Shown: positions 1 to 64,000 of the stretch, piece by piece | Numbering within the stretch: position 1 is the first letter of the stretch | How the letters are laid out: every line of letters begins with the position of its first letter | IMG/VR virus record: IMGVR_UViG_3300043607_000053 | DNA: 64,000 nucleotides | Strand: one strand, 5' to 3' | Origin: a virus | Notes under the pieces: generated by a model | Seen by the model: the letters and a program-made list of their open reading frames with translations, nothing else | What the model was told of the DNA's origin: nothing | The model's database searches: none | Position numbers and translations under genes: made by a program

Positions 1-56
1 GCAATCTCCTTACTCAAACCACTTCCGAATCATTAAATTTTACCGGAGAATCAGGG

Positions 57-515
57 ATGCAATTTTTCTATGCTGCCGGAGATCCTGAATCTTCTGATCC
101 CTGGGCATCTATCACAAAGGCGTATGCGCAAAATAACCCGGGTCAAGCCATAGGCGCCGGCAGCGGTCCTGTGGCTAATACCACAACACCTACCACAACG
201 ACACAAAAAAGTGCACTGGGAAGCCTTTTATCCGATAAGAATACCCTCAGCTCGATCCTGAATACGGGACTTAGCACGCTTTCTACCAGCCTCACCAATA
301 AAAGCAATCAGAAATTGGCCAAAACTGCACTTGCTATTGAAACAGAAAAAACAAAGCAGGCGCAGGCTGCTGTGGCCGGTGGTGGCGCGGCACCAGGCAC
401 CCGCGCTCCGATAAGCATGGGGCTGAAAATCGGCCTGGCCGTAGGCGGGGCTGTGCTGTTAACTTTTGTGATCGTGATGCTCGTTAAACCAAAAGCAAAA
501 CCAAAAGCAGCATGA
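57..515 (+). CDS. Putative virion membrane protein, C-terminal TM helix plus Lys-rich tail
   Basis: T/S-rich linker, C-terminal LKIGLAVGGAVLLTFVIVMLV-KPKAKPK. Confidence 0.75.
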   Translation: MQFFYAAGDPESSDPWASITKAYAQNNPGQAIGAGSGPVANTTTPTTTTQKSALGSLLSDKNTLSSILNTGLSTLSTSLTNKSNQKLAKTALAIETEKTKQAQAAVAGGGAAPGTRAPISMGLKIGLAVGGAVLLTFVIVMLVKPKAKPKAA

Positions 516-826
516 AAAAAGCATTGATCATAACAGGCGCTCTTGCCATTGCTGGGACCGGAATATATATGTGGATTAAACAACCCGTTGTTGTTATCAA
601 TTTTAATAGCAAGACCGGTACAGGCGATGTAAGAATCGGTAATAAGACCGCTTCTTTTTCAGCAACGCAAGGTGTTATGATCGGTACCTGGAATGGGTAT
701 AAAATTTATGTGAAGGGTGGTACCGGTGAGTATGCACTTACCAGGTATGGGAAAAATATTGATTCAGCTACATCGATAACGCCCTATATGGGAGGCAGCT
801 CTTACTTAACGATAAATCATTTGTGA
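512..826 (+). CDS. Small membrane-anchored protein, N-terminal TM plus beta-rich domain
   Basis: MKKALIITGALAIAGTGIYMWIK; ATGA overlap with the previous gene. Confidence 0.75.
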   Translation: MKKALIITGALAIAGTGIYMWIKQPVVVINFNSKTGTGDVRIGNKTASFSATQGVMIGTWNGYKIYVKGGTGEYALTRYGKNIDSATSITPYMGGSSYLTINHL

Positions 827-828
827 TC

Positions 829-1056
829 ATGGCAGCAAGTATTGACGCTTTACTGGAAAAAGCTGACAACATAAAAAAGGATGATGGAAAAAATGATGGG
901 AAAAATAAAACCCGAAGCGCCTTCGCCGGCATGATCGTCGGCGGAGTAGTGGGAGTGATGATTGGTTATACAAAAAAATGGAATCTGTTTTATTCTCTAC
1001 TCGGGGGCGCTATCCTGGGAAGCGGAGTAACCTACATATTCACACCGGAAAGTTGA
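829..1056 (+). CDS. Small membrane protein with two GxxxG helices
   Basis: FAGMIVGGVVGVMIGY and LLGGAILGSGVTYIF. Confidence 0.7.
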   Translation: MAASIDALLEKADNIKKDDGKNDGKNKTRSAFAGMIVGGVVGVMIGYTKKWNLFYSLLGGAILGSGVTYIFTPES

Positions 1057-1080
1057 TTATTAAAATTTAAAATAACAATT

Positions 1081-1161
1081 ATGAAAAAAGCATGGATCTG
1101 GGTTGGTGTTGCAGGAGTGGCCGGGTTTCTTATCGGCAAATACGCCTTCCCTAAAAAGTAA
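1081..1161 (+). CDS. 26-aa membrane peptide MKKAWIWVGVAGVAGFLIGKYAFPKK (below ORF-track cutoff)
   Basis: Read directly; same TM+KK design as neighbours; A-rich leader; followed by a terminator. Confidence 0.65.
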   Translation: MKKAWIWVGVAGVAGFLIGKYAFPKK

Positions 1162-1184
1162 TAAATGTGCTGTTTTAATGAACG

Positions 1185-1212
1185 GGCGGTGTACACCGCA
1201 TCGCCTTTTTTT
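1185..1212 (+). terminator. Intrinsic terminator
   Basis: GGCGGTG/CATCGCC stem followed by T7. Confidence 0.6.
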
Positions 1213-1225
1213 ATTTTAAAATACA

Positions 1226-1552
1226 ATGAGCACAATAGCAAAAACAAGTAATGCTGCTTGGAAAGAATACAAGGCAGGAGGCGGGACCATCGTAAAATTT
1301 ACCGATTGGCTGCACCGTGAAAAGGAAAAAATGTTTTCAGCAAACGGAGAAGATGATAGCCTTTTGCTCGTTAATCGCAGCCTGAATGATTCAGTACAGG
1401 GAGCGATTAAAGACACATTGAAAACGGGTGGCTTAAAAGAAAAAACGAGCGGTAAAACGCTTTTTGGTATCAATACCAAATGGCTGATAGGGTCTGCCAT
1501 TGTACTTACCGGTGGAATTATTTATTTGATTGTGAAGAGGAACAAGAATTAA
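1226..1552 (+). CDS. Putative virion membrane protein, C-terminal TM
   Basis: WLIGSAIVLTGGIIYLIV-KRNKN. Confidence 0.75.
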   Translation: MSTIAKTSNAAWKEYKAGGGTIVKFTDWLHREKEKMFSANGEDDSLLLVNRSLNDSVQGAIKDTLKTGGLKEKTSGKTLFGINTKWLIGSAIVLTGGIIYLIVKRNKN

Positions 1553-1581
1553 AAACATTGTTCACTATTAAAACTAAAGCC

Positions 1582-1812
1582 ATGAAGACTGTATGGATTG
1601 TTCTTGGTTCTATGGCGGGAGCTGCAGCGGGATCCTACCTGTTTATGACGTACAAGGGGAAGAAAAAATGTAATTGCAGTGGTTCTACCGCTACTACTAC
1701 ACCTGCTACGCCACCTGCATCTATCACGCCGGCACCGCCGCCAGTTTCGCAACCAATACCTGCAACAGCAGCCGTCGCGATGGGCATGGATGGATGGAAG
1801 AGTTATTTCTAA
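1582..1812 (+). CDS. Membrane-anchored Pro/Thr/Ala-rich protein
   Basis: ATG 1582 (MKTVWIVLG...) preferred over the track start at 1480. Confidence 0.65.
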   Translation: MKTVWIVLGSMAGAAAGSYLFMTYKGKKKCNCSGSTATTTPATPPASITPAPPPVSQPIPATAAVAMGMDGWKSYF

Positions 1813-1824
1813 ATGTGAGAGATT

Positions 1825-2652
1825 ATGAATTTCCGTGTTTATACGGGCAGAGAAGAGCAGATTTTGAAAATAGGTGTCCGGACATTGACAGGTAAACCTG
1901 AAAAGATAAGATTGGTAGTTAGCGATGCCGAGCAAAATAATACCGTCTTTACCAGCAGGTATAATGTCTTCAACGGCGACCGGTTTTTCTATGTCCGTAT
2001 GCCACTGGCTCCGAAGATCGCGCTTGTCCAGGTATATAATGAGCAGATAGGCAACCGCCCTCAAAAGGATGAAAAAACTTTTGAGATGATCGATGAAAAC
2101 AATAAGCCCGATAAAGTAAATAACGGGATTTATAAAATGCCACTGGAGAAGAAAATGTCAGTGGTAGATATGGGAAACCCGGAAGTAAAAAGTTTTATCA
2201 CCTATGCGCAAAAATTTTGTTATAACGCCGGCATTCTTGATACCGGTAAATATCAAAGTGCGGATGGGCGTATTACTTTTCTGTATTCGCCAACCATTTT
2301 TAACAAGAAAGACGGCAAGGAAAGCAGCACGCCGGCACGGATAGCAGAAACATCGAAGATCATTGAAGTTTCGCAGAAAATATTTATTCCATTCACTGTG
2401 CCAATGCGCTTTGCAATTCTTTGCCATGAGTTTGCTCACTGTTATTTAAACCTGAATAAGGTGAGTGAGATAGAAGCTGATCTGCAGGGATTATTAATCT
2501 ATCTGGGCCTGGGCTATCCCCGGTTTGAAGCATACCAGGCATTTCTGGAGACTTTTATCGGCACGCCGTCAGAGCTGAATAAGAAACGCTACAATATCGT
2601 CAATCGTTTTATAACCGATTTTGAAAACAATAAATTCCTGATGTATGAGTAA
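1825..2652 (+). CDS. Zincin-like metallopeptidase (candidate maturation protease)
   Basis: ILCHEFAHCYL (HExxH) followed by EIEAD. Confidence 0.65.
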   Translation: MNFRVYTGREEQILKIGVRTLTGKPEKIRLVVSDAEQNNTVFTSRYNVFNGDRFFYVRMPLAPKIALVQVYNEQIGNRPQKDEKTFEMIDENNKPDKVNNGIYKMPLEKKMSVVDMGNPEVKSFITYAQKFCYNAGILDTGKYQSADGRITFLYSPTIFNKKDGKESSTPARIAETSKIIEVSQKIFIPFTVPMRFAILCHEFAHCYLNLNKVSEIEADLQGLLIYLGLGYPRFEAYQAFLETFIGTPSELNKKRYNIVNRFITDFENNKFLMYE

Positions 2653-2911
2653 GACAGGAAAAGGTCTTATAACCGTCGTTTGCATTGCCGTAATTGGCCT
2701 GGCTGTATTTCACCTTACCAACCAGGGCAAAAAGAAGTATGCAAAAGAGATTATAAAACTCAATGGTACCTTCGGGTCGTATGCATGGCTTATGTCCACG
2801 GAAGAAGGGTATTTAAAAGCATGGGCGAATGCGCTTGCAAAAGGCAAGGCGTCTTTTTCTTTTAATAATGAGAATTATAATACATCGGGGGGTAAAAAAA
2901 TAGTTATATGA
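2645..2911 (+). CDS. Small membrane-anchored protein
   Basis: N-terminal LITVVCIAVIGLAVFHL. Confidence 0.7.
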   Translation: MSKTGKGLITVVCIAVIGLAVFHLTNQGKKKYAKEIIKLNGTFGSYAWLMSTEEGYLKAWANALAKGKASFSFNNENYNTSGGKKIVI

Positions 2912-3411
2912 AAGTATTTGATCGGGCTTATCAGTTTTACGAAGGATTGCCTACCTGGGGCAAAGCAGTAGTAGTTATCGGGGGCGCCGGCTTAACCTGG
3001 TTTGGAATATTAAATCCTGTAAGAAAACTGATTATATCCAAACTGGACCAGGCTAAAATGGCAAAGGAAGGACAAAAAGCCGGTGATGAATTGAGCAAGC
3101 TGAAGAAACAGGGTGTAAATCCAACGATATCACCCGCGCAGGCTGAATCGTTTTCCAATTCACTCGTTTCTGCATTTTCAGGTTGCGGAACAGATGAAGA
3201 CGCAATCTATAACATAATGAAACAATTGAAAAACAATGCAGACGTATATCTGCTTATTAGCACTTTTGGGATAAGGAAGTATGACAGTTGTATGTGGGGA
3301 ACGACAGAGAAATCATTATCCGGCGCTATAAGTGATGAATTGGATTGGCTTGAAAAAATGGCTGTCAACAAGACTCTTGAAGCAAACAAAGTTTCGTTTC
3401 AATTCACTTAA
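2908..3411 (+). CDS. Membrane-anchored annexin-repeat-like protein
   Basis: AFSGCGTDEDAIYNIM matches the annexin GxGTDE motif; SLSGAISDEL resembles the annexin repeat end; N-terminal TM. Confidence 0.65.
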   Translation: MKVFDRAYQFYEGLPTWGKAVVVIGGAGLTWFGILNPVRKLIISKLDQAKMAKEGQKAGDELSKLKKQGVNPTISPAQAESFSNSLVSAFSGCGTDEDAIYNIMKQLKNNADVYLLISTFGIRKYDSCMWGTTEKSLSGAISDELDWLEKMAVNKTLEANKVSFQFT

Positions 3412-3420
3412 AAATTTGTT

Positions 3421-4107
3421 ATGCGAAAACCGCTTTATGTAACAGATAGAAAATTCACCGGTGATACCGGTTGTGCATTGGATTACCAGATTGGTTTTGA
3501 AGATGAATGCGGAGGCTATTGCAATTTTTTGGGCATTGGCAACAAAAAGGAGAAGGAAAGACGCGCCGATGTGTTGAATGAAGTGCGTGGTCGTTATCCT
3601 TCGCCAAAAAATTGCGCAGATGCAGAAGCGGGACTACCCAAATTGCGTGCTGATTTGGCCGATGCGCAACGCCAGCTCGATGCTGATCCAAAATCGTCTG
3701 TAAAACCTCGTTATATCGAAGCATATACCACTGTCCTGGGAGAATTTACTACTTATTACAACAATAATTGTCTTACCACTGCAGCAGATGTGCCAGCCAC
3801 TTCTACGCCTGTAATGCCGGGATCAATAAATACTGACCCTATCCTGCAAACAGCAACTCCGAGTGGTAGCACGGCAACATCGTTGGGCAATAATGCCACT
3901 ACTGCCGGCGCCACTGCAGGCGCTAGTGCAACCTCTTCTCCTGCAACCAGCGGAACAACGCCAGCAGGAAGCACGGCCCCTGCAATAAAGCAGAATGTAT
4001 TATCAAAAGTCCCAAAATGGGCTTGGTGGGTGGCCGGTGGATTGGTAGTGGTAACGATCGTGGCAGTTGTTATTAAGCATAAAAATGTTAAACCCGTTAA
4101 GGCATAA
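3421..4107 (+). CDS. Putative virion membrane protein, T/A-rich stalk, C-terminal TM
   Basis: WAWWVAGGLVVVTIVAVVI-KHK; paralogous core with the next gene. Confidence 0.75.
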   Translation: MRKPLYVTDRKFTGDTGCALDYQIGFEDECGGYCNFLGIGNKKEKERRADVLNEVRGRYPSPKNCADAEAGLPKLRADLADAQRQLDADPKSSVKPRYIEAYTTVLGEFTTYYNNNCLTTAADVPATSTPVMPGSINTDPILQTATPSGSTATSLGNNATTAGATAGASATSSPATSGTTPAGSTAPAIKQNVLSKVPKWAWWVAGGLVVVTIVAVVIKHKNVKPVKA

Positions 4108-4108
4108 T

Positions 4109-4609
4109 ATGGCCGTTGAATTATTTGACGATATCGACACTAATGTTCTGGCTTCATGTAAATCATTTCGTGGCCGGGATGAATATTTTAATGCCAATGC
4201 TGCAAAATTAAATCGCCAGGCTGAAACGGCGGCTGATGTTGTCCTTCAGTTTCCCTATCCTCCAAAGGATTGTGAACAGGCTACTACTATCATTCAGAAT
4301 ATTGAGGATCAGATAAAATCTCTCAATGAAAAACTGGCCAGTGGTGGTAATAAGGTTGATAAAAGATACCTGGACGCATATATCGGAATCCGCAACAATT
4401 TTAAAGCCTGGTTAAACGCAAAGCAATGTGTAGCTACTGCCTTGAAACAGGAGGATGATGCATTCAGCGAGCAATTGCAGACCGCATTGAATCAGGAACA
4501 AACTTCACAGGATAGCAGTAGTAGTAAAAATAATTGGATCATTTTCACTGCACTCGGTTTCCTTGTACTGGGTGCAGTAGCCATTATATTAAAACGACCT
4601 AAAAAGTGA
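4109..4609 (+). CDS. Putative virion membrane protein, C-terminal TM (paralog of 3421-4107)
   Basis: ATG 4109; PPKDC...KRYLDAY motif; WIIFTALGFLVLGAVAIIL-KRPKK. Confidence 0.75.
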   Translation: MAVELFDDIDTNVLASCKSFRGRDEYFNANAAKLNRQAETAADVVLQFPYPPKDCEQATTIIQNIEDQIKSLNEKLASGGNKVDKRYLDAYIGIRNNFKAWLNAKQCVATALKQEDDAFSEQLQTALNQEQTSQDSSSSKNNWIIFTALGFLVLGAVAIILKRPKK

Positions 4610-5133
4610 ATTGGCAAAAGGCAATAGGAATATCATTGATTGTTGGGTTAGCCGGTGGGCTTTACGCACTATACCGGTATGGAAAGAAGGAATCAAAAAA
4701 ACTGCAAGACTACCAGGTAGATCTTACCGGTATAAAGTTTACCAGCTTTTCCGAAGACCTGGTGACAATGGATGCTATGTTCCGCATTACTAATAAGTCA
4801 GCGATCGAGGCAACAATCGAAAAATTGTATGCTGACACTTATTTGAATGGTGCATACGTGGGAAATGTAGTCAATAGCGGTGCATGGCCAATTCCCGCCA
4901 AAGGAACATCGGATGATATCAAATTGAGTTTTACGTTTTCGAGCAAACAAATATTAAAAAATATCGTAGGCGCTCTTTTTAGTTTGATCACGACAAAAGA
5001 CGTGCCCTACCGGATAGCAGGATCGGCTACGGTAAAAAGTTTGTTCGTTTCATTCAGCGTTCCTTTTGATTATAGCGGATTTTTGAAGAGTGATATGCTG
5101 GGGACCGCAACACCGGTACCGGCGACAAAATAA
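4606..5133 (+). CDS. LEA type 2 (WHy) domain protein with N-terminal TM
   Basis: FRITNKSAIEATIEKLYADTYLNGAYVGNV...IPAKGTS...Y-I-G pattern. Confidence 0.7.
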   Translation: MNWQKAIGISLIVGLAGGLYALYRYGKKESKKLQDYQVDLTGIKFTSFSEDLVTMDAMFRITNKSAIEATIEKLYADTYLNGAYVGNVVNSGAWPIPAKGTSDDIKLSFTFSSKQILKNIVGALFSLITTKDVPYRIAGSATVKSLFVSFSVPFDYSGFLKSDMLGTATPVPATK

Positions 5134-5149
5134 TATCACACCGAAAATT

Positions 5150-5539
5150 ATGGATAGCAAAGAAATGATGGAAAAAATTGAAAAAAAGATCAGGCAAGGG
5201 ATAGCGAAATTCCAAAACGTGTACCAGTTGCCGGCAGACCAGGTGCAAATTGTATTTATGCTCGATGAAGAAGAGGAAGTGCAGTTTATGACTTGTGTCA
5301 ATAATCAATTAAGGCATAAGGTCAAGCTCTCGGATCTCATAGGAAAAAACATGACCAACTTTCTTGTGCGATCGCATTTGACAAAGGTTATTAAAAAGTT
5401 TGCCATAGAGCAAAACAGCAAGGACCGTAGCACTAATATTATCGCAGGTGTAAATGCTAAAGATGAGCTGTACATGCATTTGAGAAGGAACCATATCCTG
5501 ATCAGAAAAATTGAGGATCCTGACGAATTAAAAATTTGA
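5150..5539 (+). CDS. Hypothetical protein
   Basis: ATG 5150, packed in the operon. Confidence 0.6.
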   Translation: MDSKEMMEKIEKKIRQGIAKFQNVYQLPADQVQIVFMLDEEEEVQFMTCVNNQLRHKVKLSDLIGKNMTNFLVRSHLTKVIKKFAIEQNSKDRSTNIIAGVNAKDELYMHLRRNHILIRKIEDPDELKI

Positions 5540-5543
5540 GTAT

Positions 5544-5837
5544 ATGGGTATGCAGATTTGTACGCAGGTGGTGAGTGCGGGAAACAGTTTTGTGATAAAT
5601 GCGTCAATGGGCGTACTATCTATAAGTTATCAAATGAGCAATGGGACCGGTGATGCCGGTACTATTATCGGAAACTTTAATGGAACCAGCTCTACCGGAA
5701 GCCATTTAACAAACCAGGCGATAACCATTCCTGCAGGCGGTGGTAACAATTTCAGCAGTCCGTCGCCAGATCGCCCCATCGATGGTATTACACTACACTG
5801 TACGCAGGGTAGCTTAAATATCATATTGGGGTATTAA
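5544..5837 (+). CDS. Small beta-rich structural protein candidate
   Basis: Alternating hydrophobic strands, Gly/Ser/Thr-rich. Confidence 0.6.
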   Translation: MGMQICTQVVSAGNSFVINASMGVLSISYQMSNGTGDAGTIIGNFNGTSSTGSHLTNQAITIPAGGGNNFSSPSPDRPIDGITLHCTQGSLNIILGY

Positions 5838-5847
5838 ACTAATTGTC

Positions 5848-6957
5848 ATGTTTAGTATTGCAAAAAAATATTATGATCTTGGTTTTTTGGGAGGCGCTGG
5901 TATGCTTTCTTTCCTGCCCTTACCGGGTATAGGATCCGGCGGTGGTAGTGGCCCCCCTTTTGCGGCTGATTCGGCTGACAACGGGTTGTCAGTTGATCCC
6001 ATTACAGGGCATATAGTCCTGGGCAATGACCTGACTGATACGGCAGCTCTTCTATTGTCCGATCGGGAAATAGCGATGGGTGGAAAATCTATCCAACTTA
6101 CCGATCCGGACCTATTGCTTTTTATAAACAGCAACTCAATTCAGCTTACAGATAATTCCGGTGGAAATAATTTTATTGGATTATTTGTCAGTGCTACTGA
6201 TGCTCACATGGAACTGATAGGCACCGTAGGCGGTGGAAGTGCCCCGGCTATTAAAATATCCGAAGTTGGCTTCTCCCATTCCGAGATAAGAGTAATTGGA
6301 AGTGCTTTTGAAGTAGCGGGTACAAGCGGAACCCGGCTTATGCTTTCGGCTGATTCTGCTAATCAAATCTATCAATTGGGAGATCTTTCGGTAGCAGCTA
6401 ATGGTACATTGATCTCCGTAGAGCCAAGTAATCAAAGAGTAGTGGTTGGCCTTGCATCCGGAAACCGCGTTGCAGATTTTGGAACAACCAATTTTAATGT
6501 ACAACTAGGAGATATTGATAGCGTTGGTAACGATACTATACTAAATGTATTTGATAACCTGCAGAGAATAAATGCTAATGTAGGCGGCATAAATAATGTG
6601 TTGTTTTTAGATGGAACTTCTAAAAATTATTCTTTGGGTGATCCGGGAAGCGATTTTTTGTTGATTGATGGACTTGGATTTCAGACAAAGATTGTGACTA
6701 ATGGGACTACTACTTTGTTCCTGGATCTAATCAGCGGACAATACTCTATCGGTGATTTTGATGGCAGTGGCAATGGAACGCTTTTGACATTAGATGACGG
6801 GACTTCTATTGCGCGTATAGCTGCAACTAATGGCCTGAACCTGGCAGGATCGGCTTATTCGATCAACGGAACGCCGGGTGACAGCGGATCATTTACTGCT
6901 CAATCAGGGGAAACAGTAACCGTTACGGGAGGAATTATAACTGCTATTACGCCATAA
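5848..6957 (+). CDS. Spike/fibre-like protein with ~40-aa beta repeats
   Basis: Repeats YQLGDLSVAANGTLI, VQLGDIDSVGNDTIL, YSLGDPGS, YSIGDFDGSGNGTLL. Confidence 0.6.
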   Translation: MFSIAKKYYDLGFLGGAGMLSFLPLPGIGSGGGSGPPFAADSADNGLSVDPITGHIVLGNDLTDTAALLLSDREIAMGGKSIQLTDPDLLLFINSNSIQLTDNSGGNNFIGLFVSATDAHMELIGTVGGGSAPAIKISEVGFSHSEIRVIGSAFEVAGTSGTRLMLSADSANQIYQLGDLSVAANGTLISVEPSNQRVVVGLASGNRVADFGTTNFNVQLGDIDSVGNDTILNVFDNLQRINANVGGINNVLFLDGTSKNYSLGDPGSDFLLIDGLGFQTKIVTNGTTTLFLDLISGQYSIGDFDGSGNGTLLTLDDGTSIARIAATNGLNLAGSAYSINGTPGDSGSFTAQSGETVTVTGGIITAITP

Positions 6958-6983
6958 AATTTAATCATTATAAAAAAATACAG

Positions 6984-7181
6984 ATGAAAACGGAAATTTT
7001 GAATGCAACCTGCCTGCAGGCTACCGAAAACAAGAACAATTGCACAATCAGATTTGCTTTGGAAGGAGAAAAGCCTACTGATATTATTGCAAGTGCCATA
7101 TTCGCATATAAAGAACCGGATGAGGCAAAAAAGTTCTCTACCAAAAAAAAATACAATATCACGATAACGGAGGTTGAATAA
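6984..7181 (+). CDS. Hypothetical protein
   Basis: 65 aa, A-rich leader. Confidence 0.6.
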   Translation: MKTEILNATCLQATENKNNCTIRFALEGEKPTDIIASAIFAYKEPDEAKKFSTKKKYNITITEVE

Positions 7182-7198
7182 TTAATCAAACCGGGACT

Positions 7199-8146
7199 AT
7201 GAAAAAGATATGTCTGTTGCTTTTGTTGCCAATTTGTTGTTGGTCGCAAAGGCAAAATCTATTACTGGAAGCCACGTTCGACGGTACCAATCCCTTTGCA
7301 GGTTTTACACTTGCTAATGAGCAGTATTGCTGCAGCTATTCCATTAACCAGGTAGCCAACCCGCAAGGACCCGGCCAGGTCATAAAATATGATTTGCGCA
7401 GTACAGATCCTATTGTGTCCAGCTCGCTACGCGCAGAAATACAATTACAGGGTACAGATGCGCCGGAAAGCTCTGAAAGATGGTACGGCCTGCAATATTA
7501 CCTGCAGAACTATGGGGCCGACCCCGGACCGGAAAGTATTATGCAATGGCATGATATAGATGGTAGCTGCCCGCCCTTATCTCTGCAGGTGGCGGGTGGA
7601 CGTCTTCGGATTACCCAGTGTATCGATAACGGCAACACACATAATGATCTTGGCCCTGTTGTTTCAAATACCTGGTTTTCTATTGTCGCACGTATAAAAT
7701 GGGCAAGTACCAATACCGGTATTATACAGGTATGGCGCGATGGTCAGCGGTTAGTGAATAAAAGTAATATCCGGACAAACAGTACCGGGGGAAGTTATTT
7801 TAAGCTGGGTATCAACAAATGGTCATGGGCGCCTCCCCTTGTGGGAAGCTCCAACCAGACTGAACGCATTTTTTACATTGATAATTTCCGCATGGGAAAT
7901 CAGAATGCTTTTTATAATGATGTAGCGCCTGTTCCCCTGGTGGTAACACCAGTTATATGGGGATATTTCCGCTATAATGATAGTGTAAAAGCACTGGAAT
8001 GGGCTACGGAGACGGAACAAAACAATGATCACTTTGAAGTACAGGAAAGCGATGATGGGGCTAACTGGACAACTATTGGCAGTGTTGCAAGCAAAGCGAT
8101 CGATGGTAATAGTAATTCGACAATCACATATTCATACCAATTATGA
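7199..8146 (+). CDS. Secreted polysaccharide lyase-like (concanavalin-fold) protein with a half Bacteroidota Ig-like domain
   Basis: Signal peptide; RAE..., ERWYG, IMQWH, GIIQVWRDG, YFKLGINKW, YIDNFR; C-terminal LEWATETEQNNDHFEVQESDDG. Confidence 0.7.
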   Translation: MKKICLLLLLPICCWSQRQNLLLEATFDGTNPFAGFTLANEQYCCSYSINQVANPQGPGQVIKYDLRSTDPIVSSSLRAEIQLQGTDAPESSERWYGLQYYLQNYGADPGPESIMQWHDIDGSCPPLSLQVAGGRLRITQCIDNGNTHNDLGPVVSNTWFSIVARIKWASTNTGIIQVWRDGQRLVNKSNIRTNSTGGSYFKLGINKWSWAPPLVGSSNQTERIFYIDNFRMGNQNAFYNDVAPVPLVVTPVIWGYFRYNDSVKALEWATETEQNNDHFEVQESDDGANWTTIGSVASKAIDGNSNSTITYSYQL

Positions 8147-8346
8147 AAACGGTAAAAAAGATAATGTTTCTGTCAATGATCTTCTGCACCTGGTCGGTTT
8201 TATTATCGGGCAATTGCAGGCCCAATAGTACAACCACTGTTCCGGATCCTGTGATACCAAAACCAGCAGCGAAGCATTACCGGATCATGCAGGTTGACAA
8301 AGATGGCAACGTAAAATACAGCAACGTAATAATTGTTAAACAGTAA
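8143..8346 (+). CDS. Small exported/membrane peptide carrying the second half of the Ig-like domain
   Basis: Hydrophobic N-terminus; C-terminal HYRIMQVDKDGNVKYSNVIIVK. Confidence 0.6.
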   Translation: MKTVKKIMFLSMIFCTWSVLLSGNCRPNSTTTVPDPVIPKPAAKHYRIMQVDKDGNVKYSNVIIVKQ

Positions 8347-8364
8347 AAAAAAGGAGTTTTTTTT

Positions 8365-8691
8365 ATGAAAAGGTATTCATCATTGATAGCTGCCGCGATC
8401 GGAACTGTTATGTTAGTATTACAACAAGCCATGACAGAAAAGAGCTGGGATTTGAAAATTGTTGGATTCAGTGCGCTTATTGCAGTTATAGGCGCGATAT
8501 CTGTTCAATTGAAAGGAAAGGGAATTTCTTTGGGTGGTATTATAGGCACCGTTGGATATAATTTTTATACCATTTATTCTACCGGACATTTTACTGTTAA
8601 AGAATTTATTATTACGTCTGCATTTGCTGTTCTTGCTTTAATCCTGCCCAGTGTAAAACCGGTGCAGGATCCTCCAAAACCGAACCAATAG
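8365..8691 (+). CDS. Multi-pass membrane protein, holin candidate
   Basis: About four short TM segments in 108 aa, upstream of PG-acting genes. Confidence 0.5.
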   Translation: MKRYSSLIAAAIGTVMLVLQQAMTEKSWDLKIVGFSALIAVIGAISVQLKGKGISLGGIIGTVGYNFYTIYSTGHFTVKEFIITSAFAVLALILPSVKPVQDPPKPNQ

Positions 8692-8739
8692 AAGTAAAAG
8701 ATGTATTTTAGCAGTGGTTATTCGTAGTGAATTAAGGAA

Positions 8740-8967
8740 ATGTGGAATAAGAAGCTGTGGACCGACAACCGGCAGAAATTTCTGGAAACAGAGTATGAGA
8801 GCGCCTACAAACGCGCATTCGCTTCTTTCCAGGAATTTGAAAACAAGATGGACCCTTATATAAGGCAATGTCTTCGCTGCAATGGTTATTACTGGCTCGG
8901 CAACAGCAAACCGTGTGATTGTGAATTTGACCTTAATACGAATAACCATGCAAAAAAAGCACACTAA
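8740..8967 (+). CDS. Hypothetical protein with CxxC...CxC
   Basis: CLRC...CDC. Confidence 0.5.
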   Translation: MWNKKLWTDNRQKFLETEYESAYKRAFASFQEFENKMDPYIRQCLRCNGYYWLGNSKPCDCEFDLNTNNHAKKAH

Positions 8968-9607
8968 AAAAATAGGCGTAGTCCTATTGGTAATACTTGG
9001 GGGGGGCGGTCTTTATTTTCTGTACCGGTGGGTGCAGTCTTCCCGGATGAATGCCATGTCAAAGGCCCCGGATTCTATTAAACAAAGTCAGGCGTCCCAA
9101 CCCGTAAAAGCATCTACGCTATCGATCTTCCCTTTAAAATTGGGATCTCCTAAAAACGACCTGGTAAAGCAATTACAGGGCTATCTTGGCGTCGATGCCG
9201 ACGGTATATGGGGGCCAAAAACACAAGCAGCATTTACGGTTGCCACCGGTAAAACGCAAGTAACCAGCCAGGCTGATTTTGATGCGACGATCGCTAAACT
9301 TCAAAATAGCAAAGCCATTGCCAGCAATAGTGTGCGCGGAGATGATTTAATAAAGAAATGGACCACAAACACCTCGCTTCAACTGGCCACTCTTGATAAG
9401 GTTACTTTATTGGGTGTTGTCAAAGATGCTTATGGAGCGCTCAATCCCAATAATAAAAATACAGTGGTGGGCGCCAATTATAAATTGAACAGAACCGACT
9501 ATACACCGCTTGGAATAACATCGCAGGGATTCCTTCTTTTACAAATCAATACGGGGGCATTTGCTGGCTTATACCGTGCCGACGTAAATAAATTCACTGT
9601 GGCATGA
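8948..9607 (+). CDS. Membrane-anchored peptidoglycan-binding domain protein
   Basis: ATG 8948; TM; PLKLGS...VKQLQGYLGVDADGIWGPKTQAA (PG_binding_1). Confidence 0.75.
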   Translation: MQKKHTKKIGVVLLVILGGGGLYFLYRWVQSSRMNAMSKAPDSIKQSQASQPVKASTLSIFPLKLGSPKNDLVKQLQGYLGVDADGIWGPKTQAAFTVATGKTQVTSQADFDATIAKLQNSKAIASNSVRGDDLIKKWTTNTSLQLATLDKVTLLGVVKDAYGALNPNNKNTVVGANYKLNRTDYTPLGITSQGFLLLQINTGAFAGLYRADVNKFTVA

Positions 9608-10098
9608 CACCAAAAATAAAGATAGTGCTGATCACTGCCGGCGTGCTCCTGGTGAGCACGACTGCGGTATTTGCTTTCCGGAAAAAAAAGCCGGTAGCTA
9701 AAGCAATTAAAAAAGTTGGCAGCATTATATGGCCGGAAGGTGCTGATTCCAGTGAACCTACTACCGAAACAGGCGACACAACGATAAAGCTGGGAAGTAC
9801 AGGCAGGTATGTTGAGCAATTGCAAAATGCATTGAATGATATCCATAAGGCGGCACTATACATGAATAAGAATTGCAATATGGATAAGTGGGCCACTTAT
9901 CCGGGGCCTGCCGTAAGCAGTCAGGGAGATATCCTGAATGTAAGCGGAACTTTTGATGCCAACACGCAGGCGGCTACCAAATTTTATCTGTACCGGACCG
10001 AAGTTGACCTGGACTACCTGGCTATGATCAAGAAAAAGATTGATAAGCAGAAGGCCAACAATGACGTATGTGTATATCCACTGGGAGAAATATTATAA
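9604..10098 (+). CDS. Membrane-anchored peptidoglycan-binding domain protein
   Basis: IKLGSTGRYVEQLQNALN...VSGTFDANTQAA. Confidence 0.7.
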   Translation: MTPKIKIVLITAGVLLVSTTAVFAFRKKKPVAKAIKKVGSIIWPEGADSSEPTTETGDTTIKLGSTGRYVEQLQNALNDIHKAALYMNKNCNMDKWATYPGPAVSSQGDILNVSGTFDANTQAATKFYLYRTEVDLDYLAMIKKKIDKQKANNDVCVYPLGEIL

Positions 10099-10202
10099 AA
10101 ACGGCCCCATGATGCGCTCAGGGACCGTTTACTGTCACAAATCCAATATGACAGAAAAACTAATCGAATAGCACAAGATAGAAATTAAAAATTCAAAAAC
10201 AA

Positions 10203-10598
10203 ATGGCATCCACTCCATCTTCAGCTCAACCTGCAGCAGCCGGATCCTCCGGCGCCGGTGGCCTTGCCAGTGGTCTGAATGTGGCAGCGGGTATTGTTGA
10301 CGTAGCTGCTACCATTGCCAATACAGTAGCTTCTATCAGCGATGCAAATAAACGCAGGTTGATTGAGGCTAATCTTAATGTACTTAGCCAAAAAGAACAA
10401 CAAGCCCTTGCACAGCAGATATCACGTTCAAATAATAAAAACGACCAGGCTACTATTTTAATAAATACAGTGCTTGCTGCCAGGAATGCAGCCGCCGATC
10501 GGCAGCAGCGATCGCAAACGATACAATGGATTTTGATAGGCGCTGCAGGTGTAGTCACATTGGGAATTTTGGCGTGGTATTTAAAAGCTGATGCATGA
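10203..10598 (+). CDS. Putative virion membrane protein, C-terminal TM
   Basis: WILIGAAGVVTLGILAWYLK. Confidence 0.75.
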   Translation: MASTPSSAQPAAAGSSGAGGLASGLNVAAGIVDVAATIANTVASISDANKRRLIEANLNVLSQKEQQALAQQISRSNNKNDQATILINTVLAARNAAADRQQRSQTIQWILIGAAGVVTLGILAWYLKADA

Positions 10599-11179
10599 AA
10601 CGTCCGGCGATCATTATAGGTGGATCACTTGCTCTTGCAGGTGGTCTTTTGCTGATAAGCTGGAGACAAAAAGCCGGCAATCTGGCTGCACAGTTCCTTG
10701 ATATAGCTGAAATCGGAAATAACCAGGATTTCAGCAACCAGGTGTTTAAGAAAATGTTGCAGGACGTAGGATGGCAAGGCGGTGAAGCGTGGTGTATGTA
10801 TTTCGCAAAAAGTATTTATCTGAAGGCGTTTCCCAAAAAGGCGGCACAGATAAATAAAGTTCTTACCGGTAGTACACAACAGAGCTGGGCCAATGCCCTG
10901 GCAAATCCGGATCTGTTTAAGATTGTTACCAGTGGTAGTCCACGTAAGGGTGATATCATAATATGGCAGTCTATAAATAATAGTACGCAGGGACATGCCG
11001 GCATTGCCTTAAAAAAACAAAGGGGGCATGAATGGTACACCGTTGAAGGGAATAGTGGATTCGGTGGTACAAAGGCTGGCCAGGGAGTTGTTAGGCAGAC
11101 GCGCAACCTGGTACCTGGTACAGTGATGGGAGATTTAAAATTGTTGGGATTCCTGCGATTGAAAACAAATATTTTTTAG
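10595..11179 (+). CDS. CHAP-domain peptidoglycan hydrolase with N-terminal anchor
   Basis: AWCMYF, PRKGDIIIW, GHAGI, TVEGNS. Confidence 0.85.
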   Translation: MKRPAIIIGGSLALAGGLLLISWRQKAGNLAAQFLDIAEIGNNQDFSNQVFKKMLQDVGWQGGEAWCMYFAKSIYLKAFPKKAAQINKVLTGSTQQSWANALANPDLFKIVTSGSPRKGDIIIWQSINNSTQGHAGIALKKQRGHEWYTVEGNSGFGGTKAGQGVVRQTRNLVPGTVMGDLKLLGFLRLKTNIF

Positions 11180-11180
11180 C

Positions 11181-11510
11181 ATGGCACTTACAGCACAGGA
11201 AGCATATAATCAGTTAAGCGCAGAGATAAAAAAACTCGGTGGATGGAAACCGGGGAATGTACTTGACGGAATAATTGGTGTTGGTAAAGCGAACACTGAT
11301 CAGCTCCAGCAAATGCTTAACCAGGTGCTACAAAAAAACGGGATCCTGTCTGCAGGTGATGAGGCTAATATAAAAGGCTTACTGGACCAGCAGGAAAAGG
11401 AAAAGAAAAAAAGACAAGCCATACGAGCGAAAAACTTTTTGTTATTGGGCGGTACCATGGTTGCGATCGGCGGCATCATCTACCTGGTAGCGAAGAAAAT
11501 GAAAACGTGA
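11181..11510 (+). CDS. Putative virion membrane protein, C-terminal TM
   Basis: FLLLGGTMVAIGGIIYLVA-KKMK. Confidence 0.75.
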   Translation: MALTAQEAYNQLSAEIKKLGGWKPGNVLDGIIGVGKANTDQLQQMLNQVLQKNGILSAGDEANIKGLLDQQEKEKKKRQAIRAKNFLLLGGTMVAIGGIIYLVAKKMKT

Positions 11511-11513
11511 GTT

Positions 11514-11822
11514 ATGAAAATTTCAAAAGAGCTGATAGAGTTTACTATCATTTTTGGGGGAGCTGGTGTTTTGTACCTGCTTACCAGGCCAGCCACGTCG
11601 CGTAAGCCAAAAACAACTGAACCGGATCAGCAAACGCAAATGAAGAATGCGAACACCGTTAAAGATGCCTATTTGCTTGCCCTTAAATCCGGTGAATCTG
11701 CAGCACGCCTGGAAGAGCTGAACCGGTTAACGGAAAGCAAATATGGAATGCGTGTTTTTAAAAAGAGTGATGGAAGGTATTATGTGATGGACACAAATGG
11801 GAATATTATTAAGCTGAAGTAA
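11514..11822 (+). CDS. Membrane-anchored protein
   Basis: FTIIFGGAGVLYLL. Confidence 0.7.
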   Translation: MKISKELIEFTIIFGGAGVLYLLTRPATSRKPKTTEPDQQTQMKNANTVKDAYLLALKSGESAARLEELNRLTESKYGMRVFKKSDGRYYVMDTNGNIIKLK

Positions 11823-11823
11823 T

Positions 11824-12366
11824 ATGCTTAGTCAAAGTGAAATCGATAAATATAATACTGTGATCATTAGGACCGCAATGAAGCAGGGCCTACCCGAAAG
11901 AATTGCTAAGTATGTTGCTTCACAGGCTGAATATGAAACTGGAAACTATACATCAAATAATTTCCTGAAAAATAATAATGCCTTTGGCATGGCTGTTCCT
12001 AAAACTCGGAAAAGCCGATATATACTTGGTGCGGGATCTGTCAATGCGCCGGCTGCAGAAGGCGCCTTCGCTTATGCCAGGTATGCCAGTATTGAGGATA
12101 GCGTGAAGGACCTCATTGATTGGTTCAATTATAACAACGTGAATTGGAATGCTATTACCTCTCCTGATAGTTATGATGCATTTTTAGTCAGCAAGGGATA
12201 TCATACGTCTTCGCAAAGCAGTTATACAGCCGGCCTGCGTGCTTATTATGAAAAGCTGAAAGATTTCGCTGTTCGTAATCCGAAGACAAGTATTTTAATC
12301 GGTATTGCCGGCGCTGCTATGGTGGGCACCGCTATTTATTTATTTGTAAGGAAAAAATCTGCCTGA
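11824..12366 (+). CDS. Glucosaminidase/FlgJ-type muramidase with C-terminal TM anchor
   Basis: SQAEYETG...NNAFGM...YARYASIEDSVKD; C-terminal ILIGIAGAAMVGTAIYLFV-RKK. Confidence 0.8.
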   Translation: MLSQSEIDKYNTVIIRTAMKQGLPERIAKYVASQAEYETGNYTSNNFLKNNNAFGMAVPKTRKSRYILGAGSVNAPAAEGAFAYARYASIEDSVKDLIDWFNYNNVNWNAITSPDSYDAFLVSKGYHTSSQSSYTAGLRAYYEKLKDFAVRNPKTSILIGIAGAAMVGTAIYLFVRKKSA

Positions 12367-12372
12367 TGAAGT

Positions 12373-12870
12373 ATGCCCACAATCTCACCTACAATAACAG
12401 TCAACACCACCCCGGGCATAACCATTACTATTTCGGTACCGGGCCTTACTTACCAGGCATTGATCAATATGCTTGGAGTAATGGTGTTTGATGTACAAAC
12501 ACTGTATTATTATTCCATGCTGCAGGCACAGTTTTTTAGTGCTATAAAATACAGTCAATATGATCCTAACGGCAACCAGGCTGCTACACAGGTGGTAACT
12601 CCCATCGATCCGCAGCAATATCAAAACAGCGAGCTGGTAGAGCTGGCCGGCGAGTACATATTTATCGATGGTAATTCAGCATTGACATTTAATTTTTTAC
12701 CATTCAATATGATTCAATTTATTTTTTACGCAAAGCGCTTACAAAACGAAGATGCTATTGACGCTGCTGGCTATATTAACAATTTTAAAGAGGTTGAACG
12801 TGACATGGGCATCGAAGGTTTTTTTGAAGATCCAGAGGATGCTCCGAAAATTGAATTTATTCCGGGATAA
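12373..12870 (+). CDS. Probable jelly-roll capsid-like (minor capsid/penton-type) protein
   Basis: All-beta pattern TYQAL...YDPNG...IDPQQYQ...IDGNSALTFNFLP...FIFY, recalled as jelly-roll-like; not verified by profile search. Confidence 0.45.
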   Translation: MPTISPTITVNTTPGITITISVPGLTYQALINMLGVMVFDVQTLYYYSMLQAQFFSAIKYSQYDPNGNQAATQVVTPIDPQQYQNSELVELAGEYIFIDGNSALTFNFLPFNMIQFIFYAKRLQNEDAIDAAGYINNFKEVERDMGIEGFFEDPEDAPKIEFIPG

Positions 12871-12879
12871 AAAGAAGTA

Positions 12880-14124
12880 ATGAAACAGTCCCTTATTCTG
12901 AATTTAATAAATAACACGTCCGGCACTATTCCATTGACGATACTTAGCTCATTTGAATGGGCTAACAGTGTGATCAATGCGAGGACCAGCTATACGTGGA
13001 ATATCACAGGGCTTTCTTTCAGCCCGGGTACGTTTTCTATCCAGGCAAAAGCGGATAATAGCGGATCCTTTCAAACTTATACCGGATTTGCCACTGATAC
13101 GCAATCATTGATAGCAGCTATTAATAATTTAGGCATCGGCACATTTTGGACAATCACATCGGGATCCACAATTTATTTAATCACTTATAATGACACTTTT
13201 GTTTATGCTGACCTGGTGATAGGTTTTGCATCCGTAGGATTCGTATGGACCATCCGATCCACGCCGCAGGATAGTACCTGGCGAAATGTGACGTTTGGAA
13301 ATGGGCTTTTTGTAGCCGTTTCCGTGGATGGTGCATCCCGGGTAATGACTTCTCCGGATGGTATCAACTGGACACTGCGCAGTGCACCGGTGTTCCAGTG
13401 GTTTGGCGTAACATTTGGAAATGGGCTTTTTGTAGCCGTAGGACCAGGCACGCCGGGTAGCCAGGTGATGACCTCGCCGGATGGCATCACCTGGACGCTA
13501 AGATCAACCCCGGGCCCTTCCCTTCAATGGTTCAATGTGATCTATGGAAACGGGCTTTTTGTAGCCGTTGCAAATACTGGAGTAAATGACAGGGTGATGA
13601 CTTCCCCGGATGGAATAAACTGGACCAGCAGCTTTACCCCGGTTGATAATGATTGGATCGATGTGGCGTATGGAAATGGCCTTTTTGCAGCCGTTTCCAA
13701 TAATGGAGCGGGAAATAGGGTTATGACCTCACCAGACGGCATTACGTGGACTATTCGGGCCTCGGCAGCCGATAATGCCTGGGTGAGCATAACCTACGGA
13801 AACAGCCTCTTTGTGGCCGTGGCGCTGTCAGGAGTGGGGAATAGGGTTATGACCTCACCAGACGGCATTACGTGGACGATCCGGGCCTCCGCTGCCGATA
13901 ATAACTGGTTCAAAGTAACCTACGGAAATGGCCTCTTTGTGGCTGTGGCTTCCACTGGGGTAGGAAACCGGGTAATGACGTCTGCGGATGGGATCACCTG
14001 GACCCTCCAGGTATCAGCAGCCGATAACGATTGGGATAGCATTATATATGCAAGTAATATATTCGTGGCCGTGGCAACTTCGGGTGTGGGGAACCGGGTA
14101 ATGACTTCCGGTACTATTCAATAA
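12880..14124 (+). CDS. Spike/receptor-binding candidate: N-terminal virion-attachment-like domain plus 7-bladed Asp-box beta-propeller
   Basis: Seven repeats W..VT[FY]GNGLFVAV...VMTSPDGI[TN]WT; no signal peptide. Confidence 0.75.
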   Translation: MKQSLILNLINNTSGTIPLTILSSFEWANSVINARTSYTWNITGLSFSPGTFSIQAKADNSGSFQTYTGFATDTQSLIAAINNLGIGTFWTITSGSTIYLITYNDTFVYADLVIGFASVGFVWTIRSTPQDSTWRNVTFGNGLFVAVSVDGASRVMTSPDGINWTLRSAPVFQWFGVTFGNGLFVAVGPGTPGSQVMTSPDGITWTLRSTPGPSLQWFNVIYGNGLFVAVANTGVNDRVMTSPDGINWTSSFTPVDNDWIDVAYGNGLFAAVSNNGAGNRVMTSPDGITWTIRASAADNAWVSITYGNSLFVAVALSGVGNRVMTSPDGITWTIRASAADNNWFKVTYGNGLFVAVASTGVGNRVMTSADGITWTLQVSAADNDWDSIIYASNIFVAVATSGVGNRVMTSGTIQ

Positions 14125-14367
14125 CTGTAAAGAGAAAAGATGTACGGATTATTTTACTGTCACCAGGCAGACATACGTTATTACTCAACTACAGATATAT
14201 ATTCTCAGCTAACTGAGAAAGGCCAATGATGGGCAATAACAATAATGTAATAACTAGTAATTTTATTTGTGTTTATATTTTAGTGTGAGAATATTGAAAA
14301 TCCTAATTGCTCAAATTTACTCTCCAGCTTATCAATATCTACATTTTTCCAATAGTTGTTCAAATTA

Positions 14368-14592
14368 GGTAGTGTATCAGTTTAAAGATTGAATTAAATT
14401 GTAAAAAAAATGACTAGCTCAGAATTGGCTATAATAACAAATGGTTACGCACTTCATAAAAGTGTAAAAATAATAGTAGAAAACGATGTGGTTATTGCTA
14501 AATCAGGCTACTATGATAATGGTAAATCTATTACAGTACAGTTTGTTTTAATACCTCCTGCTAATATGCAAATTTCAAACTGAGACACTACC
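14368..14592. mobile_element. 225-bp non-autonomous MITE / mobile insertion cassette (IS1/IS1595-like ends)
   Basis: 16-bp TIRs GGTAGTGTATCAGTTT / AAACTGAGACACTACC (1 mismatch); 8-bp direct repeat TCAAATTA at 14360-14367 and 14593-14600; no transposase. Confidence 0.85.
14410..14583 (+). CDS. 57-aa passenger ORF of the cassette
   Basis: MTSSELAIITNGY...MQISN*; the stop lies inside the right TIR. Confidence 0.5.
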   Translation: MTSSELAIITNGYALHKSVKIIVENDVVIAKSGYYDNGKSITVQFVLIPPANMQISN

Positions 14593-14794
14593 TCAAATTA
14601 TATAATAACCGCTTTTTATAGGAATGGGCAATCGGACGAATGCAGGCCCGGATCCCACGCCGGTCCGGATAAATAATTTCGAGCAGCGCTTTGGCATTTT
14701 TTTCCGATAATTTCTCGGTCCTGTTTTTAAAATCTTCAAACTTCATATACAATTATATAATTAGGTGACTATATATTTAATCAACCCATAAATC

Positions 14795-15013
14795 ATGAGT
14801 ATTAAAAATAAAATAGCGTTGATGTTGTTTGTGGCTGGTGCTGTTGTTTTAGTAGCCTATGCAGCAAATGATAACGATAAAATCGTCCAAATAATGAAAT
14901 GGTGGGAGAAATTGTTGTGTGTAATCGGTTTATTATGCGGATATATTTTATGGTGGTTTATGGGTTGGATGCTATGCACACTTTATACCGGAGAATCTGA
15001 TTGGGTTGAATAA
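14795..15013 (+). CDS. Small membrane protein
   Basis: Two hydrophobic segments. Confidence 0.55.
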   Translation: MSIKNKIALMLFVAGAVVLVAYAANDNDKIVQIMKWWEKLLCVIGLLCGYILWWFMGWMLCTLYTGESDWVE

Positions 15014-15061
15014 ATATATAATCACCTATAATTATTGCCCCCAACTATGGGACTTTTGGAT

Positions 15062-15418
15062 TTAATAATCTAAAGAGCCGTCGGCGAAATCTTCATCATC
15101 CTCGTCAATTTCATTAGCCCTTATCTCGTCCCAACAATTATCGCAATAACCATTGTTTCTAAATTCCATCCCTGTACCGGCTATAAATTCGCCACAACCC
15201 ATACAATACCCTTGCTCTTCTGCATGTTCGCAGCATAGATATTCAATACTATCTTCTTCAAACTCCTTTTTTTCTTCATTATAATCGCCGGGAAGCCTAC
15301 ACGCAAAACCTTTATGAGAACAACCCTCATTTTCGCAGATATGTACATCTTCCTCCCTTTCTTTAGGTTCGTCATGCCACGGTACAAAATCGTTATCCAT
15401 AATCGTAGCTTTATTCAT
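15062..15418 (-). CDS. Acidic Cys-rich (zinc-finger-like) protein
   Basis: CENEGC, CCEH, CMGC, CDNC. Confidence 0.65.
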   Translation of the reverse strand: MNKATIMDNDFVPWHDEPKEREEDVHICENEGCSHKGFACRLPGDYNEEKKEFEEDSIEYLCCEHAEEQGYCMGCGEFIAGTGMEFRNNGYCDNCWDEIRANEIDEDDEDFADGSLDY

Positions 15419-15454
15419 TTGGGGCCAATAGGTGTATAGTTGCCCAATATTAAT

Positions 15455-15481
15455 AAAAAAGGCCCTACATCACAGGGCCTT
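15455..15481 (-). terminator. Intrinsic terminator of the lipoprotein gene
   Basis: AAGGCCCT/AGGGCCTT stem, T6 on the minus strand. Confidence 0.65.
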
Positions 15482-15517
15482 CTTACAAAATCAAAATCTA
15501 CTCTATGAAAACGAACA

Positions 15518-16513
15518 TTAAAAATCAGCCGTCATAACTCTATTGCCGGTGCCGCTGTTTGCAACAGCTACAAATTTTCCGTTTCCATACGTTACACTTT
15601 GCCAATCATTATCGGCTGCAGAACTATTTTGCGTCCAGGTGATCCCATCGGTTGAAGTCATTGCCCGGTTTCCCGCTCCTGACGCGGCCACGGCCACAAA
15701 GAGGCCGTTTCCGTAGGTTACTTTAAACCAGTTATTATCGGCAGCGGAGGCCCGGATCGTCCACGTAATGCCATCCAGCGACGTCATAACCCGGTTTCCG
15801 GCTCCTGACAGCGCCACGGCCACAAACCGGCCATTTCCATACGTTATACTTGACCAATCATTATCAGCCGCCGAAGCGCGGATCGTCCACGTAATGCCGT
15901 CTGGTGAGGTCATTACCCGATCTCCCGTATCGTGCATGGCGCCATTAGCCACGGCCACAAACAAGCCATTTCCATAAGTTACATCGATCCAGTTGTTATT
16001 TGTAGGGGTAAGCTGGTTGGTCCAGTTTATTCCATCGGGCGAAGTCATTACAGCATTATTTGTAAGAACATTGGCTGAGATCGCTACAAATAACCCATTG
16101 CCATAAGCTATATTAAACCAAGATCTGCCGGGCCCCGGGGTTGATCTTAACGTCCAGGTGATGCCATCCGGCGAGGTCATTACCTGATTGCCGGTAAGAT
16201 CTCCTGATATCGCAACAAAAAGCCCGTTGCCAAATGTTACGCCAAACCATTGAGCTGACGAGGCGGCATTACGCAATGTCCAGTTGATACCATCCGGAGA
16301 AGTCATTACCCGGTTGGCGCCATCCACGGAAACGGCAACAAAAGTTCCATTGCCATAAGCGATATTTCGCCAGTAGCTATCCTGCGGGGTAGATCGCGAT
16401 ACCCAGATAAGATTTGCACCATGCGGCTTTCCCGGGGGCGGTTCGATGGGTGGCTTTGTACAGGAAGTAAGAGAAACAAAAAGAGACAATAGTAAAAGAT
16501 AAATCGTTTTCAT
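15518..16513 (-). CDS. Lipoprotein with a 7-bladed propeller, paralog of 12880-14124
   Basis: Lipobox LTS-C; seven collinear repeats. Confidence 0.85.
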   Translation of the reverse strand: MKTIYLLLLSLFVSLTSCTKPPIEPPPGKPHGANLIWVSRSTPQDSYWRNIAYGNGTFVAVSVDGANRVMTSPDGINWTLRNAASSAQWFGVTFGNGLFVAISGDLTGNQVMTSPDGITWTLRSTPGPGRSWFNIAYGNGLFVAISANVLTNNAVMTSPDGINWTNQLTPTNNNWIDVTYGNGLFVAVANGAMHDTGDRVMTSPDGITWTIRASAADNDWSSITYGNGRFVAVALSGAGNRVMTSLDGITWTIRASAADNNWFKVTYGNGLFVAVAASGAGNRAMTSTDGITWTQNSSAADNDWQSVTYGNGKFVAVANSGTGNRVMTADF

Positions 16514-16532
16514 TTTTATAAATTTTGTACAC

Positions 16533-16603
16533 TAAAATTAGAAAGGGCTTTTTCTATATGCAATAGGGGTTTTACGTTAAAAAGTTAAATAGCGTTATAT
16601 TTA
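16533..16603. promoter_or_regulatory. Divergent Bacteroidota-type promoters
   Basis: Minus: TTG-N20-TAATTTTA; plus: TTTA-N21-TATATTTA; both are variants of TTTG/TAnnTTTG. Confidence 0.45.
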
Positions 16604-16626
16604 CATAACTAAATCCATCTTAAAAC

Positions 16627-16998
16627 ATGAAAAAAAGTGTAAGCGTGTTGTTAGTGATCATAGTAATGATCACGTTAGCAACGGTGTCGTATGCGGGACC
16701 GCCCCCTGGTAAGCCACCTAAATCACAGAAAATCGTATTAAAGAAAAGTATTGATCAAAGTGAAATCGTAAAAACCGCCTTTTACCAGCATCTCCGACCG
16801 CAGGAGATCCTGGACGATGTAGGGAAGTATGATTTTATACCTGGATCAATTCATGTGGATCAGCAACCTGGCGATATTGTGCCGGCTACTATGGCTAAAA
16901 TGAAACCTGTAAAATCTCTTAGCTTCTTTGGGCACGAATATGGCCGAACGGGTGTTAAGAAGATTTATCGATTAATTCGACCTCCCACATTAACTTAG
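16627..16998 (+). CDS. Secreted hypothetical protein
   Basis: Signal peptide ending VSYA; own terminator. Confidence 0.6.
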   Translation: MKKSVSVLLVIIVMITLATVSYAGPPPGKPPKSQKIVLKKSIDQSEIVKTAFYQHLRPQEILDDVGKYDFIPGSIHVDQQPGDIVPATMAKMKPVKSLSFFGHEYGRTGVKKIYRLIRPPTLT

Positions 16999-17031
16999 TA
17001 CCGTTTTTATACTACTGAAATCAAACGAGGG

Positions 17032-17063
17032 AAGCTCCGGCATGTGCCGGAGCTTTATTTTTT
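17032..17063 (+). terminator. Intrinsic terminator
   Basis: AAGCTCCGGC-ATGT-GCCGGAGCTT then T-rich. Confidence 0.75.
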
Positions 17064-17069
17064 GCGGCA

Positions 17070-17834
17070 TTACGAATAGCGTTCTGCATAGTCATCAAAT
17101 GGGACTTGATAATCTTTATTAGCCATAAAAAAAGCCATCGCAAAGCCAGCCGGCGTGATGCTTCTTTCCTCTTTGGTTTTTTCTGATTTGCCGCCTAGTC
17201 GTTGTGTAAAACTTCCCTGGGGAGCACATTTAACCGGTTCGATCGCTTTTTTCTTTATGTCCCGATTAAAGGCGCCCCATAAACCGGTTTTCTTGGTGTA
17301 GGCATTCATCGCGATAACAAATTCTGTCTCTTGCCTGGTTACATTATGGCCATTCTTTTTGCGGATCTTATCGAGCATGGCCAGATCCTTCCTGGTCGGT
17401 TTAAGATATCCGGCATAGTCGCATGGGTGAAAGTAAACCGGTTGACCAATTTCGGGAATGAGTTTCGGCAGGCGCCCTACCGGATTTTCAACTACCCAAA
17501 AAAAGCCTCCATCGTAGTCAGGATCCGTAGGGGTAAAAAGATCAGCGAGCTTTTGCACCTGGTTGACCAGGCGAACGGCTGCTGCAGTCCTGCCATCGGC
17601 ATCTTTCATAGGCCAATACTGTGAACATGACACTGTAAATTCTGTGCAAGGGGGAGCTGCTAATATACCATCGCAGTATTCAAAAAGATCAAGGGCAGTC
17701 TCAACACTATCGATATTGTTGACGTCCATAAATTCGGAGATCTTAATATCCCATTGTATGACGTCCCAGCCGTTTGCAGCAAATGGTTCAGACCATTGAC
17801 CTGAATAGTCAAATAGGCTTAGTAATCTTTTCAT
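17070..17834 (-). CDS. C5-cytosine DNA methyltransferase (phage type)
   Basis: ATG 17834 MKRLLSLFD; AAPPCTEF; VVENP; YTKKTGLWG. Confidence 0.8.
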   Translation of the reverse strand: MKRLLSLFDYSGQWSEPFAANGWDVIQWDIKISEFMDVNNIDSVETALDLFEYCDGILAAPPCTEFTVSCSQYWPMKDADGRTAAAVRLVNQVQKLADLFTPTDPDYDGGFFWVVENPVGRLPKLIPEIGQPVYFHPCDYAGYLKPTRKDLAMLDKIRKKNGHNVTRQETEFVIAMNAYTKKTGLWGAFNRDIKKKAIEPVKCAPQGSFTQRLGGKSEKTKEERSITPAGFAMAFFMANKDYQVPFDDYAERYS

Positions 17835-17923
17835 GGGGTTGTCTTTACTCTCAAGGCCATTTCTCTCAATACCCGCATATAAAACTACAACCAAACAGGA
17901 ACATAACCTGGGAATCACGCAAT

Positions 17924-17969
17924 AAAAACAGGTGCGTATTTAGGTGCAAAAACAGGTGCAAATAGGTGA
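17924..17969. repeat. AGGTGC direct repeats (par-type motif cluster)
   Basis: AGGTG at 17930, 17942, 17954, 17964; AAAAACAGGTGC at 17924 and 17948. Confidence 0.75.
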
Positions 17970-17989
17970 TGGATGAATTTAATTGTTCA

Positions 17990-18202
17990 TCAAATCTGAT
18001 TATCCGTGATTTTTTTTTGAGCAGTAGCAATGCACTCCATTTTATCAGGGCCGCTTGTTATAAGTGTACATTTTCTCCAGCCGTGGCCATCGATGCGGAT
18101 CTTTCCGGTTTTATCTTTTTCCAGGTAATCAGTAATATAAGTTACAACTTTTGAAGGAGTTGATAGTTCGTCGTCTTTCCAGATATAAAAAGTTATTGCC
18201 AT
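17990..18202 (-). CDS. Hypothetical protein
   Basis: Packed in the minus-strand operon. Confidence 0.6.
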   Translation of the reverse strand: MAITFYIWKDDELSTPSKVVTYITDYLEKDKTGKIRIDGHGWRKCTLITSGPDKMECIATAQKKITDNQI

Positions 18203-18210
18203 AATGCGTG

Positions 18211-18576
18211 CTATTTATTATGAAATATACGCAAAACTGGGTTCTCGATATAAGGGGTATCGGCAATACTTTGCTGGTAATCTATATATTCAACTAATTT
18301 GACACTATCAGCAGTAAAATTAATTACCTGTAATGCACCTGCCTTCGTAAAAATCAGGTAAGAGATCCCGGAATAATTGTACTTCTCGATGTTCACATTA
18401 CGGTATAAGCTATCAATAACCCGATTGTTAACCGATGTAAAATAGGCTTGCCTGTATTTGCTAACTAGAAACATGACAATAACGACCAGTATAGAGCTGC
18501 AAATAAGAAAACTGATTATCCGATGAGCAATATTTGTATTTGGCTCATCGGATTTTGGTAGCGGTTTTTTTTCCAT
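18211..18576 (-). CDS. Membrane-anchored hypothetical protein
   Basis: IISFLICSSILVVIVMFLV. Confidence 0.65.
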   Translation of the reverse strand: MEKKPLPKSDEPNTNIAHRIISFLICSSILVVIVMFLVSKYRQAYFTSVNNRVIDSLYRNVNIEKYNYSGISYLIFTKAGALQVINFTADSVKLVEYIDYQQSIADTPYIENPVLRIFHNK

Positions 18577-18579
18577 ATC

Positions 18580-18900
18580 TCACTTTATTTCTTTCCATTC
18601 TCCATTCATCCACAAAAACCTTCTAGGACCCATTGCGGGTGTTTGTTTTTCTTTCCACGCCTTCCCATTCCAAATCAGGATTTTCCTGTTCCTTACCATA
18701 GTTGATACGCCTGTTACCAGGCTGCTGGTTGTTTCGCCCAGTAATTGCCGGTTAGCGTAGTCTGGCAAGGAGGGCAATACAGACGATAAAATTGACCTGG
18801 CAAGGGAGCTGGTATCAGCCTCTATGGTAACGGGCTTTTCTGCATCGTCAAAATAGTAATGATAAAGTTGCCCGGGCATGGGTAAAATTGTGGAATACAA
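18580..18900 (-). CDS. Hypothetical protein
   Basis: Packed in the operon. Confidence 0.6.
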   Translation of the reverse strand: MYSTILPMPGQLYHYYFDDAEKPVTIEADTSSLARSILSSVLPSLPDYANRQLLGETTSSLVTGVSTMVRNRKILIWNGKAWKEKQTPAMGPRRFLWMNGEWKEIK

Positions 18901-19064
18901 AGCTACTGAAAACCAATGTACCTTTGGGGTGCCAACAAGCCGTTGGTCAGTGGTCTTGGCTCACCATAATCCGGAACTTTGAAAACAACCCCGTCGGTGC
19001 GGGGTTTTTTCTAAATTCTTTTACGATACCCTTAATCATCCTCACAATAATAAAACAAATTAGT

Positions 19065-19631
19065 ATGAGACTTCTTATTTGTATGTTCCTACTGGTGAAC
19101 CTGACAGCCCGTTCGCAACTTAGAGAAAATACATTCCTGCATCTTGATAAGCAGACTTGTTTATCAGGAGATACCATATACTACAAGGCATATATAATGG
19201 GTGACAAATGGAAGGGGCTATCTAATATCAGCACGAATTTGTATGTAGACCTTTTTGATTCAACATATATGTATGATCAATATATGTTTCCGATATTTGA
19301 CGGACAGTCAATAGGACAGGTGTTTATTCCTAAGAATATGCCTGGGGCTATATACTACATAAGAGCATATACTAACTTAGAGGCTTCCACAAAATATCCC
19401 GAAGACCTATCGATGATCCCTATTGTAGTTATAAATCCGAAAGATACTTTCAGATGGGTCATAAACTACGTTCCTCCGGTGGATAGGATAAAAGGCAACC
19501 CCTTGAAGGATGTCTTCGACACACTTTCTATGAGCAAAGAAGGTTATATGCAATGGCAACTCATAATGAGAATCACCGTTAGCCTTGACGCAATTATTAG
19601 GCTTCTAAACAAAAGATACTTCCTGAAATGA
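19065..19631 (+). CDS. Truncated host-like MG2 (macroglobulin) domain protein
   Basis: Signal peptide; ENTFLHLDKQTCLSGDTIYYKAY...NLYVDL...YYIRAYT. Confidence 0.6.
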   Translation: MRLLICMFLLVNLTARSQLRENTFLHLDKQTCLSGDTIYYKAYIMGDKWKGLSNISTNLYVDLFDSTYMYDQYMFPIFDGQSIGQVFIPKNMPGAIYYIRAYTNLEASTKYPEDLSMIPIVVINPKDTFRWVINYVPPVDRIKGNPLKDVFDTLSMSKEGYMQWQLIMRITVSLDAIIRLLNKRYFLK

Positions 19632-19749
19632 GAAATTCTTGGTTATTGTCCCATACGATACGAGAAATGGTAATGCTACCGCTGCAAGACAAGGAAACAG
19701 CCGACACATACCACACAGGAAGCATCTATATCAAACGAAGATCTGTATA

Positions 19750-20262
19750 TTACCGTTTTGCGAATCTCAATTCTCTCAATGCATGTTGTGTTTCAAAAGA
19801 TAGGACCTGAAAAATGTCCGGGCGTTCAACTACCGGTATCGATCCATAAAGATCCCTGATTAATAATTGAGCTTCTTCATTATCCCAGGTTTTCGCGATA
19901 TCAAAATGGTTTTTTCTTCCTTCATCTTCGGTCATGGAGTGAATGGAAAGCTGGCATTCCAATGGAGAAACTTCATGTATGCGGCACTTTTCATCGGAGG
20001 TTAAAAAAATGCACCTGCCTATGCTTTCAAAGATGGGCATAAGGGATCCGGGAGGCAAATGTACCGGACAGGGTGAAAGAATAAAATAATAGGTATGGTC
20101 TTCTCTATGCATATATTCAATGATCAAGAAATCATTGAATAGTTTTCGCACACTGATTTGTAATTTTGCCGCTATCTTTTGTTCGTCGCCATAGCGTAGC
20201 CATCCCGGTTTATGCTTGCAGGCATCACGACAATCTTGGCAATCGCAGGAAATTCGTTGCAT
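19750..20262 (-). CDS. YkgJ-family CxxCxxCC cluster protein
   Basis: CDCQDCRDAC...CIFL...CRIH...PLEC. Confidence 0.75.
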   Translation of the reverse strand: MQRISCDCQDCRDACKHKPGWLRYGDEQKIAAKLQISVRKLFNDFLIIEYMHREDHTYYFILSPCPVHLPPGSLMPIFESIGRCIFLTSDEKCRIHEVSPLECQLSIHSMTEDEGRKNHFDIAKTWDNEEAQLLIRDLYGSIPVVERPDIFQVLSFETQHALRELRFAKR

Positions 20263-20294
20263 ACACAGTGAATAATTTGGTCCTAAATTACAAC

Positions 20295-20322
20295 AAAACC
20301 ACCGGTGGACGTCCCGGTGGCT
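20295..20322 (-). terminator. Probable intrinsic terminator
   Basis: CCACCGG/CCGGTGG stem with TTTTGTT downstream on the minus strand. Confidence 0.45.
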
Positions 20323-20416
20323 TGAGATTAAGAATCATTGTTACCACTAACCCATTACCACCATCGCGCAGTTCTCCATTGCAAGGGGGCACATGAGAAA
20401 GTCTCTTTATGCTGAA

Positions 20417-20737
20417 TTAAGCACTCCTGTCATATAAATCCATTTCGGCTTCGGTAAACCAGGTATCGAATTGCTGAAGCATTTGTACCAAATTTCCGGG
20501 TAGCAGATTAAGCAGGTCAAATTTGCCGGCTACTTCAAGCCAGTAAGCTACATAGATAGTCGCCTGGAAAGATACTGGAAATGTGGAAAACACAGCAACA
20601 CGCTGGGCAGGATTTAAGTCATTAACCGTCAAAAGGACCCCTGCATCAAAAGTATGCTCACCAAACCATTGCAGGAAGATAGCGTATCTGTCCGGAAAGT
20701 CACGCTTAATACATCTCCATAATATGTCCGTCCTCAT
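20417..20737 (-). CDS. Hypothetical protein
   Basis: 106-aa ORF on the operon strand. Confidence 0.55.
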   Translation of the reverse strand: MRTDILWRCIKRDFPDRYAIFLQWFGEHTFDAGVLLTVNDLNPAQRVAVFSTFPVSFQATIYVAYWLEVAGKFDLLNLLPGNLVQMLQQFDTWFTEAEMDLYDRSA

Positions 20738-20861
20738 AATGACATTTTAAAGATAGTCAAAGCAAGCACGCAACAGCCGGAAGGTACCTGCATAAGACAA
20801 ATTTTTTTTAATAATGGACCAAAGATTGAATAATAAAAAATGGCGTCACCGGTTAGTCTCG

Positions 20862-21179
20862 CTATAATTGCTTTCTATATACTTCTCCAAATAATAGTCC
20901 GAGGTCGCCTTCTTCAAAATATTGCTCTGATAGCCGATTAACCTCTTTTACGCCTCCCTTTGGGAAATCGTTAGCTTCCATTGCCAGCAGGTAAAGTAAC
21001 GCTAAGGGGATTTCCAATGCCTCACAGATAATTATCAGCCTTTTTTTAGAATATGTAAACACCCGGCTTATCTCCATAGACGAAATGCCGGATGTTGAAA
21101 TGCCACACCGTTTCGATAACTCTTTCTGTGTTACACATTGTTGTTCCCTTACTCGCTTAATAGCTTTTCCAATATCCAT
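20862..21179 (-). CDS. XRE-family HTH regulator
   Basis: IGKAIKRVREQQCVTQKELSKRCGISTSGISSME. Confidence 0.8.
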   Translation of the reverse strand: MDIGKAIKRVREQQCVTQKELSKRCGISTSGISSMEISRVFTYSKKRLIIICEALEIPLALLYLLAMEANDFPKGGVKEVNRLSEQYFEEGDLGLLFGEVYRKQL

Positions 21180-21213
21180 AAACTATTAAATTTAATTACA
21201 AATTAAAAAATTA

Positions 21214-21567
21214 TTACAGGTATTTTGATTCGTGATGCCACGGCTTACTATATACTTTTTGGTCAAAGTCAGGAAGGGGCAGGCGCGTTTCAAATTTTCG
21301 TGTTTCGTGTACACATCGTTCGCATTGCCCGGTGCACCAGGCATTCGGGATCCCGACTTTATCAATAGGTTTTGCCTGGCCAGCCTCCCGGGTACCAGGA
21401 TCCACCGGTGCCTGATCCAGCTCCCAATCGGTAAGCCATGCATAATCATCCTTGTCGTTGTTATTCAATTGGATTCTCGGGCGCTTATCTTTCCCCCAGG
21501 CTTTGCTGCAATTTTCATCGCAGGCAACTTTTGTTCTTATACCATAGATCGAAACAATTTTCTCCAT
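21214..21567 (-). CDS. Cys-rich hypothetical phage protein
   Basis: CDENCSKAWG...WCTGQCERC. Confidence 0.65.
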   Translation of the reverse strand: MEKIVSIYGIRTKVACDENCSKAWGKDKRPRIQLNNNDKDDYAWLTDWELDQAPVDPGTREAGQAKPIDKVGIPNAWCTGQCERCVHETRKFETRLPLPDFDQKVYSKPWHHESKYL

Positions 21568-21585
21568 AAAGCAGTTTGTTTTTAG

Positions 21586-21909
21586 TTATTGGGATGATGC
21601 GGCTGTTGTTTTAATAAGTCCGGCTAAACGGTTAATCTCATTGAGCGCTTTAACGTTTACGCTGTAATGAATATATTTGGTACTACGCTTTGTTATAACC
21701 GCCCCCGCCCTGCGTAAGTCACTAAGAATTTGAGATGAAGTCGATTGCTCAATTCCGAAGTGTCGATGAATGTCACCTGCAATAATATCCGGGTTCTCTA
21801 AAATATGAAGCAATATTTTCTGCTTTAACTTATGATTTATAATGCGCAAAATCTTTTGCGCTTCACCCATGTTTGAAAAATTAATTCTTAGTGCTTGTTC
21901 AGTATTCAT
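21586..21909 (-). CDS. ArsR/SmtB-family wHTH regulator
   Basis: LRIINHKLKQKIL...IEQSTSSQILSDLRRAGAV. Confidence 0.8.
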   Translation of the reverse strand: MNTEQALRINFSNMGEAQKILRIINHKLKQKILLHILENPDIIAGDIHRHFGIEQSTSSQILSDLRRAGAVITKRSTKYIHYSVNVKALNEINRLAGLIKTTAASSQ

Positions 21910-21915
21910 TGGTAA

Positions 21916-22512
21916 TTAATTAAAGATATCTTGTTCTGTGCTTTGTGCTATTCGTGTAACATTTACAAGGGTTAACCCTCTTTTTTTTAATCGATTCAAT
22001 TGATCTTCCGTTTCTTTCCCGGTCACTACATATTCGATGCGGGAAGGCTTAAAGGCATGAAATATTCCGGGCGTAGCAATGACGTTATTGCCTGCTGTTT
22101 CTATAATGGCTTTCGGGTGTGCAAGAGCGATCCACGTCTCCCCTATCACAAAATCCTGCGGGATCCTTGCAATCCGTTTGCTTACTCCCATTATCATGGC
22201 TTCTTTGGTAAATTCATTCGTATTGGGATAAAATTTTGTGCCCACCCACATTAATCCCATTGGTATATTTTTGGGACTTAACGGGCATTGGTTACAGGCG
22301 CCCCCGCAATATTTATCAGCAAATAGCTTTGTAGTTATCCAGGTAAAACCTCTGGCCTGCTTTATTCCCATCCCGCAGGTTGGACATTTGCAAACAGGGA
22401 TCGGCAATTTATCACAGGCCCCGGCCAGGCCATCACTGACAAGATAGAGGCCACCCTTTTTGCGATACCCGCAATGCCGGGCATTTTCTTTTTTTTGTAT
22501 GATTTCTGGCAT
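21916..22512 (-). CDS. Cys-rich hypothetical phage protein
   Basis: RHCGYRKKGGLYLV, CPTC. Confidence 0.7.
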   Translation of the reverse strand: MPEIIQKKENARHCGYRKKGGLYLVSDGLAGACDKLPIPVCKCPTCGMGIKQARGFTWITTKLFADKYCGGACNQCPLSPKNIPMGLMWVGTKFYPNTNEFTKEAMIMGVSKRIARIPQDFVIGETWIALAHPKAIIETAGNNVIATPGIFHAFKPSRIEYVVTGKETEDQLNRLKKRGLTLVNVTRIAQSTEQDIFN

Positions 22513-22513
22513 G

Positions 22514-22747
22514 TTAAAGTATTATATACAATGGATAAGCGCTATCTACTGCGGCAGACGGTTTTCTGCATTCCTTCAATTCTTGTTTAAACTGATCATG
22601 CACAGTTTCCGGTTGACTTTCATCTATGGCAATACGGGCAATAAAGCAATGACAGGGAATACCTGACTTGGTATGGCCTTCCCAAACACGCGCCTCAACG
22701 CCATCGATCATTACAATCTTTGATGTGCTATGTAATTCTATCTGCAT
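22514..22747 (-). CDS. Hypothetical protein
   Basis: ARVWEGHTKSGIPCHCFI; packed. Confidence 0.65.
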   Translation of the reverse strand: MQIELHSTSKIVMIDGVEARVWEGHTKSGIPCHCFIARIAIDESQPETVHDQFKQELKECRKPSAAVDSAYPLYIIL

Positions 22748-23126
22748 TAGATTTTTTTTTCTTTCTCCATTCAGTCATACAGGTATGAATAAATGCTGTG
22801 ATATCTTCCAGTTGGGTAGTGGTTAATACAGTATGCGGATTTGGATAAAAACAATAAGACAAGGCTATCGTGTCCCATTTAATGATACCTATCATGTAGG
22901 CAATATCTTTAGTCAGCACATTGTAGAGGTCTGTGGTACAATTAGCCGGTCTGACTACCGGATCAAAGGTTAACCAGGTGCTATCTGTAAATGTTTTGAT
23001 CTCTGCTAAGATCTGATCAGCTTTTTTTGTAGCGATCGCTGTCAATTCCTGTTTGGAAGGTAAAATCGGAATCAGCGTTTTTGGTGATCCCAGCAGGATC
23101 TCGATAATTCTTTTTTTAGATATCAT
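22728..23126 (-). CDS. Hypothetical protein
   Basis: Overlapping operon gene. Confidence 0.6.
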   Translation of the reverse strand: MISKKRIIEILLGSPKTLIPILPSKQELTAIATKKADQILAEIKTFTDSTWLTFDPVVRPANCTTDLYNVLTKDIAYMIGIIKWDTIALSYCFYPNPHTVLTTTQLEDITAFIHTCMTEWRKKKKSNADRIT

Positions 23127-23127
23127 A

Positions 23128-23379
23128 TTATCTGGTTATTAAATCCTCAATCTTTTTAAGATTTTTCGGTGTATATTTTTTAGTGATAATGACATAATCA
23201 CTACCAGTTCCGTTTTGTGTATCGCCTACTTTATTTGTTGGCTCTGTACCATATACCGTTATTACACCCCAATCTATTATTATATGAAGACCTTTGATCA
23301 ACGGATGTTTAAAGTTTTTACGGTAATGCAAAGTCTTCTTATCATTTTTGTCTGAGAATGTCCTTTTAAACCCTTTCAT
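23128..23379 (-). CDS. Hypothetical protein
   Basis: Internal ATG 23379 (MKGFKRTF) preferred. Confidence 0.5.
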   Translation of the reverse strand: MKGFKRTFSDKNDKKTLHYRKNFKHPLIKGLHIIIDWGVITVYGTEPTNKVGDTQNGTGSDYVIITKKYTPKNLKKIEDLITR

Positions 23380-23455
23380 TCGTACATTTTTAAAAAAGGG
23401 AGAAAGTAGAAACAATCCCCCGTAGTGGTCTTGGCCACTCCACATGAGAAAATAG

Positions 23456-23785
23456 TTAATTCAACATCATGACCAGCTCGATCTTATCACCGCGTTGTTG
23501 AATAGTAAAACTTTTGATAGGCACCCTGATACAATTAGCGCCGCCTATGGTGCCAGGATCCTGTTGCCGGGAAGAAGGACCGGTGGCAGTAGGTTTAACC
23601 ATAGGCCCATTTTTTCTAAGCCGTGCTATCTTGCTGTTAAGCGTACCTGGTTTTATCTTCCACTGTTTTGAAAAGTCCTTGATAATTTGTTTCAGCGATG
23701 GAGCATTGGGATCATTAACTGCATCCAGTAACTCCTGTTCTTCTTCTGCTGTGTAAACATGCCGGGCGTTTTTTCTTGTAGCCAT
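23456..23785 (-). CDS. Hypothetical protein, possible HTH
   Basis: YTAEEEQELL...LKQIIKDFSKQWKIKPGTLNSKI. Confidence 0.6.
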   Translation of the reverse strand: MATRKNARHVYTAEEEQELLDAVNDPNAPSLKQIIKDFSKQWKIKPGTLNSKIARLRKNGPMVKPTATGPSSRQQDPGTIGGANCIRVPIKSFTIQQRGDKIELVMMLN

Positions 23786-23815
23786 TGTTGAATTGTTTGG
23801 TTTATAAATGGGAAA

Positions 23816-24160
23816 TTAAGACGTAGTTTCAATAGTATCGGCTTTAATAGTGCCGGCGCTATTTCTTTGCTCTTCAAACCACACAAGCATTATATTCATC
23901 AATTTATCACTTGCTAGTGGATATAAATTGGTAGCACGTTCGATTCTCTCCAGCCACATATAAAATGTACCTGCCTGGAAGGGTTCGGGCCAGCTCTCAA
24001 ACTCTGTCAGCCGCTCCGGGGGTGTTTTTTTTGAATAAAGTAATTTCAATGGACCCTTAATGCCGTCTAGCGGCATAGTCAATATGTATTCCTGAAACTG
24101 CTTATAATCTTCGGCAAATTCATGGCCGGTAATTCTTTCCCAATATTCACTTTTTTCCAT
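23816..24160 (-). CDS. Hypothetical protein
   Basis: 114-aa ORF in the operon. Confidence 0.6.
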   Translation of the reverse strand: MEKSEYWERITGHEFAEDYKQFQEYILTMPLDGIKGPLKLLYSKKTPPERLTEFESWPEPFQAGTFYMWLERIERATNLYPLASDKLMNIMLVWFEEQRNSAGTIKADTIETTS

Positions 24161-24186
24161 AATGCTGAATTGTAATTATTAAAAGA

Positions 24187-24663
24187 CTATTTTTTCGCAC
24201 CAAAAACACACCAGGTTAAATATGCTTTGCCATTATCGTCAAGTTTATGGAAAAGACGTTGTACCTGCTTAGACGTGATCCCGGAAGGCTTTGTTTTGCC
24301 GGTTGCAGCCTTACAAAGCAGGTCCTTATATTTCCCTCCAAATGGGTTTTCGGTAAATTCTCTGCTGTCCCAATTCCAACAAAAAAGGAAGAACCTATGC
24401 AGCACGGTTGAAAGATAAAAATCTTCTTCATTATCCTCTTCCAACACATATTTTATAAAAAGTCTTTGATGGTCATTATCCATATTTAGATAAACGTCTG
24501 CAAAATCCTTATCCTTTCCTATCCATTTTCTATATAGATAGTCGTCGGCCAAATGTTTTTCTGTGAATTTCCCAAAGCTGGCAGCTTTCAAGTGCAATAC
24601 TTTTTGTATCGTAATAGAAAGGAAGTCGGTTATTTCCTTAATGGTTTCCGGTTTTTTATACAT
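24187..24663 (-). CDS. Hypothetical protein
   Basis: 158-aa ORF in the operon. Confidence 0.65.
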   Translation of the reverse strand: MYKKPETIKEITDFLSITIQKVLHLKAASFGKFTEKHLADDYLYRKWIGKDKDFADVYLNMDNDHQRLFIKYVLEEDNEEDFYLSTVLHRFFLFCWNWDSREFTENPFGGKYKDLLCKAATGKTKPSGITSKQVQRLFHKLDDNGKAYLTWCVFGAKK

Positions 24664-24665
24664 AC

Positions 24666-25187
24666 CTAAAGGGTTAAAGCAAAAAAAGCAGATACGCTAT
24701 AAAAGCCAAGCCGCTTATCAAATGTTTTTGCAAACTCAATTCTTACATCATGTTTTGCATGTCCAGTAAATTTAATCATGTGAGCATAGGAAATGCCGGC
24801 AGCAGGCATGAACGTCAGTATTTCTTTTATAGGGTCGGGGTTGCCCGGGGCATTATCGAGAAAGGTCTTATACTCGCCAAAGACCATGAAAGGATTACGC
24901 ACGCTTTTTACCGGGATCACATACAGCCGAATACCCGCTTCCCCAACCAGCGTTCGATATTTAAGACCAGGATGCCCCATAGTCCAGCTATGTACAATAA
25001 CACTCAAAAACCAGTTTGGAATAACCCCGGTACCTCCTATTTCGATATTAACGCAAGGCCGGCCATTGTAACCGACACCGCCAGCCACGTAGAATTTGAT
25101 GTCGCCATAGTCGTCAAGGATGCCCCGCTCCTGTGCGTGACTTTTGATAGCTATAAAAACAAAAATGAGCACAAATATTTTTTTCAT
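24666..25187 (-). CDS. Secreted protein, possible small outer-membrane beta-barrel
   Basis: ATG 25187 MKKIFVLIFVFIAIKSHAQ; alternating aromatic strands. Confidence 0.55.
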   Translation of the reverse strand: MKKIFVLIFVFIAIKSHAQERGILDDYGDIKFYVAGGVGYNGRPCVNIEIGGTGVIPNWFLSVIVHSWTMGHPGLKYRTLVGEAGIRLYVIPVKSVRNPFMVFGEYKTFLDNAPGNPDPIKEILTFMPAAGISYAHMIKFTGHAKHDVRIEFAKTFDKRLGFYSVSAFFALTL

Positions 25188-25194
25188 ATAGTAG

Positions 25195-25572
25195 TTATTT
25201 TTTTCCCGGAACATATTCAGATGGGTAATAAGAATCGTTTGGAATATAAAAGGTTTCATAATAATCGTATAGGGAACAACCTGCATCCCGGTAGAGCTTG
25301 CGGTATATTTCAGAATTTTTGTTATGCCCCTGTTTAATCATTGCATCCAGCATTTCTTCAAAGCTGATTCCTCCTTCAGCTTGCATTAATAAAATTACTG
25401 GAGGGTGTTTTTCCCAGTACAGATGATTACTGTCCGCGTACCTAACAACCCGGTGCCGTACATGCGGCTCGGTCTTAAAAATTTCACCGAATCGGGTATC
25501 GGTAATTTCTTCTCGGGGCACAATGATAGCGCCGGGCGCAACAATAGAGGAAGGCATTTGTAGAATTGACAT
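25195..25572 (-). CDS. Hypothetical protein
   Basis: Abuts both neighbours. Confidence 0.55.
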   Translation of the reverse strand: MSILQMPSSIVAPGAIIVPREEITDTRFGEIFKTEPHVRHRVVRYADSNHLYWEKHPPVILLMQAEGGISFEEMLDAMIKQGHNKNSEIYRKLYRDAGCSLYDYYETFYIPNDSYYPSEYVPGKK

Positions 25573-25581
25573 AAGAAAAGT

Positions 25582-26274
25582 TTAATGAACGATAAGTGTT
25601 GTATCGTGATCACAGTATATGTCAAAATACAGTCGTTTAATTTCAATAGTTGTATCCTGATTATACATTATGCTGGCAAAGTGATTACCACCATAGATCC
25701 TTTTTGTTTGGCTGGTACCTACCGGAATAGATGAGAAAAAAGTTTCTCCGAAAGATAATTCATCGATAAGCGCCCGGATAGGAAGTGTATCGCGGTTGGT
25801 AATAGTTAAATTGGCAGAGGAATATAAATACGTAAACCAGCGATTGTATTTATAGGGATCAAGTCGAAAAATGACACTATGGTTATTAAAATTAGAAAGG
25901 CATCCTTTTTCACATCGATACGTGTAAATGAGCGGCTCTAAATTTCGGAAAGTCGCAATACCGGTTGAATCGCTCCAGGTGCTATCGACAGGTATATCAG
26001 CATTATAGTCGGATTCATTTTTGTATAAGAGCACTTTTGCATTCGGCACCAGCGCCCCTCTATGTGTGCCATCTTGCACTTTAAGTTGAAGGACCGGGTG
26101 ATAATCTTCAAAATCATGGACAGCTTGTGGATCGATCAGTTCATATTTACAGGAGAAAATCATCAATACCGCTATGATCAATGCGGCAATCCATAACCAC
26201 GGGCCTCCGTTGTCATTTTCCGGTTTGGGATGACAGTCCATGTACTCTTCGATTGGGTCACGTTGTGGGGTCAT
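25582..26274 (-). CDS. Membrane/lipoprotein with a carboxypeptidase-regulatory-like Ig domain
   Basis: TM ending IFSC; VPNAKVLLYKNESDY...SDSTGIATFRNL. Confidence 0.65.
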   Translation of the reverse strand: MTPQRDPIEEYMDCHPKPENDNGGPWLWIAALIIAVLMIFSCKYELIDPQAVHDFEDYHPVLQLKVQDGTHRGALVPNAKVLLYKNESDYNADIPVDSTWSDSTGIATFRNLEPLIYTYRCEKGCLSNFNNHSVIFRLDPYKYNRWFTYLYSSANLTITNRDTLPIRALIDELSFGETFFSSIPVGTSQTKRIYGGNHFASIMYNQDTTIEIKRLYFDIYCDHDTTLIVH

Positions 26275-27033
26275 AATAAGGTTGTTTAATATTTAAAAAA
26301 TGGAAAGGCGGGTTTCTGACAGCGCCGCCCTTCCCTATTGATGATCCTTTCCCTTAACACTTCAAATGGCCTTGCACACAATGTGTGATTTTAATAAGGC
26401 CATCAAACATGAAGCACAACCGGGATATCCTGTTCCCAATTAAGAAACATACATTAAAGCCTTTCGGATAATAAAGCCGGTCATGTAAAAGCGGTAAAGG
26501 GCATGGAGGATTTACCAGGATTGAATTGCCTGGTGCTGTAATACTATGGTCACATGCGAATAACAGGAAAGGCTTTGTCATGTGCTTAATACTGAATCAG
26601 GGTGATGCTAAATTAACCAGGGAGCGTTATATTGGCAAATTTATCGATAGGAAAAAACACTTAAATGTAAAAAGTCTTTCAGCGAAAGTGCTTATGCGTT
26701 GTAATTCAATCGCATACGGAGGTTTATAATATGTAAACACGTTTTTTTTGGTGACAAAACTGGGGTTATTCACATATTGCTGTGTAAATCTAAATGTTAT
26801 GGTTGTGTTTAAAGGGAGGTTTTTTTGATACTTTCACGCTTAGAATTTACGCAAAGTTCCAAAATCAAGTGTTATGTCAGCCAGTTCGCCGGAATTACAG
26901 AAATGTAATTTTCAAGATTCCCCAATTTATAGTAAACGGCATTTTGTTGCAAAAAAGCTGGCTGCAGTCATCTTTATGTCCCTTTTTGGAAAGATAGCTG
27001 GAACCATTTTTTTTAATAACAGTACGCCGTTTT

Positions 27034-28023
27034 ATGTCTGGTAAAATTCGGCACATAAAACGAAAATACCCGGAATGGATCCCGGTGCTGATGGGCAGTC
27101 CTATGGAGCTGGTCAATCACCGTGAATTGATCAAAAAATATGAAGTCAACCGGGATATAAAATACTGGGCTACCTGGTACCTGCTAAAATCGCTTTCTGT
27201 TCCTTCCCAATTACAACACTGGACCAAGCAAAAAAAGTATCTCCTTACTTTTTTACAAATGAATGAAGGAACATTCCGATCTCACCTGCGCTGGCTGAAA
27301 GAAAATAAATTATTGACTATTGAAAAAGTGACATGGACCATAAAACTTGTCTCTTATGAAGATGCTGCGCAGATACAAGGCATTTCTTACGAAGGCACAT
27401 ACAAAATAAATTATCATTATGAAAAAAGACACACGCGACCGGGCGCCGGCGCAATAGTACCGAAACAGTCCTTTCAATATCTTCTTCGCGCAGAAGAGAT
27501 TGAAAGAAGGAAAGAGATATCCCTTGCAGGGCTTATACGAAAACTGGACAAAAATCAACAATTCAGGAATGACATTTTTTTTATACTGAATAAATATGGC
27601 TGCGACATGGCCCGGATCCATACGGACCCGGAATATTTGCAGCAACGTTTGTTGCAGGTACAATTAGAATGCTTCAGGGAGGGATCAGAAATCCTAGATT
27701 TCGTATTTACCCACAGGGCTGATATCAACCGTGGTGTTAAGAAGATAAAAGAGCATCATGGATATAAAAGCGCCCAATCGGTAACATACATGAAACGCAA
27801 GCTGTTTTTCCTGGGCTTTATAGACGTCACTAAGATTTGCATAACAAGCAAAGTCAGAAGCCGTCTATATATTCCTGACGATGAAAAAGGCGGTATGCGT
27901 GAGGGTTATAAATGGCTTCTAAAGGATAAGGCAACCGCTTTATTTCTCACGGATCAGATTACAGCCCGCTATTCAACTGATTTGGAAACATCGATATCAC
28001 AAAACATAAAAATGACCGCATGA
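27034..28023 (+). CDS. Candidate replication initiator (wHTH-containing)
   Basis: Basic; MNEGTFRSHLRWLKENKLL and HGYKSAQSVTYMKRKLFFLGFI HTH-like segments; first gene of the + arm after a long intergenic region. Confidence 0.4.
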   Translation: MSGKIRHIKRKYPEWIPVLMGSPMELVNHRELIKKYEVNRDIKYWATWYLLKSLSVPSQLQHWTKQKKYLLTFLQMNEGTFRSHLRWLKENKLLTIEKVTWTIKLVSYEDAAQIQGISYEGTYKINYHYEKRHTRPGAGAIVPKQSFQYLLRAEEIERRKEISLAGLIRKLDKNQQFRNDIFFILNKYGCDMARIHTDPEYLQQRLLQVQLECFREGSEILDFVFTHRADINRGVKKIKEHHGYKSAQSVTYMKRKLFFLGFIDVTKICITSKVRSRLYIPDDEKGGMREGYKWLLKDKATALFLTDQITARYSTDLETSISQNIKMTA

Positions 28024-28094
28024 TTTTTTTAAAAAGCCGTAAAATTCAAAGAATGTTACCTACGGCAGCGGTATCTAACCACTATGTAAGACAT

Positions 28095-28149
28095 TATTCT
28101 GAGTATTCTGTATTCTGAGTAGTAATCATAGTACCTAAATACTCTGAGT
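28095..28149 (+). repeat. Three TAYTCTGAGT repeats (iteron-like)
   Basis: Copies at 28095, 28111, 28140, downstream of the candidate rep. Confidence 0.45.
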
Positions 28150-28257
28150 GTTGTTCGCGCCAAAAAAAACCGGACGGTACTGCCGTACCCGGTTTGTGAA
28201 TAACTGATCTTTTTTCGTTAATAAACCCTTTGTTTGATAACAGTAAAATCTAAAAAC

Positions 28258-28776
28258 ATGAATACAAGAGCGACAATCGCCATTGAAAAGGCACATGCAA
28301 CCTACGATCTCCGTATGCTGCTGATCCCCTGGTTACAGTTTAAGGCGGTGGTTACCTTTAAAGCCAATCCCAGTTACGGAACTTCAGCGGCAGTTAAAAA
28401 AACTTTTTACGGTGATGAGCATAGCTGTACCTACAAGCAATGTTTGGCCGGCCACGTAGATAAAATTGTCCTGAACCGGTTAAAGGGATATACGGCACTT
28501 ATTGATATGGTTGAGAATATCAATTTTAAGAAGAGCTATGTTAAAGTATATTTTTATGGACGCAGCCCGCAAACGGGCAATTTTGATATCCTGCACAGGT
28601 ATTATTATGAAGGAAAATTAAGTGATCAACGTGTAAATGATCCCGTACTGGATTCAATTAACGTGGAAAAAAATCTTGATTTCAAAGTTTCCGGCAATAG
28701 GCTTCTTCTTTTAGATCCTACCCTATTATCTGAAGCAGTTAATGATCCGCATAGAATTGGTGATTTTTTGCACTAA
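28258..28776 (+). CDS. Hypothetical protein
   Basis: ATG 28258 after TAAAAAC. Confidence 0.6.
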   Translation: MNTRATIAIEKAHATYDLRMLLIPWLQFKAVVTFKANPSYGTSAAVKKTFYGDEHSCTYKQCLAGHVDKIVLNRLKGYTALIDMVENINFKKSYVKVYFYGRSPQTGNFDILHRYYYEGKLSDQRVNDPVLDSINVEKNLDFKVSGNRLLLLDPTLLSEAVNDPHRIGDFLH

Positions 28777-28960
28777 TCATTACCGTATATGTGCAGTAAA
28801 AGCAGCAAAATATTATGGGTGATTTTTCTATTTGAAAACATAATTTCTTCGGTTGCGGTTATGGCCCGATGGTAAGATAGTATGGTCATTTCTTTCCTTT
28901 GCGATCTCCTATACTTTTTGCAAGTTTATTATACGGTATCGAATTAAAAAATAATGTATT

Positions 28961-29161
28961 ATGTCTTCCCAAAAGGAGCTTATTACCAATTACCGGTATG
29001 CCTGGATAAAGTTCAAGCAAACAAATGAGTATAAACACTTAGTAACCTGTCTTAAAAATAAAAATATCGCTCAACCTTACAGGGATAATATTTTAATGGC
29101 TTCTTTTGCGGCAGGATGGCTTGCAACCGGAAAGAAAATTCATATCCTTCCAGGTAAATAA
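28961..29161 (+). CDS. Hypothetical protein
   Basis: 66 aa. Confidence 0.5.
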   Translation: MSSQKELITNYRYAWIKFKQTNEYKHLVTCLKNKNIAQPYRDNILMASFAAGWLATGKKIHILPGK

Positions 29162-29232
29162 GCCCCTGTTTAGTCCCTTCCCTACCCTTTTTGTTTCAAT
29201 ACAATATTATTAACCCCCAAATATTTAAATCT

Positions 29233-29589
29233 ATGGGATTGTATTTATTCAACTTTAGAAACATCGACGCAGTAAAGAACATACTGCGTGCACTTCAACA
29301 CCCTTTGCGCAAAAAATTGATTCATCACATTGACAAAAATCCCGGATGTAGTGTGACGGAGATATATATAAGTTTGAGGCTGGAGCAATCTGTGGCATCG
29401 CAACATTTAGGGGCACTACGAGCTGCGGGAATTTTAATAACAGAAAGGCAAGGAAAGAATGTATTATATAAGCTGAAACAGGAGGCCCTGGAATTAATTG
29501 AAGATTTATGCGGTAAGATAATTATTGCAGCCGGTACAGACCCCAGTAAGCCAATTAAAAAATATGCAGGACTTCCACCAAAAAATTAG
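29233..29589 (+). CDS. ArsR/SmtB-family wHTH regulator
   Basis: LRALQHPLRKKL...LEQSVASQHLGALRAAGIL. Confidence 0.85.
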   Translation: MGLYLFNFRNIDAVKNILRALQHPLRKKLIHHIDKNPGCSVTEIYISLRLEQSVASQHLGALRAAGILITERQGKNVLYKLKQEALELIEDLCGKIIIAAGTDPSKPIKKYAGLPPKN

Positions 29590-29865
29590 TAATGAAAACC
29601 CAAATTAATATCCTTACTACCGGTCAAAATATCCAAAGTGACGCAAATAGTTTTGCGGATCGACAATTACTGAATACCGGACCTGGTGATCGGGGAGCGT
29701 GCATTTATACGGTAAAAAATTAAGTGTTTAGTCCTAAAGGAAATCAGCAAAACCGCTTAATAAAAAAAGTATTCTTTTGAAATTAAATAATTCAATTTTT
29801 TGTCGATACAATTGTATCTGATAAATGAAAAAAACAAAATTTTAAACGGAGATACGGTGATGTAG

Positions 29866-29955
29866 GAAAACGAAATCCCGGCGACGCAAACCACCGGGAT
29901 TGTTTAGTAGTAATCAAAATAAGGCTGTCAGCCAGACGACCTTATTCATAGAATC
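29866..29955 (-). ncRNA. Candidate ~90-nt two-hairpin small RNA (contains 11-aa uORF MNKVVWLTALF)
   Basis: Perfect TATCTTTG box at 29960-29967; hairpins 29918-29946 and 29874-29901. Confidence 0.45.
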
Positions 29956-30104
29956 TGCACAAAGATAGAAGAAAACAGGCAATTTTATGGTATTTCCATA
30001 TTATTTCCATGCTTTTTATATTGGCTAATAGTACACAGGATAGCAGTTTACGAGGCTAAATTAGTCCGGTTTTCATGTGAAACCTTACCTATATATGGCT
30101 AAAA

Positions 30105-30581
30105 ATGATGGATATAGATCTGGAGGAGCAGTTTGTTTGGCGCATAACAGGCAATACCCCGGTTGATTGCGTATGTGACAAGTGCATTAACCTTTGCAAA
30201 AAATCACCGTGCACTGGCACCCCTGCTGAAATTCTACGGTTAATCAATAATGGATTTATACACCGCATACAGCCCGCTTTTTATGCGGCCTATGTGTTGC
30301 ATCCTATTACCATGTACACCGTATGTTTCGACCAGGCAAAAGGATCCTGCTCTTTTCTGCTTAATGACCGGTGTGAGCTTCATACGGTCGGTTTAAAGTC
30401 AATGGAGGGGCGAATGACTGATTGCCGTATTCCCAGGCGTCCCAAAGGAAAGATCCCCCTACCCTATGCCGTGGCGCTTACCTGGACAGTCCAGGAAAAT
30501 GCGAAGACTATTAAGCTGATCCAAAAAGCCATGAGCAAAAGGGTAGGAATTGAGATGCAGATATATGGATTTATGGAATAG
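30105..30581 (+). CDS. YkgJ-family CxxCxxCC-like protein
   Basis: CVCDKCINLC...CSFL...CELH. Confidence 0.7.
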   Translation: MMDIDLEEQFVWRITGNTPVDCVCDKCINLCKKSPCTGTPAEILRLINNGFIHRIQPAFYAAYVLHPITMYTVCFDQAKGSCSFLLNDRCELHTVGLKSMEGRMTDCRIPRRPKGKIPLPYAVALTWTVQENAKTIKLIQKAMSKRVGIEMQIYGFME

Positions 30582-30622
30582 GTGTGAATTTACACCTATA
30601 TTTAGGTGTAAATTCACACCTA
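30579..30622. repeat. Perfect 20-bp inverted repeat upstream of parA (parS/operator candidate)
   Basis: TAGGTGTGAATTTACACCTA-tatt-TAGGTGTAAATTCACACCTA. Confidence 0.85.
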
Positions 30623-30634
30623 AATAATTTAAGC

Positions 30635-31294
30635 ATGATCTACACTGTTGGAGGAATTAAAGGTGGCACTGGTAAGACAACCATTGCTACAAACCTGGCC
30701 GTATGGCTATCGCAAAGAAGTAAAGATGTATTGCTCATCGATGCCGATGATCAGGAAACAGCCAGCGATTTTACCGCCTGGCGCGAAGAACGGCTAAAGG
30801 ATAAAGTGGGCTACACCGCTATCAAGCTCACTGGAACATCGATTTATCACCAGGTTAAGCAGTTAAAGGAAAAGTATGAATATATCGTAATCGATGTAGG
30901 CGGTCGTGATACTACCAGCCAGCGTGCGGCCATGAGCGTGTCAGATGTGTTTCTCCTGCCCTTCCAGCCCCGATCGATGGATTTCTGGACACTTACAAAG
31001 GTCCAGAAGTTATTACTGGAAATTCGCAGCGGAAGGGACACAGAATTGACGGCCATTTCATTTTTGAACCGGGCAGATGTGCGTGGTCAGGATAACATTG
31101 GATCAAGTGAGGCGCTTGCAGACTGCAAAGAAATACTTTTCGTTGATCAACCTATTGTTAACCGGAAAGCCTTTGCAAACGCTTCAGCAATTGGATTATC
31201 CGTAATTGAGCTGGATCCCCCTGACACAAAAGCCACCAAAGAGATAACCGCTCTTTTTAATATTTTATTAATGCCTAAACCCGCAACCGTATGA
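30635..31294 (+). CDS. parA: ParA/ParF-family partition ATPase
   Basis: KGGTGKTT deviant Walker A, LLIDADDQ, IVIDVG. Confidence 0.9.
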   Translation: MIYTVGGIKGGTGKTTIATNLAVWLSQRSKDVLLIDADDQETASDFTAWREERLKDKVGYTAIKLTGTSIYHQVKQLKEKYEYIVIDVGGRDTTSQRAAMSVSDVFLLPFQPRSMDFWTLTKVQKLLLEIRSGRDTELTAISFLNRADVRGQDNIGSSEALADCKEILFVDQPIVNRKAFANASAIGLSVIELDPPDTKATKEITALFNILLMPKPATV

Positions 31295-31611
31295 GTAAAG
31301 CAAAATTTACGGCACCCCCAAAAAAGGGAAATGATACAGCGCAGACTATTACCGCTCCGAGAAAAGATGAAAACAAACTCCTGAAGATCATTAACAAGGG
31401 AGGAACGCCGGCCAATACTGAACCAAGCTCGGGAGAAGTAGTTTTAAAAAGTATCAATTTGAAGATTCCGGAAACTGATCTGAGTGATTTTAAAAAAATC
31501 ATTGACAAAATTCCAAAAGAGCCGGGCAAGAAAAAAGCGATATCCATTGACAGATGGATATTACAGGCAGCTTGCGAAAAAAGGGATCTATTATTAAAAA
31601 GCGAAGTCTAA
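31291..31611 (+). CDS. Small partition adaptor (ParG-like ribbon-helix-helix)
   Basis: Coupled to parA; flexible basic N-terminus, KSINLKIP...ISIDRWILQAACEK. Confidence 0.6.
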   Translation: MSKAKFTAPPKKGNDTAQTITAPRKDENKLLKIINKGGTPANTEPSSGEVVLKSINLKIPETDLSDFKKIIDKIPKEPGKKKAISIDRWILQAACEKRDLLLKSEV

Positions 31612-31645
31612 AAACAGGTGCAAATTTGCACCCAAATTTGCACCT
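31610..31645. repeat. GGTGCAAATTTGCACC palindrome plus half-site (par motif cluster)
   Basis: Perfect 16-bp palindrome 31617-31632; AAAAACAGGTGC at 31610. Confidence 0.8.
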
Positions 31646-31676
31646 AATGTTATCCAACCAAAAAATGCACACACAC

Positions 31677-32165
31677 ATGGCAAAGAAAATGTTCATTTCA
31701 GGGCTGATTATGATTTTTTGCGCCGGAGCATCCGGGCAACTAAAAAAGGATAATGATGTTTTACTGTCAACACACGTTTTCGGTTTCCTGGAGGACCGGG
31801 ATAATATTCACATAGCGGTTAGAAAACCGGAAGCCGAAATATTAATATTCGATATCGATTCACTTGGAAAAATTGCATCTATCCATCTTTATTCAGACCA
31901 GGAACAAAGGGACGTATCATTTTCTATTTTGAAGCAATTGAAACCGATCGATCTAAGCGATCTTACATTTACCAACTGGGAGAATGCGGCAGTTATCCTG
32001 CCAGTAGTGACCGTATCTGAACAGTCTTCCTTCCCTAAAGATTATGGCTATATAGCTAAGATTAACTGGGCAATGCCGCACATACATATACAGGGGCAAA
32101 CCGTATTAATCAATCCCATTTTTCATTTAATGCCACAGGCCAAAAAACAAAAGAACGGACTATGA
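31677..32165 (+). CDS. Secreted protein, TonB-C-like pattern
   Basis: Signal peptide; ILIFDIDSLGKIASI...VILPV. Confidence 0.45.
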   Translation: MAKKMFISGLIMIFCAGASGQLKKDNDVLLSTHVFGFLEDRDNIHIAVRKPEAEILIFDIDSLGKIASIHLYSDQEQRDVSFSILKQLKPIDLSDLTFTNWENAAVILPVVTVSEQSSFPKDYGYIAKINWAMPHIHIQGQTVLINPIFHLMPQAKKQKNGL

Positions 32166-32629
32166 AAAAAGCAATTATGACACCAGTATTTTTTTCCTTG
32201 TCTATCATGGGTATAGCGCAAAGTCTTTCCCATAGACAAATCCGTGACCTCCAAAGCCGGTTTATGAAGAGGATCATGCTGGAGCAGCCGGGACCAGGCG
32301 ATAGTGTGCCGGCAGAATACCTGGAATTTCTGCTTTGTGTAGATAGTTGCGGAAGGATAGAGAGTACCCACGTATTATTTGAATCAGGTAGCAGGGGTTC
32401 AATATGCGCAATTTTAAACAATCTTCCTGTTTCAATATTCGATGGATGGGAAGCGCCCAAGGCCAGCAATAAAACGCTGGTTTTTCCGATTGCCTTTATT
32501 CCGCGCGACGGTTGTACGGGCTATATTTTAGATTTGGTCAACTATGGGAGGCAATGCAAGGATCTTGTAAAGGACGAAACACGCCGGACGATCATTTTCA
32601 AGACCTACATTATTGATCAGCTCCAGTAA
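32162..32629 (+). CDS. Secreted protein, TonB-C-like pattern
   Basis: Signal peptide; FLLCVDSCGRIEST...NKTLVFPIAF. Confidence 0.45.
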   Translation: MKKAIMTPVFFSLSIMGIAQSLSHRQIRDLQSRFMKRIMLEQPGPGDSVPAEYLEFLLCVDSCGRIESTHVLFESGSRGSICAILNNLPVSIFDGWEAPKASNKTLVFPIAFIPRDGCTGYILDLVNYGRQCKDLVKDETRRTIIFKTYIIDQLQ

Positions 32630-32642
32630 TGCCTGAGTGGGT

Positions 32643-32800
32643 ATAAAAATGCACCTGAATTTGCACCTGTTTTTAGGTGCAAATTCAGGTGCATTTTTAT
32701 GTAACCCGAAATTTCATACAAATAATTTCCGTAACCGGCGTGCAACAAATGGTGCAAAATCAGATTCGCACCTGTTTTTGCATATATTTTTGGGTGTAAA
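32643..32800. repeat. Perfect 26-bp inverted repeat plus extra motif copies (par motif cluster)
   Basis: ATAAAAATGCACCTGAATTTGCACCT-gttttt-AGGTGCAAATTCAGGTGCATTTTTAT (32643-32700); further copies at 32751, 32768, 32792. Confidence 0.85.
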
Positions 32801-32809
32801 ATTAATACC

Positions 32810-33505
32810 ATGCCAGTAAGTCAATATGCTGATCGCGATCCGCGATCAGGTAGCCGCCCGGTGTACCCGCCTGAATTTCCAATGTTTGCAATCGGTATTC
32901 CCACCCTCAACCGCTGGGATCTGTTAAGGCCGGTATTATGGAAATACGTGCACGATTTTCCGCATATAGATATTTTCGTTTTGGATAACGGCAACCAGCG
33001 TAAAGAAATCCAGCGTCCACAGATCCATTATATCAACCAGGCTGAAAATATTGGTGTTGCTGCAAGCTGGAATGTTCTATGTAAAATGATCTATGAGAAG
33101 GGCAATGCCTTCGCGCTTATTGTCAATGATGATGTGTATTTAGGACGCAACGAATATGAGATAGGCAATCTGCTTCATTTTCAAAAAGGGTTCTTTTTTC
33201 GGGCGCCGATGGATTGGTGCTCGTTCATAGCACCGAAACAGACCTACCTGGCGGTAGGACCATTCGACGAAAACTTCAAAGCCTATTATGAAGACAACGA
33301 TTACGAATACCGCCTTAAACTGGCCGGAATGGGCTTTACAAGGTGGGATATGCTAAGTCCAATGCTTTATAGAAAAAATAGCAGCCTGGAAAAAAACTCC
33401 GATGTATTGAATTGGTCCATACAGGGTAGGAATTATTATATAGAGAAGTGGGGTGGAGAGCCCGGGGCAGAAAAATTTACCATTGCTTTTGATGGAACAA
33501 AATAA
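32810..33505 (+). CDS. GT2-family glycosyltransferase
   Basis: IGIPTLNR, VLDNG, GVAASWN, NDD, FDENF.AYYEDND. Confidence 0.8.
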   Translation: MPVSQYADRDPRSGSRPVYPPEFPMFAIGIPTLNRWDLLRPVLWKYVHDFPHIDIFVLDNGNQRKEIQRPQIHYINQAENIGVAASWNVLCKMIYEKGNAFALIVNDDVYLGRNEYEIGNLLHFQKGFFFRAPMDWCSFIAPKQTYLAVGPFDENFKAYYEDNDYEYRLKLAGMGFTRWDMLSPMLYRKNSSLEKNSDVLNWSIQGRNYYIEKWGGEPGAEKFTIAFDGTK

Positions 33506-33865
33506 AAACTTATATCTTCAACCCCTGATCGGATTTTTACGATATCGAGGTAATTTGAATCGACCAGGCACCCTAATTTAGCGATATATATATTTTTTTC
33601 AATATCAATAGAAACCGTGCGAAGGATTTGTGATAGTGGAAGACCGTGAATAAATAAGATTGATCCGTACCAACCCGTTTTACACTTCTCGCCCTTAATC
33701 ATTACAGCGATTGCTCCAGTAGCAGTCATGGCGTTAAGAATGCCATGACCGTATTCCCCACTGGTATGCTGGCAAATGCCAGTAAAGTCATGTAATAAGG
33801 TTATCACATATCCCGCCAATACAACACTCGTAGAGTAAAAATTAGGAGTATTTACCTATTTTTTT

Positions 33866-34075
33866 ATGAGCACGATCGTTAAGTCATTTACTATTTCCAA
33901 AACGCCGCGTCAGATTGAATCTATCGGGACAAAGATCTATTGCTCCTGGCAGCAACTATTACCCTATCTGGGAATAGTTGCCGGCATAGCAAAAGATGAG
34001 ATCATCGATGGATTCGTAGCTGATGAAAAAGGCATGGAAATAAAAATAAGTCAAATTATAAATCAGAAGAATTGA
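33866..34075 (+). CDS. Hypothetical protein
   Basis: 69 aa. Confidence 0.5.
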   Translation: MSTIVKSFTISKTPRQIESIGTKIYCSWQQLLPYLGIVAGIAKDEIIDGFVADEKGMEIKISQIINQKN

Positions 34076-34182
34076 TATCCTGAAAGATCCCGGGACCAAC
34101 AACCGCGTAAAAAATATTACCTGGTGACTTGCCGGCGAGAGAAATGAGTTAACCAAATTAGTAAACGAAAATCTTAAAGAAA

Positions 34183-34788
34183 ATGAAAAGTGATTCAGCG
34201 TTGACAGATTATTGGTTGGGCATTGATGCGTCAACCACCATGAACAAAAAAGATCCGCCCGGCGAAATAACACGCTGGGACCATGCTCGGGAGGTGGCAA
34301 AGAGTATCGTCTCCAGGTGCGAGAACAAAGATTCAAAAGGGATTGATTTAGTAGTATTTTCAGACCGCCTTAAACATTATGAAGGCGTTACTTCAGCCAA
34401 AGTAGAAGAAATCTTACAGGAGTGGACCCCCAACGGAACAACGGACACTGCGGGATCCATACAGATGATCACCCAAAAATATTTTGATCGTAAAAGCAAG
34501 GGGCCGGTCAATGCAATATCAGTATTGATCTTGAGCGATGGCCTGCCAAGCATGGAGGAAGATGTAGTGCAGACGATCAAAGAAGTGTGTGAAAAAATGG
34601 ATACAGAAAAGGAAATCAACATTTCCTTTATCCAGGTTGGAACTGACGAAGCGGGAAGGGATTACCTGAAAAAACTCAAATCAGATTTATCCGGGGCTAA
34701 ATATGATATCGTACAGGTAACAACGTTCGACGTTCTTTCGCAGACCACGATCGAAGATCTTGTGCCGGAAGCCGTTATTGAAGACTAA
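34183..34788 (+). CDS. von Willebrand factor A domain protein
   Basis: IDASTTM (MIDAS-like), GTTDT, LSDG.P, FIQVG.D. Confidence 0.85.
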   Translation: MKSDSALTDYWLGIDASTTMNKKDPPGEITRWDHAREVAKSIVSRCENKDSKGIDLVVFSDRLKHYEGVTSAKVEEILQEWTPNGTTDTAGSIQMITQKYFDRKSKGPVNAISVLILSDGLPSMEEDVVQTIKEVCEKMDTEKEINISFIQVGTDEAGRDYLKKLKSDLSGAKYDIVQVTTFDVLSQTTIEDLVPEAVIED

Positions 34789-34802
34789 CCCCATTTCTAT
34801 CG

Positions 34803-34830
34803 GCAAAGGGCCGCAAGGCCCTTTGCTTTA
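34803..34830 (+). terminator. Intrinsic terminator (GCAA tetraloop)
   Basis: GCAAAGGGCC-GCAA-GGCCCTTTGC then TTTATT. Confidence 0.7.
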
Positions 34831-34853
34831 TTCGAGAAAATACGAAGCGGAAA

Positions 34854-35525
34854 ATGGAAAGTGAAAGCCAATTCAATGAAACAATGGATTGGGGTAGGGA
34901 ATTTGACAAAATATTTTTGATCAATTTACCATCCCGGACAATCCAACTGCATTTTGTAACATCGAGACTAGCGGGTTACGGAATCCCGTTTGAAATAGTG
35001 TCTGCAATTCAATTGGATAATGGAGCAAGAGGGTTATTTGAAACAATGAAAAATCTGTTTGCCCATTGTGTTTTTGAAAAATACAAAAGGATTCTATGCC
35101 TGGAAGATGATATCCGCTTTGTCCGGGATCCCAATTTTTTTCTCCCTATAATGATGCACCAGCTCAACCGGCTGGATCCGCAGTGGCATTTATTTTATCT
35201 AGGCGCTAATACGCATGAACCACTCAGGCAGGTTACTCCCAATATACTCAAGGCAAAGAAATGCAGAACTACGCACGCCGTTGCTTACAGCGCTGCGGGT
35301 ATAAAGTTGTGCCTGCAGAATATGAATTTTTTCAAGTTCCCTATTGATGTACTATGGCAGGATATGATTCAACCCCTGGGCAGATCTTACTGCAGCTTTC
35401 CGTTACTGGCTACTCAGGGCGACGGATTTTCTGATATAGAGGGAAAGAGAGTTAGTAACAGGCATATAGAGGAAAGATTTGCTGAAAACACAAAACACCT
35501 GGCACATGCTGAAAAAGAAAAATAA
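34854..35525 (+). CDS. GT25-family glycosyltransferase
   Basis: IFLINLPSR, LEDDIRF, LFYLG, THAVAYS, PIDV. Confidence 0.85.
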   Translation: MESESQFNETMDWGREFDKIFLINLPSRTIQLHFVTSRLAGYGIPFEIVSAIQLDNGARGLFETMKNLFAHCVFEKYKRILCLEDDIRFVRDPNFFLPIMMHQLNRLDPQWHLFYLGANTHEPLRQVTPNILKAKKCRTTHAVAYSAAGIKLCLQNMNFFKFPIDVLWQDMIQPLGRSYCSFPLLATQGDGFSDIEGKRVSNRHIEERFAENTKHLAHAEKEK

Positions 35526-36351
35526 ATTTCCCAATGCATTATTTTTTTGGAACCGAAAACCACAAAAGTCGGCCAGTGAACGATTGGAAGAAATACTGCC
35601 GGTTATTATAAAGTATATACCTGATATCCGTAAACTCATGCGTCAGTCGGTGGATGCCACTACGGACAGTGATGGAGTGATCATTGGTCAAATGTATGAT
35701 TTTGTAAAAGCCTATGATAATAGCATAATAGTAGGAGGATGGCACACGCCTGACGCCCCCGATAACGCTGCCCTAATGGACGCTAATGGGCCAGCCGGAG
35801 ATTTTTCCAGGGAGCAAAGCGCCGGCAAGAAAGAGCGCATTAAAATAAAGCCGAAGGACGTATGTGACAAACTGGAAACTTGTCCTACTCCCTGGTCTAA
35901 TAAGGATCTGGATAAAAAGATTGCTGTCTTAAAAGACAAATCCCTGCTATCTAATCAGCGATTTGTAAGTGCGCAGATCGACGGTATGATAAAGCGGCTG
36001 GAGAATCGGAAGAGATACCCGGACGGTGCGGAATTTTATGAAAGGTTTAAAAATACGAACGATGATGCAATTGACGCACTCCTGCAGAAGTATAAACTTG
36101 TTTTAAAGGAAAGCACATTGTTTATTCCAACCTTTCCTGATGAAGCTACCCAGGTAATGAAAGAGTATAGCATTATTACCGAAAAGCTCACAAAGGAAAA
36201 ACCGGTTTTTTATGTGATCGCGGAGGAAACTGATTTCAAGGAAAAGCTAAAGAGGCTGGACCCGATTTTATTAGTTCAAAGTCCGTTCGGGTTTTACTGG
36301 CAAATTCTCGGAGCATGGGATAAGGAAATGATTTTGTTGAGTGAGTTATAG
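35506..36351 (+). CDS. Hypothetical phage protein
   Basis: 281-aa ORF ending DPILLVQSPFGFYWQILGAWDKE. Confidence 0.7.
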   Translation: MLKKKNKFPNALFFWNRKPQKSASERLEEILPVIIKYIPDIRKLMRQSVDATTDSDGVIIGQMYDFVKAYDNSIIVGGWHTPDAPDNAALMDANGPAGDFSREQSAGKKERIKIKPKDVCDKLETCPTPWSNKDLDKKIAVLKDKSLLSNQRFVSAQIDGMIKRLENRKRYPDGAEFYERFKNTNDDAIDALLQKYKLVLKESTLFIPTFPDEATQVMKEYSIITEKLTKEKPVFYVIAEETDFKEKLKRLDPILLVQSPFGFYWQILGAWDKEMILLSEL

Positions 36352-36463
36352 TGTAGAAAAAAAGTCCCTGTATTGAAGCACAAGGACCTTTAAGAGTAAG
36401 GTCTTGATTTAAGGCAGTAAAAAATGGTTAACTATAATAATTCCTGATTTTTAAAACTACACT

Positions 36464-36916
36464 ATGTCACTTAAAATTGTCATTGAATCATTGCGAATGG
36501 GGGAGGACCCATTTTCTGTAATACCACCAATAACAGATGCGAAGGATTTAAACCTAGTCTTACCTTTTTATATTTCCGCTCCCTGTTTTTATAATACCAG
36601 CGAAAAAAAGAACGAACAGGGCCTTATAACACTAAAAATGTTACAGGATCTTGAAGACGGAACAATTACTAATCTAAGGCCGGTTTTAAGGAAATGGCCT
36701 GACGATATTTCAGAGGGAGAGCTTGAATCATTTTTTAAAATGGGGTTACTTAGAAATCCACTATCAATGATACTCAGTGTACTTACTAGGCCTGGCGCTG
36801 GCGGTCAGCAGTTTTCTCCCATGCAATTGCTTGTACTGATCCGGATGCGGTACTGGCTATTTGGCGAAATAGCATTTAAAACCAATTTGGTGTTACGGCA
36901 GGACAAGGGCTTATAA
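36464..36916 (+). CDS. Hypothetical protein
   Basis: 150 aa. Confidence 0.6.
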   Translation: MSLKIVIESLRMGEDPFSVIPPITDAKDLNLVLPFYISAPCFYNTSEKKNEQGLITLKMLQDLEDGTITNLRPVLRKWPDDISEGELESFFKMGLLRNPLSMILSVLTRPGAGGQQFSPMQLLVLIRMRYWLFGEIAFKTNLVLRQDKGL

Positions 36917-36988
36917 AAATAGAATGGGGCCCATTGCCAAAGCATGTAACGATTATAAACGGGGCTGCTTATTTGTTATACCTGCTTT

Positions 36989-37744
36989 ATGAAACAGCAA
37001 CATTTCACGATTATCATTACTGCGTATAATGCGCAGGAATGGATAGCGCAGTGCATATCTTCTGCAGTCATGCAGGATTATGACAATTTCGATATCATTT
37101 GCGTGGATGCGGCATCCTCCGATGATACGTATTATACCATGATGGATATGCAGGCAAGGAATAACATAAAAGGAAATTTTACCATTTCCCGGAACTTTCC
37201 CCGGCGCTGTTACCAGGTTGAGAATATAATGAAAGCTGTAAAAAGGGCTGAACCAGGATCTATTTGTGTAAGCCTTGATGGGAATGATCACCTGGCGGGA
37301 TTCGATGTACTTCATACCCTGAATGCGGTATATAATCCGGAAGTGTGGATTACATACGGGAGGTACAGGCATCAGAATTATTCGCATATTTCCGCAGATG
37401 CACACCACCGGTACCCGGATGAAGTAATTGCCGGCAATACATACAGGCAATATCCTAAGCAATTGTACACGCACCTTCGCACCTGGCGACGTGAACTATT
37501 TTTAAAAATCAGGGAAGACGACCTCAAGATCGATGGCAGATTTGCGTGCAATGCCGGCGATTGTTTTTTTGGTTATCCTCTTGTTGAAATGGCTGGCCAC
37601 CGGCAGGCATTCATCAATAAAATTCTGTACGTGTATAATACCAATAATCCATTATCTGACGGAATTGTACAGCCCGAAGAACAGGTAAGAATGGCTGATT
37701 ATGCAAAAAGTTTAACACCCTATGAACCCCTGGCTAACTTATGA
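36989..37744 (+). CDS. GT2-family glycosyltransferase
   Basis: IIITAYNAQEWIAQCISS...VDAASSDDT. Confidence 0.85.
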   Translation: MKQQHFTIIITAYNAQEWIAQCISSAVMQDYDNFDIICVDAASSDDTYYTMMDMQARNNIKGNFTISRNFPRRCYQVENIMKAVKRAEPGSICVSLDGNDHLAGFDVLHTLNAVYNPEVWITYGRYRHQNYSHISADAHHRYPDEVIAGNTYRQYPKQLYTHLRTWRRELFLKIREDDLKIDGRFACNAGDCFFGYPLVEMAGHRQAFINKILYVYNTNNPLSDGIVQPEEQVRMADYAKSLTPYEPLANL

Positions 37745-37787
37745 ATGTATTGATAAATAATTATAAAGCAATCCTAACCCATACAAG

Positions 37788-39158
37788 ATGACCTCAAAAA
37801 TAGTATATGTTTTCCCTTCAAGGGAAAGACCTGAAAGGTTTTTTAAAGCTCTTGATAATCTTCGGGATATGTCCGAATCAAAGGATTATGAAATTTGGGC
37901 AAAGCTAGATCTTGATGATCCAGCAATGTGCAGGCCGGAAATAATTGAAAAAATAAAAACCGAATACCCGGAAGTAACGGTAAAATGGGGTCTAAGTCAG
38001 GGCAAGATTCATGCGGTTAACCGTGATTGCGAGGATTTGCCGGAATGTGACATTATAATAATAATGTCCGATGACATAGTATTTGATGTAAAGGGATTCG
38101 ATTCTGAAATAAAAGAAGCCTTTCAAAAACATTTCCCCGGTTATGACGGAACCGTTCATTTCCCTGAAGATCATGCAGAAGATAGAACCATAATAGTTTC
38201 AATGATTGGCATTAACCTGTATAAAAAACTAGGCTATTTGTACAATCCAATTTATACAAGCGTGTATGCAGATAACGATTTTACAGAGTTGACAAAATTA
38301 ATGGGTAAGTATGTTTTCATAAATCGTCGCCTTTTTAGTCATCCTCACCCAGGCTGGAATCTGTGTGAATGGGACGCATTATACAGGAGAAATGAATCTG
38401 CCAACCTATATCAGGTAGATGGCCAATTATTCAAAAAAAGACAAGAAGAAAACTTTGGCTTAAAATTACAGCTTCCTTCCGTGACGTTAATCTGCATTGA
38501 CAGCGTTGATGCAAACCGGGCAATCAAGGTACTTGAGCATTGCAAGTCTCTGGTAGATTTCGGGGCGGTAAAATTATTAACGCATATTCCGGTAAACTAT
38601 GAGCATCGTGTAAGAATAAAACCGCTAAATTCATTAATAGCATACAGCATATTCATGCTCACAAAAGTTCACGAATATATTGACACGGAACATTTGTTAA
38701 TAGTCCAACGTGATGGATGGATATTAAACCCTCAGTCTTTTGATCGATCCTGGCTGCAATTGGACTTCATAGGGCCATTATTTATTCAGTATGATCGGGT
38801 AGGTTCGGGCGGCTTTTCTATGCGGTCAAAGAGATTGATGCAGTATATTGCGACAAAAGAAATGCCCGAATGGAATTGGACACAAAAGCAAGCCCAGGAA
38901 ATACAGGCTGGCATTTCATATTACGAAGATGGAATTTGCTCCCTGCAGGCGAGGGAAGGGTTCAAAATTGCCTCAGTGGAACAAGCTGCTAACTATGCAC
39001 AGGGCGGGAATTTGAATCCGACATATTTCCGGGAACGGCCTTTTGGTTTTCATCGCACATGGCAAGAGATAGATTTTAAAACAGGATTAGTGGATAGCTC
39101 CGATTTGACAAAAGACCTACACGTAACCTATGATCACGAAATTGATTCTGTATTATGA
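37788..39158 (+). CDS. GT-A glycosyltransferase fused to a DUF5672-like domain
   Basis: N: SRERPE, KIHAVNR, MSDD, YADND; C: HLLIVQRDGWILNP, VGSGGFSMRS, FGFH. Confidence 0.75.
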   Translation: MTSKIVYVFPSRERPERFFKALDNLRDMSESKDYEIWAKLDLDDPAMCRPEIIEKIKTEYPEVTVKWGLSQGKIHAVNRDCEDLPECDIIIIMSDDIVFDVKGFDSEIKEAFQKHFPGYDGTVHFPEDHAEDRTIIVSMIGINLYKKLGYLYNPIYTSVYADNDFTELTKLMGKYVFINRRLFSHPHPGWNLCEWDALYRRNESANLYQVDGQLFKKRQEENFGLKLQLPSVTLICIDSVDANRAIKVLEHCKSLVDFGAVKLLTHIPVNYEHRVRIKPLNSLIAYSIFMLTKVHEYIDTEHLLIVQRDGWILNPQSFDRSWLQLDFIGPLFIQYDRVGSGGFSMRSKRLMQYIATKEMPEWNWTQKQAQEIQAGISYYEDGICSLQAREGFKIASVEQAANYAQGGNLNPTYFRERPFGFHRTWQEIDFKTGLVDSSDLTKDLHVTYDHEIDSVL

Positions 39159-40039
39159 GCCAGGTAGTATATTTAGAAAAAAACGATATTCATTGCACGC
39201 TCACAACATATTTATATTGTCATTTTTGGCAAATGTGGGCAGCAGAACAAATGGGACATGAAGTGTATATACATTGGCCTAAAGGACTTTTTTTGGAGTC
39301 TTATGAAGATCAGGAAAAGTTTGTAGAAACACCCAATGCGTATCTATGGTACTTCAGGCAGCCAAAAGTTCAATTTCCCCCACCACAAAATGAATGCGAA
39401 ACATGGCTATGGGAAAAATGGGCAGATCCATCACCAATTCCCTTCATGGCCCAGCCACTTTCAGTAATCAAAGATTACTACAAAAAAAATCTCATTTTTA
39501 ATGATACAGTTAATGAAAGAGGGCAAGCATTAGTCGATAAATACAACATTGATTTCTCAAAAACAATAGGGGTGACCTGGAGGGGAACGGACGTTTATTT
39601 AGACAGCAGGCCAAGAGTGCCAATTGAAGTCTATTTCCCTTTCATTGATGAACTGATGCAAAAAGAACCTGACCTACGAATTGCGGCAACTGCGGAGGAA
39701 GAAACCATTCTTGATCCATTGCTTGCCCGTTATCCAAATGCTTTCAGGATTGATGAGTTTATTTCTTCTCCTTTTGAATCAAAGCATAATCCGGAAAGAT
39801 TATCTGAAGTGTCTGGCTTCGAGCGCGGCTTACAGCCTGCACTAATGGTTTGGCTGTTCTCGAAATGCGCTCATTATATTAAAAACAGGAGCAGCACGGG
39901 AGCCGTAGCAAGTTGGTTGAGTAGTGGTAGAATTGTCTCTATTTTTCACCCCGAAAACCTGGGATTTCCCGCCAATACCAATACGGTAGAAATAGAAGGG
40001 AAACAATATTCGGTGGACAATAAATTACTCGACGTATGA
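39155..40039 (+). CDS. NodZ/O-fucosyltransferase-like GT-B protein
   Basis: IGVTWRGTD, IAATAEE, LFSKC..YI..RSS. Confidence 0.65.
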   Translation: MSQVVYLEKNDIHCTLTTYLYCHFWQMWAAEQMGHEVYIHWPKGLFLESYEDQEKFVETPNAYLWYFRQPKVQFPPPQNECETWLWEKWADPSPIPFMAQPLSVIKDYYKKNLIFNDTVNERGQALVDKYNIDFSKTIGVTWRGTDVYLDSRPRVPIEVYFPFIDELMQKEPDLRIAATAEEETILDPLLARYPNAFRIDEFISSPFESKHNPERLSEVSGFERGLQPALMVWLFSKCAHYIKNRSSTGAVASWLSSGRIVSIFHPENLGFPANTNTVEIEGKQYSVDNKLLDV

Positions 40040-40251
40040 TTGCTATTGAATTATTAAAGGAATTAGGATGGGAGAGGCAAGAATTATACCCTCCCGGATC
40101 ATCCAAAGCAACCGGATACGAATATATGTACGAAAAGAATGGCAAACGCATTAGAGTTAATGAAACTACTCATCAAATATTTACATATGATGGGGGCGAA
40201 ACCCGAGTAATAGAAAACGAAAAAGAATTATTTGAGTATGGAAATCGTTAA
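40036..40251 (+). CDS. Hypothetical protein
   Basis: Coupled small ORF. Confidence 0.55.
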   Translation: MIAIELLKELGWERQELYPPGSSKATGYEYMYEKNGKRIRVNETTHQIFTYDGGETRVIENEKELFEYGNR

Positions 40252-40870
40252 ATCCAGGGAAGAGTTTTTATACGCCCTTAATGCTTATTTGCCCCTCAAT
40301 TGTCATGGGGTAGAGATAGGCGTTTTGAATGGCGGCTTCTCAAAACAAATTCTACGAATAATCAATCCCAAAACTCTTGTCTTAATAGACCCTTATGAGG
40401 TAAACGGGGTAAAATACAATAGCGGATTAACAACTGCCTATTCCACAGAGCAGGAATATCTGCAGGTACTAAAAACATTTCAATCAGAAATAGAATCAGG
40501 CCAGGTTATAGTTGATCGAAGATTCTCTTACGATGCTGTTAAGGGGTGCTCAGATGGTGTATTTGATTTTGTTTATTTAGACGGGGATCATACTTATGAA
40601 GGTGTGAAAAGAGATTTGCATGATTGGCTAAGTAAATTGACAAAAGAAGGAATAATGTCTGGTCACGACTATATAGACCTTGCTGACTTTGGTATTATTC
40701 AGGCAGTCGATGAATTTTGCAAAGAACATGGATTTGAGATGATAATTCTGAATGAAAATGGCGGTGATTGGGCTTGTGGGCAAATATGTGTGCATGATTG
40801 GGAATGGTGCGGCTCTTTAGCCATAAAATGTACAAAGTGCGGCAAAATAGAGAAGGACGAAAATGCATAA
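40232..40870 (+). CDS. Class I SAM methyltransferase (Methyltransf_24-like)
   Basis: VEIGV..G, FDFVYLDGDHTYEGV..D, GHDY. Confidence 0.85.
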   Translation: MSMEIVKSREEFLYALNAYLPLNCHGVEIGVLNGGFSKQILRIINPKTLVLIDPYEVNGVKYNSGLTTAYSTEQEYLQVLKTFQSEIESGQVIVDRRFSYDAVKGCSDGVFDFVYLDGDHTYEGVKRDLHDWLSKLTKEGIMSGHDYIDLADFGIIQAVDEFCKEHGFEMIILNENGGDWACGQICVHDWEWCGSLAIKCTKCGKIEKDENA

Positions 40871-40872
40871 AA

Positions 40873-41442
40873 ATGACACTCAAAGAACTTTGTGCTAAAT
40901 ATAAGAAAGGAGATTGGCCGGATAAGGATTCGGTACATAGCTACATTGATGTATATGAGGAAATTCTCGCACCATATCGGCATACCGCAAAGAATATCCT
41001 TGAAATAGGTTTAATGAGCGGGGAAAGCCTTCGCATGTGGACGGAATATTTTGATGGAAAAGTATATGGAATGGATTGCAGCGAAACGCCTATTGACGGA
41101 CTTGCCGATCTTCGCCCCATTATTGCAGAAGGTAAGCATAATATTTGTATAGGGGATGCAACAAGCCAGGAATACGTTGAACGTTTTTTTTCAGACATCA
41201 AATTCGACGTTATCATAGAGGATGCCTCACATCAACTAATGCACCAACTTCAGATTTACGATAACGTAAAGGATAAAATGAACAAAGGAGGTATTATGAT
41301 TATTGAAGATGTGCAGGACATAGATGCCAACAGAGGTTTTTTTGAAGCACTTGATCCATACAAGAAAATTGAAATACTTGACAGACGGCATATTAAGGGA
41401 AGGTACGACGATGTATTAATAATTATAACCGATAAATCATGA
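40873..41442 (+). CDS. Class I SAM (sugar O-)methyltransferase
   Basis: DKDSVHSYIDVY, ILEIGL..G.SL..W, FDVIIEDASH. Confidence 0.85.
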   Translation: MTLKELCAKYKKGDWPDKDSVHSYIDVYEEILAPYRHTAKNILEIGLMSGESLRMWTEYFDGKVYGMDCSETPIDGLADLRPIIAEGKHNICIGDATSQEYVERFFSDIKFDVIIEDASHQLMHQLQIYDNVKDKMNKGGIMIIEDVQDIDANRGFFEALDPYKKIEILDRRHIKGRYDDVLIIITDKS

Positions 41443-42014
41443 ATCAGCTTTCAGTGCTAATTTGCTCTCTTGACAAGAGGTTGGATCAACTTGATGGATT
41501 GCTAAAACAATTATATAGCCAAAGACTAAAACTGGAATTTCCAAACCAGGTCCAATTTCGTATAGAAAGGGATAATGGGGAAATGTCAGTAGGAGCAAAA
41601 AGAAATAAACTGCTCGAAAGAGCAACAGGAGAATATTTGTGTTTCTGCGACGACGACGATAAAGTGTCGGACAATTATCTGGAATTGTTAGTAAAAGCAA
41701 CTGAATCAGGTTGCGATTGCGCAAGTTTAAAAGGACAAATAACAATTGATGGTGGCCCTCCTGAAATATTTGAACACTCTCTAAAGTATAATGAGTGGCT
41801 GACAAATCCTGAAGGGGCAGAAATCCGTTACGAAAGATATCCCAATCATCTCAACCTGATTAAATCTTCAATAGCCAAAAAATTTAAGTTCCCGGAAAAA
41901 AGTCATGGAGAAGATCATGATTGGAGCAGGCAAATTCACGAATCGGGGTTACTTAAAACCGAACATTACATACCAGAAGTAATTTATTATTACAACTATA
42001 TATCAAACAAATGA
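41439..42014 (+). CDS. GT2-family glycosyltransferase
   Basis: LSVLICS, VGAKRN, GEYLCFCDDDD. Confidence 0.85.
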   Translation: MNQLSVLICSLDKRLDQLDGLLKQLYSQRLKLEFPNQVQFRIERDNGEMSVGAKRNKLLERATGEYLCFCDDDDKVSDNYLELLVKATESGCDCASLKGQITIDGGPPEIFEHSLKYNEWLTNPEGAEIRYERYPNHLNLIKSSIAKKFKFPEKSHGEDHDWSRQIHESGLLKTEHYIPEVIYYYNYISNK

Positions 42015-42607
42015 GTAATTATAGCCAGAACGAAGAGCAGTTATTTATACTTGATTATTTTCAAGATAAACTAATTGGCAATTTTATTGACATCGGGGCC
42101 TATGATGTATTTAGGTTTTCCAATACCAGAGCCTTATATGAAAAGGGATGGTCTGGTAAATTGATCGAACCAGCCCCTCAAAATTATAAAGCTATAGCCG
42201 ATCATTACAAAGATGATCCGCGAATTGAAGTATTAAATTTTGCGGTAGGCGATCCACCAGGAGAGATAGATTTTTACGAATCAGATGGTGATGCTGTAGG
42301 GACTACTGATGAAGCGCACATGAAAAAATGGAAGGACGCCGGTGTTAATTATACCAAAATCGTGGTTCCTCAAATGGGAGTAGTTGATTTCTTTAACAAG
42401 TACGGCAAAGGAGTTGACTTTTTGAGTATAGATACAGAAGCTACTAATATAGCAGTATTCAGAAACATCCCTCAATTGGTGTTTGAACAAATACAACTCA
42501 TTTGCATAGAACATGATAATAATATTACTGAGATAGAAGAGATGTGTGCTAAGTATGGTCTTACTACCATCTATACTAATGCCGAAAATATATTGTTAGC
42601 CAAATGA
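42011..42607 (+). CDS. FkbM-family methyltransferase
   Basis: YSQNEE, FIDIGAYD, SNT, IEP, DFLSIDTE. Confidence 0.85.
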   Translation: MSNYSQNEEQLFILDYFQDKLIGNFIDIGAYDVFRFSNTRALYEKGWSGKLIEPAPQNYKAIADHYKDDPRIEVLNFAVGDPPGEIDFYESDGDAVGTTDEAHMKKWKDAGVNYTKIVVPQMGVVDFFNKYGKGVDFLSIDTEATNIAVFRNIPQLVFEQIQLICIEHDNNITEIEEMCAKYGLTTIYTNAENILLAK

Positions 42608-42897
42608 CCATACACAGTAAAATGCGCTTACCACTTTCGTTTTTTTCCGACGATATCGCATGGTGCAGGGAGCTTATAAGGAAAAACCATTATAATCCGG
42701 CCTATTTCTCATTTTCAGAAGGCAGCATCCCAGTAGAGGATTTGCAGAGCAAGTAGTACCTTTAGCTGGTGGGGTGCATGGCTAAATCACAATCCTGATA
42801 AAATTGTCATAGCACCTGGTACCTGGTTCGGACCCGATATGGGCCGGTGAGCACGAAAGATCTGATCCCTGAAAACTGCGAAAAACTGATCATTTAG
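42604..42897 (+). pseudogene. Degraded GT11 alpha-1,2-fucosyltransferase
   Basis: FSDDIAWC / [26 protein letters not shown] / TKDLIPE in shifting frames; N-terminal part missing. Confidence 0.8.
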
Positions 42898-42920
42898 GAA
42901 CAGCCACCAAATTTTCCATA

Positions 42921-43214
42921 ATGGAAAGCCAATCATATTTATTTCTACTGTTAAATATCGAAGGTTATTACGATCTTAAAAGGTTAGCAGGCCGGGGTAT
43001 CTGCGGGATACGCAGCGCTATTTTCACCAGCGATCTATGCTACGGTTGTGACATAGAAGGATTTCAGGGAAGATATTGTTTTCAAACTCCGGGCGAAGCC
43101 AGGAAATCACTTAAAGAGTGGAATGGTCAGGGTGATCCTCCTGGTAATTGGATTAAGCATAAAGGTGGTTCTGAATACTTAAATCCCAATTATGACAGAG
43201 CAACAGCAAGCTAA
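42921..43214 (+). CDS. Hypothetical phage protein
   Basis: RYCF...EWNGQGDPPGNWIKHKG. Confidence 0.65.
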   Translation: MESQSYLFLLLNIEGYYDLKRLAGRGICGIRSAIFTSDLCYGCDIEGFQGRYCFQTPGEARKSLKEWNGQGDPPGNWIKHKGGSEYLNPNYDRATAS

Positions 43215-43605
43215 AGACAATAAAAACACCTCGATCTATATTGCTACTGATCCACGGCATATAGAAAGTTTATTAAAGTTGCGTGTTCATGGGGTTGACA
43301 TTAGCTATGGGCGAATGCCTGATGATAACAACAATGAAAAAGCTATACAGATTCCTGATATCGAGAAACGATCGCTAAGGATAAAACTTGCTGATTGCGT
43401 CATATTGTACGCGGAATATAAAGAACATATCGATATTCTTTCAGTTGAAGCCGGTATTTGTATTTCCGAAGGAAAAGAACTGATCATCGCCGGCAGCATA
43501 AGCGAGGATATCAGTGCCGAAATTATGGCATATAGTAAATGTGTTTATTTTCCTGAATTAGCAGATGCGTTGAATTATGCCAGAAGCCTTTACTATAATA
43601 AATGA
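43192..43605 (+). CDS. Possible nucleoside 2-deoxyribosyltransferase-like protein
   Basis: IYIA...IKLADCVILY...VEAGICISEGKELIIAG. Confidence 0.45.
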   Translation: MTEQQQAKDNKNTSIYIATDPRHIESLLKLRVHGVDISYGRMPDDNNNEKAIQIPDIEKRSLRIKLADCVILYAEYKEHIDILSVEAGICISEGKELIIAGSISEDISAEIMAYSKCVYFPELADALNYARSLYYNK

Positions 43606-43901
43606 TTACCTACCGTAAACCCGACCAGATGACTAATTTTCCTGAGTTCCGCCTGGGAGCCAACATACGCAAATCTCCGTCACCGGACGATCCTTTTGCA
43701 GAGCAGCCCGGTACAATGGAACAATACATATTCCGGTTGCTGGCTAATGTGGAAAGCAAATTAAAGCAGTTGCCTGCTGTGGAAGGAATGGCAATGCAGG
43801 AAAGGGTAAAATTTCATTCTCTGGCTTCGCAGCGGGACATATTGTACATGATTTTAACAGGGCACAATAATCCGCTGTGCAATGCTAAACAGGAACTATA
43901 A
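43602..43901 (+). CDS. Hypothetical protein
   Basis: Coupled ORF. Confidence 0.55.
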   Translation: MITYRKPDQMTNFPEFRLGANIRKSPSPDDPFAEQPGTMEQYIFRLLANVESKLKQLPAVEGMAMQERVKFHSLASQRDILYMILTGHNNPLCNAKQEL

Positions 43902-43909
43902 ATAATCGT

Positions 43910-44233
43910 ATGCTGAATAATGAACAAAAATATCAGCTCATCTTTACGGCCTGCTGTGCTTACATGGACGTAAACCCTGATAAGATAACCGAGAAAACCC
44001 GGAAGAAGCCCATACCCCTTACCAGGCAAATGATTGCCTACCTGATCAACAAAAACACTTCTTTGGTTTATAAGGAAATAGCTGAAAAAATCGGCTGGGC
44101 AGATCATACGATGGTCAATAAAGCCATAAATAAGATGAAAGCATACTTACGTCTCCAGCCGGAAGTGCGGGAACAGGTGAAAGGTATAGCCACGAACATA
44201 AGAGATTCAAACGGTATTATTATAATGCAATGA
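43910..44233 (+). CDS. Stand-alone DnaA domain IV-like HTH protein
   Basis: KTRKKPIPLTRQMIAYL...YKEIAEKIGWADHTMVNKAI. Confidence 0.8.
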   Translation: MLNNEQKYQLIFTACCAYMDVNPDKITEKTRKKPIPLTRQMIAYLINKNTSLVYKEIAEKIGWADHTMVNKAINKMKAYLRLQPEVREQVKGIATNIRDSNGIIIMQ

Positions 44234-44883
44234 CACCGGATATCAGTATTTGTATGCCCTGCTTCGGACGTCCTTTAAGGACCAGAAGAATGCTGGAATG
44301 TCTCGGTGCGCAGACAAAAACCGGATTTGAGCTACTATTGATAGGAGATGGGTGCACGGATTTTGAACGAATGATCAATTCGCAATGGTACTTGAACTGG
44401 CAGAAGGAGTTTTTGAAAAAAAAGAATAAATTATTTCAGATCAATTTTTCAAAAAACTATGGGGGATATGGCGCCGAAGCCCTGAATGTAGGCATTTGGC
44501 ACGCGAAAGGCCGGTACTTCTGTTTTGCAAACAATGACGACATTGTGGCCCCGGAACACATTGAATTTTACCTACTGGCCATGAAAAACCTGTCCCGGTT
44601 CGATCCGGATTTTGTTTATACAAAAACCATGATCAATAGTGGGCATGGGTTTTTTGAGCGAGATCCTTCCCTTAAATTTGGGTGCGTAGGCCATAGCGAA
44701 CTGATTGTCCGGACTGAATTTTTAAAGAAAATGCCGCCTTATGAATCGGTCTATGGCCACGATTGGAAACAGATCGACAATATGATGGTGGTATCGCGAT
44801 CCTATAAAAAAGCTGTAAATATTCCGTTCCCTACCTATTACGTAATGAGTACACCCGATTTTCGTGAAACTGAAATTGATTGA
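44230..44883 (+). CDS. GT2-family glycosyltransferase
   Basis: ISICMPCFGRP, IGDGC, ALNVGI..AKGRYFCFANNDD. Confidence 0.8.
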   Translation: MTPDISICMPCFGRPLRTRRMLECLGAQTKTGFELLLIGDGCTDFERMINSQWYLNWQKEFLKKKNKLFQINFSKNYGGYGAEALNVGIWHAKGRYFCFANNDDIVAPEHIEFYLLAMKNLSRFDPDFVYTKTMINSGHGFFERDPSLKFGCVGHSELIVRTEFLKKMPPYESVYGHDWKQIDNMMVVSRSYKKAVNIPFPTYYVMSTPDFRETEID

Positions 44884-44884
44884 T

Positions 44885-45175
44885 ATGGAAAACAAATCGA
44901 TTACTCCGCTGATGTCCGGCCTTATCGTTGGTCTTTTGGTTTACTGGTTTATGTCCCGCAGGCAAAGAAAAACCAAGACCGCATCGGTAAAAAATCAAAC
45001 GCCGGCACGTAGTAAAGCCACTCCGCAAAAGGATATCCACCAAATGTCTGTGGAAGAATTGAGGGGTATGCTAACAGAAGCCATCCAGGAAGACACAAAG
45101 GAATCTTACCTGGAAGCTGGCAGGATCCGGGACCAGATAGCATCAATGAAGAAGCATAAATATCGATCAACTTAA
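44885..45175 (+). CDS. Membrane-anchored protein with a UVR-like C-terminal hairpin
   Basis: TM; EAIQED..ESYLEAGRIRDQI. Confidence 0.55.
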   Translation: MENKSITPLMSGLIVGLLVYWFMSRRQRKTKTASVKNQTPARSKATPQKDIHQMSVEELRGMLTEAIQEDTKESYLEAGRIRDQIASMKKHKYRST

Positions 45176-45185
45176 AATAGCAACT

Positions 45186-45467
45186 ATGACACAAGTAGAA
45201 TGTGAAAAAATACCCAAAGAAGCGAAGGCTCTTAAAGCAATTGTTATGGGAGGATACGCAATCTTTTGCCAGGGATTTCTAAAAGCCGCCAACGTCACAA
45301 GTGAACTGCACAGTGTCGATAAGAAAAAAGGAATACCTGCCTATGGATTTATTATGTACAAAAAGGAAAAGGTATATTATTGTCGGTATGGTTTCATCAA
45401 CAGTCCTGATATATACGATAACGAACAATTAAAAGATAAACATGGCAAAAATCAAGTTGGGGTATAA
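45186..45467 (+). CDS. Hypothetical protein
   Basis: 93 aa. Confidence 0.55.
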   Translation: MTQVECEKIPKEAKALKAIVMGGYAIFCQGFLKAANVTSELHSVDKKKGIPAYGFIMYKKEKVYYCRYGFINSPDIYDNEQLKDKHGKNQVGV

Positions 45468-47175
45468 AGTTGGCACTTCTGAAGAGGTTTTTATTAAACC
45501 TTCACACATGATTGTAACCGGTGTTACTCAATTATCCGGGAAGACTACTACGCTGGAAGCTCTTTTGGCACGCCAGGATCAAAACGTAAAAGCGATTGTT
45601 TTTAAAACAAAGCCTGGAGAACGAAGTTTTTCCGATGGTGATATTATTCCTCCTTTTTTCCGCGACCGGTCGGATTATGAATTTGTCCGGTCACTCATCG
45701 AGGCATATAACAGGGAGAAATTGGGTATTGAAAAGGGTACCCTTATGACTGTCTGTAAAGGCACTAACAGTTTGTTGGAAATTAAAAAGAAAGTAGATGA
45801 AGCAATGGCTTCAGGTAAACTAAGGGGCATCAATTTGGAGATCAATACGCGGCTGCAGCATTACCTTGATATGTTGATCCCGCAGATACAGGCAGCTCAA
45901 TTATCGCGCACTCTTGATCTCCTACCCGGAATTAACATAATGAACCTGGAAAGATTTTCGGTTGAAGCCCAAAGCCTGATTATCCAGGCCGTTGCCGGCG
46001 AAGTTTTAAAAAACCTGAACAATACCATCTTGGTAATACCGGAAGCATGGAAGTTCCTGCCTCAAAAATATAATAACCCCTGTAAACGAACAGTGGAAGA
46101 GTATATAAGGCAGGGAGCTGCCAACCAAAATTTCGTTTGGGTAGATTCTCAGGATATGGCCGGCGTGGACAAAAGCCCATTGAAACAGATATCAGTGTGG
46201 GTACTGGGCTATCAGTCAGAAATAAACGAGGTAAAACACACGCTTGCTCAAATTCCATTGCCTGCAAAATTAAAGCCTAAAGAAGAGCACATAATGAACC
46301 TTAAAATAGGCCAGTTTTTTGTAAGTACCGGGGAAAATGTAACAAAAGTATATGTGCAGCCTTCCTGGATGGATGATAAAACGGCTATTTCCATTTCAAA
46401 AGGTCAGGCGCAGGCGTCAGACTTCAAAGCGCCGCTAACATTTAAAAAATCTAAATTCCGTATTCCCGTTGCATCAGATCCTACCCCCGGACCAGGCAAT
46501 GACCAAGTTGCTCAACTAAGGAAGGAGATCAATGAGGTTAGAATAGATTTCCATAATAAAATTGATGAGCTGGTAGATAGTGTACAAGAAAGTTATGATA
46601 AAATACAAAGGAGTTTAGGATTATCTGAAAATTTTAATAAGCCAGAGCTGCCAAACATCGATAATATAGTAACATTGGTACTTCAGAAAATGCCACTTCA
46701 AAAGAAAGTGACAGCGGAAGTACCCGTACAGGCAATCGATGTAAAATCACTGATCCCCGAAATATTAAAGCATCTGCCGGCAGGTGGGGGAGCTGCTGTG
46801 TACCAGGTAGCGCCGCTGGAAAAAATAAGGCAAAATTTTCTTCAGGAGATCCGGGATAAAATTTTGGCAGATATCAAAAGCCTCACCGATCGGCAACGAA
46901 AAATATTAAGGTTTGTGGAAGCATCGGGACAAGGCTGTAACATATCGCATATCATTGAAAAACTTTTTATGCAATCTGCTACCAGTTCCGGTACGCGAAA
47001 TTGGGTATCAAAGGAGAACAGCATCTTGTCGTCATTGAATTTATCCAGGAAAGACAAAAATGGCAGCCTATTCCCTTTACTCAAAGAACGCATTAAAGAG
47101 TTAATGGGAAATCATGGCGCCAAAGAAACTGAAATTGACAACTTGTATAATCATATAATGGCAGAGTTAATATAA
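45442..47175 (+). CDS. HerA/FtsK-like (DUF87-type) ATPase with coiled coil and C-terminal wHTH-like region
   Basis: HMIVTGVTQLSGKTTT, LVIPEAWKF, IRQG, VDSQ. Confidence 0.7.
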   Translation: MAKIKLGYKVGTSEEVFIKPSHMIVTGVTQLSGKTTTLEALLARQDQNVKAIVFKTKPGERSFSDGDIIPPFFRDRSDYEFVRSLIEAYNREKLGIEKGTLMTVCKGTNSLLEIKKKVDEAMASGKLRGINLEINTRLQHYLDMLIPQIQAAQLSRTLDLLPGINIMNLERFSVEAQSLIIQAVAGEVLKNLNNTILVIPEAWKFLPQKYNNPCKRTVEEYIRQGAANQNFVWVDSQDMAGVDKSPLKQISVWVLGYQSEINEVKHTLAQIPLPAKLKPKEEHIMNLKIGQFFVSTGENVTKVYVQPSWMDDKTAISISKGQAQASDFKAPLTFKKSKFRIPVASDPTPGPGNDQVAQLRKEINEVRIDFHNKIDELVDSVQESYDKIQRSLGLSENFNKPELPNIDNIVTLVLQKMPLQKKVTAEVPVQAIDVKSLIPEILKHLPAGGGAAVYQVAPLEKIRQNFLQEIRDKILADIKSLTDRQRKILRFVEASGQGCNISHIIEKLFMQSATSSGTRNWVSKENSILSSLNLSRKDKNGSLFPLLKERIKELMGNHGAKETEIDNLYNHIMAELI

Positions 47176-47200
47176 GGTAACGGCTATTGATTAATGCTGC

Positions 47201-47476
47201 ATGAACCTACTCGAAATAAAACCAAAGTATGTCGAATATATGCCAGAAGAGCTGGAAAATGGCATACTTTATATTTCTGATAAATTCCAAATTGCTATTC
47301 ACTTGTGTGCGTGTGGATGTTGCGGGCAGACAGTAACACCATTGGGCGACGATGGATGGATATTGTCAAAAATTGGAGAAGCCGTAACATTAAGACCGTC
47401 TATTGGAAATTGGTCGGGAGAGAGCCCCTATCACGCTCATTATTACATAACGGAAAACAAAATTCAATGGTTATAA
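47201..47476 (+). CDS. DUF6527-like metal-binding protein
   Basis: HLCACGC, VTLRPSIGNW, HAHYYIT. Confidence 0.75.
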   Translation: MNLLEIKPKYVEYMPEELENGILYISDKFQIAIHLCACGCCGQTVTPLGDDGWILSKIGEAVTLRPSIGNWSGESPYHAHYYITENKIQWL

Positions 47477-47490
47477 TCGTTTCCAAAAGC

Positions 47491-47958
47491 ATGAAACAAC
47501 TATCAGATAAGGAGCGCAAAATATTGGGGTTTTCTTTATTTACTTACTGTATTAAAGAAGGACCATCTTCACTTTCGGAAGTAGAAAATTTGGTAAACAA
47601 AATTGGGGTTATGCCTCAATTTGAGTTTTTTGCAAAAGACTGCATTGCATTCCTAAGTAAGAAAAAGTCATATACTAGTGATCTTTCATTAATAGCATTG
47701 TGTTACCATAAGCATGTAGAAGATATGGATGGTGCTGTTAGTTTCACTTACGACCAATACGAAGAATTTTGGCTTAACAACAGCGCCGGCAGCAGCTACA
47801 AGTTAAAAAACAGGAATAATTCAGTGGAGAATTGTAAAATAGTATATTATCCATTACCATATTACAGGGACCTGCGTGCACTCGTTGAAGTAAAAAACAA
47901 GAATGTAACCTTTACCGATTACCGGGAGGTCCCTGTACAATTCCTGTCAAAAATTTAA
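47491..47958 (+). CDS. Hypothetical protein
   Basis: ATG 47491. Confidence 0.55.
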   Translation: MKQLSDKERKILGFSLFTYCIKEGPSSLSEVENLVNKIGVMPQFEFFAKDCIAFLSKKKSYTSDLSLIALCYHKHVEDMDGAVSFTYDQYEEFWLNNSAGSSYKLKNRNNSVENCKIVYYPLPYYRDLRALVEVKNKNVTFTDYREVPVQFLSKI

Positions 47959-48245
47959 TAAAATCCAATTCGGGTTATCCCTGGCTGTACTTCATTACAG
48001 AATGAAGAGTTGTTAATTTGTGTTTTTCTGGAATCCCATAATTCCAATTGCTCATTCGATATATCCTTTATGTTTATAAATATACTTTCCCAGCCACCGT
48101 CTTCCTTTTTGTCACTGCCAATAAGTTTTTGCTGATCATATCGGTTATCTGTTTGCCCCTGCTCTATAAATGCTGATTTTAGAGGACCAGCTATTTCTTC
48201 AAAAATATTGACTGCTTTGCGAACCGAAGTTTGTGACAATGCCAT
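47955..48245 (-). CDS. Hypothetical protein
   Basis: 96 aa, convergent. Confidence 0.55.
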   Translation of the reverse strand: MALSQTSVRKAVNIFEEIAGPLKSAFIEQGQTDNRYDQQKLIGSDKKEDGGWESIFINIKDISNEQLELWDSRKTQINNSSFCNEVQPGITRIGFY

Positions 48246-48399
48246 GTTGTTTATTATTAGGTGAAATTAATTACAGTTGTCTTACTTGTTGCTATCGATT
48301 ATCTTTTCATATTACAGTCGTTCGCCGTGTAGCCCTATGCCTTCGACTAATCGCATGAGATTGAGGGTTTATTATGCAGAAAATATTTGCTACGGGATA

Positions 48400-48669
48400 T
48401 TAATTTTCCGGGATTTTATTCTTTATAAGCATTGAAGCCTTGTATAAAATTTCGTATGCCTCTACCTCTTCGACTTTTAATTCATTAAGCTCTTCCTGGG
48501 GCATGGGGATAAGGTTCATATCTGCATCAATCGTACTGATTTGTCCACAATACATACAAATGGCAATGTCTCCGGCTTTTGGAGATTCATTATTTTTTGC
48601 ATCTGAAAGTGAATCTATTTTGTGTAAACAAGTCTGGCAATGGCGCTCTTCTGTACGCAGAATGGGCAT
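48400..48669 (-). CDS. Zinc-ribbon protein
   Basis: CQTC...CMYCG. Confidence 0.65.
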   Translation of the reverse strand: MPILRTEERHCQTCLHKIDSLSDAKNNESPKAGDIAICMYCGQISTIDADMNLIPMPQEELNELKVEEVEAYEILYKASMLIKNKIPEN

Positions 48670-48819
48670 CGTAAAATTTTTGTGAATTTCCGGATTTACC
48701 GCCTAAAATGACCGTCCGTGAAGGTATTTTTTTGGAAAGCCGTAACTTTAGCTGAATTTGGTTGCCCAATCCCAAATATCCGTGGGATTGTCAACAGGCC
48801 CGTTAATAATTTAGTACCA

Positions 48820-49263
48820 ATGGAAACTAGTGAGAACCAGGCCGGGGCTTCAGGACCGGCTGGTAAGAAAAAGGAGAGTGTGGTGGTGGTAGCGAGTGGA
48901 TCACTAAAAACAATTACCGCTCTATTATCGATCGTAGTTATCGTTTGTTTTGCCATTTTAGGCGGGGCACTTTTTAATGCATTTCACCCGCCACAACCTC
49001 CCCCAAACAAGGAATTGATCAAATACCTGGAGCAAGAGCGCCAGGAGATAGTCAAAAGCCGCCAGGCTATTGAAAAGGTCGCTGCCGATAACATGACCGC
49101 GGCCATCGATCGCCAGCTCCGGGATAGCTTGACAGATATGAAAACGCAGGCACGCTTATTACAATCACTTGACAACTTCCGGCCACTGTATGAAAAAAAT
49201 AAGTATGTCTTTGATCTTGGCGCTACTCAGCTTCGCCGGGAATACACAGACTTCAAACCCTGA
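48820..49263 (+). CDS. TM plus coiled-coil protein (i-spanin-like candidate)
   Basis: ATG 48820; one TM then heptad-rich region. Confidence 0.5.
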   Translation: METSENQAGASGPAGKKKESVVVVASGSLKTITALLSIVVIVCFAILGGALFNAFHPPQPPPNKELIKYLEQERQEIVKSRQAIEKVAADNMTAAIDRQLRDSLTDMKTQARLLQSLDNFRPLYEKNKYVFDLGATQLRREYTDFKP

Positions 49264-49612
49264 TACAACGTGCCTGCCGGTACCGGATGCACAAAAAGTA
49301 TTGAAGGCTGCAAAAGATGGGAAGATATACCATGCAGAAAGAGATAGCGCCTTTGAACTGATCAAAGTAATGGATGGCCGTATCAATTCAAAAGACAGCA
49401 CTATTCAAAACCTGATTATTTCCACGATATCTAAGGATCTGCTTATTGCTACATACAAAAAAGAAAGCGCCAACCTGGTTGATCAGCGCGACAAGCAAAA
49501 GCTCGACACGTATTACTATGAAAATTTGTATCGAAGGCAACGAACAAAATCGGCAATTACCGGTATAGCCGGAATTGCCGGAATTGTTGCAATTTTGTTT
49601 CTGAAAAAATAA
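49190..49612 (+). CDS. Signal peptide plus coiled coil plus C-terminal TM (spanin-like candidate)
   Basis: ATG 49190, overlaps the upstream gene by 74 nt. Confidence 0.5.
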   Translation: MKKISMSLILALLSFAGNTQTSNPDTTCLPVPDAQKVLKAAKDGKIYHAERDSAFELIKVMDGRINSKDSTIQNLIISTISKDLLIATYKKESANLVDQRDKQKLDTYYYENLYRRQRTKSAITGIAGIAGIVAILFLKK

Positions 49613-49659
49613 CATTCCCGCCCCGGTGATCAGTAGTGTGAAAGAAAAGTGAGGTATCT

Positions 49660-50049
49660 ATGGCTAATTCTTATATTGATCTTCCCGCAGATCTGCAGGC
49701 CCTTAATGTCGATGGCCGTTATGATCACATTATCAAACGCGCCAAAAATTTCGGATATCACGACTTCAAATTTGATTGCATACCCGACCATCCGGAGTAT
49801 GGCGATTGTTTATGCCCCAAAGCACAATTGGTTGACGATTTATCGGTATTTCCCGAGCTGGCCGCTATTCGCAAAGAAGTAATGCATGGAAAATATGATG
49901 ATAATTGTGATGAAGTGGATGAGTTAAGAACAAGGGCCATGCTACTTTCAGAAAACGCCCCGGACCAGTTGTTCATTAAAATACTGGGGCAGGATCCTCC
50001 AACCAGGGAGGAAAGAGAAAATTTCAAAAAACAAACCAAACTGAATTGA
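49660..50049 (+). CDS. Hypothetical protein
   Basis: 129 aa. Confidence 0.65.
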   Translation: MANSYIDLPADLQALNVDGRYDHIIKRAKNFGYHDFKFDCIPDHPEYGDCLCPKAQLVDDLSVFPELAAIRKEVMHGKYDDNCDEVDELRTRAMLLSENAPDQLFIKILGQDPPTREERENFKKQTKLN

Positions 50050-50050
50050 A

Positions 50051-50380
50051 ATGCATACTTACGAAGCAAACCAAAATACAAATGGCTGTTATTCTCTTGT
50101 TCGTGATGGAAATGTATGCCGGTGCCCGAAATCTTCCCTTGAATTGCCGCAGGTAAATGCAGTAAGCGGTCAAGTGACAATAGTACCTACGCAAATGACA
50201 TGCTGTACTTTATGCCCGTTTGCAGAATTAAGAGAAGTACCGGGACATGAAGAAGTAAAAAAGATAGAGTATATAACCAGTTGCGAAGGCAGGGATAAAA
50301 CATTTTCCATCGAAAAGATAAATAAGCAGGATCCCGGTGGAAAGAAAATGGCAAGTGTGCTTATGCTAAATCCTGAATAA
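50051..50380 (+). CDS. Cys-containing hypothetical protein
   Basis: CRCP, CCTLCP. Confidence 0.6.
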   Translation: MHTYEANQNTNGCYSLVRDGNVCRCPKSSLELPQVNAVSGQVTIVPTQMTCCTLCPFAELREVPGHEEVKKIEYITSCEGRDKTFSIEKINKQDPGGKKMASVLMLNPE

Positions 50381-50381
50381 A

Positions 50382-50600
50382 ATGGATAAGCATAAAAGAC
50401 TACCTGCTTTTTTAAAGTACATGAGAAAACAAACGAAGCTGACACAAGTTGAATGTGCTTTAAAGGCGGGGGTGGGATTGAAATTTTTACGTAAAGTGGA
50501 ACAGGGAAAGCAAACACTGAATGTTACTAAGGTAAATCAGATACTTGCCCTTTTTGGACATGAGTTACAGCCAGTACGAAGTAAAGAAATTGAGGACTAA
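50382..50600 (+). CDS. XRE/y4mF-family HTH protein
   Basis: RKQTKLTQVECALKAGVGLKFLRKVEQGK. Confidence 0.85.
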   Translation: MDKHKRLPAFLKYMRKQTKLTQVECALKAGVGLKFLRKVEQGKQTLNVTKVNQILALFGHELQPVRSKEIED

Positions 50601-50603
50601 ATT

Positions 50604-50867
50604 ATGTGTGAGCATAAAAAGTTTGAATCCCGTGCAGCAGTAACCAGGCTTACCGACCAGGATGATTCAACAAAAATAACCGGGTACAGGCTTGATCTGC
50701 GGGTATGGTGTACGGATTGCGGCCAATCCTTTGAATTTATTGGAATAAAAGGGGGGTATAGCCCTGTCCATCCCACTGTAAATTTCAATGGCACAGAGCT
50801 GCGATGTCCGTTGGTACCATCTACCGAAAAACCGGACCCCGCTATAATCAAAGCCAATAAAAATTAA
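50604..50867 (+). CDS. Zinc-binding hypothetical protein
   Basis: CEH...CTDCG...C. Confidence 0.6.
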   Translation: MCEHKKFESRAAVTRLTDQDDSTKITGYRLDLRVWCTDCGQSFEFIGIKGGYSPVHPTVNFNGTELRCPLVPSTEKPDPAIIKANKN

Positions 50868-50875
50868 TCCCAGCT

Positions 50876-51259
50876 ATGCAAACAACTATTGCTCTTTATA
50901 TCACCGTTTCTTGTTTTTGGCAGCTTATTTCTCTTTGGGTTGGCTACCTGAAAATACTGGAGAAGGCGAAGACCGATTATATGTACCGACGTATGCTTGA
51001 TGTAAAAAAAAGTTACATAGGAGCATTGTTAAAGGATCAATTATTGGTGCCGGCAATCATAATATTGGGCATTAGTGTGATCATTGCAAGCCCGATTTTA
51101 TTTCCCATCGAATTATTCAGGTATGTAAAAAGACTGTTCTTTGCAAAATCAAAAGCAAAAAAAAGTGTGGATGCTGAAGATGAGACAATGAAACAAGATC
51201 AGGATATTACCGAGATCACTGCGGATGAAGAGGGTAATGAATTTAAGTCTATGATATAG
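50876..51259 (+). CDS. Membrane protein
   Basis: Two hydrophobic segments, acidic tail. Confidence 0.6.
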   Translation: MQTTIALYITVSCFWQLISLWVGYLKILEKAKTDYMYRRMLDVKKSYIGALLKDQLLVPAIIILGISVIIASPILFPIELFRYVKRLFFAKSKAKKSVDAEDETMKQDQDITEITADEEGNEFKSMI

Positions 51260-51263
51260 CTTT

Positions 51264-52574
51264 ATGAAGAAAGATATACCGTTTAAACGCCTGAAGATCC
51301 TGTGCCTGTTTGATTATGCAGCCAATACAGGGTTTGCAACCGTTTCAAAAAATATAGTTCCCCGGTTAAAAAAATTTTTCGCGACCGATAACCTGGTACT
51401 TGATATCTGTGCGATCAATTATTTTGGCGACAAGTACCAGGAAGATAAAAACACAACTGTTTTTTCTGCGCTAAAGTCAATGCCGATAAAAAAAATGCCT
51501 GGCCTGAAAGATGATTTCGGGCGCTTCGGGTTTTTGAATGTACTGGCAATGTCCAATGACGATAACGGCATCGATAAGGTGGCGCCGTGGGAAATGGGTT
51601 ATGACGGCATTTTTATTATCCAGGATCCTGGCATCATTAATTCCCTGGCACTGGACCTGGAAATGATACAGCAGCGAAATAAAAGGGAAAAGCGCAAACA
51701 GTTCAAGAGCATTGTGTATTTCCCGGTGGACCATGATATCAGCAGCTCGGCCATGATCAGCCGCATGGACTTCTTTGACGAGATCGTTACCTATAACGAA
51801 TTTTGCCGGGACCAGATCCTAAAACTACGCCCTGCCTGGCGCGGAAAGCTCCGGGTTATACCACACGGAATGAACCTGGCCGACTTTTACCCGCTTCCCG
51901 AAGACCAGGTAAGCCAGTTTCGCCGGCAATATTTCGGGGAAAATGCCGGGAAGTTCATTATCCTGAACCTGAACCGTAACCAATCCCGTAAAGACATACC
52001 CTGCACAATTTTCGCGTTTGAAGAGCATAGGAGGCAAAATAAGGACGCATTTTTGTATTTGCACATGAATCCATCCGATCCGCTGGGATGGGATTTAAGG
52101 GGCTTACTGGCCCAAACCAGCCTGGTGGAAGGAAAGGACTTCATGTTCCCCCCTGCATCGCAGGAGAACCACGGCGCCGATCTGCAAACTCTGAACAGCA
52201 TATATAATGCCTGCGACGTATATGTTACAACTACGCTGGGGGAGGGCTGGGGGTTGACCGTGACCGAAGCAATGGCCTGTAAGCTCCCGGTGATCTGCCC
52301 GTTAAGCACCTCGCTAATCGATATTTCTGACAATGGCAAAAGAGTGTACCATCTTGAAAACCTATATCCGATTGCCCAAATAGCCGATAATACCAAACGT
52401 GAGCAATGCGATTACGTGGAAGTGGCCGCCCGTATGCAGCAGGTGTACAATGATAAAAAATCCGGCAATGAAATGCTGAAAAGTAAAGTAAAGGCGGCAT
52501 TTGATTATGTACAAACCCTGGATTGGGATATTGTAGCAGTAGAATGGGGTAACTTGATGAAAAAAACATTTTAA
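51264..52574 (+). CDS. GT4-family (GT-B) glycosyltransferase
   Basis: NRNQSRKD, YNACDVYV...GEGWGLTVTEAMACKLPVI. Confidence 0.9.
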   Translation: MKKDIPFKRLKILCLFDYAANTGFATVSKNIVPRLKKFFATDNLVLDICAINYFGDKYQEDKNTTVFSALKSMPIKKMPGLKDDFGRFGFLNVLAMSNDDNGIDKVAPWEMGYDGIFIIQDPGIINSLALDLEMIQQRNKREKRKQFKSIVYFPVDHDISSSAMISRMDFFDEIVTYNEFCRDQILKLRPAWRGKLRVIPHGMNLADFYPLPEDQVSQFRRQYFGENAGKFIILNLNRNQSRKDIPCTIFAFEEHRRQNKDAFLYLHMNPSDPLGWDLRGLLAQTSLVEGKDFMFPPASQENHGADLQTLNSIYNACDVYVTTTLGEGWGLTVTEAMACKLPVICPLSTSLIDISDNGKRVYHLENLYPIAQIADNTKREQCDYVEVAARMQQVYNDKKSGNEMLKSKVKAAFDYVQTLDWDIVAVEWGNLMKKTF

Positions 52575-52606
52575 TACCGGTAATTACAGAATCAAGTATA
52601 TACGCC

Positions 52607-52846
52607 ATGAACGAGGATCCGCAGAAAGATATTAATTTTAGAGATATTCTATTACTGGCTACAAGCCATGAATTTTCTCATGGGTTTAAGGAAAGGGAGA
52701 ATAAAACTTACAGTGAACAGGAAATTGAAGAGATCCTGGGTGCATATAACGAAAAATGGAATGTTTCTAATATGATCAGGGAAATCAGGACGAAGGCCCG
52801 GGATTTATCGAGTAATTTCTCATTGTACTTAATGCATCGAACTTAA
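52607..52846 (+). CDS. Hypothetical protein
   Basis: 79 aa. Confidence 0.45.
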   Translation: MNEDPQKDINFRDILLLATSHEFSHGFKERENKTYSEQEIEEILGAYNEKWNVSNMIREIRTKARDLSSNFSLYLMHRT

Positions 52847-52946
52847 ACCCGGATTATCTGCCGGACACTATGAAGGCGCAAAAATGATGAAATGATCCAT
52901 TCCTCAGCTTTTCGGTGGCGTTAACGCTGCGGCAAAATCAACGAGA

Positions 52947-53246
52947 ATGAGAATACAGGTGTATTGGATGAATAAATTGCTATATGAAGCCGATGCAGAA
53001 AAAGATTTTCATTTTCCTGTTCCTTTTTTTTCGTCAATAGAACGTAAGGGTATCCCCTTAAAAGAACGGGCGTTGCAATTACAAAAAATCTCCGATTATT
53101 TTGTGGAAGAAGTCAAGCGCCGACTGCGTTTGATGAATGTTTTTGAGGCAGAAGTGTACATTTATTTTGAAAGCAGAAGCAACAACTGGACCTGTAAAGA
53201 GATACTGGAATGGGACGGTGATTTTCCGGGGAAAAGTAAAAAATGA
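52947..53246 (+). CDS. Hypothetical protein
   Basis: 99 aa. Confidence 0.55.
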   Translation: MRIQVYWMNKLLYEADAEKDFHFPVPFFSSIERKGIPLKERALQLQKISDYFVEEVKRRLRLMNVFEAEVYIYFESRSNNWTCKEILEWDGDFPGKSKK

Positions 53247-53292
53247 TACGGCAATTACCGTATTTTACAATAAGAAAAGTGTAAGATCGAAT

Positions 53293-53338
53293 AGCCTCCT
53301 GCCAGCTTAGAGGAATACTAAGCGAGGGAGGCTTTTTT
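53293..53338 (+). terminator. Intrinsic terminator (extended hairpin)
   Basis: AGCCTCC/GGAGGCT outer stem, GCTTAG/CTAAGC inner stem, T6. Confidence 0.65.
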
Positions 53339-53413
53339 ATTTAGCGAAATTGGTCTAGTTTTATAGCAAGAAGCGGGTTATTCGTAGTGACCGGGAACCT
53401 AAACCGCTTCTCG

Positions 53414-56400
53414 ATGAAACATAAAAACGGTAAAGCAGGTGGGTACCTGGTTGGTAAGAAACACTCGCAAGGTGGCATACCTATTGTCAATACCGATAAT
53501 CCCAGCCAAAAAATAGAAGCCGAAGACGGCGAAGTGATCATTACAGCTCCCGCTGTTAAGGACAATAAAGTACGTGTGCTCAAAGGCACAAACCGGCAAA
53601 TTCTTTCCCAAATAAATCAGTTAGGCGGTGGTGTATCTTTTGCCAAAGGGGGTGAGATCCCCAAATCAATCAAATGTTCCGGGCGAAAATATGAGTATGG
53701 CGGTAAGATTATGACCGATTACGATATCGTGAAAAGTTGCGGTTGTAAGCATAGTGGTAAAAAAATGGGCAAAGGTGGAAGTACAGATAATGATTCAAAT
53801 GATTGGGATATTAGTGAAGCACTTTTTAAAAAAGAAGGTAACGCAATAGCTAAGAAGCTAAATTCCGATGAAGGGTATAAAATTTTGGATTCCGACCCGG
53901 AGATAGTAAATACTACATGGTCTTCCGGCGGTTGTTATCCTTTTGCAAGAGCAATGCAGCAAATATTCGGAGGTAAACTTGTATTTATTTGGGATAGAGG
54001 TATTGCCCAACACGTAATGCTGAATGTTGGAAAATTATATTTGGATAGCGATGGAGTTTCGGACATTGGTAAAAAATTTAAAGTCGCAAAGACGGAAGGA
54101 CTTAAAAATCCTGTATTAGAAGAGTTTGATATAAAAAAGATAGGTGCTATTGGTATAGGCGGAGAAAATCTAGTCAGAAAAATAGTTGAATACGCTACCA
54201 GCGAGGGAACTGGAAAGATGCAGAAGGGAGGCAACACCGGTGATATTTATGACGATATGAATGCCCAATTTCCAAGTGTTAAAAAGACAATGGAAAAGGT
54301 AAAAAAATTCCTGATTGAAAACGGATATACGATCATAAAGGAGCATGAGCCTGATTTTGATACAGATGGCAGTTTGGAGTTGACAGAAAAAATCCATGTC
54401 AGTATTGATATGGAGTGCGAATTTTCTGCCGGCCTGGAAAGTGCGGACGGAGAGAGATTTTTATTTTATCAGCCAACAACAAGTTTAAAAAAGCTATTAG
54501 CGCAAATAAAAGAAGCAGAAGAGAACAAAGAATTTAAAGATGGAGGGGAAATTGAAAACCAAGCTAATCCCAATAAGGAAATAGAACAAGAGCTTATTGA
54601 GGCGATAAAGGTATTAAAGGCTCCACCTAAGCATCCTTTAAGTAATTATGTAAATGATCCCAAAGCATTTTTATCATTCATTCAGGAACAGGCCACAGGC
54701 TTAAATCCGCAACGCACTTCTGTAACTCTTCCAGAAGGCTTAACACCAGAACTTGCATTCAATTCGGCTGTAACGTTGGTAGGAAGTGAAGATTTCGTAT
54801 TGCAAAGCATTAAAATATTGCCAGAAGAAACTAAAGCAATAATCAAAAAAGCCTGGTATGGAAAAATTATTCCCGTGAAACTTCGCCGGGTGGTAGCTGA
54901 GAGAAAATTTGAATACGGTGGGATGTTTCAGCAAGGGCGAAAGACACTGGCATTAAAAGTTCCTGAAGGCACGGTAAGAAACAGTGCATTTTATCAAACA
55001 TTCAAAAAGGGCGGTTATTTTGACAAGGGTGGTGCAGTGCGCAGCTTAGTGCCTTATCGCGAGAATAGTTTTATTTCTTCATTGGTTGTTAAGCAAGGAG
55101 GTGAATTAGCTGAATCAAAATATAAAGCTCCCAGGATCGGTTTATATGCACCGCGCATCGAACTAACATATACTAACGAAGATAAAATACCAGTAAGAAA
55201 AGTAAATACTTCACAGGGGATTTTTGATTTTCTATGGCAAATATGGAATAAAGATACTCTTCCTATTCTTGAACAATCATACATCTTATATCTGAATACC
55301 AATCTTCGGATAATTGCCTATTATGATTTATCAAAAGGTGGTATAACCGGGACCGTCGTTGATCCCAGGTTAGTAGTTGCGACTGCAGCACAGGCAGGTG
55401 CAACAAATGTGGTATTAGCGCACAACCATCCTTCGGGTGGGTTAACCCCCAGCCGGGGTGATCTAAAAGTGACAGAACAATTGGCTGCAGCTTTAAAAGA
55501 AACAGATACAACATTAATGGATCATTTGATTATTACACCCGATGGGCAGTATTATAGTTTTCTGGATAATGGAAAATTGCAGTATGCACGGGGAGGTAAA
55601 ATCGGTAAATCAAAGGCCAGCAATGATGACAAAAAAACAGGCATTGTAGAGTTCACAAAAATGATCGGTAAGGTAAACCCATTTGTACCTCAGTTTCAGA
55701 TAACATATTTGGCAAACCTTTTCCGTGGCGAAGAAAAACAAGCAGCCATCGATATCCTTACGGATCTTATTGAAGTCATTAATAAAATTCCCTACACCTA
55801 TCAAACAAAAAACCAATCGGCAGATGAAAAAATAGTTTACCTGCATTATTTCTATGGCGGTAGTGATTGGTATATCGTAGAAAAGGATAAAGGGGATCTA
55901 TCCGATCCGATACCGGGGACGCAAAACCAAGCGTACGGATATGTAATATTGAACGGGGATTTAATAGATGCTGAATGGGGGTATATCAGTATTGAAGAAA
56001 TAAGGCAGAATGAGCAAATTGAGCTTGATTTCTATTTTACCCCCGTGCCTTTCGGGGAATTAAAAAAGAAATGGCAGGATCCTGAAGAAGAGCAAGGTGA
56101 AGAACAACAGCAAGGACCGGAATATAGTTTTGTGGGCGGTAAAAATAATAGCCTGGACCTGGTAAAGTTTTCCAGTTATGCAACTACATACAAATGGCTG
56201 GATGATTTCAACGAATTTAATTTATTAAAAAATTATGAGCCTATTCGTGTAGATGAAGAAGATGCAACCGACACGATACCAGAAGGCTATTATCTGGCTA
56301 AGGGCAGCACCGTTACAAAGTATGCGTGGGAAGGGAATCAGAATTTTTTAAATCGCGGCACCTTTGAATCCAACCTGGCATTATTGGAAAACCGAAAGGC

Positions 56401-57868
56401 TGGTGGTGATGAGGTTGAAGACGTAAATACCGGCAATGATCAGCACCGTGGCCGGACCGAAGTAGTAATAATTTTAAAAGCAGGCACAATAGTTCCACTT
56501 AAAAGGAATATTGGAAGACATAAAGCTGGTGACAAGGTAGAATTAGCTTTTGATTTCTATGAAGGGGATGATAAATTAAAAGTAAGATGCTGTGATCAGG
56601 ACCGTATAAAAGAACTTTTTGAGGTAAAGCCATCCGATGTGATCATGCCGGGTGAGACAACCGGCATTGACAATAAAGAATCTGACGGTGACGAAAAAAC
56701 AGAACCAGGCATGAAGCCTGCAGGCGGGGAAAAAATACAGGTCAGACAAATTTCTTTAGGCGCTGCAAAAACCGTGGGTGATTATAATGAAGCTAACCGG
56801 GCGCTGCGCTGGATACTGGATAATAAAAAACAATCGAACCAGGAATATGATATCACTTTTGCTGACGGCTTTATTTTATCCGGGTCTATTGACCTGGAAC
56901 CCTCTACCTTTTGGAAGGATAAGCCGCAGCCGTTCACCTGGCACATAAATACGTTTTGGAATAATATAGCCAATTCTAAGCCTAATCCGGCTTTCCCAAC
57001 TGAAACCGATATCCAATTTGCAGAAGCAGTGGTAAATAATTATGATTTGGGATCTGCCGGCATTATTGAAAATAAAAAGCAGCCATTAAAGCAAGCATCA
57101 ACCACTACCAATAGCCAGCAGGTGCAGATCAATAACCAGGTGCGTGAGCTGATCAAAGAAAAGGGCATAGATTCTCTAAAATATAGTGCGCAAGAATTAT
57201 CACTATTGAAATTGTATGAAGGTGCCGGCGCGGAAAAGGGCAGTAGCACCGATGTAAGGATCCTGGACCAGTTTTTCACGCCAATGGACATTTGCGGAAA
57301 AATGTGGGGTATGGCCATCAAGCATGGGTTTAAATTTCCAGGAAGCAGCATTTGTGAACCCGCAGTAGGAAGTGGACGTTTCTTGTCCTATATCCCGTCC
57401 GATGCCGGCGCATACGTGCGTGCCTACGATGTGGATGAAACGGCATATTCAATTTGCAAAATCTTATATCCAGCATTCGATATCAGGCATAAAAGTTTTG
57501 AAACCGAATTTTTCAAAGGACGTCGCCATATCGGTCTCGCCGGTGTAACGAAGTTCTTTGACCTGGTGATCGGCAATCCTCCTTACCGTGAATATGTAAG
57601 TGAATATGCACCACTGGGAGAAAAGAAGGAAACCGGGGCGTTTACTTTTGAAATGTACTTTATCGCAAGAGGCATTGACGTGCTTGTACCAGGTGGACTA
57701 CTTATATATATTATCCCGAATACCTTTTTGAGCAACGATAATAAGTATAATGAGTTTAAAGAAAAGCTGGCGAAAAAATGTGATTTCCTCGATGCATACA
57801 GATTGCCTAACGGTGTGTTTTCAAATACAGAAGTAAGCACCGATATCATTGTATTGAGAAAAAAATAA
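53414..57868 (+). CDS. Large polyvalent protein: papain-like, JAB/RadC, DUF2958-like and N6-adenine MTase domains
   Basis: ATG 53414; GGCYPFA..H..LDSDG; HNHPSGGLTPSRGD; LHYFYGGSDWYI...EWGYISIEE; QFFTP, EPAVGSGRF, VIGNPPY. Confidence 0.85.
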   Translation: MKHKNGKAGGYLVGKKHSQGGIPIVNTDNPSQKIEAEDGEVIITAPAVKDNKVRVLKGTNRQILSQINQLGGGVSFAKGGEIPKSIKCSGRKYEYGGKIMTDYDIVKSCGCKHSGKKMGKGGSTDNDSNDWDISEALFKKEGNAIAKKLNSDEGYKILDSDPEIVNTTWSSGGCYPFARAMQQIFGGKLVFIWDRGIAQHVMLNVGKLYLDSDGVSDIGKKFKVAKTEGLKNPVLEEFDIKKIGAIGIGGENLVRKIVEYATSEGTGKMQKGGNTGDIYDDMNAQFPSVKKTMEKVKKFLIENGYTIIKEHEPDFDTDGSLELTEKIHVSIDMECEFSAGLESADGERFLFYQPTTSLKKLLAQIKEAEENKEFKDGGEIENQANPNKEIEQELIEAIKVLKAPPKHPLSNYVNDPKAFLSFIQEQATGLNPQRTSVTLPEGLTPELAFNSAVTLVGSEDFVLQSIKILPEETKAIIKKAWYGKIIPVKLRRVVAERKFEYGGMFQQGRKTLALKVPEGTVRNSAFYQTFKKGGYFDKGGAVRSLVPYRENSFISSLVVKQGGELAESKYKAPRIGLYAPRIELTYTNEDKIPVRKVNTSQGIFDFLWQIWNKDTLPILEQSYILYLNTNLRIIAYYDLSKGGITGTVVDPRLVVATAAQAGATNVVLAHNHPSGGLTPSRGDLKVTEQLAAALKETDTTLMDHLIITPDGQYYSFLDNGKLQYARGGKIGKSKASNDDKKTGIVEFTKMIGKVNPFVPQFQITYLANLFRGEEKQAAIDILTDLIEVINKIPYTYQTKNQSADEKIVYLHYFYGGSDWYIVEKDKGDLSDPIPGTQNQAYGYVILNGDLIDAEWGYISIEEIRQNEQIELDFYFTPVPFGELKKKWQDPEEEQGEEQQQGPEYSFVGGKNNSLDLVKFSSYATTYKWLDDFNEFNLLKNYEPIRVDEEDATDTIPEGYYLAKGSTVTKYAWEGNQNFLNRGTFESNLALLENRKAGGDEVEDVNTGNDQHRGRTEVVIILKAGTIVPLKRNIGRHKAGDKVELAFDFYEGDDKLKVRCCDQDRIKELFEVKPSDVIMPGETTGIDNKESDGDEKTEPGMKPAGGEKIQVRQISLGAAKTVGDYNEANRALRWILDNKKQSNQEYDITFADGFILSGSIDLEPSTFWKDKPQPFTWHINTFWNNIANSKPNPAFPTETDIQFAEAVVNNYDLGSAGIIENKKQPLKQASTTTNSQQVQINNQVRELIKEKGIDSLKYSAQELSLLKLYEGAGAEKGSSTDVRILDQFFTPMDICGKMWGMAIKHGFKFPGSSICEPAVGSGRFLSYIPSDAGAYVRAYDVDETAYSICKILYPAFDIRHKSFETEFFKGRRHIGLAGVTKFFDLVIGNPPYREYVSEYAPLGEKKETGAFTFEMYFIARGIDVLVPGGLLIYIIPNTFLSNDNKYNEFKEKLAKKCDFLDAYRLPNGVFSNTEVSTDIIVLRKK

Positions 57869-57880
57869 AAGGTATAAAAA

Positions 57881-58198
57881 ATGGACACTTTAATTGAGTT
57901 TAAAAATTTGGCTGAACTATTGAAAGGAGAAAAGCTCACAGAAAGAGATATTTCAATATTGAATGCCTTTAATCGTGATTACTATGATCACTATTACAAT
58001 TATTGCCAAATATGTGATGCAAGGCTATTGCCGGACGATAAATATTTAATTGATCACAACAGAGATTTTTCTATTGTGTGCAGCAAGCATAGGGAATACG
58101 CTACTTATTTTCAAATAGACGTGATAAGAGAAAAATTAGGGTATGCTAAATCGAGGTTTTCTTTTGTGGAATTGCTAGGACGGGAGTTTAAAAAATAA
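57881..58198 (+). CDS. Zinc-finger-like hypothetical protein
   Basis: CQIC...CSKH. Confidence 0.6.
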   Translation: MDTLIEFKNLAELLKGEKLTERDISILNAFNRDYYDHYYNYCQICDARLLPDDKYLIDHNRDFSIVCSKHREYATYFQIDVIREKLGYAKSRFSFVELLGREFKK

Positions 58199-58208
58199 AT
58201 GTGGTAGT

Positions 58209-58604
58209 ATGGGTGTGAAATGTTACATGGTGGAACCTGTAAAATCGGAAGGCAAAACTGATCATTGGATCAGAAAGGACACCGGTGAAATTTTTGATGT
58301 TCCTTCCCATTGGGATCTCCCCGTAGGAGCCATGTTTTATGCTACCTGGTTGGAGGGTGTGGAAGGTAGTTGTGGATTAGACGGTAAAAGTATAATAGTT
58401 ATCACGCCCGGCGGTGCCTGGTATATTGATGGCCATGCATCCAATTGTACGTTACCCGACGATAATATTCATAAATGCTGGTGCAGGCATGGAGAGCCGC
58501 CCAATTTAACGGTAGACAAAAACGGAGATACCTGTACGGCGGGATCTGGCAGCATTATAATAGGCGACTACCACGGATTTTTAATAAATGGAGAGCTGAC
58601 ATGA
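58209..58604 (+). CDS. Cys/His-rich protein, distant DUF6527-like
   Basis: WCRHGEPPNLTV...SI...YHGFLINGEL. Confidence 0.6.
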   Translation: MGVKCYMVEPVKSEGKTDHWIRKDTGEIFDVPSHWDLPVGAMFYATWLEGVEGSCGLDGKSIIVITPGGAWYIDGHASNCTLPDDNIHKCWCRHGEPPNLTVDKNGDTCTAGSGSIIIGDYHGFLINGELT

Positions 58605-59017
58605 ATAGAGTAATTGAATCTGCAGTGAAGTCAGGACATGGCAATGCCGTGATCATCGCCGGGTTTGCAGGATTGGTATTAAGTGATATCATTCCGACCC
58701 CTGGTGATGCATTATACTTTTGGGACCAGCGCCGGTTAAAAAGAAAATTGGAGCTGGGACAAATAACAGCACGCCAGTATTGGTTAAAAAATGCAGCCGG
58801 CTATTACCTGTATAATTCGGCATGGTGGGGTATTGTTTTCGGAGCTGTCATGTTAAGCAAAGGCAGCTTTTCGCACAAATTGAAATTGGGTATTGGCCTG
58901 GCAGGATCCGGCGCTGTGATGGCTGTTATTCACAGAAACATTATAAACGATAAGAAAGATGAAAAACAATCTAACATCGCGGGACCTGGACAACCTGATC
59001 AGCGAAAAGCTGGATAA
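58601..59017 (+). CDS. Multi-pass membrane protein
   Basis: ATG 58601; three hydrophobic segments, IIPTPGDALYFW. Confidence 0.7.
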   Translation: MNRVIESAVKSGHGNAVIIAGFAGLVLSDIIPTPGDALYFWDQRRLKRKLELGQITARQYWLKNAAGYYLYNSAWWGIVFGAVMLSKGSFSHKLKLGIGLAGSGAVMAVIHRNIINDKKDEKQSNIAGPGQPDQRKAG

Positions 59018-59171
59018 CTGTGAATATTACAGTAATATCTGTGAACTGATCCAAACACCGGTGGGGCGTCAACGTGTAGAAAAGCGGATTAAGGAAATAA
59101 TTGAGCAGGATGGTATAACCAGTATTTCCGCTGCGCTGGCACAGATTGAATCGGAGCTTAGGTTTGAATAA
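58959..59171 (+). CDS. Hypothetical protein
   Basis: 70 aa. Confidence 0.6.
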   Translation: MKNNLTSRDLDNLISEKLDNCEYYSNICELIQTPVGRQRVEKRIKEIIEQDGITSISAALAQIESELRFE

Positions 59172-59172
59172 A

Positions 59173-59204
59173 AACGAGACAGGATACCGGCATCCTGTCT
59201 CGTT
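59173..59204 (-). terminator. Perfect 13-bp hairpin with a T-tract only on the minus strand
   Basis: AACGAGACAGGAT-accggc-ATCCTGTCTCGTT. Confidence 0.55.
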
Positions 59205-59230
59205 GAAAGCGAATCACAACTAATGATACG

Positions 59231-59302
59231 ATGATACGCGGGTTAATCGCAATACCAAAGTGGGTGTTTGAAATTGCATCAAAAATAGGAAGAATCTTAT
59301 AA
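59231..59302 (+). CDS. Possible 23-aa amphipathic peptide MIRGLIAIPKWVFEIASKIGRIL
   Basis: Read directly; no homology known to me. Confidence 0.3.
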   Translation: MIRGLIAIPKWVFEIASKIGRIL

Positions 59303-59351
59303 ATGAAAAATTTGATTAAACGGTGGTCAAGAAAAGCCAAAAAACAGTAAC

Positions 59352-62300
59352 ATGAATCCATTCATAGGCGATAATTTCTTCAAACAGAACCCTTCCAAAG
59401 TTTTGGGTAAACAATACACCAAAAAGGGCCGGTTTGGATCTGATATGATCATGGTGGAAGGAAATTTTAGCGATATTGACAAAATTGAAGCCTCCCCGGT
59501 CGAGGTAGTGGATATATATGCTCACCAGGTATTCAGCAAAGAGACAAAACAGGAAATTATTGACCAAGTATTCCAACAAGAGGAAAAGGAAAATACTGAG
59601 AAGAAAGTAACAAAACGCCGGAAAGGAAAATCGGATGAGAAGGAAACAGAAAATGACAATGAAGTTTATTCATTTGCCGAGATCGATCAATTATACAACG
59701 AGGGCATTACCCGGGATGAAAAAGAAGCCTATTATTTCACTCACCCGGAGCTGAATTATAAATTACTATTCGATAAATACACCAATAGCAAAGAAGATTT
59801 TATAAAGAAAAGCCTTATTTGCTGGGACCCGGAGCTTAGGGAATTTGTATATCGATATACCTATCAATCCGGTAATGTATCAAAAAAGATATCGGACCTG
59901 CAGCGTGAAAAGGATCGCTTTATCTCCAGCCTGGGAGAGCCAATGTGGAATAAGCAACTGGCCATGCTAAATGATGTAAGACCTAAGCAAAAAGGGTTTG
60001 TGGGGGATGAAAAAATTGTGCTATTGCCCCATTCCAATTTTGTAAAGGAGTTTCAGATTGAGGAATTACGATTTGGAAAACCGCAGCTCAATGGAGCTAC
60101 CAGCCTGGTGTATGCATTTAAACGCTGGTTATCTGAATTGCCACCGGATAATTTTAAGAAATCCACTGTTCGTGAAATCATTGAATATTACCTGGATAAC
60201 AAGGCGATCAGTATAGATAGTAAAGCCAACAAAGCCGAACAGGTTAAGCAGGAAAAGAATGCGATCAATATAAGACAGCGAACAAAAGAAGAGGGCGACG
60301 AACTGTTTGCCCGTTTTCTTTCTGATGAATTGCTCCCGGAGGACCAGGCGAAGCTGGCTTATATGTGGAATCAGAAATTTAATAGCCTGGCTGAACCGGA
60401 TTTGAATAAGATCCCTGTGTGTTTTAAGATGGGTAAGAAATTCAAAGCCGGACCATTGTTGCTTAATCCTACACAAAGACGAGCTGCTGCAATGGCTACG
60501 GAAAAGAAAAGTACATTATTGGCTTATGGAGTGGGAGTTGGTAAAACGCTTGCATCGATCGTATGTTTTTCGCAGGCATACTATAACGGTTATGCAAACA
60601 AAGGTTGTTTTGTGGTGCCCACAAATACCTATGATAAATGGGTAGGCGAAATACAGGGCTATACAGATAGTAAGACCGGTAAGTTCATGCATGGTGCCCT
60701 TCCGCAAATGCCACCGGTGATTGGCTTGTATAACCTTAATCCCAACATTGTAAGGGAAAAGCTGAAAATTTATACCAAAGACGAACAGGCAAAACTGGAT
60801 AGCATTGAAGAAGCAATCCATAAAATCAAAACTTTTAAAGGAGATATCCCTACCGATAACCAAACGCAAATAATCAATAGAATTTATCCTGTCAACTGGT
60901 TGGGATTACGGGCTGCGTATGGCAACTACCTGGAACTAACCAGCAGTAAGCGTCCGAAAACACTAATGGAGTATGCTGCGGAGTATCTTAAAGAAGAGTT
61001 TAATTACTATATATACGACCTGGGCAGGATCAAAGAATTTGCTGATGGTACCATTTTCGTGATAACGGAAGTAGGTCTGCAGCGTCTTGGTCTGAATGAA
61101 GGCCACAAGGACGAACTGGCCGGTAAATTCTATACCATATTGTCACAGGGAGAATCGACTGCAGGCCGTGAGGCAGGCCGTGATATCGCCAAACTCATGG
61201 AAAAAATAAATCAGACTGTCTCCAGCAGCATGAAAAATGCAAAATTGCTGGTAGAAGATTTTGGCATTAACTGGGTATGTTTTGATGAAGCCCATTATTA
61301 TAAAAAGATTTTCACCTATGTAAAGGGTGCTATCAAAGGAGAATCGATTGACGAAGAAACCGGGCAGAAAAAATACAAGCGTGATAAAAGCAAATATGAA
61401 TTGAAGTCCGGCGCCTTTCCTTCATCCCGGGCGCTCAGTGCCTTTGTGATGAGCCATTATATTCAAAGCCAAAATGCCAACAGGAATGTCATACAACTAA
61501 CCGCGACGCCGTTCACGAATAGCCCACTGGAAGTATATTCAATGCTTGCTCTTACCAATTATCATTTACTGGAAGAGCTGGGCCTGTCCAATATGGTTGA
61601 TTTCTTTGACACATTTATGCGGATCAATTATGATATCAAATACACACCGCAAAAAACAGTAGTTAAAGACGTAGTGCTTACAGGATATAATAATCTTCCG
61701 CAGCTCCGGCAGATTATTTATTCGCTCATGGATAAAAAGGATGAAGGCGCAAATTTAAAACGTCCGACAAAAGTAATATGGCCATCCATTGACAAGGGCA
61801 TCGAGACAACAATGAAAATGACGTCCGAACAGGAAGAGCTGATGCGCAATGTTAAGTCCTATATTCAGGGAAATTCCGAATACGAAGAGATTTGTTCATC
61901 GGCACTGAAGGAAGAGATTGACAATATTGATTTTGATGGCCTCGGAGATGAGGACCTTATTTCCGAATGGGAGAAATCGACAAGTAATGAATACCAGGGC
62001 GACCGGGAAGAATTAACCGAAGCGAAGCGGCAACAGTTAATCGAACAGATTAAAAAAGCGAAAGCATCCGGAATAGAATTTAGCGCCGGGGACCTGGCAG
62101 AAGAAGAGGCTATGGGTGTGCGCATTCTCAAAGGGCTGGCCATGATGCGGCAGATCACTCTTTCTCCTTACCTGTATTATAAAGCCTGCAGAAAGGCCGG
62201 GGAAATGGCTTCGCAACTACCTGATTGGCTGGACTATGTAAACAGCAGCCCGAAATTCAAATATACAATGGGTTGCATTGATAGTGCAATGAGGTGGCAT

Positions 62301-63944
62301 AAAGAGAACGGAACAAAGCCGGGAGGCCATGTTATTTACATGAATGCTGGTGTTGAATATTTTCCACTCTTGAAAGAGTACCTGGTACGCAAGCTGGGTT
62401 TTAAGGAAAACCAGGTAGGCATCGTTAGCGGTGGAATGGGCAAAAACGCAAAGGAATCAGTTAAACAAAAATTCCTGGCCGGTGATATCCTGGTATTGAT
62501 AGGAAGCAGTACAATTAGTGTTGGTGTGGATCTGCAATCTAATGCATCCACACTTTATAACCTGTATTATGATTGGAACCCGACCGATGCGGCACAGATA
62601 GAGGGCCGGATATGGCGCCAGGGAAACCGGTTTGCATTTACGAGGATCGTTTATCCTCAATGTTTCAATAGTGCTGACCCGGTAATTTTTGAATATCTCA
62701 ATTCAAAAACTTTGCGTATAAATGAAATCTGGAATCGTAGCAGCACGATGCAGGAACTTGATTTGCGTGACTTCGATCCAAAGAAATTACAGAAGGAGCT
62801 GATCACTGATCCGGAAGAGAAAGCCGATTGGGAAATTTTGGAGGAAAGCGACCGCATACAGAGCGATATCATATTTGCCGAAAACCGTCGCGAAAGTCTT
62901 AGCAATGCTATGTATTCTTTCAGGACTGTAAAGGACCTGCGGCCAAAAGTTATACACTGGATGAATCAATTATCGGCACGCAAAATAAAGATCACCAGGG
63001 ATGAGGCTATTGCTAATCAAAAGGAAAGAATCAGCGAGATCGTTGAAAAGTATAGCGACAATCCGGATAAAATGGCCAGCGAAATCGAGAAATATAAAAA
63101 AAGCAGGTATGACTATGAAAATGATCCGGAAGGGAAATACTTGCCAATGGATTATGCAGAGCTGGGGGATGAAAAAATGTATGCGGATGCAAAAAAATAC
63201 CTGGAACTGGTAGAGGAATGGAATTACCGTAGTGAATCGGATTGGGGCGATCTGTATCTCAACCGTGGATCAATTGAAAGGGAACTGCAGGAGTTTCGCA
63301 ATAATTACAAGGACATGAAAGCTGCAGAGGAAAGAATTATAAAACCAATGGGACTGTCATTTGAAACAGCGTCGGATCCGATGGCTTCTTTTGATGCGAT
63401 GGTGAGCGATTTGCAAAAGCAGCTTACTGAAATAGAAGACAGCCGGCCAGCCCGGGTAAACAGGATCCGGGAGGAAATGGCGAAAAGGAATATTGTTGTT
63501 AAAACTGTGGATGACCGGATAAGGGAGTTTGCATCATTTAACGGAAAATATTTGGAGCCTCAATTGGTTTATACTGATAATAAGCAACAGGAAGTTGTTC
63601 CTGCTACTCAATTACCGGCGGCGGGTGCACAACCAGGTAAAAAGGAAAAACCTGTTACTGCTATGCCGGCAGCTCCGGTGACAAAGCCGGCTATTGAAAA
63701 GAAACAAAAAACGGCACCTGCAGAAAAACCCGTTACTCCAAAACCTGTTATTAAAACACCTGGTGAAATATCTAAGGAAAACAAGCTGGTATCGGTGAAA
63801 AAAGGACCTGCAGATCAGAAAAAAATAATCAAGCAGCAGATCGAGGCGCTTACTATTGCGCTTCAATTTGCTGAAAATAAGAGCAAACCTGTTCTTACCA
63901 GGGAGATCGATGCGCTGGATATTGCATTACAATTTGCAGCGTAA
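59352..63944 (+). CDS. DarB-like SF2 (SNF2-type) helicase, without a fused MTase
   Basis: AYGVGVGKT, FDEAH, LTATPFTNSPLE, VGVDLQ, WNPTD..QIEGRIWRQGN. Confidence 0.85.
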   Translation: MNPFIGDNFFKQNPSKVLGKQYTKKGRFGSDMIMVEGNFSDIDKIEASPVEVVDIYAHQVFSKETKQEIIDQVFQQEEKENTEKKVTKRRKGKSDEKETENDNEVYSFAEIDQLYNEGITRDEKEAYYFTHPELNYKLLFDKYTNSKEDFIKKSLICWDPELREFVYRYTYQSGNVSKKISDLQREKDRFISSLGEPMWNKQLAMLNDVRPKQKGFVGDEKIVLLPHSNFVKEFQIEELRFGKPQLNGATSLVYAFKRWLSELPPDNFKKSTVREIIEYYLDNKAISIDSKANKAEQVKQEKNAINIRQRTKEEGDELFARFLSDELLPEDQAKLAYMWNQKFNSLAEPDLNKIPVCFKMGKKFKAGPLLLNPTQRRAAAMATEKKSTLLAYGVGVGKTLASIVCFSQAYYNGYANKGCFVVPTNTYDKWVGEIQGYTDSKTGKFMHGALPQMPPVIGLYNLNPNIVREKLKIYTKDEQAKLDSIEEAIHKIKTFKGDIPTDNQTQIINRIYPVNWLGLRAAYGNYLELTSSKRPKTLMEYAAEYLKEEFNYYIYDLGRIKEFADGTIFVITEVGLQRLGLNEGHKDELAGKFYTILSQGESTAGREAGRDIAKLMEKINQTVSSSMKNAKLLVEDFGINWVCFDEAHYYKKIFTYVKGAIKGESIDEETGQKKYKRDKSKYELKSGAFPSSRALSAFVMSHYIQSQNANRNVIQLTATPFTNSPLEVYSMLALTNYHLLEELGLSNMVDFFDTFMRINYDIKYTPQKTVVKDVVLTGYNNLPQLRQIIYSLMDKKDEGANLKRPTKVIWPSIDKGIETTMKMTSEQEELMRNVKSYIQGNSEYEEICSSALKEEIDNIDFDGLGDEDLISEWEKSTSNEYQGDREELTEAKRQQLIEQIKKAKASGIEFSAGDLAEEEAMGVRILKGLAMMRQITLSPYLYYKACRKAGEMASQLPDWLDYVNSSPKFKYTMGCIDSAMRWHKENGTKPGGHVIYMNAGVEYFPLLKEYLVRKLGFKENQVGIVSGGMGKNAKESVKQKFLAGDILVLIGSSTISVGVDLQSNASTLYNLYYDWNPTDAAQIEGRIWRQGNRFAFTRIVYPQCFNSADPVIFEYLNSKTLRINEIWNRSSTMQELDLRDFDPKKLQKELITDPEEKADWEILEESDRIQSDIIFAENRRESLSNAMYSFRTVKDLRPKVIHWMNQLSARKIKITRDEAIANQKERISEIVEKYSDNPDKMASEIEKYKKSRYDYENDPEGKYLPMDYAELGDEKMYADAKKYLELVEEWNYRSESDWGDLYLNRGSIERELQEFRNNYKDMKAAEERIIKPMGLSFETASDPMASFDAMVSDLQKQLTEIEDSRPARVNRIREEMAKRNIVVKTVDDRIREFASFNGKYLEPQLVYTDNKQQEVVPATQLPAAGAQPGKKEKPVTAMPAAPVTKPAIEKKQKTAPAEKPVTPKPVIKTPGEISKENKLVSVKKGPADQKKIIKQQIEALTIALQFAENKSKPVLTREIDALDIALQFAA

Positions 63945-64000
63945 TTTTTGAAATATTCAAATACGAATTATGAGCTACGATAAAGCGAAACTGAAAGAAA

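Follow-up and report, generated by a model that had tools for sequence, protein, structure and literature searches.

What kind of virus packs about 18 small membrane proteins into one operon and carries no recognisable gene for a phage head or tail? The question is raised by the IMG/VR record IMGVR_UViG_3300043607_000053, from which we analysed a stretch of 64,000 nt (the window) that makes up about four fifths (~80%) of a roughly 80-kb genome. A preliminary description had recorded the membrane-protein operon, spikes, peptidoglycan (PG) enzymes, ParA and the absence of head-tail genes, all of which we confirmed, and had read them as a Varidnaviria-like virus with a PRD1/PM2-type major capsid protein (MCP) that has a double jelly roll, far larger than the 10–15 kb PRD1 and PM2. 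Of that reading, the viral nature, the lack of recognisable head-tail genes, the size and an upstream ATPase and jelly roll stood, but the double jelly roll was not supported: none was found, and the jelly-roll proteins that we did find are single-barrel paralogues.

Taking the best explanation as a whole, we consider it probable that the window derives from an uncultured dsDNA phage belonging to a large, widespread and undescribed family with records of 60–132 kb, the genome being much bigger than those of PRD1 or PM2. Gene content supports a viral nature, with a core common to 64 IMG/VR viral contigs and with M15 endolysin and spanin-like genes encoded by relatives. Host genes numbered zero both in the 64-kb window and in a 79-kb relative. 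Megablast of positions 1–25 kb against PLSDB plasmids and GenBank phages returned zero matches, as did tblastn of two family proteins, the zincin and the ATPase described below, against 50,697 phage records, and we found no description of the family in the literature.

The window opens with a membrane-protein operon

Positions 1–14,124 form a single array of + strand genes that combines about 18 small membrane proteins with a zincin, a LEA_2 protein, spikes, a lyase, anchored PG hydrolases, a small jelly roll and a propeller. Its main features, and a paralogue lying beyond it, are as follows.

1..14124, + strand: putative morphogenesis operon, from a transmembrane (TM) scan; collinear with the JGI contig L007/L008 and with genomes G001 and G003, which bear inverted terminal repeats (ITRs)
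3..515, + strand: C-terminal part of a membrane protein truncated by the window start, with a C-terminal TM and a KPKAKPKAA tail
1825..2652, + strand: zincin metallopeptidase of 275 aa, the family hallmark, with HExxH...E and an N-terminal beta domain
4606..5133, + strand: membrane-anchored LEA_2 beta-sandwich protein (PF03168, E 4.9e-10)
5848..6957, + strand: Gly/Ser/Thr-rich protein of no family, spike-like by composition, at a variable position among relatives
7199..8146, + strand: secreted polysaccharide lyase, a probable depolymerase (PF14099, E 2.3e-32)
10595..11179, + strand: CHAP PG hydrolase with an N-terminal anchor (TM residues 3–24; PF05257, E 1.5e-6)
11824..12366, + strand: glucosaminidase with a C-terminal anchor (TM residues 155–176; PF01832, E 4.3e-8)
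12373..12870, + strand: small jelly-roll protein of 165 aa, paralogue of the 230–262-aa jelly-roll protein adjoining the ATPase
12880..14124, + strand: beta-propeller, last gene of the operon and candidate vertex spike or receptor binder (repeats by eye; weak EPTP/DUF6242)
15518..16513, − strand: paralogous propeller with the same weak EPTP/DUF6242 matches

By a Kyte-Doolittle scan, 18 of the 29 called ORFs in 1–14.1 kb have one or more TM segments (two of the 18 are probably spurious ORFs on the minus strand, and the segment of the propeller is doubtful); in 14.2–64 kb the figure is 15 of 85, and in the matching block of relative G3 it is 22 of 46. Three or four further TMs, slightly below threshold, were seen by eye (1226–1552, 1480–1812, 4606–5133 and 11514–11822), so the original count of about 18 single-pass membrane proteins is fair. 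The K-rich tails ascribed to them were also borne out, with K/R-rich flanks apparent by eye (KPKAKPKAA, KRNKN, KHKNVKPVKA, KRPKK, RKKKP, KKMKT, RKKSA) and found in 9 of the 18 TM ORFs by a 3-of-12 rule. The truncated first gene is complete, at 239 aa, in L005, a contig from the same strain as the window that extends 1.1 kb upstream of base 1.

The zincin was found at 64 IMG/VR loci, and its 556 homologues, which lie on contigs of up to 91 kb, are about 50% identical to it. Its H201, E202 and H205 are invariant and its ESM Atlas neighbours are M48/U49/M78 peptidases; given the invariant HExxH and the M48/U49 neighbours, we rejected it as a capsid protein. The LEA_2 protein is likewise conserved in relatives, with a homologue in G1. 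Two proteins answer to the spikes described earlier, that at 5848–6957 and the one at 12880–14124 with propeller repeats. At the position of the former, relatives encode adhesin- or fibre-like proteins of 560–1262 aa, those of G3 having UspA1 repeats, and the G3 counterpart of the latter is an NHL/SBBP propeller in the same position. Among the reported membrane-tethered PG enzymes, the CHAP protein and the glucosaminidase were recovered by Pfam, but two 'PG-binding' proteins (8882–9607 and 9604–10098) had no Pfam match, a GxDGxxGxxT-like motif seen by eye being their sole basis.

A predicted packaging ATPase and a jelly-roll protein lie upstream of base 1

The capsid and packaging ATPase genes had been expected upstream of base 1. 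The closest relative of the window is a 79.4-kb JGI contig (L007/L008), collinear in both sampled stretches at 60–88% amino-acid identity. There, a PAP2-like gene comes first, then one for an acidic protein whose tail is basic, then those for a Walker A/B ATPase of 298 aa, for a beta protein of 255 aa and for TM proteins, and after these come the window's first genes. The ATPase gene ends ~1.8 kb upstream of the window start, outside the window, and the packaging ATPase is known from relatives only. The gene for the adjoining jelly-roll protein (255 aa) stops 0.7 kb short of base 1, and L005:1-459 is 87% identical to that protein, which places the large copy at this distance upstream in the window's own strain too. 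An ATPase and a jelly-roll protein were thus where they had been predicted, but a double jelly-roll MCP was not found.

The AlphaFold model of the ATPase had a pLDDT of 86.8, and its top 13 Foldseek matches in the PDB were all to the STIV/STIV2 packaging NTPase B204 (E 1e-7). In the VIA comparison the model aligned to B204 with Z 16.9 and an rmsd of 2.6 (187 of 204 residues); DndH, VirB4 (Z 15.6) and HerA scored lower, and TrwB gave Z 12.7. At the level of profiles, hhalign matched it to the P23-77 packaging ATPase (ORF13) with 90% probability (E 1.6e-6, 143 columns), the match to the B204 profile was weak (E 0.029), and 21 of 31 members of the ATPase family matched HerA DUF87. The core ATPase is a single domain of 270–298 aa that spans all of B204. 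We assign it, on its modelled fold, as a predicted FtsK-HerA packaging ATPase of the A32/P9/B204 type, present in the closest relative and at 62 other loci. The core of ATPase, jelly roll and zincin occurs in 62–65 of the 65 relative loci searched (L010–L074); 64 of these are IMG/VR loci, and the family comprises at least 64 IMG/VR contigs. In 62–63 loci the ATPase and jelly-roll genes remain adjacent.

The paralogy of the two jelly-roll proteins is clear, as the 165-aa protein matches the large family by phmmer (5e-12 to 3e-6) and hhalign (97.4%, E 1.2e-11, 105 columns) and has homologues in G1 and G3. The jelly-roll model has a pLDDT of about 88 over residues 71–222. Capsid jelly rolls are among the structures that it matches best, namely GFLV (Z 6.4), the PR772 penton P31 (Z 5.3) and the capsid proteins of NCLDV and phiCjT23 (Z 4.6–5); the fold match is generic, with Z at most 6.4, under the tool's own noise guide of about 8. 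Comparison of the family with VP16, VP17, PM2 P2 and PRD1 P31 by hhalign gave probabilities below 1%. Within the subset of ORFs that was folded no double jelly-roll protein was found, the sole conserved beta-barrel proteins being single jelly rolls of 165–262 aa. Because no double jelly roll was found and the fold match is generic, the identity of the capsid protein is unproven, and the modelled jelly-roll proteins are candidates for that role. On that evidence, the nearest pattern is that of the single-jelly-roll Helvetiavirae/Singelaviria over PRD1/PM2. A beta-rich 343-aa protein encoded before the ATPase in the closest relative was also considered as a double jelly roll; a search of 1.8 billion representatives gave it only three homologue clusters, and the 64 relatives lack it, so it cannot be the family's capsid protein. 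An ESM Atlas shape search with the jelly-roll model, and Atlas look-ups of the jelly-roll and 343-aa proteins, were uninformative.

The same proteins could belong to a non-icosahedral element, either a virus that is enveloped or pleomorphic or something plasmid-like that spreads in vesicles. The membrane proteins would then make up the envelope, with the jelly rolls serving as TNF/C1q-like binders of receptors and the ATPase as the loader of DNA into vesicles. The BFVD matches of the jelly-roll protein are indeed C1q/TNF-like fibre heads, and a third paralogue in a relative bears a Tat-like signal, which is odd for a capsid protein. Such an element would also fit the lack of a bona fide capsid protein, the ParA and plasmid-style anti-restriction proteins of the window and the membrane-related PAP2 and LEA_2 proteins. 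However, B204/A32-type ATPases occur in icosahedral internal-membrane viruses, the adjacency of ATPase and jelly roll is conserved, and the endolysin and spanin-like genes of relatives point to lytic release. We regard a non-icosahedral element as quite unlikely, and favour a tailless virion with an internal membrane.

Head and tail genes were not detected

In agreement with the preliminary description, Pfam (on every window ORF of at least 250 aa) and PHROGs (on most) matched no integrase, portal, HK97 capsid or tail gene in the window, and the lone terminase signal was a 93-residue match in the P-loop region (E 1.5e-6) of an accessory gene product.

45442..47175, + strand: AAA_10 (HerA/VirB4-like) ATPase of 577 aa, with 769 homologues at about 54% identity

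We rejected this ATPase as a packaging motor or terminase: it is absent from five relatives and lies, in L003, beside Terminase_2 (small terminase) and a DUF4055 portal; a profile search of the PDB returned a coiled-coil match only. The upstream flank, which had been singled out for inspection, yielded no match to terminase (TerL), portal or HK97 capsid genes in 15 kb of the closest relative. In the whole records of five relatives (completeness 90% or more in three), Terminase_6N, TerL_ATPase, Phage_portal and Phage_capsid were likewise unmatched, and control genomes were matched.

Divergent head-tail genes may escape HMM searches, and those of crAss-like phages once likewise lay beyond profile detection. 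The window might then come from a very divergent tailed phage (Caudoviricetes) whose head-tail genes lie beyond Pfam and PHROGs and whose operon is a lysis, superinfection or host-envelope module. Its genome size is typical of tailed phages, many ORFs are without annotation, the ESM Atlas clusters of the zincin are automatically labelled Uroviricota, and the 1262-aa protein at the spike position in G1 has tail-fibre-like C-terminal PHROG matches. Against this stand the scans above and the conserved small ATPase, which is B204-like rather than terminase-like. The 'terminase' PHROG matches of an 823-aa protein of G1 proved to be due to an intein (Hom_end/LAGLIDADG) within an AAA_5 ATPase, and few ORFs besides the polyvalent and spike proteins exceed 400 aa, leaving little room for a portal or TerL. 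We judge a tailed phage unlikely, and infer a tailless particle with a virion membrane.

Genome ends, partition and persistence

Relatives G001 and G003 are linear with ITRs, and by analogy the window's genome is likely to be so too; neither of the two was found to encode a protein-primed polymerase. Downstream of the operon, the window carries the following.

17070..17918, − strand: DNA methyltransferase (phrog_757, E 4.7e-43)
30579..32700, + strand: partition-like module of ParA, a 106-aa ORF and three palindromic arrays
30584-31294, + strand: ParA (AAA_31, CbiA, MipZ and VirC1 families)
31291-31611, + strand: 106-aa ORF ('adaptor')
30579-30622, 31608-31652 and 32643-32700: palindromic AGGTG(C/T)AAAT arrays, with perfect 20- and 26-nt inverted repeats
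32810..52574, + strand: glycosyltransferase/methyltransferase cluster (GT2 x5, GT25-like, GT4, DUF5672, Methyltransf_24 x2, FkbM)
53387..63944, + strand: two DarB-like polyvalent anti-restriction proteins, namely
53387-57868, + strand: RadC/JAB and N6-methylase protein
59352-63944, + strand: SNF2 helicase protein

In a relative, the polyvalent counterpart has 2194 aa with ddrB-ParB and Zeta-toxin domains. Of the ParA/adaptor/centromere set described earlier, ParA is clear and is flanked by the three palindromic arrays, but for the 106-aa 'adaptor' no family was matched. The combination of ParA and palindromic sites suggests a lineage able to persist as an extrachromosomal prophage. That the element would be maintained as a plasmid, as had been proposed, draws on ParA, the arrays and the absence of an integrase from the window; against it, the linear relatives G001 and G003 lack ParA, and a distant relative is integrated beside a tRNA-Met gene. 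No Rep or initiator gene was recognised in the window. A Bacteroidota host is plausible from MAG binning and one integrated relative. The Bacteroidota −7 motif TAnnTTTG, found upstream of 2 of 114 genes against 3 in the antisense control, showed no enrichment and gave no host information.

ParA, the ArdA- and DarB-like polyvalent proteins, the PG hydrolases and the many small membrane proteins of the window would also suit a conjugative or secretion-based plasmid with a type IV-like transfer apparatus, which would be made up of the membrane proteins, the hydrolases and a VirB4/HerA-like ATPase. The alignments of the ATPase model to VirB4 and TrwB, and the 577-aa AAA_10 ATPase, are compatible with this. 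Yet Pfam and PHROG scans of the window and relatives gave no relaxase, coupling protein or full-length VirB4, and the core ATPase is a single domain covering all of B204. The relatives, 64 of them classed as viral by IMG/VR, have linear genomes with terminal repeats and encode endolysin, spanin-like, spike/adhesin and depolymerase genes. We find such a plasmid very improbable, and return to a tailless membrane-containing phage.

A proposed virion and its significance

In the virion that we propose, the DNA would be pumped in by the small A32/B204-type ATPase whose gene lies a little way upstream of the window. Its shell or vertices may consist of the two single jelly rolls, paralogues with 255 aa (the upstream one) and 165 aa. 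Roughly 18–20 small single-pass operon proteins would sit in a lipid membrane with their Lys-rich ends toward the DNA, and the conserved zincin perhaps processes virion proteins. Entry would rely on the membrane-anchored CHAP protein and glucosaminidase, the lyase, spikes and propeller, and ParA with its palindromic sites would allow the lineage to persist as an extrachromosomal prophage.

We tentatively propose, with confidence a little short of even, that the family is a new high-rank lineage of tailless internal-membrane Bacteroidota phages with linear ITR genomes of 60–132 kb, single-jelly-roll capsids and a B204-type ATPase, some of them ParA-partitioned linear plasmid prophages, and that these are by far the largest prokaryotic viruses with jelly rolls and an A32-type ATPase. 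Known prokaryotic viruses that combine an A32/B204 ATPase, a jelly-roll capsid and an inner membrane have genomes of about 10–45 kb, and large phage genomes are generally taken to be those of tailed phages. In the present family, a B204-type ATPase, jelly rolls and about 20 membrane proteins occur together, with no detectable head-tail gene, in 64 IMG/VR contigs and hundreds of metagenomic homologues, and automatic pipelines seem to class the family as tailed phages. If the proposal is true, a sizeable part of the 'unclassified Caudoviricetes' of aquatic viromes is something else, and the size ceiling of the jelly-roll/inner-membrane virion design rises several-fold. The question of single versus double jelly rolls could then be studied in an abundant and maybe culturable bacterial lineage, with hosts such as Sediminibacterium and Flavobacteriales.

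Comparison with known systems

To our knowledge, Salisaeta icosahedral phage 1 (SSIP-1; 43.8 kb, Bacteroidota host) is the sole cultured large, tailless, membrane-containing phage of a Bacteroidota host. It has propeller-like vertex spikes and in these respects resembles the virion proposed for the window's family, but it is circular with 57% GC. Kinship was rejected, as the ATPase, jelly-roll and zincin profiles all gave E >1 against its six-frame translation. STIV is an archaeal virus of 16–17 kb with a double jelly-roll capsid protein. B204 of STIV/STIV2 (Turriviridae) is the best structural match of the family ATPase, over its whole length, but the ATPase aside no gene is held in common.

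The plan proposed for the family follows that of PRD1 (Tectiviridae) and PM2 (Corticoviridae), with a small FtsK-HerA ATPase adjoining capsid genes, vertex spikes, PG hydrolases in the virion and small membrane proteins encoded by roughly half of the structural genes. Terminal repeats also occur in PRD1 and Bam35-like phages, some of which are kept as linear plasmids. Unlike PRD1 and PM2, the family has yielded no double jelly roll, its ATPase similarity to them is confined to the P-loop, its genome is 5–8 times larger, and a protein-primed polymerase went undetected in relatives.

The Halopanivirales (Helvetiavirae/Singelaviria), represented by Thermus phage P23-77 and the Sphaerolipoviridae, differ in genome size (16–31 kb, which the family's 60–132 kb exceeds 4–8 times) and in hosts, which are Thermus or haloarchaea rather than mesophilic bacteria, probably Bacteroidota. 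The family's two jelly-roll genes lie 12 kb apart instead of adjacent, and its jelly-roll proteins have no sequence similarity to VP16/VP17 of P23-77. The zincin hallmark, PAP2, the large glycosylation cluster and the polyvalent proteins are extras of the family. Sphaerolipoviridae genomes are linear with inverted terminal repeats (PMC12643093), as are those of G001 and G003. The predicted packaging ATPase is homologous to that of P23-77, on the hhalign match to ORF13, and there are two size classes of single jelly rolls in each (about 165 and about 255 aa here; VP16 of 173 aa and VP17 of 291 aa in P23-77). The order of ATPase, jelly roll, small membrane proteins and virion lysozymes is also that of P23-77, and the family's arrangement, with virion PG hydrolases and spikes in last place, mirrors PRD1, PM2 and P23-77 alike.

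A membrane-protein operon at the start of the window

The window (64 kb, ~42% GC) contains no tRNA, and its first 14.1 kb form an array of genes on the + strand. By a hydropathy scan, 18 of the 29 ORFs in this array have one or more membrane helices; elsewhere in the window the count is 15 of 85. This agrees with the preliminary description of about 18 single-pass membrane proteins in a 14-kb operon. Most of the array's membrane proteins are single-pass and many have Lys/Arg-rich tails. The products recognized by Pfam were:

4606-5133, + strand, LEA_2 protein
7199-8146, + strand, polysaccharide lyase
10595-11179, + strand, CHAP domain with an N-terminal anchor in front
11824-12366, + strand, glucosaminidase with a C-terminal anchor behind

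The membrane-tethered PG enzymes of that description were recovered in the anchored CHAP and glucosaminidase proteins; two putative PG-binding proteins were not confirmed by Pfam.

A close relative extends the window upstream

Nothing similar to the window was found among PLSDB plasmids or GenBank phages. For the 275-aa zincin encoded at 1825-2652, 556 homologues were found at ~50% identity, and the contigs that carry them reach 91 kb; one homologue, at 88% identity, lies on a 79,425-bp JGI contig. This close relative is collinear with the window across both stretches compared (60-88% aa identity). The window start maps 13.8 kb from one end of the JGI contig and the window end ~1 kb from the other, so the window represents ~80% of the genome. 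The genes in the 13.8 kb upstream include those for a PAP2-like protein, an acidic 339-aa protein whose C-terminal tail is strongly basic, a protein of 298 aa containing Walker A and B motifs, a 255-aa protein rich in beta structure and two further membrane proteins; the gene for the second of these is the one truncated by window base 1. A Logan contig carrying a letter-identical copy of the window's 275-aa protein also encodes the C-terminal 150 residues of the 255-aa protein (87% identity), and this gene stops 0.7 kb short of window base 1.

Two further features of the upstream region were observed. A 320-385-aa protein (L007:2951-3970 in the close relative, and homologues) is conserved just upstream of the packaging ATPase, which it always adjoins; its N-terminus is acidic and its C-terminal tail very basic (e.g. 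KGKRRKSSKK), and it also contains a Pro/Gln-rich stretch. It could bind DNA, serve as a terminal protein or assist packaging. In some relatives (loci L016, L019 and L027) a lysis cassette lies between the ATPase and jelly-roll genes, comprising an M15-type peptidase (SxHxxGxAxD motif) or NlpC/P60-like enzyme and a lipoprotein that ends in a TM and resembles a unimolecular spanin.

The relatives encode a B204-like packaging ATPase

Structures were predicted for two family proteins, the ATPase (298 aa in the close relative) and the 255-aa protein treated below. The AlphaFold model of the ATPase was built from an alignment of 31 family members (mean pLDDT 86.8). The 13 top Foldseek matches in the PDB were all to the STIV/STIV2 genome-packaging NTPase B204 (E about 1e-7), followed by Zot, VirB4, HerA and FtsK. 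A Foldseek-independent fold search also placed B204 at the top (Z 16.9, rmsd 2.6 Å, 187/204 residues), with DndH, VirB4 and HerA next at Z 15-16. At the sequence level, 21 of the 31 family members matched the HerA DUF87 model, and the ATPase profile aligned with B204 along 160 residues (E 0.029). Comparison by hhalign gave 90% probability (E 1.6e-6, 143 columns) for the Thermus phage P23-77 packaging ATPase, and matches to PRD1 P9 and PM2 P9 were confined to the P-loop. The relatives' ATPase belongs to the A32/B204 type, the small single-domain motors of tailless viruses that contain a membrane. That the element is instead a conjugative plasmid appears highly improbable.

The preliminary description had suggested that the packaging ATPase and capsid genes probably lie upstream of base 1. 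An ATPase gene is indeed present in the close relative, and the window's own genome would be expected to carry one, given 66-88% identity to that relative; the capsid part of the claim fared less well, as no double jelly-roll candidate emerged.

Jelly-roll proteins beside the ATPase

The structure of the 255-aa protein, modelled from 40 sequences, is a confident beta-sandwich over residues 71-222 (pLDDT about 88), with a disordered N-terminus that has a short helix at its start. Fold searches returned generic eight-stranded jelly rolls: the top match was a nepovirus capsid domain (Z 6.4), other matches included the PR772 penton P31 (Z 5.3) and NCLDV and phiCjT23 capsid domains (Z 4.6-5), and CBMs, TNF and nucleoplasmin were matched as well. 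Matches in BFVD were chiefly to C1q/TNF-like fibre heads. Because these matches are generic, the fold is a jelly roll without a specific tie to capsid proteins. An enveloped or vesicle element, non-icosahedral in form, was considered as a rival reading, and we regard it as quite unlikely.

The 165-aa protein encoded in the window directly before the propeller gene (12373-12870) is a clear paralogue of the 255-aa protein (phmmer to 5e-12; hhalign 97.4%). A third paralogue, of 236 aa, is encoded in the upstream region of the close relative (L008:3770-4480) and starts with a twin-arginine-like signal, DRRKFLK, which suggests that it is exported to the periplasm. The sole other beta-rich candidate, a 343-aa protein, was rejected as the family's capsid protein since it is lineage-specific.

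Head-tail genes and their lookalikes

All window ORFs of at least 250 aa were scanned, and no integrase, portal, HK97 capsid or tail protein was found among them. Five relatives, of which three are at least 90% complete, were searched across their entire records in six frames, and neither Terminase_6N nor TerL_ATPase, Phage_portal or Phage_capsid had a match in any of them, while control genomes were matched; the earlier statement that terminase, portal, HK97 capsid and tail genes are unrecognisable therefore holds. A tailed phage that has diverged beyond recognition could give the same negative searches, but is an unlikely reading; we consider that the phage is probably tailless and membrane-containing.

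Two proteins were rejected as terminases. An 823-aa protein of G001, an IMG/VR relative with inverted terminal repeats, has strong but misleading matches to PHROG 'terminase large subunit' and 'primase' (E 1e-35). These reflect an intein: Pfam places homing-endonuclease (Hom_end) and LAGLIDADG domains within a MoxR-like AAA_5 ATPase. The orthologue in G003, the second relative with such repeats, lacks the intein and is 455 aa.

L081:11986-14457, minus strand, intein-bearing AAA_5 ATPase of G001

The window's 577-aa AAA_10 ATPase (45442-47175) gave a weak, P-loop-limited terminase match. Its N-terminal half holds the P-loop and its C-terminal half is coiled coil and helical. It has at least 769 homologues, all at ~53-57% identity, on contigs of up to 138 kb, and is missing from all five relatives of the family. 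In L003, another contig, the homologue has a tailed-phage context, adjoining a Terminase_2 small terminase and a DUF4055 portal. The gene appears to be an accessory one that phages exchange widely.

Family spread, genome ends and hosts

A pattern scan of IMG/VR recovered 64 viral contigs with the zincin. Among 65 relative loci, comprising these and one ENA contig, the zincin is present in all, the jelly-roll protein in 63 and the ATPase in 62, and the PAP2-like and basic-tailed proteins also occur in most of them. The literature searched contained no description of the family. IMG/VR annotates inverted terminal repeats in two of five records inspected (G001 and G003), and we confirmed these at ≥129 nt and ≥661 nt in the two records. 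Along their whole length, both genomes are collinear with the window and the region preceding it; a search for a protein-primed polymerase found none in either.

Four of ten genome matches were to Bacteroidota, including both long contigs; the others were short MAG contigs of assorted phyla. The first long contig (132,486 bp, in a Sediminibacterium MAG bin) has uniform GC of ~32% and is collinear with the 72.5-kb G003 genome over ~3-120 kb, and thus appears to be a larger family member rather than a chromosomal prophage. The second is a Parvicellaceae MAG chromosome, in which a compact distant relative (G007:C1, about 1,365,700-1,390,440) is integrated. Within ~20 kb it has homologues of the RadC-like protein, the ATPase (40% identity), the basic-tailed and jelly-roll proteins and the zincin, and shows a GC dip, with a tRNA-Met ~6 kb past the last homologue; a second copy lies on contig C2 of the same assembly.

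Maintenance and the rest of the window

Outside the operon, the window encodes:

30584-31294, ParA, flanked by three palindromic AGGTG(C/T)AAAT arrays
32810-52574 (32.8-52.6 kb), one cluster of at least seven glycosyltransferases and four methyltransferases
outside the operon, a DNA methylase
two DarB-like polyvalent proteins, one with RadC and N6-methylase, the other an SNF2 helicase

No gene for replication was recognised. A plasmid prophage is plausible, though unproven, for the window lineage, given ParA and the palindromic arrays around it, the lack of an integrase and the absence of host genes in 64-79 kb. Of the ParA/adaptor/centromere set previously described, ParA is clear and the arrays are candidate centromere sites. 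The plasmid-prophage state is not a family trait, since G001 and G003 lack ParA and one distant relative sits in a chromosome.

The glycosylation cluster is unusually dense (GT2 ×5, GT25-like, GT4, DUF5672, Methyltransf_24 ×2 and FkbM), and its genes at 32810, 44230 and 51264 are kept in the distant relatives G001 and G003. The window's 1530-aa SNF2 helicase corresponds, in the close relative, to a polyvalent protein of 2194 aa (L083:15065-20294) that carries additional ddrB-ParB, Zeta-toxin and AAA_33 domains. As the window's SNF2 gene stops at 63944, a separate gene past the window end may hold these domains.

Comparison with known membrane-containing phages

To our knowledge, SSIP-1 is the sole cultured large tailless membrane phage with a Bacteroidota host; it has no profile-level similarity to this family. 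By hhalign, the capsid candidates have no sequence similarity to the known capsid proteins compared (VP16, VP17, PM2 P2 and PRD1 P31). The gene order, running from a small FtsK-HerA ATPase through a jelly-roll protein, small membrane proteins and virion-type PG hydrolases to spikes, is as in PRD1, PM2 and P23-77, and we infer from it and the results described here a virion membrane, the particle shape and a capsid role for the jelly-roll proteins. The Halopanivirales appear nearest, because of the single-barrel paralogues of two sizes, the P23-77/B204-like ATPase, the terminal repeats of relatives and the lack of a double jelly roll. Sphaerolipoviridae have an inner membrane, two capsid proteins and a linear ~30 kb genome bearing terminal repeats (ICTV profile, PMC12643093). 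In contrast to the Halopanivirales, the genomes of the present family are 4-8 times larger.

Follow-up and report, generated by a model that had tools for sequence, protein, structure and literature searches.

In PRD1, the penton protein P31 builds the vertex jointly with the N-terminal part of the spike protein P5, and among the PRD1-type viruses base and spike are found either in one chain or in two, a split which has been discussed as a route to spike swapping (PMC9719478). The major capsid protein of phiCjT23 is P5, with 239 residues (M1-V239), whose first jelly roll, V1 (M1-T126), is upright, and the penton-base domain of this phage was reported as non-canonical (PMC9719478). The Sphaerolipoviridae are tailless viruses with an inner membrane, a linear dsDNA genome with inverted terminal repeats, and spike complexes at the vertices (PMC12643093). 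The protein family presented here comes in both arrangements, i.e. in one chain, as in PM2 P1 and the phiCjT23 spike, or in two, as in FLiP and adenovirus; five-fold symmetry and insertion into the capsid would be hypothetical for the present family. For PM2, P1 is said to be a one-chain spike with a penton-base domain.

The gene studied here (P0001) belongs to an uncultured virus-like element from soil and is located in a 64-kb window, which is the whole stretch of DNA analysed and part of an 80.4-kb contig, between genes for a peptidoglycan hydrolase and a spike. The features of this locus are as follows:

11824-12366: peptidoglycan hydrolase gene upstream of P0001 (Pfam Glucosaminidase, E 4e-8), product with a C-terminal TM helix and basic tail
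12373..12870, plus strand: P0001 gene, ATG start and TAA stop, 165 aa, stand-alone member of an undescribed domain family of ~155 aa
12373..12450, plus strand: N-terminal arm of P0001, aa 1-26 (MPTISPTITVNTTPG...), conserved in the family, extended and without DSSP strands in the model
12451..12744, plus strand: predicted beta-sandwich core, aa 27-124, pLDDT mostly >90, with nearly invariant Y27, Q53, G67, P80, Q82 and G100
12745..12831, plus strand: two predicted helices near the C-terminus (aa 125-131, aa 137-145) and, closing the domain, the conserved motif NNFK...FF
12832..12867, plus strand: acidic tail, aa 154-165, low model confidence
12880..14124, plus strand: spike gene, 414 aa, N-domain and repeat/propeller head, starting 9 nt past the P0001 stop codon
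12883..13266, plus strand: N-domain of the spike (its residues 2-129), the module fused to the P0001-family domain in relatives

The first-pass annotation had described P0001 as a soluble, beta-rich ORF of 165 aa with an acidic tail, positioned between a muramidase and a propeller gene, and this description was borne out: the ORF is as described, a hydropathy scan found no TM segment, the predicted model contains seven DSSP strands, the last 16 residues (FFEDPEDAPKIEFIPG) include five acidic and one basic residue, and the gene is flanked by the Glucosaminidase match upstream and the repeat/propeller protein downstream. The motifs which it had listed are all found in P0001 (YQAL at 27-30, DPNG at 64-67, IDPQQYQ at 78-84, IDG at 98-100, LP at 109-110 and FY at 118-119), and in the family alignment they fall on the nearly invariant positions Y27, G67, P80, Q82 and G100. 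At the position of the acidic tail, relatives contain either a linker and the spike N-domain, or a linker and a TM helix. A signal peptide is absent from both P0001 and the spike, which argues for folding in the cytoplasm and uptake during assembly inside the cell. The scan for promoters and terminators around the P0001 gene gave no signals above shuffled expectation. The spike ORF has the same reading frame as P0001, from which it is separated by one TAA and three codons (window 12868-12882; 234-248 in the soil contig L001, see below). Readthrough of the P0001 stop codon into the spike was considered and rejected, as the related genome G001 has two in-frame stops (L003 15171-15183), making conserved readthrough unlikely.

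An exhaustive phmmer search of 1.84 billion cluster representatives gave 189 representatives of the P0001 family at E<=1e-3 and 73 at E<=1e-10, and with 189 representatives matching at the former threshold the signal is more than chance. Family members are mostly ~155 aa, and those looked up all come from metagenome assemblies (JGI, ENA, Logan), on contigs of up to 123 kb. Close homologues are few, with 80% identity for P0002 (on a 79-kb contig) and 64% identity for P0003. In the latter protein (177 aa) the conserved IEFIP motif is followed by an additional, Cys-rich tail (CECDCQLDC), which may be a metal-binding or disulfide tag.

The family is new to Pfam, PHROGs and NCBIfam, as P0001 has no match in any of these three. 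Pfam searches with 150 family members gave only C-terminal PKD, LRR or Ig matches in single members and no CBM family, and a sequence search of the PDB with the family profile gave only noise at E~1. None of the isolate phages in 50,697 phage records carries the family, and tblastn searches of these records with P0001, its G001 homologue and the conserved zincin of the operon were without match. This was also true for IMG/VR scans with P0001 and P0158, and no description of the family or its lineage was found in the literature. In a comparison with the ESM Atlas the model of P0001 itself was poor (pLDDT 0.36), and its neighbours there are therefore meaningless.

The link between P0001 and the spike, for which the evidence is strongest, is apparent from fusions, membrane-anchored forms and gene order. 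The spike N-domain (aa 2-129) resembles aa 192-323 of the relative P0010 (37% identity, E 2e-20), of which aa 1-155 form the P0001 domain. A search of 153 family sequences with two spike N-domains, one from the window and one from G001, gave nine representatives (9/153) which contain both modules in one chain, in 8/9 cases in the order family domain, spike N-domain and variable end, with the latter consisting of nothing more, of a PKD domain and leucine-rich repeats, or of other beta-rich parts. In the ninth fusion (P0130, from a 123-kb contig) the spike N-domain is followed by the family domain, and then by a TM helix and Lys-rich tail. A C-terminal TM helix with K-rich tail is present in at least 33 of the 153 sequences when using a strict hydropathy cut-off, and in ~45 when judged by eye, and stand-alone members make up ~93 of the 153. 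All arrangements are compatible with a single radial order (membrane anchor, family domain, spike N-domain, head), in which the break between the two polypeptides of the window falls after the family domain and before the spike N-domain.

With regard to gene order, a P0001-family gene is found directly before the spike at all three loci with gene context (the window, L001 and G001), two of which are close relatives. L001 is a 15-kb soil contig among the matches listed, where the P0001 homologue has 97% identity over the last 77 residues and is followed by the same spike gene 9 nt downstream. The family domain is conserved and the parts following it vary (propeller; PKD plus LRR; other heads), which is the pattern expected of an attachment module, and the fusions show the combination of a conserved proximal module with variable distal modules by which spikes with an N-terminal attachment domain are recognised.

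AlphaFold predicted a beta-sandwich for P0001 when provided with a 150-sequence alignment (A2; pLDDT 87.6, pTM 0.70), whereas with only three sequences the model was unusable (pLDDT 34). The model consists of the N-terminal arm (1-26), a short helix, seven DSSP strands (37-48, 58-63, 69-74, 86-90, 96-98, 102-105 and 114-124), two helices and a low-confidence tail. Foldseek searches with this model found nothing below E 0.03 in the PDB and nothing below E 5e-3 in the viral BFVD, with low TM scores, and the best Z-score given by an exhaustive structural aligner was 5.2, which is under the background of 7-8 stated for that tool. Jelly-roll-type sandwiches dominate this weak list, with C2 domains equally high (Z 4-5). 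The most consistent match is the nucleophosmin/nucleoplasmin core (4n8m, 8as5, 1xb9, 1xe0, 2p1b, 2vtx and 1nlq; Z 4.1-4.9, 75-86 residues aligned of a ~100-residue target, identity ~9%), a pentameric eight-stranded jelly roll; the likeness is one of fold class only, as nucleophosmins are eukaryotic histone chaperones and nothing suggests common descent with P0001. Further weak matches were to carbohydrate-binding modules and lectins (AlgX CBM with Z 5.0-5.1, CBM62 with Z 4.4-4.6, CBM32 and F-type lectins; overall Z 3.9-5.1), to tail-complex proteins (7y22_Y, 8zkm_E and 9nwi_Y, Z 4.0-4.4), to picornavirus and satellite-virus coat proteins, and to the second barrel (V2) of PRD1 P3 (Z 3.9). The V1 jelly roll of P5 from phiCjT23, a phage with a host from the Bacteroidota, superposes on the P0001 model with Z 4.7 and an rmsd of 3.0 A (model residues 38-123, residues 18-124 of 7zzz chain J; 74 residues aligned with 15% identity), but this Z-score is tied with many unrelated sandwiches, P5 has two jelly rolls where P0001 has one sandwich, and phiCjT23 is a 9-kb-class ssDNA phage. 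Penton proteins (PRD1 P31, PM2 P1 and the like) were absent from the P0001 fold matches.

The topology of P0001 was assessed from these alignments to known folds, together with mean-field covariation calculated from the same family alignment (150 effective sequences, noisy). The top covarying pairs were 62-99, 61-72/73, 46-114, 43-113 and 48-85, which, with strand labels running from D to I, would represent the E-H, E-F, D-I and D-G pairings of a jelly roll. The invariant residues Q53 and Q82 covary or contact each other. P0001 is likely to be a jelly-roll-like sandwich without a close structural relative or specific similarity to pentons; such a predicted compact beta-sandwich belongs to a fold class used for capsid and vertex proteins, with generic matches. 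The idea that P0001 resembles one jelly-roll unit is consistent with the predicted sandwich, the mostly jelly-roll-type matches and the jelly-roll-like covariation, and is weakened by Z-scores which are all <=5.2, the tie with C2 domains and the lack of a specific relative. The AlphaFold monomer and Foldseek comparison proposed along with it thus gave a confident beta-sandwich, but only weak and generic fold matches and no penton protein. Eight strands had been taken as the mark of the jelly roll, and the six to seven strands of the confident core neither contradict this outright nor cleanly agree with it.

We compared the window with a relative genome, G001, which is an IMG/VR record of 74,101 bp (GC 30.5%), linear and with a perfect 653-bp inverted terminal repeat (L003 1-653 and the end of L006). 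The G001 operon is syntenic with that of the window over at least 14 genes, and genes in common include the zincin (50% identity), a LEA_2-like protein, CHAP peptidases and several tail-anchored proteins. The family member in G001 (156 aa, 36% identity to P0001) is encoded directly before a 223-aa protein starting with the spike N-domain. Many proteins of the window operon (57-12366, plus strand), including the glucosaminidase-family hydrolase, end in a TM helix and short K/R-rich tail, and these tails resemble those of one third of the P0001 family; in the operon CHAP peptidase the TM helix is N-terminal instead. The zincin (1825-2652, plus strand), with the sequence HEFAH for its HExxH motif, is a soluble protein inside this membrane-protein operon, and is the best-conserved operon protein in the comparison with G001. 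The following genes, three of G001 and one of the window, are of relevance for the type of particle:

L004:17054-17839 (G001 37051-37839), minus strand: 262-aa paralogue, a further and divergent member of the family whose domain is at residues 107-231
L004:18208-19053 (G001 38205-39053), minus strand: P-loop ATPase of 282 aa (Walker A ACGKRGVGKS, Walker B LLLVED), whose gene immediately precedes that of the 262-aa paralogue
L005:11989-14457 (G001 51986-54457), minus strand: 823-aa AAA+ (AAA_5/MoxR-like) ATPase, with an intein at ~aa 164-440+ which matches the gp41-1 intein and PI-SceI
Window 45442-47175, plus strand: P0154, 577-aa HerA/FtsK-like ATPase (GVTQLSGKTT (Walker A) ... ILVIPEAW), with weak AAA_10 and phrog_2666 matches only

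The 262-aa paralogue consists of an acidic, aromatic N-terminal extension of ~90 aa, the family domain, and a distinct C-terminal end of ~35 aa, and P0109 and P0144 share this architecture, so that there is a separate subfamily. A double jelly roll was considered for this paralogue and rejected, since the family HMM finds nothing similar in its N-terminal 110 aa. Of the genes seen, the one for the 282-aa ATPase is the most conserved, with 377 homologues, most with 62-96% identity, on contigs of up to 72 kb. It has no Pfam match, and a profile search gave no relative in the PDB. Its feature neighbours in the Atlas, based on a language model, are viral clusters labelled Zot/DUF87 with taxa that are mostly Uroviricota; these labels are leads only, with Zot/DUF87 pointing to the FtsK/HerA class and Uroviricota the other way. 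The protein is a candidate packaging or assembly ATPase, and its gene a candidate for a good marker of the lineage.

At E<=1e-5, PHROGs for capsid, portal, tail or terminase proteins had no match among the 96 ORFs of the window, and the sole borderline PHROG match was that of phrog_2666 to P0154, which has a long helical C-terminal part, is encoded amid glycosyltransferase genes and has no homologue in G001; we do not count P0154 as a packaging enzyme. Searches of G001 with the Pfam models TerL_ATPase, Terminase_6N, Phage_portal and Phage_capsid gave nothing at E<=1, whereas control genomes did match, and the ten largest candidate ORFs of G001 contained no terminase, portal or capsid family when compared with the PHROGs. 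Matches to 'terminase large subunit' PHROGs were obtained for residues 150-521 of the 823-aa AAA+ protein of G001, and were rejected as spurious because the matched stretch is the intein; the same intein also yields spurious strong PHROG matches to 'DNA primase' and 'DnaC-like loader'. Very divergent tailed-phage hallmark proteins in G001 are conceivable. The Pfam model for A32-type ATPases (Pox_A32) had no match in G001, and no protein-primed family B polymerase (PF03175) was detectable in this genome, despite its 653-bp inverted terminal repeats. A jelly-roll major capsid protein was identified neither in the 64-kb window nor among the ten largest candidate ORFs of G001, and SSIP-1, a cultured large tailless phage of Bacteroidota, has no protein similar to the family HMM or to the window or G001 ORFs. 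Of the first-pass suggestion of a penton or vertex protein next to the spike, the connection to the spike has gained strong support from the N-domain fusions and conserved adjacency; the words 'capsid-related' and 'penton' are used here as hypotheses, because of the weak and tied fold scores, the six to seven strands, the absence of a penton among the fold matches and of a major capsid protein among the proteins identified.

PRD1-type vertex proteins may serve as the nearest working analogues of P0001. As in PRD1, a small beta-sandwich is encoded together with the spike, the module is found on its own in some proteins and at the N-terminus of a spike in others, and the surrounding structural operon is rich in membrane proteins and includes wall hydrolases. 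Unlike in PRD1, the genome is ~5x larger, neither a DJR capsid protein nor an A32-type ATPase was recognised in the lineage, and P0001 itself has neither a sequence match nor a P31 fold match. We know of no membrane-anchored versions of the vertex module in PRD1. Similarly, the lineage resembles the Sphaerolipoviridae in the linear G001 genome with inverted terminal repeats, in the operon rich in membrane proteins, and in having single-jelly-roll proteins as candidate shell or vertex parts, whereas the Sphaerolipoviridae have ~30-kb genomes and archaeal hosts, no homology was detected, and the search of G001 revealed no protein-primed polymerase.

From these comparisons we consider it somewhat probable that P0001 is a virion structural protein which forms the base of the spike. 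It would be the stand-alone form of a jelly-roll-like sandwich domain of ~155 residues, placed between the body of the particle (membrane and/or shell) and the spike N-domain. Having no signal peptide, P0001 would fold in the cytoplasm and bind the spike N-domain through the surface which is covalently adjacent in the fused relatives, a contact that we infer from fusion and adjacency only. Base and spike would here be two polypeptides which assemble non-covalently, where relatives use one chain or have a C-terminal membrane helix of their own. The other face of P0001, or its conserved termini, would fix the spike to the particle; in the relatives with a TM helix this helix would do the fixing, and here a partner on the inner side would be needed, possibly a tail-anchored protein of the operon or a shell protein. 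Presence in the particle, as well as any oligomeric state and stoichiometry of P0001, are likewise parts of this proposed model.

A more specific version of the spike-base explanation is that of a true penton, in which five copies of P0001 would form a ring of single jelly rolls at each five-fold vertex of an icosahedral, tailless capsid containing an inner membrane, with the spike mounted on top, as with PRD1 P31/P5, PM2 P1 or the FLiP penton, and this we regard as possible, albeit doubtful. The jelly-roll-like sandwich is compatible with such a role, as are the matches to the pentameric nucleophosmin core (Z 4.5-4.9, 80-86 of ~100 residues) and to single jelly rolls of DJR capsid proteins (phiCjT23 P5 V1, Z 4.7; PRD1 P3 V2, Z 3.9), and the covariation supporting pairings of the D-I, E-H, E-F and D-G type; yet the fold lists contain no penton protein, all Z-scores are below background, and C2 domains tie. 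Stand-alone and spike-fused forms coexist, like P31 and the N-terminal part of P5 in PRD1 (PMC9719478), the operon abounds in tail-anchored membrane proteins and in wall hydrolases with a membrane anchor, and G001 is bounded by inverted terminal repeats and lacks TerL, portal and HK97 capsid matches, whereas the searches identified no type of major capsid protein, and the lineage has nothing detectable in common with SSIP-1. The search for packaging genes points in both directions, with a very conserved small Zot/DUF87-like P-loop ATPase of 282 aa adjoining the family paralogue in G001 on the one hand, and on the other the A32-type Pfam model without match in G001, and the profile of this ATPase without PDB match and its Atlas clusters labelled mostly Uroviricota. 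Extended further, and in our opinion unlikely, the family could supply the vertex protein in bacterial viruses of 70-120 kb from a lineage as yet undescribed, which would have linear genomes with long inverted terminal repeats, lack tailed-phage genes, and be tailless with a protein-rich inner membrane. The stand-alone form would then be the penton and the spike-fused form a penton and spike in one chain, the TM forms would hold the vertex on the inner membrane, their Lys-rich tails extending as far as the DNA, and the 262-aa paralogue would be a shell protein based on the same jelly roll.

The combination of a conserved N-terminal docking module and a variable receptor-binding part is also typical of tailed-phage fibres, and P0001 could be an adaptor which docks a receptor-binding protein to the baseplate or tail tip of a very divergent tailed phage, the head and tail genes of which would have diverged beyond recognition. 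A G001 protein of 1262 aa, which matches tail-fibre PHROGs and contains an S74 chaperone domain, is in line with this, together with the mostly Uroviricota labels of the ATPase clusters and the weak tail-complex fold matches (Z 4.0-4.4), but we think it improbable, given that G001 is complete from ITR to ITR without a terminase, portal or HK97 capsid match (Pfam models at E<=1; PHROGs for its ten largest candidate ORFs), that its apparent terminase PHROG matches lie on the intein, and that membrane anchors, present in one third of the family, would be unusual for baseplate adaptors. The many CBMs and lectins among the fold matches, the invariant Q53 and Q82, which might line a binding site, and the many glycosyltransferases encoded by the element raise the question whether P0001 is a carbohydrate-binding accessory of the spike, directed at a host glycan or at glycans of the element itself. 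This is very improbable, as the domain is at the proximal, N-terminal end in 8/9 fusions and not at the distal one, where receptors would be bound, adjoins the membrane anchor in P0130, and has no signal peptide and no identified sugar-binding motif, with Z-scores equal to those of unrelated sandwiches. Least to be expected is an assembly chaperone of the spike which is absent from the final particle: fibre chaperones are often products of small genes adjoining fibre or spike genes, but they are usually encoded downstream, or C-terminally fused and then removed, whereas the P0001 module is upstream or N-terminal and also occurs with a permanent membrane anchor.

Returning to the spike-base explanation, the family likely represents a spike-base module occurring free, fused or membrane-anchored. 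If this is true, the P0001 family marks the vertex or spike-attachment site of widespread uncultured large phage-like elements, in which no capsid, portal or terminase gene is recognisable. P0001 is small, soluble and well modelled, and has a defined partner in the spike N-domain, and the pair can be expressed, pulled down and imaged, which would make it a practical route to the type of particle, and to whether tailless, membrane-containing bacterial viruses reach 70-120 kb. The family would also be a clean natural example of a module which is split, fused or membrane-anchored, and as such bears on the swapping of spikes among viruses.

Follow-up and report, generated by a model that had tools for sequence, protein, structure and literature searches.

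A putative spike of a soil virus-like element and a convergent lipoprotein that carry the same seven-bladed propeller

Organization of the locus

The stretch of DNA analysed here, referred to as the window (64,000 nt, IMGVR_UViG_3300043607_000053), comes from an uncultured virus-like element of a soil metagenome. Gene A (12880..14124, plus strand) codes for a putative spike or receptor-binding protein of 414 aa. Its residues 1-120 (12880..13239), delimited by a HMMER family, by alignment and by the AF2 model (pLDDT 85.8), make up an N-terminal anchor domain with a conserved arm, in which an N-N-T motif is invariant, followed by a small alpha/beta domain for which the structure search returned no significant fold match. 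The head that follows (13240..14109) is recognised from its repeats and its AF2 model (pLDDT 90, 28 strands) as a beta-propeller of seven 42-aa blades with the Asp-box S-P-D-G-I-T-W. Gene B (15518..16513, minus strand), convergent to A and about 1.4 kb downstream of it, codes for a lipoprotein of 331 aa. The signal peptide and lipobox of B (residues 1-18, 16460-16513) consist of M-K, a hydrophobic stretch and a canonical L-T-S-C at residues 15-18, which is conserved in L020, a relative at ~86% nucleotide identity that retains both genes. A Pro-rich linker (residues 19-34) then leads into a seven-bladed propeller homologous to the head of A (residues 35-329, 15527-16411). Both proteins have six full Asp-boxes and a first blade that is closed by the C-terminal strand. 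The two reading frames, their inverted arrangement and the register of their blades are all as an earlier note on this DNA had described them, and so are the absence of a signal peptide from A and its place as the last gene of a co-directional run.

That run, an operon on the plus strand (57..12870) that is syntenic in relatives, encodes small membrane proteins in large number. It also encodes an LEA_2 protein (4606-5133), a Gly-rich fibre-like protein (5848-6957), a polysaccharide lyase (7199-8146), a CHAP hydrolase (10595-11179), a glucosaminidase (11824-12366) and a conserved 165-aa partner of the spike gene (12373-12870), all on the plus strand. Among the operon's products are a lyase of depolymerase type or beta-helix protein and an Mtd_N domain. 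The window also encodes ParA, a DnaA-C-like protein, a large RadC-methylase protein and an SNF2 helicase. The only ATPase found is a 577-aa AAA_10/DUF87-like protein, whose DUF87 match comes from the L015 ortholog and whose match to a "terminase" PHROG is weak. Pfam and PHROGs scans of the window and of the relative G003 (90% complete by CheckV estimate) recognised no capsid, portal, terminase or tail genes, and for the candidates of 165 and 369 aa the Atlas models are of low confidence. It is therefore by its architecture that A is read as a putative virion spike, and the terms "virion-type spike" and "structural operon" of the earlier note are kept here as presumptive ones. The host is probably a member of the Bacteroidota, as hardly any of the genes have a Shine-Dalgarno motif (4 of 59).

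Directly 3' of the stop codon of B lies a terminator-like hairpin of 13 pairs with a T run (15456..15484, minus strand), in line with the terminator of its own that had been proposed for B. The promoter proposed along with it comes down to a plausible AT-rich intergenic region of 113 bp, in which a consensus scan did no better than on shuffles. The divergent neighbour of B (16627..16998, plus strand) encodes a secreted protein of 123 aa, which has a P-P-P-G-K-P linker motif in common with B and a weak homolog at the same place in the distant relative L011 (26% identity, E=7e-6). The gap between A and B is 1.4 kb in the window versus ~0.3 kb in L020. Two segments of it are missing in L020: a 225-bp insertion (14368..14592) with an 8-bp flank overlap (target duplication), which is outside the mechanism proposed below, and a 697-bp segment (14748..15444), a strain-specific cargo between the paralogs that holds the reading frames of a membrane protein (14795-15013, plus strand) and of a 118-aa Cys-rich acidic protein (15062-15418, minus strand).

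The propeller pair and its gene conversion

The best solved fold for the propeller is Ycf48 (5ojr, 2xbg; Foldseek E=1.5e-12, target-normalised TM 0.70-0.73, with 0.72 for the head of A), although no solved structure matches the heads at the sequence level. Pfam DUF6242, with a cut-off of 29, scores 28.6 on B and 23.4 on A; the score of the short EPTP repeat model does exceed its Pfam cut-off, and the Atlas feature search leads to DUF6242_C and PSII_BNR clusters, with DUF6242_C at 0.94. The heads have the seven 42-aa blades and the S-x-D-G-x-T-W Asp-box of Ycf48/HCF136-type and DUF6242_C propellers, but here they follow a new anchor domain in A and a lipoprotein leader in B. Tail fibres of phages, fibres of giant viruses and surface proteins of the T9SS or of candidate-phyla-radiation (CPR) bacteria bear the same BNR/Asp-box module. 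The propeller family is large (>7,600 matches) and occurs in many different fusions; homologs of 55-66% identity are joined to Peptidase_S74, DUF2793, fn3 and T9SS sorting domains, and tandem paralog arrays are common.

Within this large family the heads of A and B are each other's closest kin. They are collinear and 75% identical over 295 aa (BLASTP, E=1e-153; 74% at the nucleotide level), whereas the next-best database match is 66% identical, and in a tree of 80 homologous propellers they are sisters with 100/100 support. In a nucleotide matrix of the single blades, every blade of A has its closest counterpart in the B blade of the same number, at 72, 75, 70, 73, 81, 87 and 63% identity for blades 1 to 7. 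Two long inverted matches pointed out earlier are exact over their whole length, namely 37 of 37 nt at the Asp-box of blade 2 (13338..13374 = rc 16277-16313) and 47 of 47 nt in blade 6 (13864..13910 = rc 15726-15772). Long identical runs exceed chance under codon-column permutation (p=0.002 for the longest), and in Logan unitigs of the source runs, which break at shared 31-mers and come out identical for either orientation, the unitig of the shared 47-mer has double depth and alternative joints were not seen. The earlier note had also held that differences concentrate in the loops, which the substitutions do not bear out, as 21% of strand and 27% of non-strand positions differ (AlphaFold model, Fisher p=0.27); loops do hold all three indels between A and B, those of the Asp-boxes being invariant.

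Comparison with L020 indicates purifying selection on both genes, with dN/dS of 0.079 for A and 0.072 for B. At the same time the paralogs are more alike within a genome (74.1 and 73.9%) than across genomes (70.5 and 72.4%). Informative sites divide into 101 that follow orthology, 22 concerted and 5 cross sites (binomial p=7.6e-4), and 13 of the 22 concerted sites are synonymous. Blade 6, where 7 sites are concerted, 2 follow orthology and none is a cross site, contains a gene-conversion tract of which the 47-nt run is the core, and conversion there has given the two heads non-synonymous changes in common (I/L, T/S and N/S). The concerted evolution that the earlier note had asked to be sought in relatives is thus present in L020. 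Its suggestion that the lipoprotein gene serves as a donor for inversion or gene conversion holds in so far as conversion took place after the two strains split. B itself is intact, selected and equipped for export. With a start codon, signal peptide, lipobox and terminator of its own, and with a dN/dS of 0.07, it counts for us as an expressed protein and not as a silent cassette.

Anchor-family relatives and the LRR pairs

A HMMER search of 1.84 billion representatives (E<=1e-3) found the anchor domain in at least 159 proteins, mostly as an N-terminal match, and these relatives have in common the architecture of an anchor followed by a swappable C-terminal head. The heads span ~100 to ~730 aa and include propellers (P0223), leucine-rich-repeat (LRR) domains (P0213, P0220, P0221), small beta domains and Thr/Ser-rich stalks; propeller and LRR heads both recur widely as mobile modules of fibre proteins, in phages and in giant viruses. 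The anchor gene is always the last of the syntenic operon, 3' of the genes for the glucosaminidase and a 140-165-aa protein, and L012, L013, L015, L021 and L023 have it in this same position. The elements are contigs of 52-133 kb, some of them listed in IMG/VR, and the anchor family marks them as a coherent, largely unannotated group from soil and freshwater.

In two distant members, L011 and L023, a convergent lipoprotein gene again comes right after the spike gene (the two abut in L011 and are ~80 bp apart in L023), and the mature part of the lipoprotein again copies the spike head, which there has the LRR fold. In L011 the mature lipoprotein matches the spike head along its whole length, from one end to the other (33% identity over 251 aa, E=6e-30); the leaders of both lipoproteins resemble that of B. 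The LRR head pairs are 33-40% identical, and heads paired within one element are not clearly more alike than heads paired between elements. In propeller and LRR pairs alike, the duplicated segment starts exactly at the boundary between anchor and head and extends to the C-terminus. This recurrence of the pairing with another fold in two distant relatives supports a functional coupling between spike and lipoprotein. The lipoprotein is accessory, since none was found within 10 kb of the spike gene in five other relatives (L012, L013/14, L015, L017-19/G003 and L021/22).

Candidate function of the lipoprotein

Our preferred reading, to which we give a probability of about 0.45, is that B is a superinfection-exclusion lipoprotein which blocks the cognate receptor, and that gene conversion is part of what keeps it matched to the spike. 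The anchor of A would dock the spike to the particle, and its exchangeable C-terminal head would bind a host receptor. B, a moron-like accessory gene convergent to A and just downstream of it, would be exported to the envelope of an infected or carrier cell and display the same head on a lipid anchor. There it would occupy the ligand of the spike in cis, block superinfection by the same or related particles, and prevent wasteful re-adsorption of progeny, as a form of receptor interference. Since both heads must keep the same specificity, they would be expected to co-vary, LRR with LRR and propeller with propeller, and in closely related strains short conversion tracts between the inverted copies carry changes from head to head.

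Phages have systems of comparable layout. In T5 the gene of the Llp lipoprotein lies beside the receptor-binding gene pb5, on its downstream side, and Llp blocks the receptor of its own phage (PMC9586334), and receptor-binding-protein loci of Drexlerviridae carry cognate exclusion lipoproteins (PMC8594841). Like Llp and the Cor proteins of T1/phi80-like phages, B is a lipobox lipoprotein encoded next to and downstream of a gene that is here a putative receptor-binding one; like them it is accessory and apparently cognate to a receptor type. The known proteins of this kind act at the receptor level, where they prevent further adsorption (PMC9586334, PMC8594841). However, Llp and Cor are small (~60-80 aa mature) and unrelated to their receptor-binding protein, and Llp jams FhuA from the periplasmic side, whereas the whole mature part of B is a paralog of the spike head and exchanges sequence with it by gene conversion. 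Since B has 331 aa and its Pfam and PHROG scans return propeller-type matches only, with no exclusion family among those of Pfam, it would be a functional analogue of Llp and Cor and not a member by homology. Retroviral Env, for example from endogenous env genes, blocks exogenous virus by receptor interference. The parallel may lie in an infected cell that makes a membrane-anchored copy of the virus's receptor-binding domain to occupy the receptor; but those viruses are eukaryotic and enveloped and their blocker is env itself or an endogenous copy, whereas here it would be a separate paralog on a bacterial lipoprotein anchor.

The earlier proposal that the lipoprotein masks the receptor gains from the LRR recurrence and the purifying selection, which support the functional coupling. 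It is weakened by the absence of such a lipoprotein gene within 10 kb of the spike in the five relatives named above, by the lack of recognised capsid, portal, terminase or tail genes, by the LRR pairs, which are not clearly closer within elements, and by the residues that follow the lipobox. The surface-export signal of Bacteroidota lipoproteins is C-X-K-(D/E)2-X from the +1 cysteine (PMC5080379). B reads C-T-K-P-P-I-E and its L020 ortholog C-T-K-Q-P-I-E, with K at +3 but no acidic pair, and the LRR lipoproteins match in part (C-T-K-E-P in L011, C-K-K-E-A-A-D in L023). Because P-P takes the place of the acidic residues, B may face the periplasm, and it is less easy to see how a copy of the spike head could mask a surface receptor from there.

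It is also conceivable, though unlikely, that B is a second, lipid-anchored attachment protein, placed in a particle membrane or on the surface of a carrier cell that binds its neighbours (adhesion, spread), and not an exclusion factor. Its head is the same as that of the spike, the same propeller serves as the adhesin head of T9SS-secreted and CPR surface proteins, and the many small membrane proteins of the operon suggest a membrane-containing particle. The vertex spikes of PRD1-like membrane-containing tailless dsDNA phages come from genomes with a jelly-roll major capsid protein and a small FtsK/HerA-type packaging ATPase; the ATPase of the window is the 577-aa AAA_10/DUF87-like protein, and Pfam and PHROGs matched no capsid family in the window or in G003. 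Against an attachment protein, B is convergent to the operon, lies outside it and has its own terminator, and its absence from most relatives would be unusual for a structural component. A lipoprotein is initially attached to the cytoplasmic membrane on the periplasmic side, which in a membrane enclosed by a capsid would end up as the lumen.

We consider it quite improbable that the pair reflects an ordinary local duplication of a popular surface domain, with B an unlinked envelope glycan-binding lipoprotein and conversion a passive by-product. The propeller family is indeed enormous and promiscuous, with its common tandem arrays, and conversion is to be expected between repeats that are 74-87% identical. 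But such a duplication leaves unexplained that the pairing recurs with an unrelated fold, in the same position and with a similar leader, in L011 and L023, that the copied segment is bounded by the anchor/head boundary and the C-terminus in both fold types, and that selection on both copies is strongly purifying.

It seems very unlikely to us that B serves mainly as a recombination partner, from which the spike would receive shuffled blades by inversion or conversion, and the element another host range, with no need for an invertase. The conversion tracts postdate the divergence of the strains and include non-synonymous changes, and the copies are inverted with exact runs in common, which recalls the invertible tail-fibre segments of Mu (Gin) and P1 (Cin) and the pilS-to-pilE conversion from silent cassettes, as inverted homologous copies of a putative receptor-binding C-terminus lie close together and sequence passes between them. 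Here, in contrast, Pfam scans of the ~109 reading frames of the window found no resolvase, invertase or recombinase family, the second copy is a whole gene that is under selection and encodes an export signal, and a single donor provides little diversity; the LRR pairs, too diverged for homologous exchange, retain the pairing anyway.

Equally doubtful is a plasmid-like or conjugative element in which the operon would be an envelope-spanning transfer apparatus, A a mating adhesin and B a TraT-like surface or entry-exclusion lipoprotein: ParA, the DnaA-C-like protein, the RadC-methylase protein and the SNF2 helicase are typical plasmid cargo, the ATPase shares its match to AAA_10 (to DUF87 for the ortholog in L015) with the VirB4-like ATPases of some type IV systems, and the CHAP-type hydrolase is compatible with type IV secretion operons, where CHAP or M23 peptidoglycan hydrolases also occur, but scans of the window detected no relaxase, coupling protein or Tra family, the operon has the depolymerase-type lyase or beta-helix protein and the Mtd_N domain, and relatives, some in IMG/VR and one 90% complete by CheckV, carry RecT, a Holliday-junction resolvase, HNH endonucleases, endolysins and tail-fibre-like PHROG families.

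Overall, receptor blocking by B remains our preferred reading. More tentatively, the elements could represent an undescribed family of ~50-130 kb virus-like elements without recognisable capsid genes, in which a lipoprotein twin of the receptor-binding head serves as a receptor-interference device, the bacterial counterpart of superinfection resistance through retroviral Env, and is kept matched across swaps of the head fold, partly by gene conversion. If so, bacterial viruses would have a new route to superinfection exclusion, in which a virus reuses its own receptor-binding domain on a lipid anchor and need not evolve an unrelated receptor jammer. The rule that the spike head equals the body of the adjacent lipoprotein would then pick out receptor-binding domains in uncultured viruses from sequence alone, and it would provide matched pairs of soluble binders for receptor discovery.

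A propeller head shared by a putative spike and a lipoprotein

Two genuine open frames of the window encode the same head: A (12880-14124, plus strand, 414 aa), the putative spike gene, and B (15518-16513, minus strand, 331 aa), a lipoprotein gene. From residue 121 onward, A consists of seven repeats of ~42 aa, each bearing an Asp-box (S-P-D-G-I-T-W) as well as a strand of the form Y-G-N-G-x-F-V-A-V. The signal peptide of B closes with the lipobox L-T-S-C; after it come a Pro-rich linker and, from residue 35 onward, the same seven repeats. A terminator-like hairpin lies 3' of the gene. Aligned in register, the proteins are 75% identical across 295 aa (BLASTP, E=1e-153), and their codon-aligned nucleotides are 74% identical (59% at third positions). 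In a 14-blade matrix, the same-numbered B blade is the nearest match for every A blade, and blades 5 and 6 of both proteins form a single tight group (79-87%). The genes share two exact inverted runs, one of 37 nt (13338-13374 in A, 16277-16313 in B) and one of 47 nt in blade 6 (13864-13910 and 15726-15772), the longest identical run exceeding that expected from codon-column permutations (p=0.002). The collinear blade-by-blade paralogy, the two identical runs, the lipobox on one copy and the terminator of the lipoprotein gene, all described in an earlier note, are thus borne out. Its claim that the differences concentrate in inter-strand loops did not hold: in the AlphaFold model (pLDDT 90), A and B differ at 27% outside strands versus 21% in strands (p=0.27). 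Each of the three indels falls within a loop, and no Asp-box loop differs between A and B.

There is no third propeller copy within the window. In a set of 80 homologous propeller domains, those of A and B group exclusively with each other as sisters (support 100/100), and the next-best match to either is ~66% identical. No protein identical to A or B was retrieved by exact look-up, and megablast with window positions 5-17 kb hit none of the GenBank phages.

Sequence exchange between A and B

A close relative, L020, is ~86% identical to window positions 12635-24486 and retains both genes. Between window and L020 orthologs, dN/dS is 0.079 in A and 0.072 in B, which indicates strong purifying selection. 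Paralog identity within the two genomes is 74.1 and 73.9%, as compared to 70.5 and 72.4% across genomes. The informative sites of A, B and the L020 orthologs A' and B' fall into 101 that support orthology, 22 concerted ones (A=B differing from A'=B') and 5 cross sites (p=7.6e-4); 13 of the concerted sites are synonymous. In blade 6, where the 47-nt run lies, 7 sites are concerted, 2 follow orthology and none is cross. Here both L020 paralogs carry states that differ from the family consensus, so derived states have passed from one of the two genes to the other. Based on this excess and on the copied blade 6 changes, gene conversion between A and B is real as judged from the sequence comparison, and both the concerted evolution, here in one relative, and the gene conversion that the earlier note had envisaged are found. 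A diversity-generating retroelement was considered and rejected, since no reverse transcriptase family occurs among the window ORFs.

Two segments between the genes are absent from L020. One is a 225-bp insertion (14368-14592), at whose site the L020 flanks share an 8-bp overlap (target duplication); this confirms a separate note that had called it a recent small transposase-less element. The other is a strain-specific segment of 697 bp (14748-15444) with ORFs for a small membrane protein (14795-15013) and for a Cys-rich, very acidic protein of 118 aa (15062-15418).

The putative spike anchor, its operon and the element

The first 120 residues of A, the anchor domain, had no relatives by word-indexed search; exhaustive HMMER retrieved 159 proteins at E<=1e-3, with the domain N-terminal in nearly all. 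The heads that follow vary, and include another Asp-box propeller (in P0223, 44% identical to the A head), leucine-rich repeats (LRR; P0213, P0220 and P0221), small beta domains and Thr/Ser-rich stalks with a small knob. The anchor is confidently predicted (pLDDT 86) to form a flexible conserved arm and a small alpha/beta unit. Structure searches of PDB and BFVD gave nothing significant, only weak likeness to FliD or sheath insertion domains, and anchor patterns found no relative in GTDB representative genomes. In every relative with sufficient context, the anchor protein gene ends a syntenic operon encoding a LEA_2 protein, a Gly-rich fibre-like protein, CHAP or M23 hydrolases, a glucosaminidase and a 140-165-aa protein, on contigs of 32-133 kb, some of them IMG/VR entries. 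We infer, with good motivation, that A is the spike of a virus-like element, built from a modular anchor and head design.

Anchor-family spikes on IMG/VR contigs (L017 9989-11071; L019 9989-10990, from G003) have a ~200-aa stalk of nearly all Thr/Ser/Pro repeats, and the genes after them are glycosyltransferase-like. Glycosyltransferases are also many in the window, which together suggests that such spikes are glycosylated. Two genes upstream of the spike, the syntenic operon encodes an Mtd_N-domain protein (L021 8296-8889; L022 402-959); this domain forms the N-terminal part of the tropism determinant of a Bordetella phage. Farther upstream lies a gene for an 821-aa beta-helix, depolymerase-like protein. 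The Gly-rich fibre-like protein of the window (5848-6957, 369 aa) matches contigs L001-L006 over its last ~25 residues at 73-84% identity; as a query for relatives it recovered only a C-terminal motif of 24 aa, in unrelated IMG/VR contigs, and the motif looks like a conserved one common to viral fibre proteins.

The IMG/VR relative with an estimated CheckV completeness of 90% encodes RecT, a resolvase, HNH endonucleases, endolysins and tail-fibre-like families. No capsid, portal or terminase is recognisable in it or in the window, and the 369-aa and 165-aa capsid candidates, whose Atlas models are of low confidence, gave no jelly-roll match. On these models, the single jelly-roll that a separate note had suggested for 12373-12870 is a possible but unsupported fold. 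The sole candidate DNA-translocating motor in the family is a conserved AAA_10/DUF87 (HerA/VirB4-like) ATPase of 577-608 aa (45442-47175 in the window, 577 aa; L013 13680-15413; L015 14013-15839), which weakly matches a PHROG labelled 'terminase large subunit'; the window ATPase as query found no relatives. Shine-Dalgarno motifs precede 4 of 59 genes, a near absence as in Bacteroidota, and the window comes from a soil metagenome.

Recurrent pairs of putative spike and lipoprotein, and a possible role of B

The pairing recurs with a different fold. In L011, a more distant relative, the opposite-strand gene abutting the spike gene encodes a 267-aa lipoprotein whose leader ends in A-T-S-C and continues T-K-E-P...K-P-G-K (L-T-S-C and T-K-P-P...P-G-K in B), and whose mature part can be aligned over its full length with the LRR head of that spike (33% identity, E=6e-30). 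In L023, from an NCBI metagenome-assembled genome, a convergent lipoprotein gene again follows the spike gene, and its product has the Ig-like, LRR and C-terminal-cap architecture of the spike head. For propeller and LRR pairs alike, the duplication spans the stretch from the anchor/head boundary to the C-terminus. A small secreted protein is encoded divergently from the lipoprotein gene in the window (16627-16998), where it has the P-P-P-G-K-P linker motif in common with B, and a weak homolog occupies the same location in L011 (2346-2738). Five other relatives have no lipoprotein twin within 10 kb of the spike, so on gene content the twin is accessory, consistent with B's own terminator and its place outside the operon. 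As with the propeller, this LRR head is a module common among viruses: a C-terminal-cap DNA pattern found 10 other viral proteins with it, none with the anchor domain and none paired.

The propeller model best matches the seven-bladed Ycf48 among solved structures (target-normalised TM 0.70-0.73), with no match detectable by sequence. Its family, with >7,600 proteins retrieved at typically 55-66% identity, comes from CPR bacteria, Bacteroidota and Alphaproteobacteria among others. Its fusion partners are N-termini of phage tail fibres (DUF2793, Sipho_tail), endosialidase-chaperone domains, fn3 arrays or T9SS sorting domains. Tandem arrays of 3-4 propeller fibre genes occur on contigs with giant-virus hallmarks (NCLDV capsid, HMG-box, protein kinase; L007 8207-16010, L009 8233-13495), with heads 58-64% identical to that of the window, and the module therefore spans the divide between prokaryote and eukaryote viruses. 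These fusions, sources and arrays make the propeller a putative mobile adhesion or receptor-binding head.

Our leading reading, at a probability of roughly 45%, is that B may be a receptor-level exclusion factor. The lack of a canonical surface-export signal (PMC5080379) in B counts against it. B could also be a lipid-anchored adhesin, which we consider unlikely. B as an unrelated paralog is somewhat less likely still. Gene conversion would allow B to serve chiefly as a recombination donor, a role that the earlier note had also raised; with both genes under strong purifying selection, we regard this as improbable. No better placed is an adhesin of plasmid type that is paired with an exclusion protein.

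As an exclusion factor, B would reuse the spike head on a lipoprotein and track the changes of that head. The nearest known systems are exclusion lipoproteins beside receptor-binding genes, such as T5 Llp/pb5 (PMC9586334), Cor and the Drexlerviridae loci (PMC8594841). In a limited literature search, no exclusion protein of a phage was reported to be paralogous to the receptor-binding head of the same phage, which does not in itself prove novelty. B is not a member of the T5 Llp/Cor type by homology or size, but fits its logic, the new feature being the reuse and tracking of the spike's own head.

Follow-up and report, generated by a model that had tools for sequence, protein, structure and literature searches.

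Φ-x-x-G-G-x-Φ is a module-end tag common to a phage lineage. The motif is conserved in relatives, stands at domain borders, is limited to a few giant proteins, and is also used at protein termini. It was found in a polyvalent protein encoded in a 64,000-nucleotide stretch of DNA from an uncultured phage (IMG/VR record IMGVR_UViG_3300043607_000053), which is called the window here. The Gly-Gly tag is a real signal that apparently has not been described, and a literature search on the motif strings returned no relevant publication. The tag could serve for loading, for cutting, or for the two together. We tentatively believed that a cargo-loading or anchoring signal read in trans is the most likely of the readings weighed below.

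The polyvalent protein and its modules

The open reading frame opens with GTG at 53387 and occupies 53387-57868 of the window, giving a protein of 1484-1493 aa. Met10 at 53414 is the likely start, and the database copy P0003 also starts there. The product of 53414-57868 is a phage polyvalent (multi-effector) protein with a chain of small folded modules in its first half. At least two unrelated activities are joined in one polypeptide, since it contains RadC JAB, N6-adenine methyltransferase, YunG-like Cys-His-Asp, and DUF2958-like domains. These unrelated enzyme or effector domains in one chain confirm the identification as a polyvalent protein that had been made from the letters alone (the sequence-only reading). 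A terminase-like gene and endolysin-like genes in the window indicate phage origin, and 52 relatives of the protein sit on IMG/VR viral contigs. The genes and modules were as follows:

51264..52574, + strand: GT4-type glycosyltransferase gene (phrog_2170, E = 1e-36)
53414..57868, + strand: polyvalent protein gene, ORF opening at GTG 53387 (Pfam and PHROG matches)
53414..53746, + strand: residues 10-120, a conserved module about 110 aa long (HSxGG, E-x-E-G-G-E, and FAxGG signatures)
53804..54208, + strand: YunG-like domain, residues 140-274 (pLDDT >90; Pfam Phage_YunG-like, E = 0.03; Atlas score 0.90)
54239..54523, + strand: module with no assigned function, residues 285-379 (model and homology blocks)
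54560..54898, + strand: module with no assigned function and the signature FIQEQATG, residues 392-504 (pLDDT about 90)
54908..55102, + strand: disordered linker with four tags (pLDDT 32-49)
55145..55591, + strand: RadC-type JAB domain, residues 587-735 (Pfam RadC, E = 7e-31; 2qlc, E = 7e-9, TM 0.90)
55661..56071, + strand: phrog_5203 / DUF2958-like domain, residues 759-895 (phrog_5203, E = 5e-15; Atlas score 0.87-0.88)
57089..57868, + strand: DarB-like N6-adenine DNA methyltransferase, residues 1235-1493 (Pfam, PHROG, and homology)
63970..64000, + strand: start of a second tag-rich gene, which continues past the window end and was read from L002:15913-19446

A search with the protein matched 790 cluster representatives at E<1e-3, of which 435 passed E<1e-10, and almost all of these matches ran through the conserved module of about 110 aa. 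This module has invariant His, Glu, and Asn residues, belongs to no Pfam family, and was modelled with a pLDDT of 75. Tape measure proteins also have it, at their C-termini. Neither Foldseek against the PDB and AFDB clusters, nor a wide VIA-align search, nor the Atlas structure search matched its fold convincingly; the best structural match had a Z of 3.4, and there were only weak rows, at tape measure C-termini. A profile search of the module against PDB sequences found none below E = 0.08. In isolated phages, megablast of the polyvalent protein gene gave no match, and Elizabethkingia phage TCUEAP1, with its tape measure protein, was the only match of a protein search with the module. Tape measure proteins carrying the module are found in phages of Chryseobacterium and Elizabethkingia.

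The YunG-like domain is a candidate papain or transglutaminase-like fold, and its Cys183, His209, and Asp220 were invariant in 10 sequences. P0004 is without residues 303-396, which is most of the 285-379 module plus the tag after it. In most homologs, the 392-504 module is followed by [MF]xxGG. The RadC JAB domain extends over residues 609-729 by Pfam and 587-735 by the structure model. Its JAMM signature HxH-x7-S-x2-D (AHNHPSGGLTPSRGD) is intact, as had been claimed, and so is the upstream Glu (ILEQ...AHNHPSGGLTPSRGD). The best structural match was RadC 2qlc, and deubiquitinases reached only E of 0.02 or more, which does not place this JAB in the deubiquitinase clade. The DUF2958-like identity proposed for residues 759-895 is kept as a weak assignment, to which the phrog_5203 and Atlas matches point. 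In relatives, the GT4-type glycosyltransferase gene holds a constant position directly upstream of the first tag-bearing gene. The second tag-rich gene encodes 1177 aa with 18 GG dipeptides and about ten tags. For the remainder of the window's contig, exact matching against IMG/VR gave no hit.

Polyvalent proteins were described by Iyer, Burroughs, Anand, de Souza, and Aravind (2017, PMC5512222). The protein studied here is like them in its many unrelated effector domains per polypeptide and its extensive module shuffling. The repertoire also matches, with RadC and the DarB-like methyltransferase in this protein and ART-PolyVal and other domains in relatives. Unlike in that work, where processing of polyvalent proteins by zincin-like metallopeptidase domains was predicted, a zincin-like metallopeptidase domain is absent here, and Pfam has no family for the conserved N-terminal module that tape measure proteins also carry. 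The text of PMC5512222 mentions neither glycine nor linkers, so a Gly-Gly junction or end tag is apparently not described there.

The Gly-Gly tag in the protein and its relatives

All ten motifs listed in the sequence-only reading were present at their positions:

53639-53653, + strand: FAKGG, inside the conserved module
53690-53704, + strand: YEYGG, inside the conserved module
53765-53779, + strand: MGKGG, linker before the YunG-like domain, in a pLDDT trough, with equivalents in homologs
54218-54232, + strand: MQKGG, linker after the YunG-like domain
54533-54547, + strand: FKDGG; the P0042 homology block spans exactly 383 to 512
54908-54922, + strand: FEYGG, disordered four-tag linker
55001-55015, + strand: FKKGG, disordered four-tag linker
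55019-55033, + strand: FDKGG, disordered four-tag linker
55088-55102, + strand: VKQGG, disordered four-tag linker, before RadC JAB
55583-55597, + strand: YARGG, directly after RadC; the P0033, P0152, and P0095 homology blocks begin here

The motif [FYM]xxGG occurred 9 times in residues 10-740, compared with 0.67±0.80 in shuffled sequences (maximum 6 in 20,000). The first 740 aa contained 19 GG dipeptides against 7.7±2.5 after shuffling, and none of 5000 shuffles reached 19; the remainder of the protein contained 5, with 4.7 expected. Of these 19 dipeptides, 9 had F, Y, or M at -3 (binomial p = 1.4e-5). [FYM]xxGG reached 1.23 per 100 aa in residues 10-740 and 0.046 in the other window ORFs, which had 8 matches in total and none in the neighbouring genes.

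In the AlphaFold model, all eight tags within residues 120-760 fell in pLDDT troughs separating four folded domains. The confidently folded residues 140-274 lie between MGKGG and MQKGG, and the RadC domain lies between VKQGG and YARGG. The claimed bracketing by these pairs was correct, the first enclosing the candidate papain-like fold and the second the JAB domain, and the general placement of the motifs at domain borders was upheld by the pLDDT troughs here and by the breakpoints in homologs. Troughs and homology breakpoints together put the tags in exposed linkers, as expected of polyprotein sites. In the model, YEYGG forms a β-hairpin turn within the conserved module. This hairpin and the location of FAxGG and YxYGG within a folded module indicate that some copies may be purely structural. 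The ten tags differ in their Gly codons and flanking codons, and this variation from copy to copy indicates selection at the protein level. A recombination junction at the DNA level was rejected for the same reason.

Among 176 relatives, the consensus was the seven-residue Φ-x-x-G-G-x-Φ, commonly [K]-[FYM]-[AEK]-x-G-G-x-[ILVT], and the logo outside the conserved module was [YMFL]-[AEK]-[KDN]-G-G-x-[ILVT]. Outside that module, these relatives had 1416 GG dipeptides versus 741 expected. Homology breakpoints lay within 10 aa of a tag in 28% of cases, compared with 10.3±0.8% by chance. The ends of homology blocks peaked on the second Gly, and their starts peaked on the aromatic residue. Homologs differed at the tags in which modules they have and in the order of these, so the proposed check, whether homologs gain or lose domains exactly at the motifs, came out positive. 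The domains found in relatives include ART-PolyVal, Kinase-PolyVal, LPD3, MuF_C, DarA_C, Zeta toxin, and NUDIX.

The tags were concentrated in few proteins. Across 968 ORFs from 52 viral loci, 811 were tagless and 82 had at least three tags (maximum 26); the tag-rich ORFs had 0.73 tags per 100 aa, against 0.045. Each of five related genomes, that of the window among them, encodes 2-4 tag-rich proteins. In G003, the sole genome whose ORFs were listed one by one, matches outside the rich proteins were scattered single or double ones only. A tag lay within 12 residues of the C-terminus in 36 of the 176 proteins (for example, ...RFKxGGYVxI), and 26 of the 82 tag-rich ORFs stopped 0-2 residues past the 7-mer. 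Tags within 12 residues of the N-terminus also occurred, as did tandem tags 6-25 aa apart. Single-module proteins of 315 aa from four loci carried one tag at residue 12 and another 20 residues before the end.

Possible loading, cutting, or folding at the tag

The tag is a short conserved peptide in disordered segments of several unrelated proteins per virus, and it can stand at a terminus; these properties it shares with cargo-loading peptides. The T4 capsid-targeting sequence and the cargo-loading peptides of encapsulins are short, conserved, and flexible, and lie at the termini of unrelated cargo of one particle. The encapsulin peptides are rich in Gly and hydrophobics and are typically C-terminal, and the T4 sequence is removed after loading. 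In contrast to these peptides, the tag also recurs inside proteins, between modules, as many as 26 times, and its sequence is dissimilar, and binding to a shell or scaffold is presumed here. We infer packaging of the protein, binding of the tag, and the nature of the partner. A conserved virion component would read the tag in trans, and this reading would load or anchor the cargo protein in the particle. Multiple copies would provide avidity, and a free C-terminal copy would be as effective as an internal one. Cutting at or just past the tag may come after loading, as in T4. The sequence-only reading had mentioned virion-targeting signals as an alternative to cleavage; with exact C-terminal, N-terminal, and tandem tags, they fit at least as well as cleavage does. 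The capsid, portal, and scaffold proteins of the lineage were not found: the Pfam HK97 capsid family had no match in the five related genomes, and PHROGs gave almost no matches on structural or head-region ORFs of the window or G003. Some head-region ORFs, such as the family of G003 28278-29252, are conserved in four related genomes. Against loading, Gly-Gly in exposed linkers is also cut by many viral and ubiquitin-type proteases, a short extension past a C-terminal GG is also a hallmark of ubiquitin-like precursors, and FAxGG and YxYGG sit inside the folded conserved module.

Next after the loading tag, we ranked the possible but rather unlikely use of the tags as sites for a phage or host protease acting in trans. 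It would split the polyprotein into effectors, after GG or just past the 7-mer, at maturation or post-injection. Head cargo is processed at short motifs in T4, in phiKZ and SPN3US, and in P1, and a cut after GG is made by adenain, by the ASFV protease, by coronavirus PLpro, and by deubiquitinases. The tags stand in disordered linkers exactly between domains and at homology breakpoints, as such sites would, and the C-termini 0-2 residues past the 7-mer resemble processed module ends if the cut directly follows the tag. Processing of polyvalent proteins was also predicted in PMC5512222. However, no peptidase Pfam family was found in 38 tag-rich relatives, adenain, pS273R, and PLpro families included, and a Pfam search for S78 protease gave no match in the five related genomes. 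The conserved neighbours were not protease-like but glycosyltransferases and a MoxR-type ATPase, the latter missing from the window's genome. Tandem tags would yield tiny peptides on cutting, and tags near the N-terminus or at both ends of single-module proteins separate nothing. In the head region of G003, ORFs had no more than scattered single or double matches, which gives no sign of a shared capsid-maturation site, and a prohead protease with such a site was not supported. Literature on the cleavage sites of prohead proteases dealt with other systems only in the search results. Adenain, ASFV pS273R, and coronavirus PLpro recognise GG with an upstream hydrophobic in exposed segments, and ubiquitin-like precursors have short extensions past their C-terminal GG. 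The tag differs from the adenain site, (M/I/L)-x-G-G, in that Φ lies at -3 from the first Gly, which is P5 for a cut after GG, whereas the viral Gly-Gly proteases have P4. A second conserved hydrophobic past GG also distinguishes it from their sites; this residue, at +3, suggests that recognition extends to either side of GG, and it counts against cutting in trans. Less probable again is a wider form of this proposal, in which the injected effectors of a tailed-phage lineage (probably of Bacteroidota) would be made as true polyproteins, with as many as 26 Φ-x-x-G-G-x-Φ sites at which a Gly-Gly protease from an unrecognised family would cut. The conserved module, with its invariant His, Glu, and Asn, is one candidate for such a protease.

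The tag might instead be recognised by nothing and act as a structural hinge or cap in which two hydrophobics hold a GG turn; it would end each module as a cassette and let modules swap and fold or unfold singly. The near symmetry of the motif, the β-hairpin turn at YEYGG, and the shuffling of modules at tags agree with this. We still consider it doubtful, because a plain hinge gives no reason for a conserved 7-mer at the very end of 26 of 82 proteins, or for keeping the tag on single-module proteins. Moreover, each genome confines the tag to 2-4 proteins, and other multidomain proteins, such as a 1530-aa helicase, are tagless; the model predicts disorder and not hairpins for the linker copies, and the DNA itself shows no junction sequence. 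Self-processing, as proposed in the sequence-only reading, would have the protein's own RadC JAB or Cys-His-Asp domain cut after Gly-Gly and release the modules. The intact JAMM motif, the invariant Cys183, His209, and Asp220 of the second domain, and the tags flanking both domains speak for it. But RadC was present in only 4 of 38 tag-rich relatives and the YunG-like domain in 9 homologs of the examined set, and proteins with up to 26 tags contain neither. Together with the lack of any peptidase Pfam family in the 38 relatives and of S78 in the five genomes, a matching protease does not co-occur with the tags. The JAB is also of the RadC clade (2qlc at E = 7e-9), which is argued to lack the groove for a ubiquitin tail and was predicted to act on nucleic acids and not on ubiquitin-like tails (Iyer et al. 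2017, PMC5512222). With the register differing from that of adenain as well, self-processing is not supported as a general rule, and we regard it as very improbable.

Meaning of the tag for polyvalent proteins

Polyvalent proteins are a widespread anti-defence cargo of phages and plasmids, and since 2017 their loading into the particle and possible cutting have stood as predictions. This lineage provides a sharply defined and mutable signal of seven residues on every module, and it is a handle for testing loading versus processing. If the polyprotein proposal were true, these phages would join adenoviruses, ASFV, and RNA viruses, from which the strategy has been known until now, and each effector would be left with a ubiquitin-like Gly-Gly tail. 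The analysis also exposes a conserved domain without a Pfam family that is common to polyvalent proteins and tape measure C-termini; this module, which led to the tag, occurs in several hundred protein clusters. In barely annotated genomes of uncultured phages, the tag is a handle for spotting cargo proteins and for marking the limits of effector modules without an assigned function.

Motif enrichment and domain borders in the polyvalent protein

The polyvalent protein, to whose ORF the residue numbers refer, and the features considered with it are the following.

53387-57868, + strand, ORF of the polyvalent protein, 1493 aa from GTG
53414-53746, conserved module (residues 10-120), with invariant His17, Glu40 and Asn68 (numbering of alignment A1)
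Residues 609-729, RadC-type JAB domain (Pfam)
Residues 759-895, phrog_5203 match (PHROGs)
Residues 1295-1492, Eco57I/N6 DNA methyltransferase (Pfam)
59352-63944, SNF2 helicase half of a DarB-like protein, the next large gene after that of the polyvalent protein
63970-64000, on into sequence record L002:15913-19446, second tag-rich protein, 18 GG dipeptides and about ten tags

The database copy of the polyvalent protein starts at Met10 (53414), and the protein also matched the DarB-like anti-restriction methyltransferase family in PHROGs. The window is a phage genome with sparse annotation, including a terminase-like gene, endolysin-like genes and several glycosyltransferases.

The sequence-only reading had proposed a self-processed polyprotein, with [FYM]xxGG motifs at domain borders cut after GG by the JAB or a papain-like domain. 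All ten motifs that it located were confirmed at their coordinates. Residues 1-740 contain 19 GG dipeptides versus 7.7±2.5 in shuffled sequences (0/5000 shuffles reached 19), and the count in the second half was at expectation. The [FYM]xxGG motif occurs 9 times in residues 10-740 versus 0.67±0.80 (20,000 shuffles, maximum 6). F, Y or M at -3 was enriched among the GG sites themselves (9/19, p = 1.4e-5). Across the 17,358 residues of the window's remaining ORFs there were 8 such motifs. Weaker GG sites were seen in the second half: YFYGG (55847-55861, within the DUF2958-like domain), SFVGG (56126-56140), RKAGG (56393-56407) and KPAGG (56714-56728). Because SFVGG and RKAGG lie near homology block ends (approximately residues 912-923 and 995-1003), the tag may continue through this half in a degenerate form.

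Residues 120-760 were modelled with AlphaFold2 from 35 aligned homolog segments, and the model showed four confident domains: 140-274 (pLDDT above 90), 285-379 (weaker), 392-504 (about 90) and 587-735 (RadC). Every linker motif (MGKGG, MQKGG, FKDGG, FEYGG, FKKGG, FDKGG, VKQGG and YARGG) fell in the inter-domain troughs with pLDDT below 60, so the proposed location at domain borders held throughout the modelled region. The RadC domain model superposed on RadC 2qlc (TM 0.90, E = 7e-9), and deubiquitinase JAMM domains gave E of 0.02 or more. In residues 140-274, Cys183, His209 and Asp220 were invariant in 10 sequences, and the nearest families were YunG and Phage_YunG-like (Pfam E = 0.03; Atlas score 0.90). 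In this YunG-like domain (window 53804-54208), the three residues stand in the contexts G-C-Y-x-x-A, x-H-V and Y-L-D. For both families, this would be the first indication of a catalytic triad.

Conserved module and shuffling at the tags

When residues 10-600 were run in a full HMMER scan, 790 cluster representatives reached E<1e-3, and 435 of these E<1e-10. In nearly every case the similarity to the polyvalent protein is confined to the module of approximately 110 aa. Identity within the module is 45-70%, in proteins that range from 156 to 2704 aa, and the module is placed at the N-terminus (103), in the middle (68) or at the C-terminus (9). It also ends tape measure proteins, namely that of Elizabethkingia phage TCUEAP1 and Chryseobacterium-type ones. 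No Pfam family matched the module, and its model, of moderate confidence (pLDDT 75), gave no convincing match in structure searches (Foldseek against PDB and AFDB clusters, VIA-align, Atlas). Candidate roles for the module are piloting of ejection, action on the cell wall or an enzymatic activity. Since two motif copies lie inside this folded module, one of them modelled as a β-hairpin turn, some copies may not act as signals.

In 176 relatives, 1416 GG dipeptides were counted outside the module versus 741 expected. The aligned context was [YMFL]-[AEK]-[KDN]-G-G-x-[ILVT], that is, Φ-x-x-G-G-x-Φ, and the hydrophobic residue two positions past GG was as conserved as the one preceding it. Breakpoints were defined as internal ends of BLAST homology blocks, excluding blocks touching the module. 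In line with the check that the sequence-only reading proposed, homologs gain and lose domains at the motifs: 28% of breakpoints lay within 10 residues of one, versus 10.3±0.8% with randomly placed motifs. The peak positions were the second Gly and +3 for block ends and the aromatic residue for block starts. In the polyvalent protein the blocks were 383-512 (tag to tag), 507-919, 563-737, 730/731 onward and 120-292, and its closest relative, P0004, lacks residues 303-396, most of one module plus its tag. The alignment shows the tag moving along with the C-terminal edge of each domain: TMAEGG, TMQDGG or TMKEGG follows the 392-504 domain in homologs, and Y-x-x-GG follows RadC; in motif-poor relatives of the helicase type, no such tag follows RadC.

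Distribution of tag-rich proteins

The module was used to find 52 IMG/VR loci with 968 ORFs. The strict motif was absent from 811 ORFs, and 82 had three or more copies, up to 26; the motif rates were 0.73 versus 0.045 per 100 aa. In each of five related genomes, counting the window's, only 2-4 giant proteins were motif-rich. In the related phage genome G003, read ORF by ORF, the remaining ORFs, including the head region, had only scattered single or double matches. A Gly-rich 3772-aa ORF in its tail region (L061, about 40053-51371 of the record) has 58 GG dipeptides, most of them in L-x-G-G-G contexts unlike the tag.

The start of the second tag-rich protein of the window's genome (1177 aa), at 63970, still falls within the window, close to its end; the helicase between the two has 0 motifs. 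The second protein lacks the conserved module and had no notable Pfam or PHROG match. In its C-terminal part, a YASGG tag precedes each of two almost identical segments (...LKSGLMRDR.YKS.QPHELAYHR...).

A Pfam census of 38 rich relatives found ART-PolyVal (19), DUF5661 (16), DUF5824 (14), methyltransferase families (11) and RadC (4), with single cases including Kinase-PolyVal, LPD3, MuF_C, DarA_C, Zeta toxin and NUDIX; peptidase families were absent from it. Judging from these domains, the tag-rich proteins belong to the polyvalent proteins as described by Iyer et al. 2017 (PMC5512222).

The most conserved neighbour was a GT4-type glycosyltransferase gene (window 51264-52574), found in 38 of the 52 loci as well as the window; in 31 of these 38 it precedes the first tag-bearing gene by 0.25-1.5 kb. 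Other common neighbours are also glycosyltransferases (window 32810-33505, 44230-44883). In 29-31 of the 52 loci, e.g., L004, L006 and G003 (L059:14093-16998), a MoxR-type AAA+ ATPase (approximately 455 aa) and a partner of approximately 525 aa lie between two tag-rich giant genes. The window's genome and the related genome G001 lack this pair.

Possible roles of the tag

The motif lies within 12 residues of the C-terminus in 36 of the 176 proteins and of the N-terminus in 10. A stop codon follows the seven-residue motif after 0-2 residues in 26 of the 82 rich viral ORFs. Stand-alone proteins of approximately 315 aa in four loci are tagged twice, at residue 12 and 20 residues before the end, and tandem tags are spaced 6-25 aa. 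Together with the conserved hydrophobic residue past GG, these features are hard to square with tags that serve only for cutting between domains. They are what would be expected of a short docking peptide, for which a free C-terminal copy would be as good as an internal one. For this reason we rank first, tentatively, a loading or anchoring signal read in trans, whereby a partner would read the tag and load or anchor the cargo protein. Its closest functional analogues would be the cargo-loading peptides of encapsulins and the capsid-targeting sequence of T4.

Cleavage at the tags by a protease that would act in trans comes second and seems rather doubtful: the terminal, stand-alone and closely spaced tandem tags fit it poorly, but it is compatible with a loading tag, and in T4 cargo targeting and cleavage go together. 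A hinge or cassette end that nothing recognizes is unlikely and ranks third. Self-processing in cis by the JAB or Cys-His-Asp domain, as originally proposed, is very improbable. Since both domains are missing from most tag-rich proteins, it cannot serve as a general mechanism. Iyer et al. 2017 (PMC5512222) predicted processing of polyvalent proteins via zincin-like metallopeptidase domains, and took RadC as a nucleic-acid enzyme without a groove for the ubiquitin tail. The tag codons differ between copies, which rules out a DNA-level recombination signal. Searches for the capsid, portal, scaffold and protease of the lineage (Pfam HK97/S78 in five related genomes; PHROGs in the window and G003) found none.

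Polyvalent proteins are already known, and their processing is a prior prediction. A literature search on the motif found no publication describing Φ-x-x-G-G-x-Φ, and the Gly-Gly junction is seemingly absent from Iyer et al. 2017 (PMC5512222). The tag is well defined and open to experimental test.
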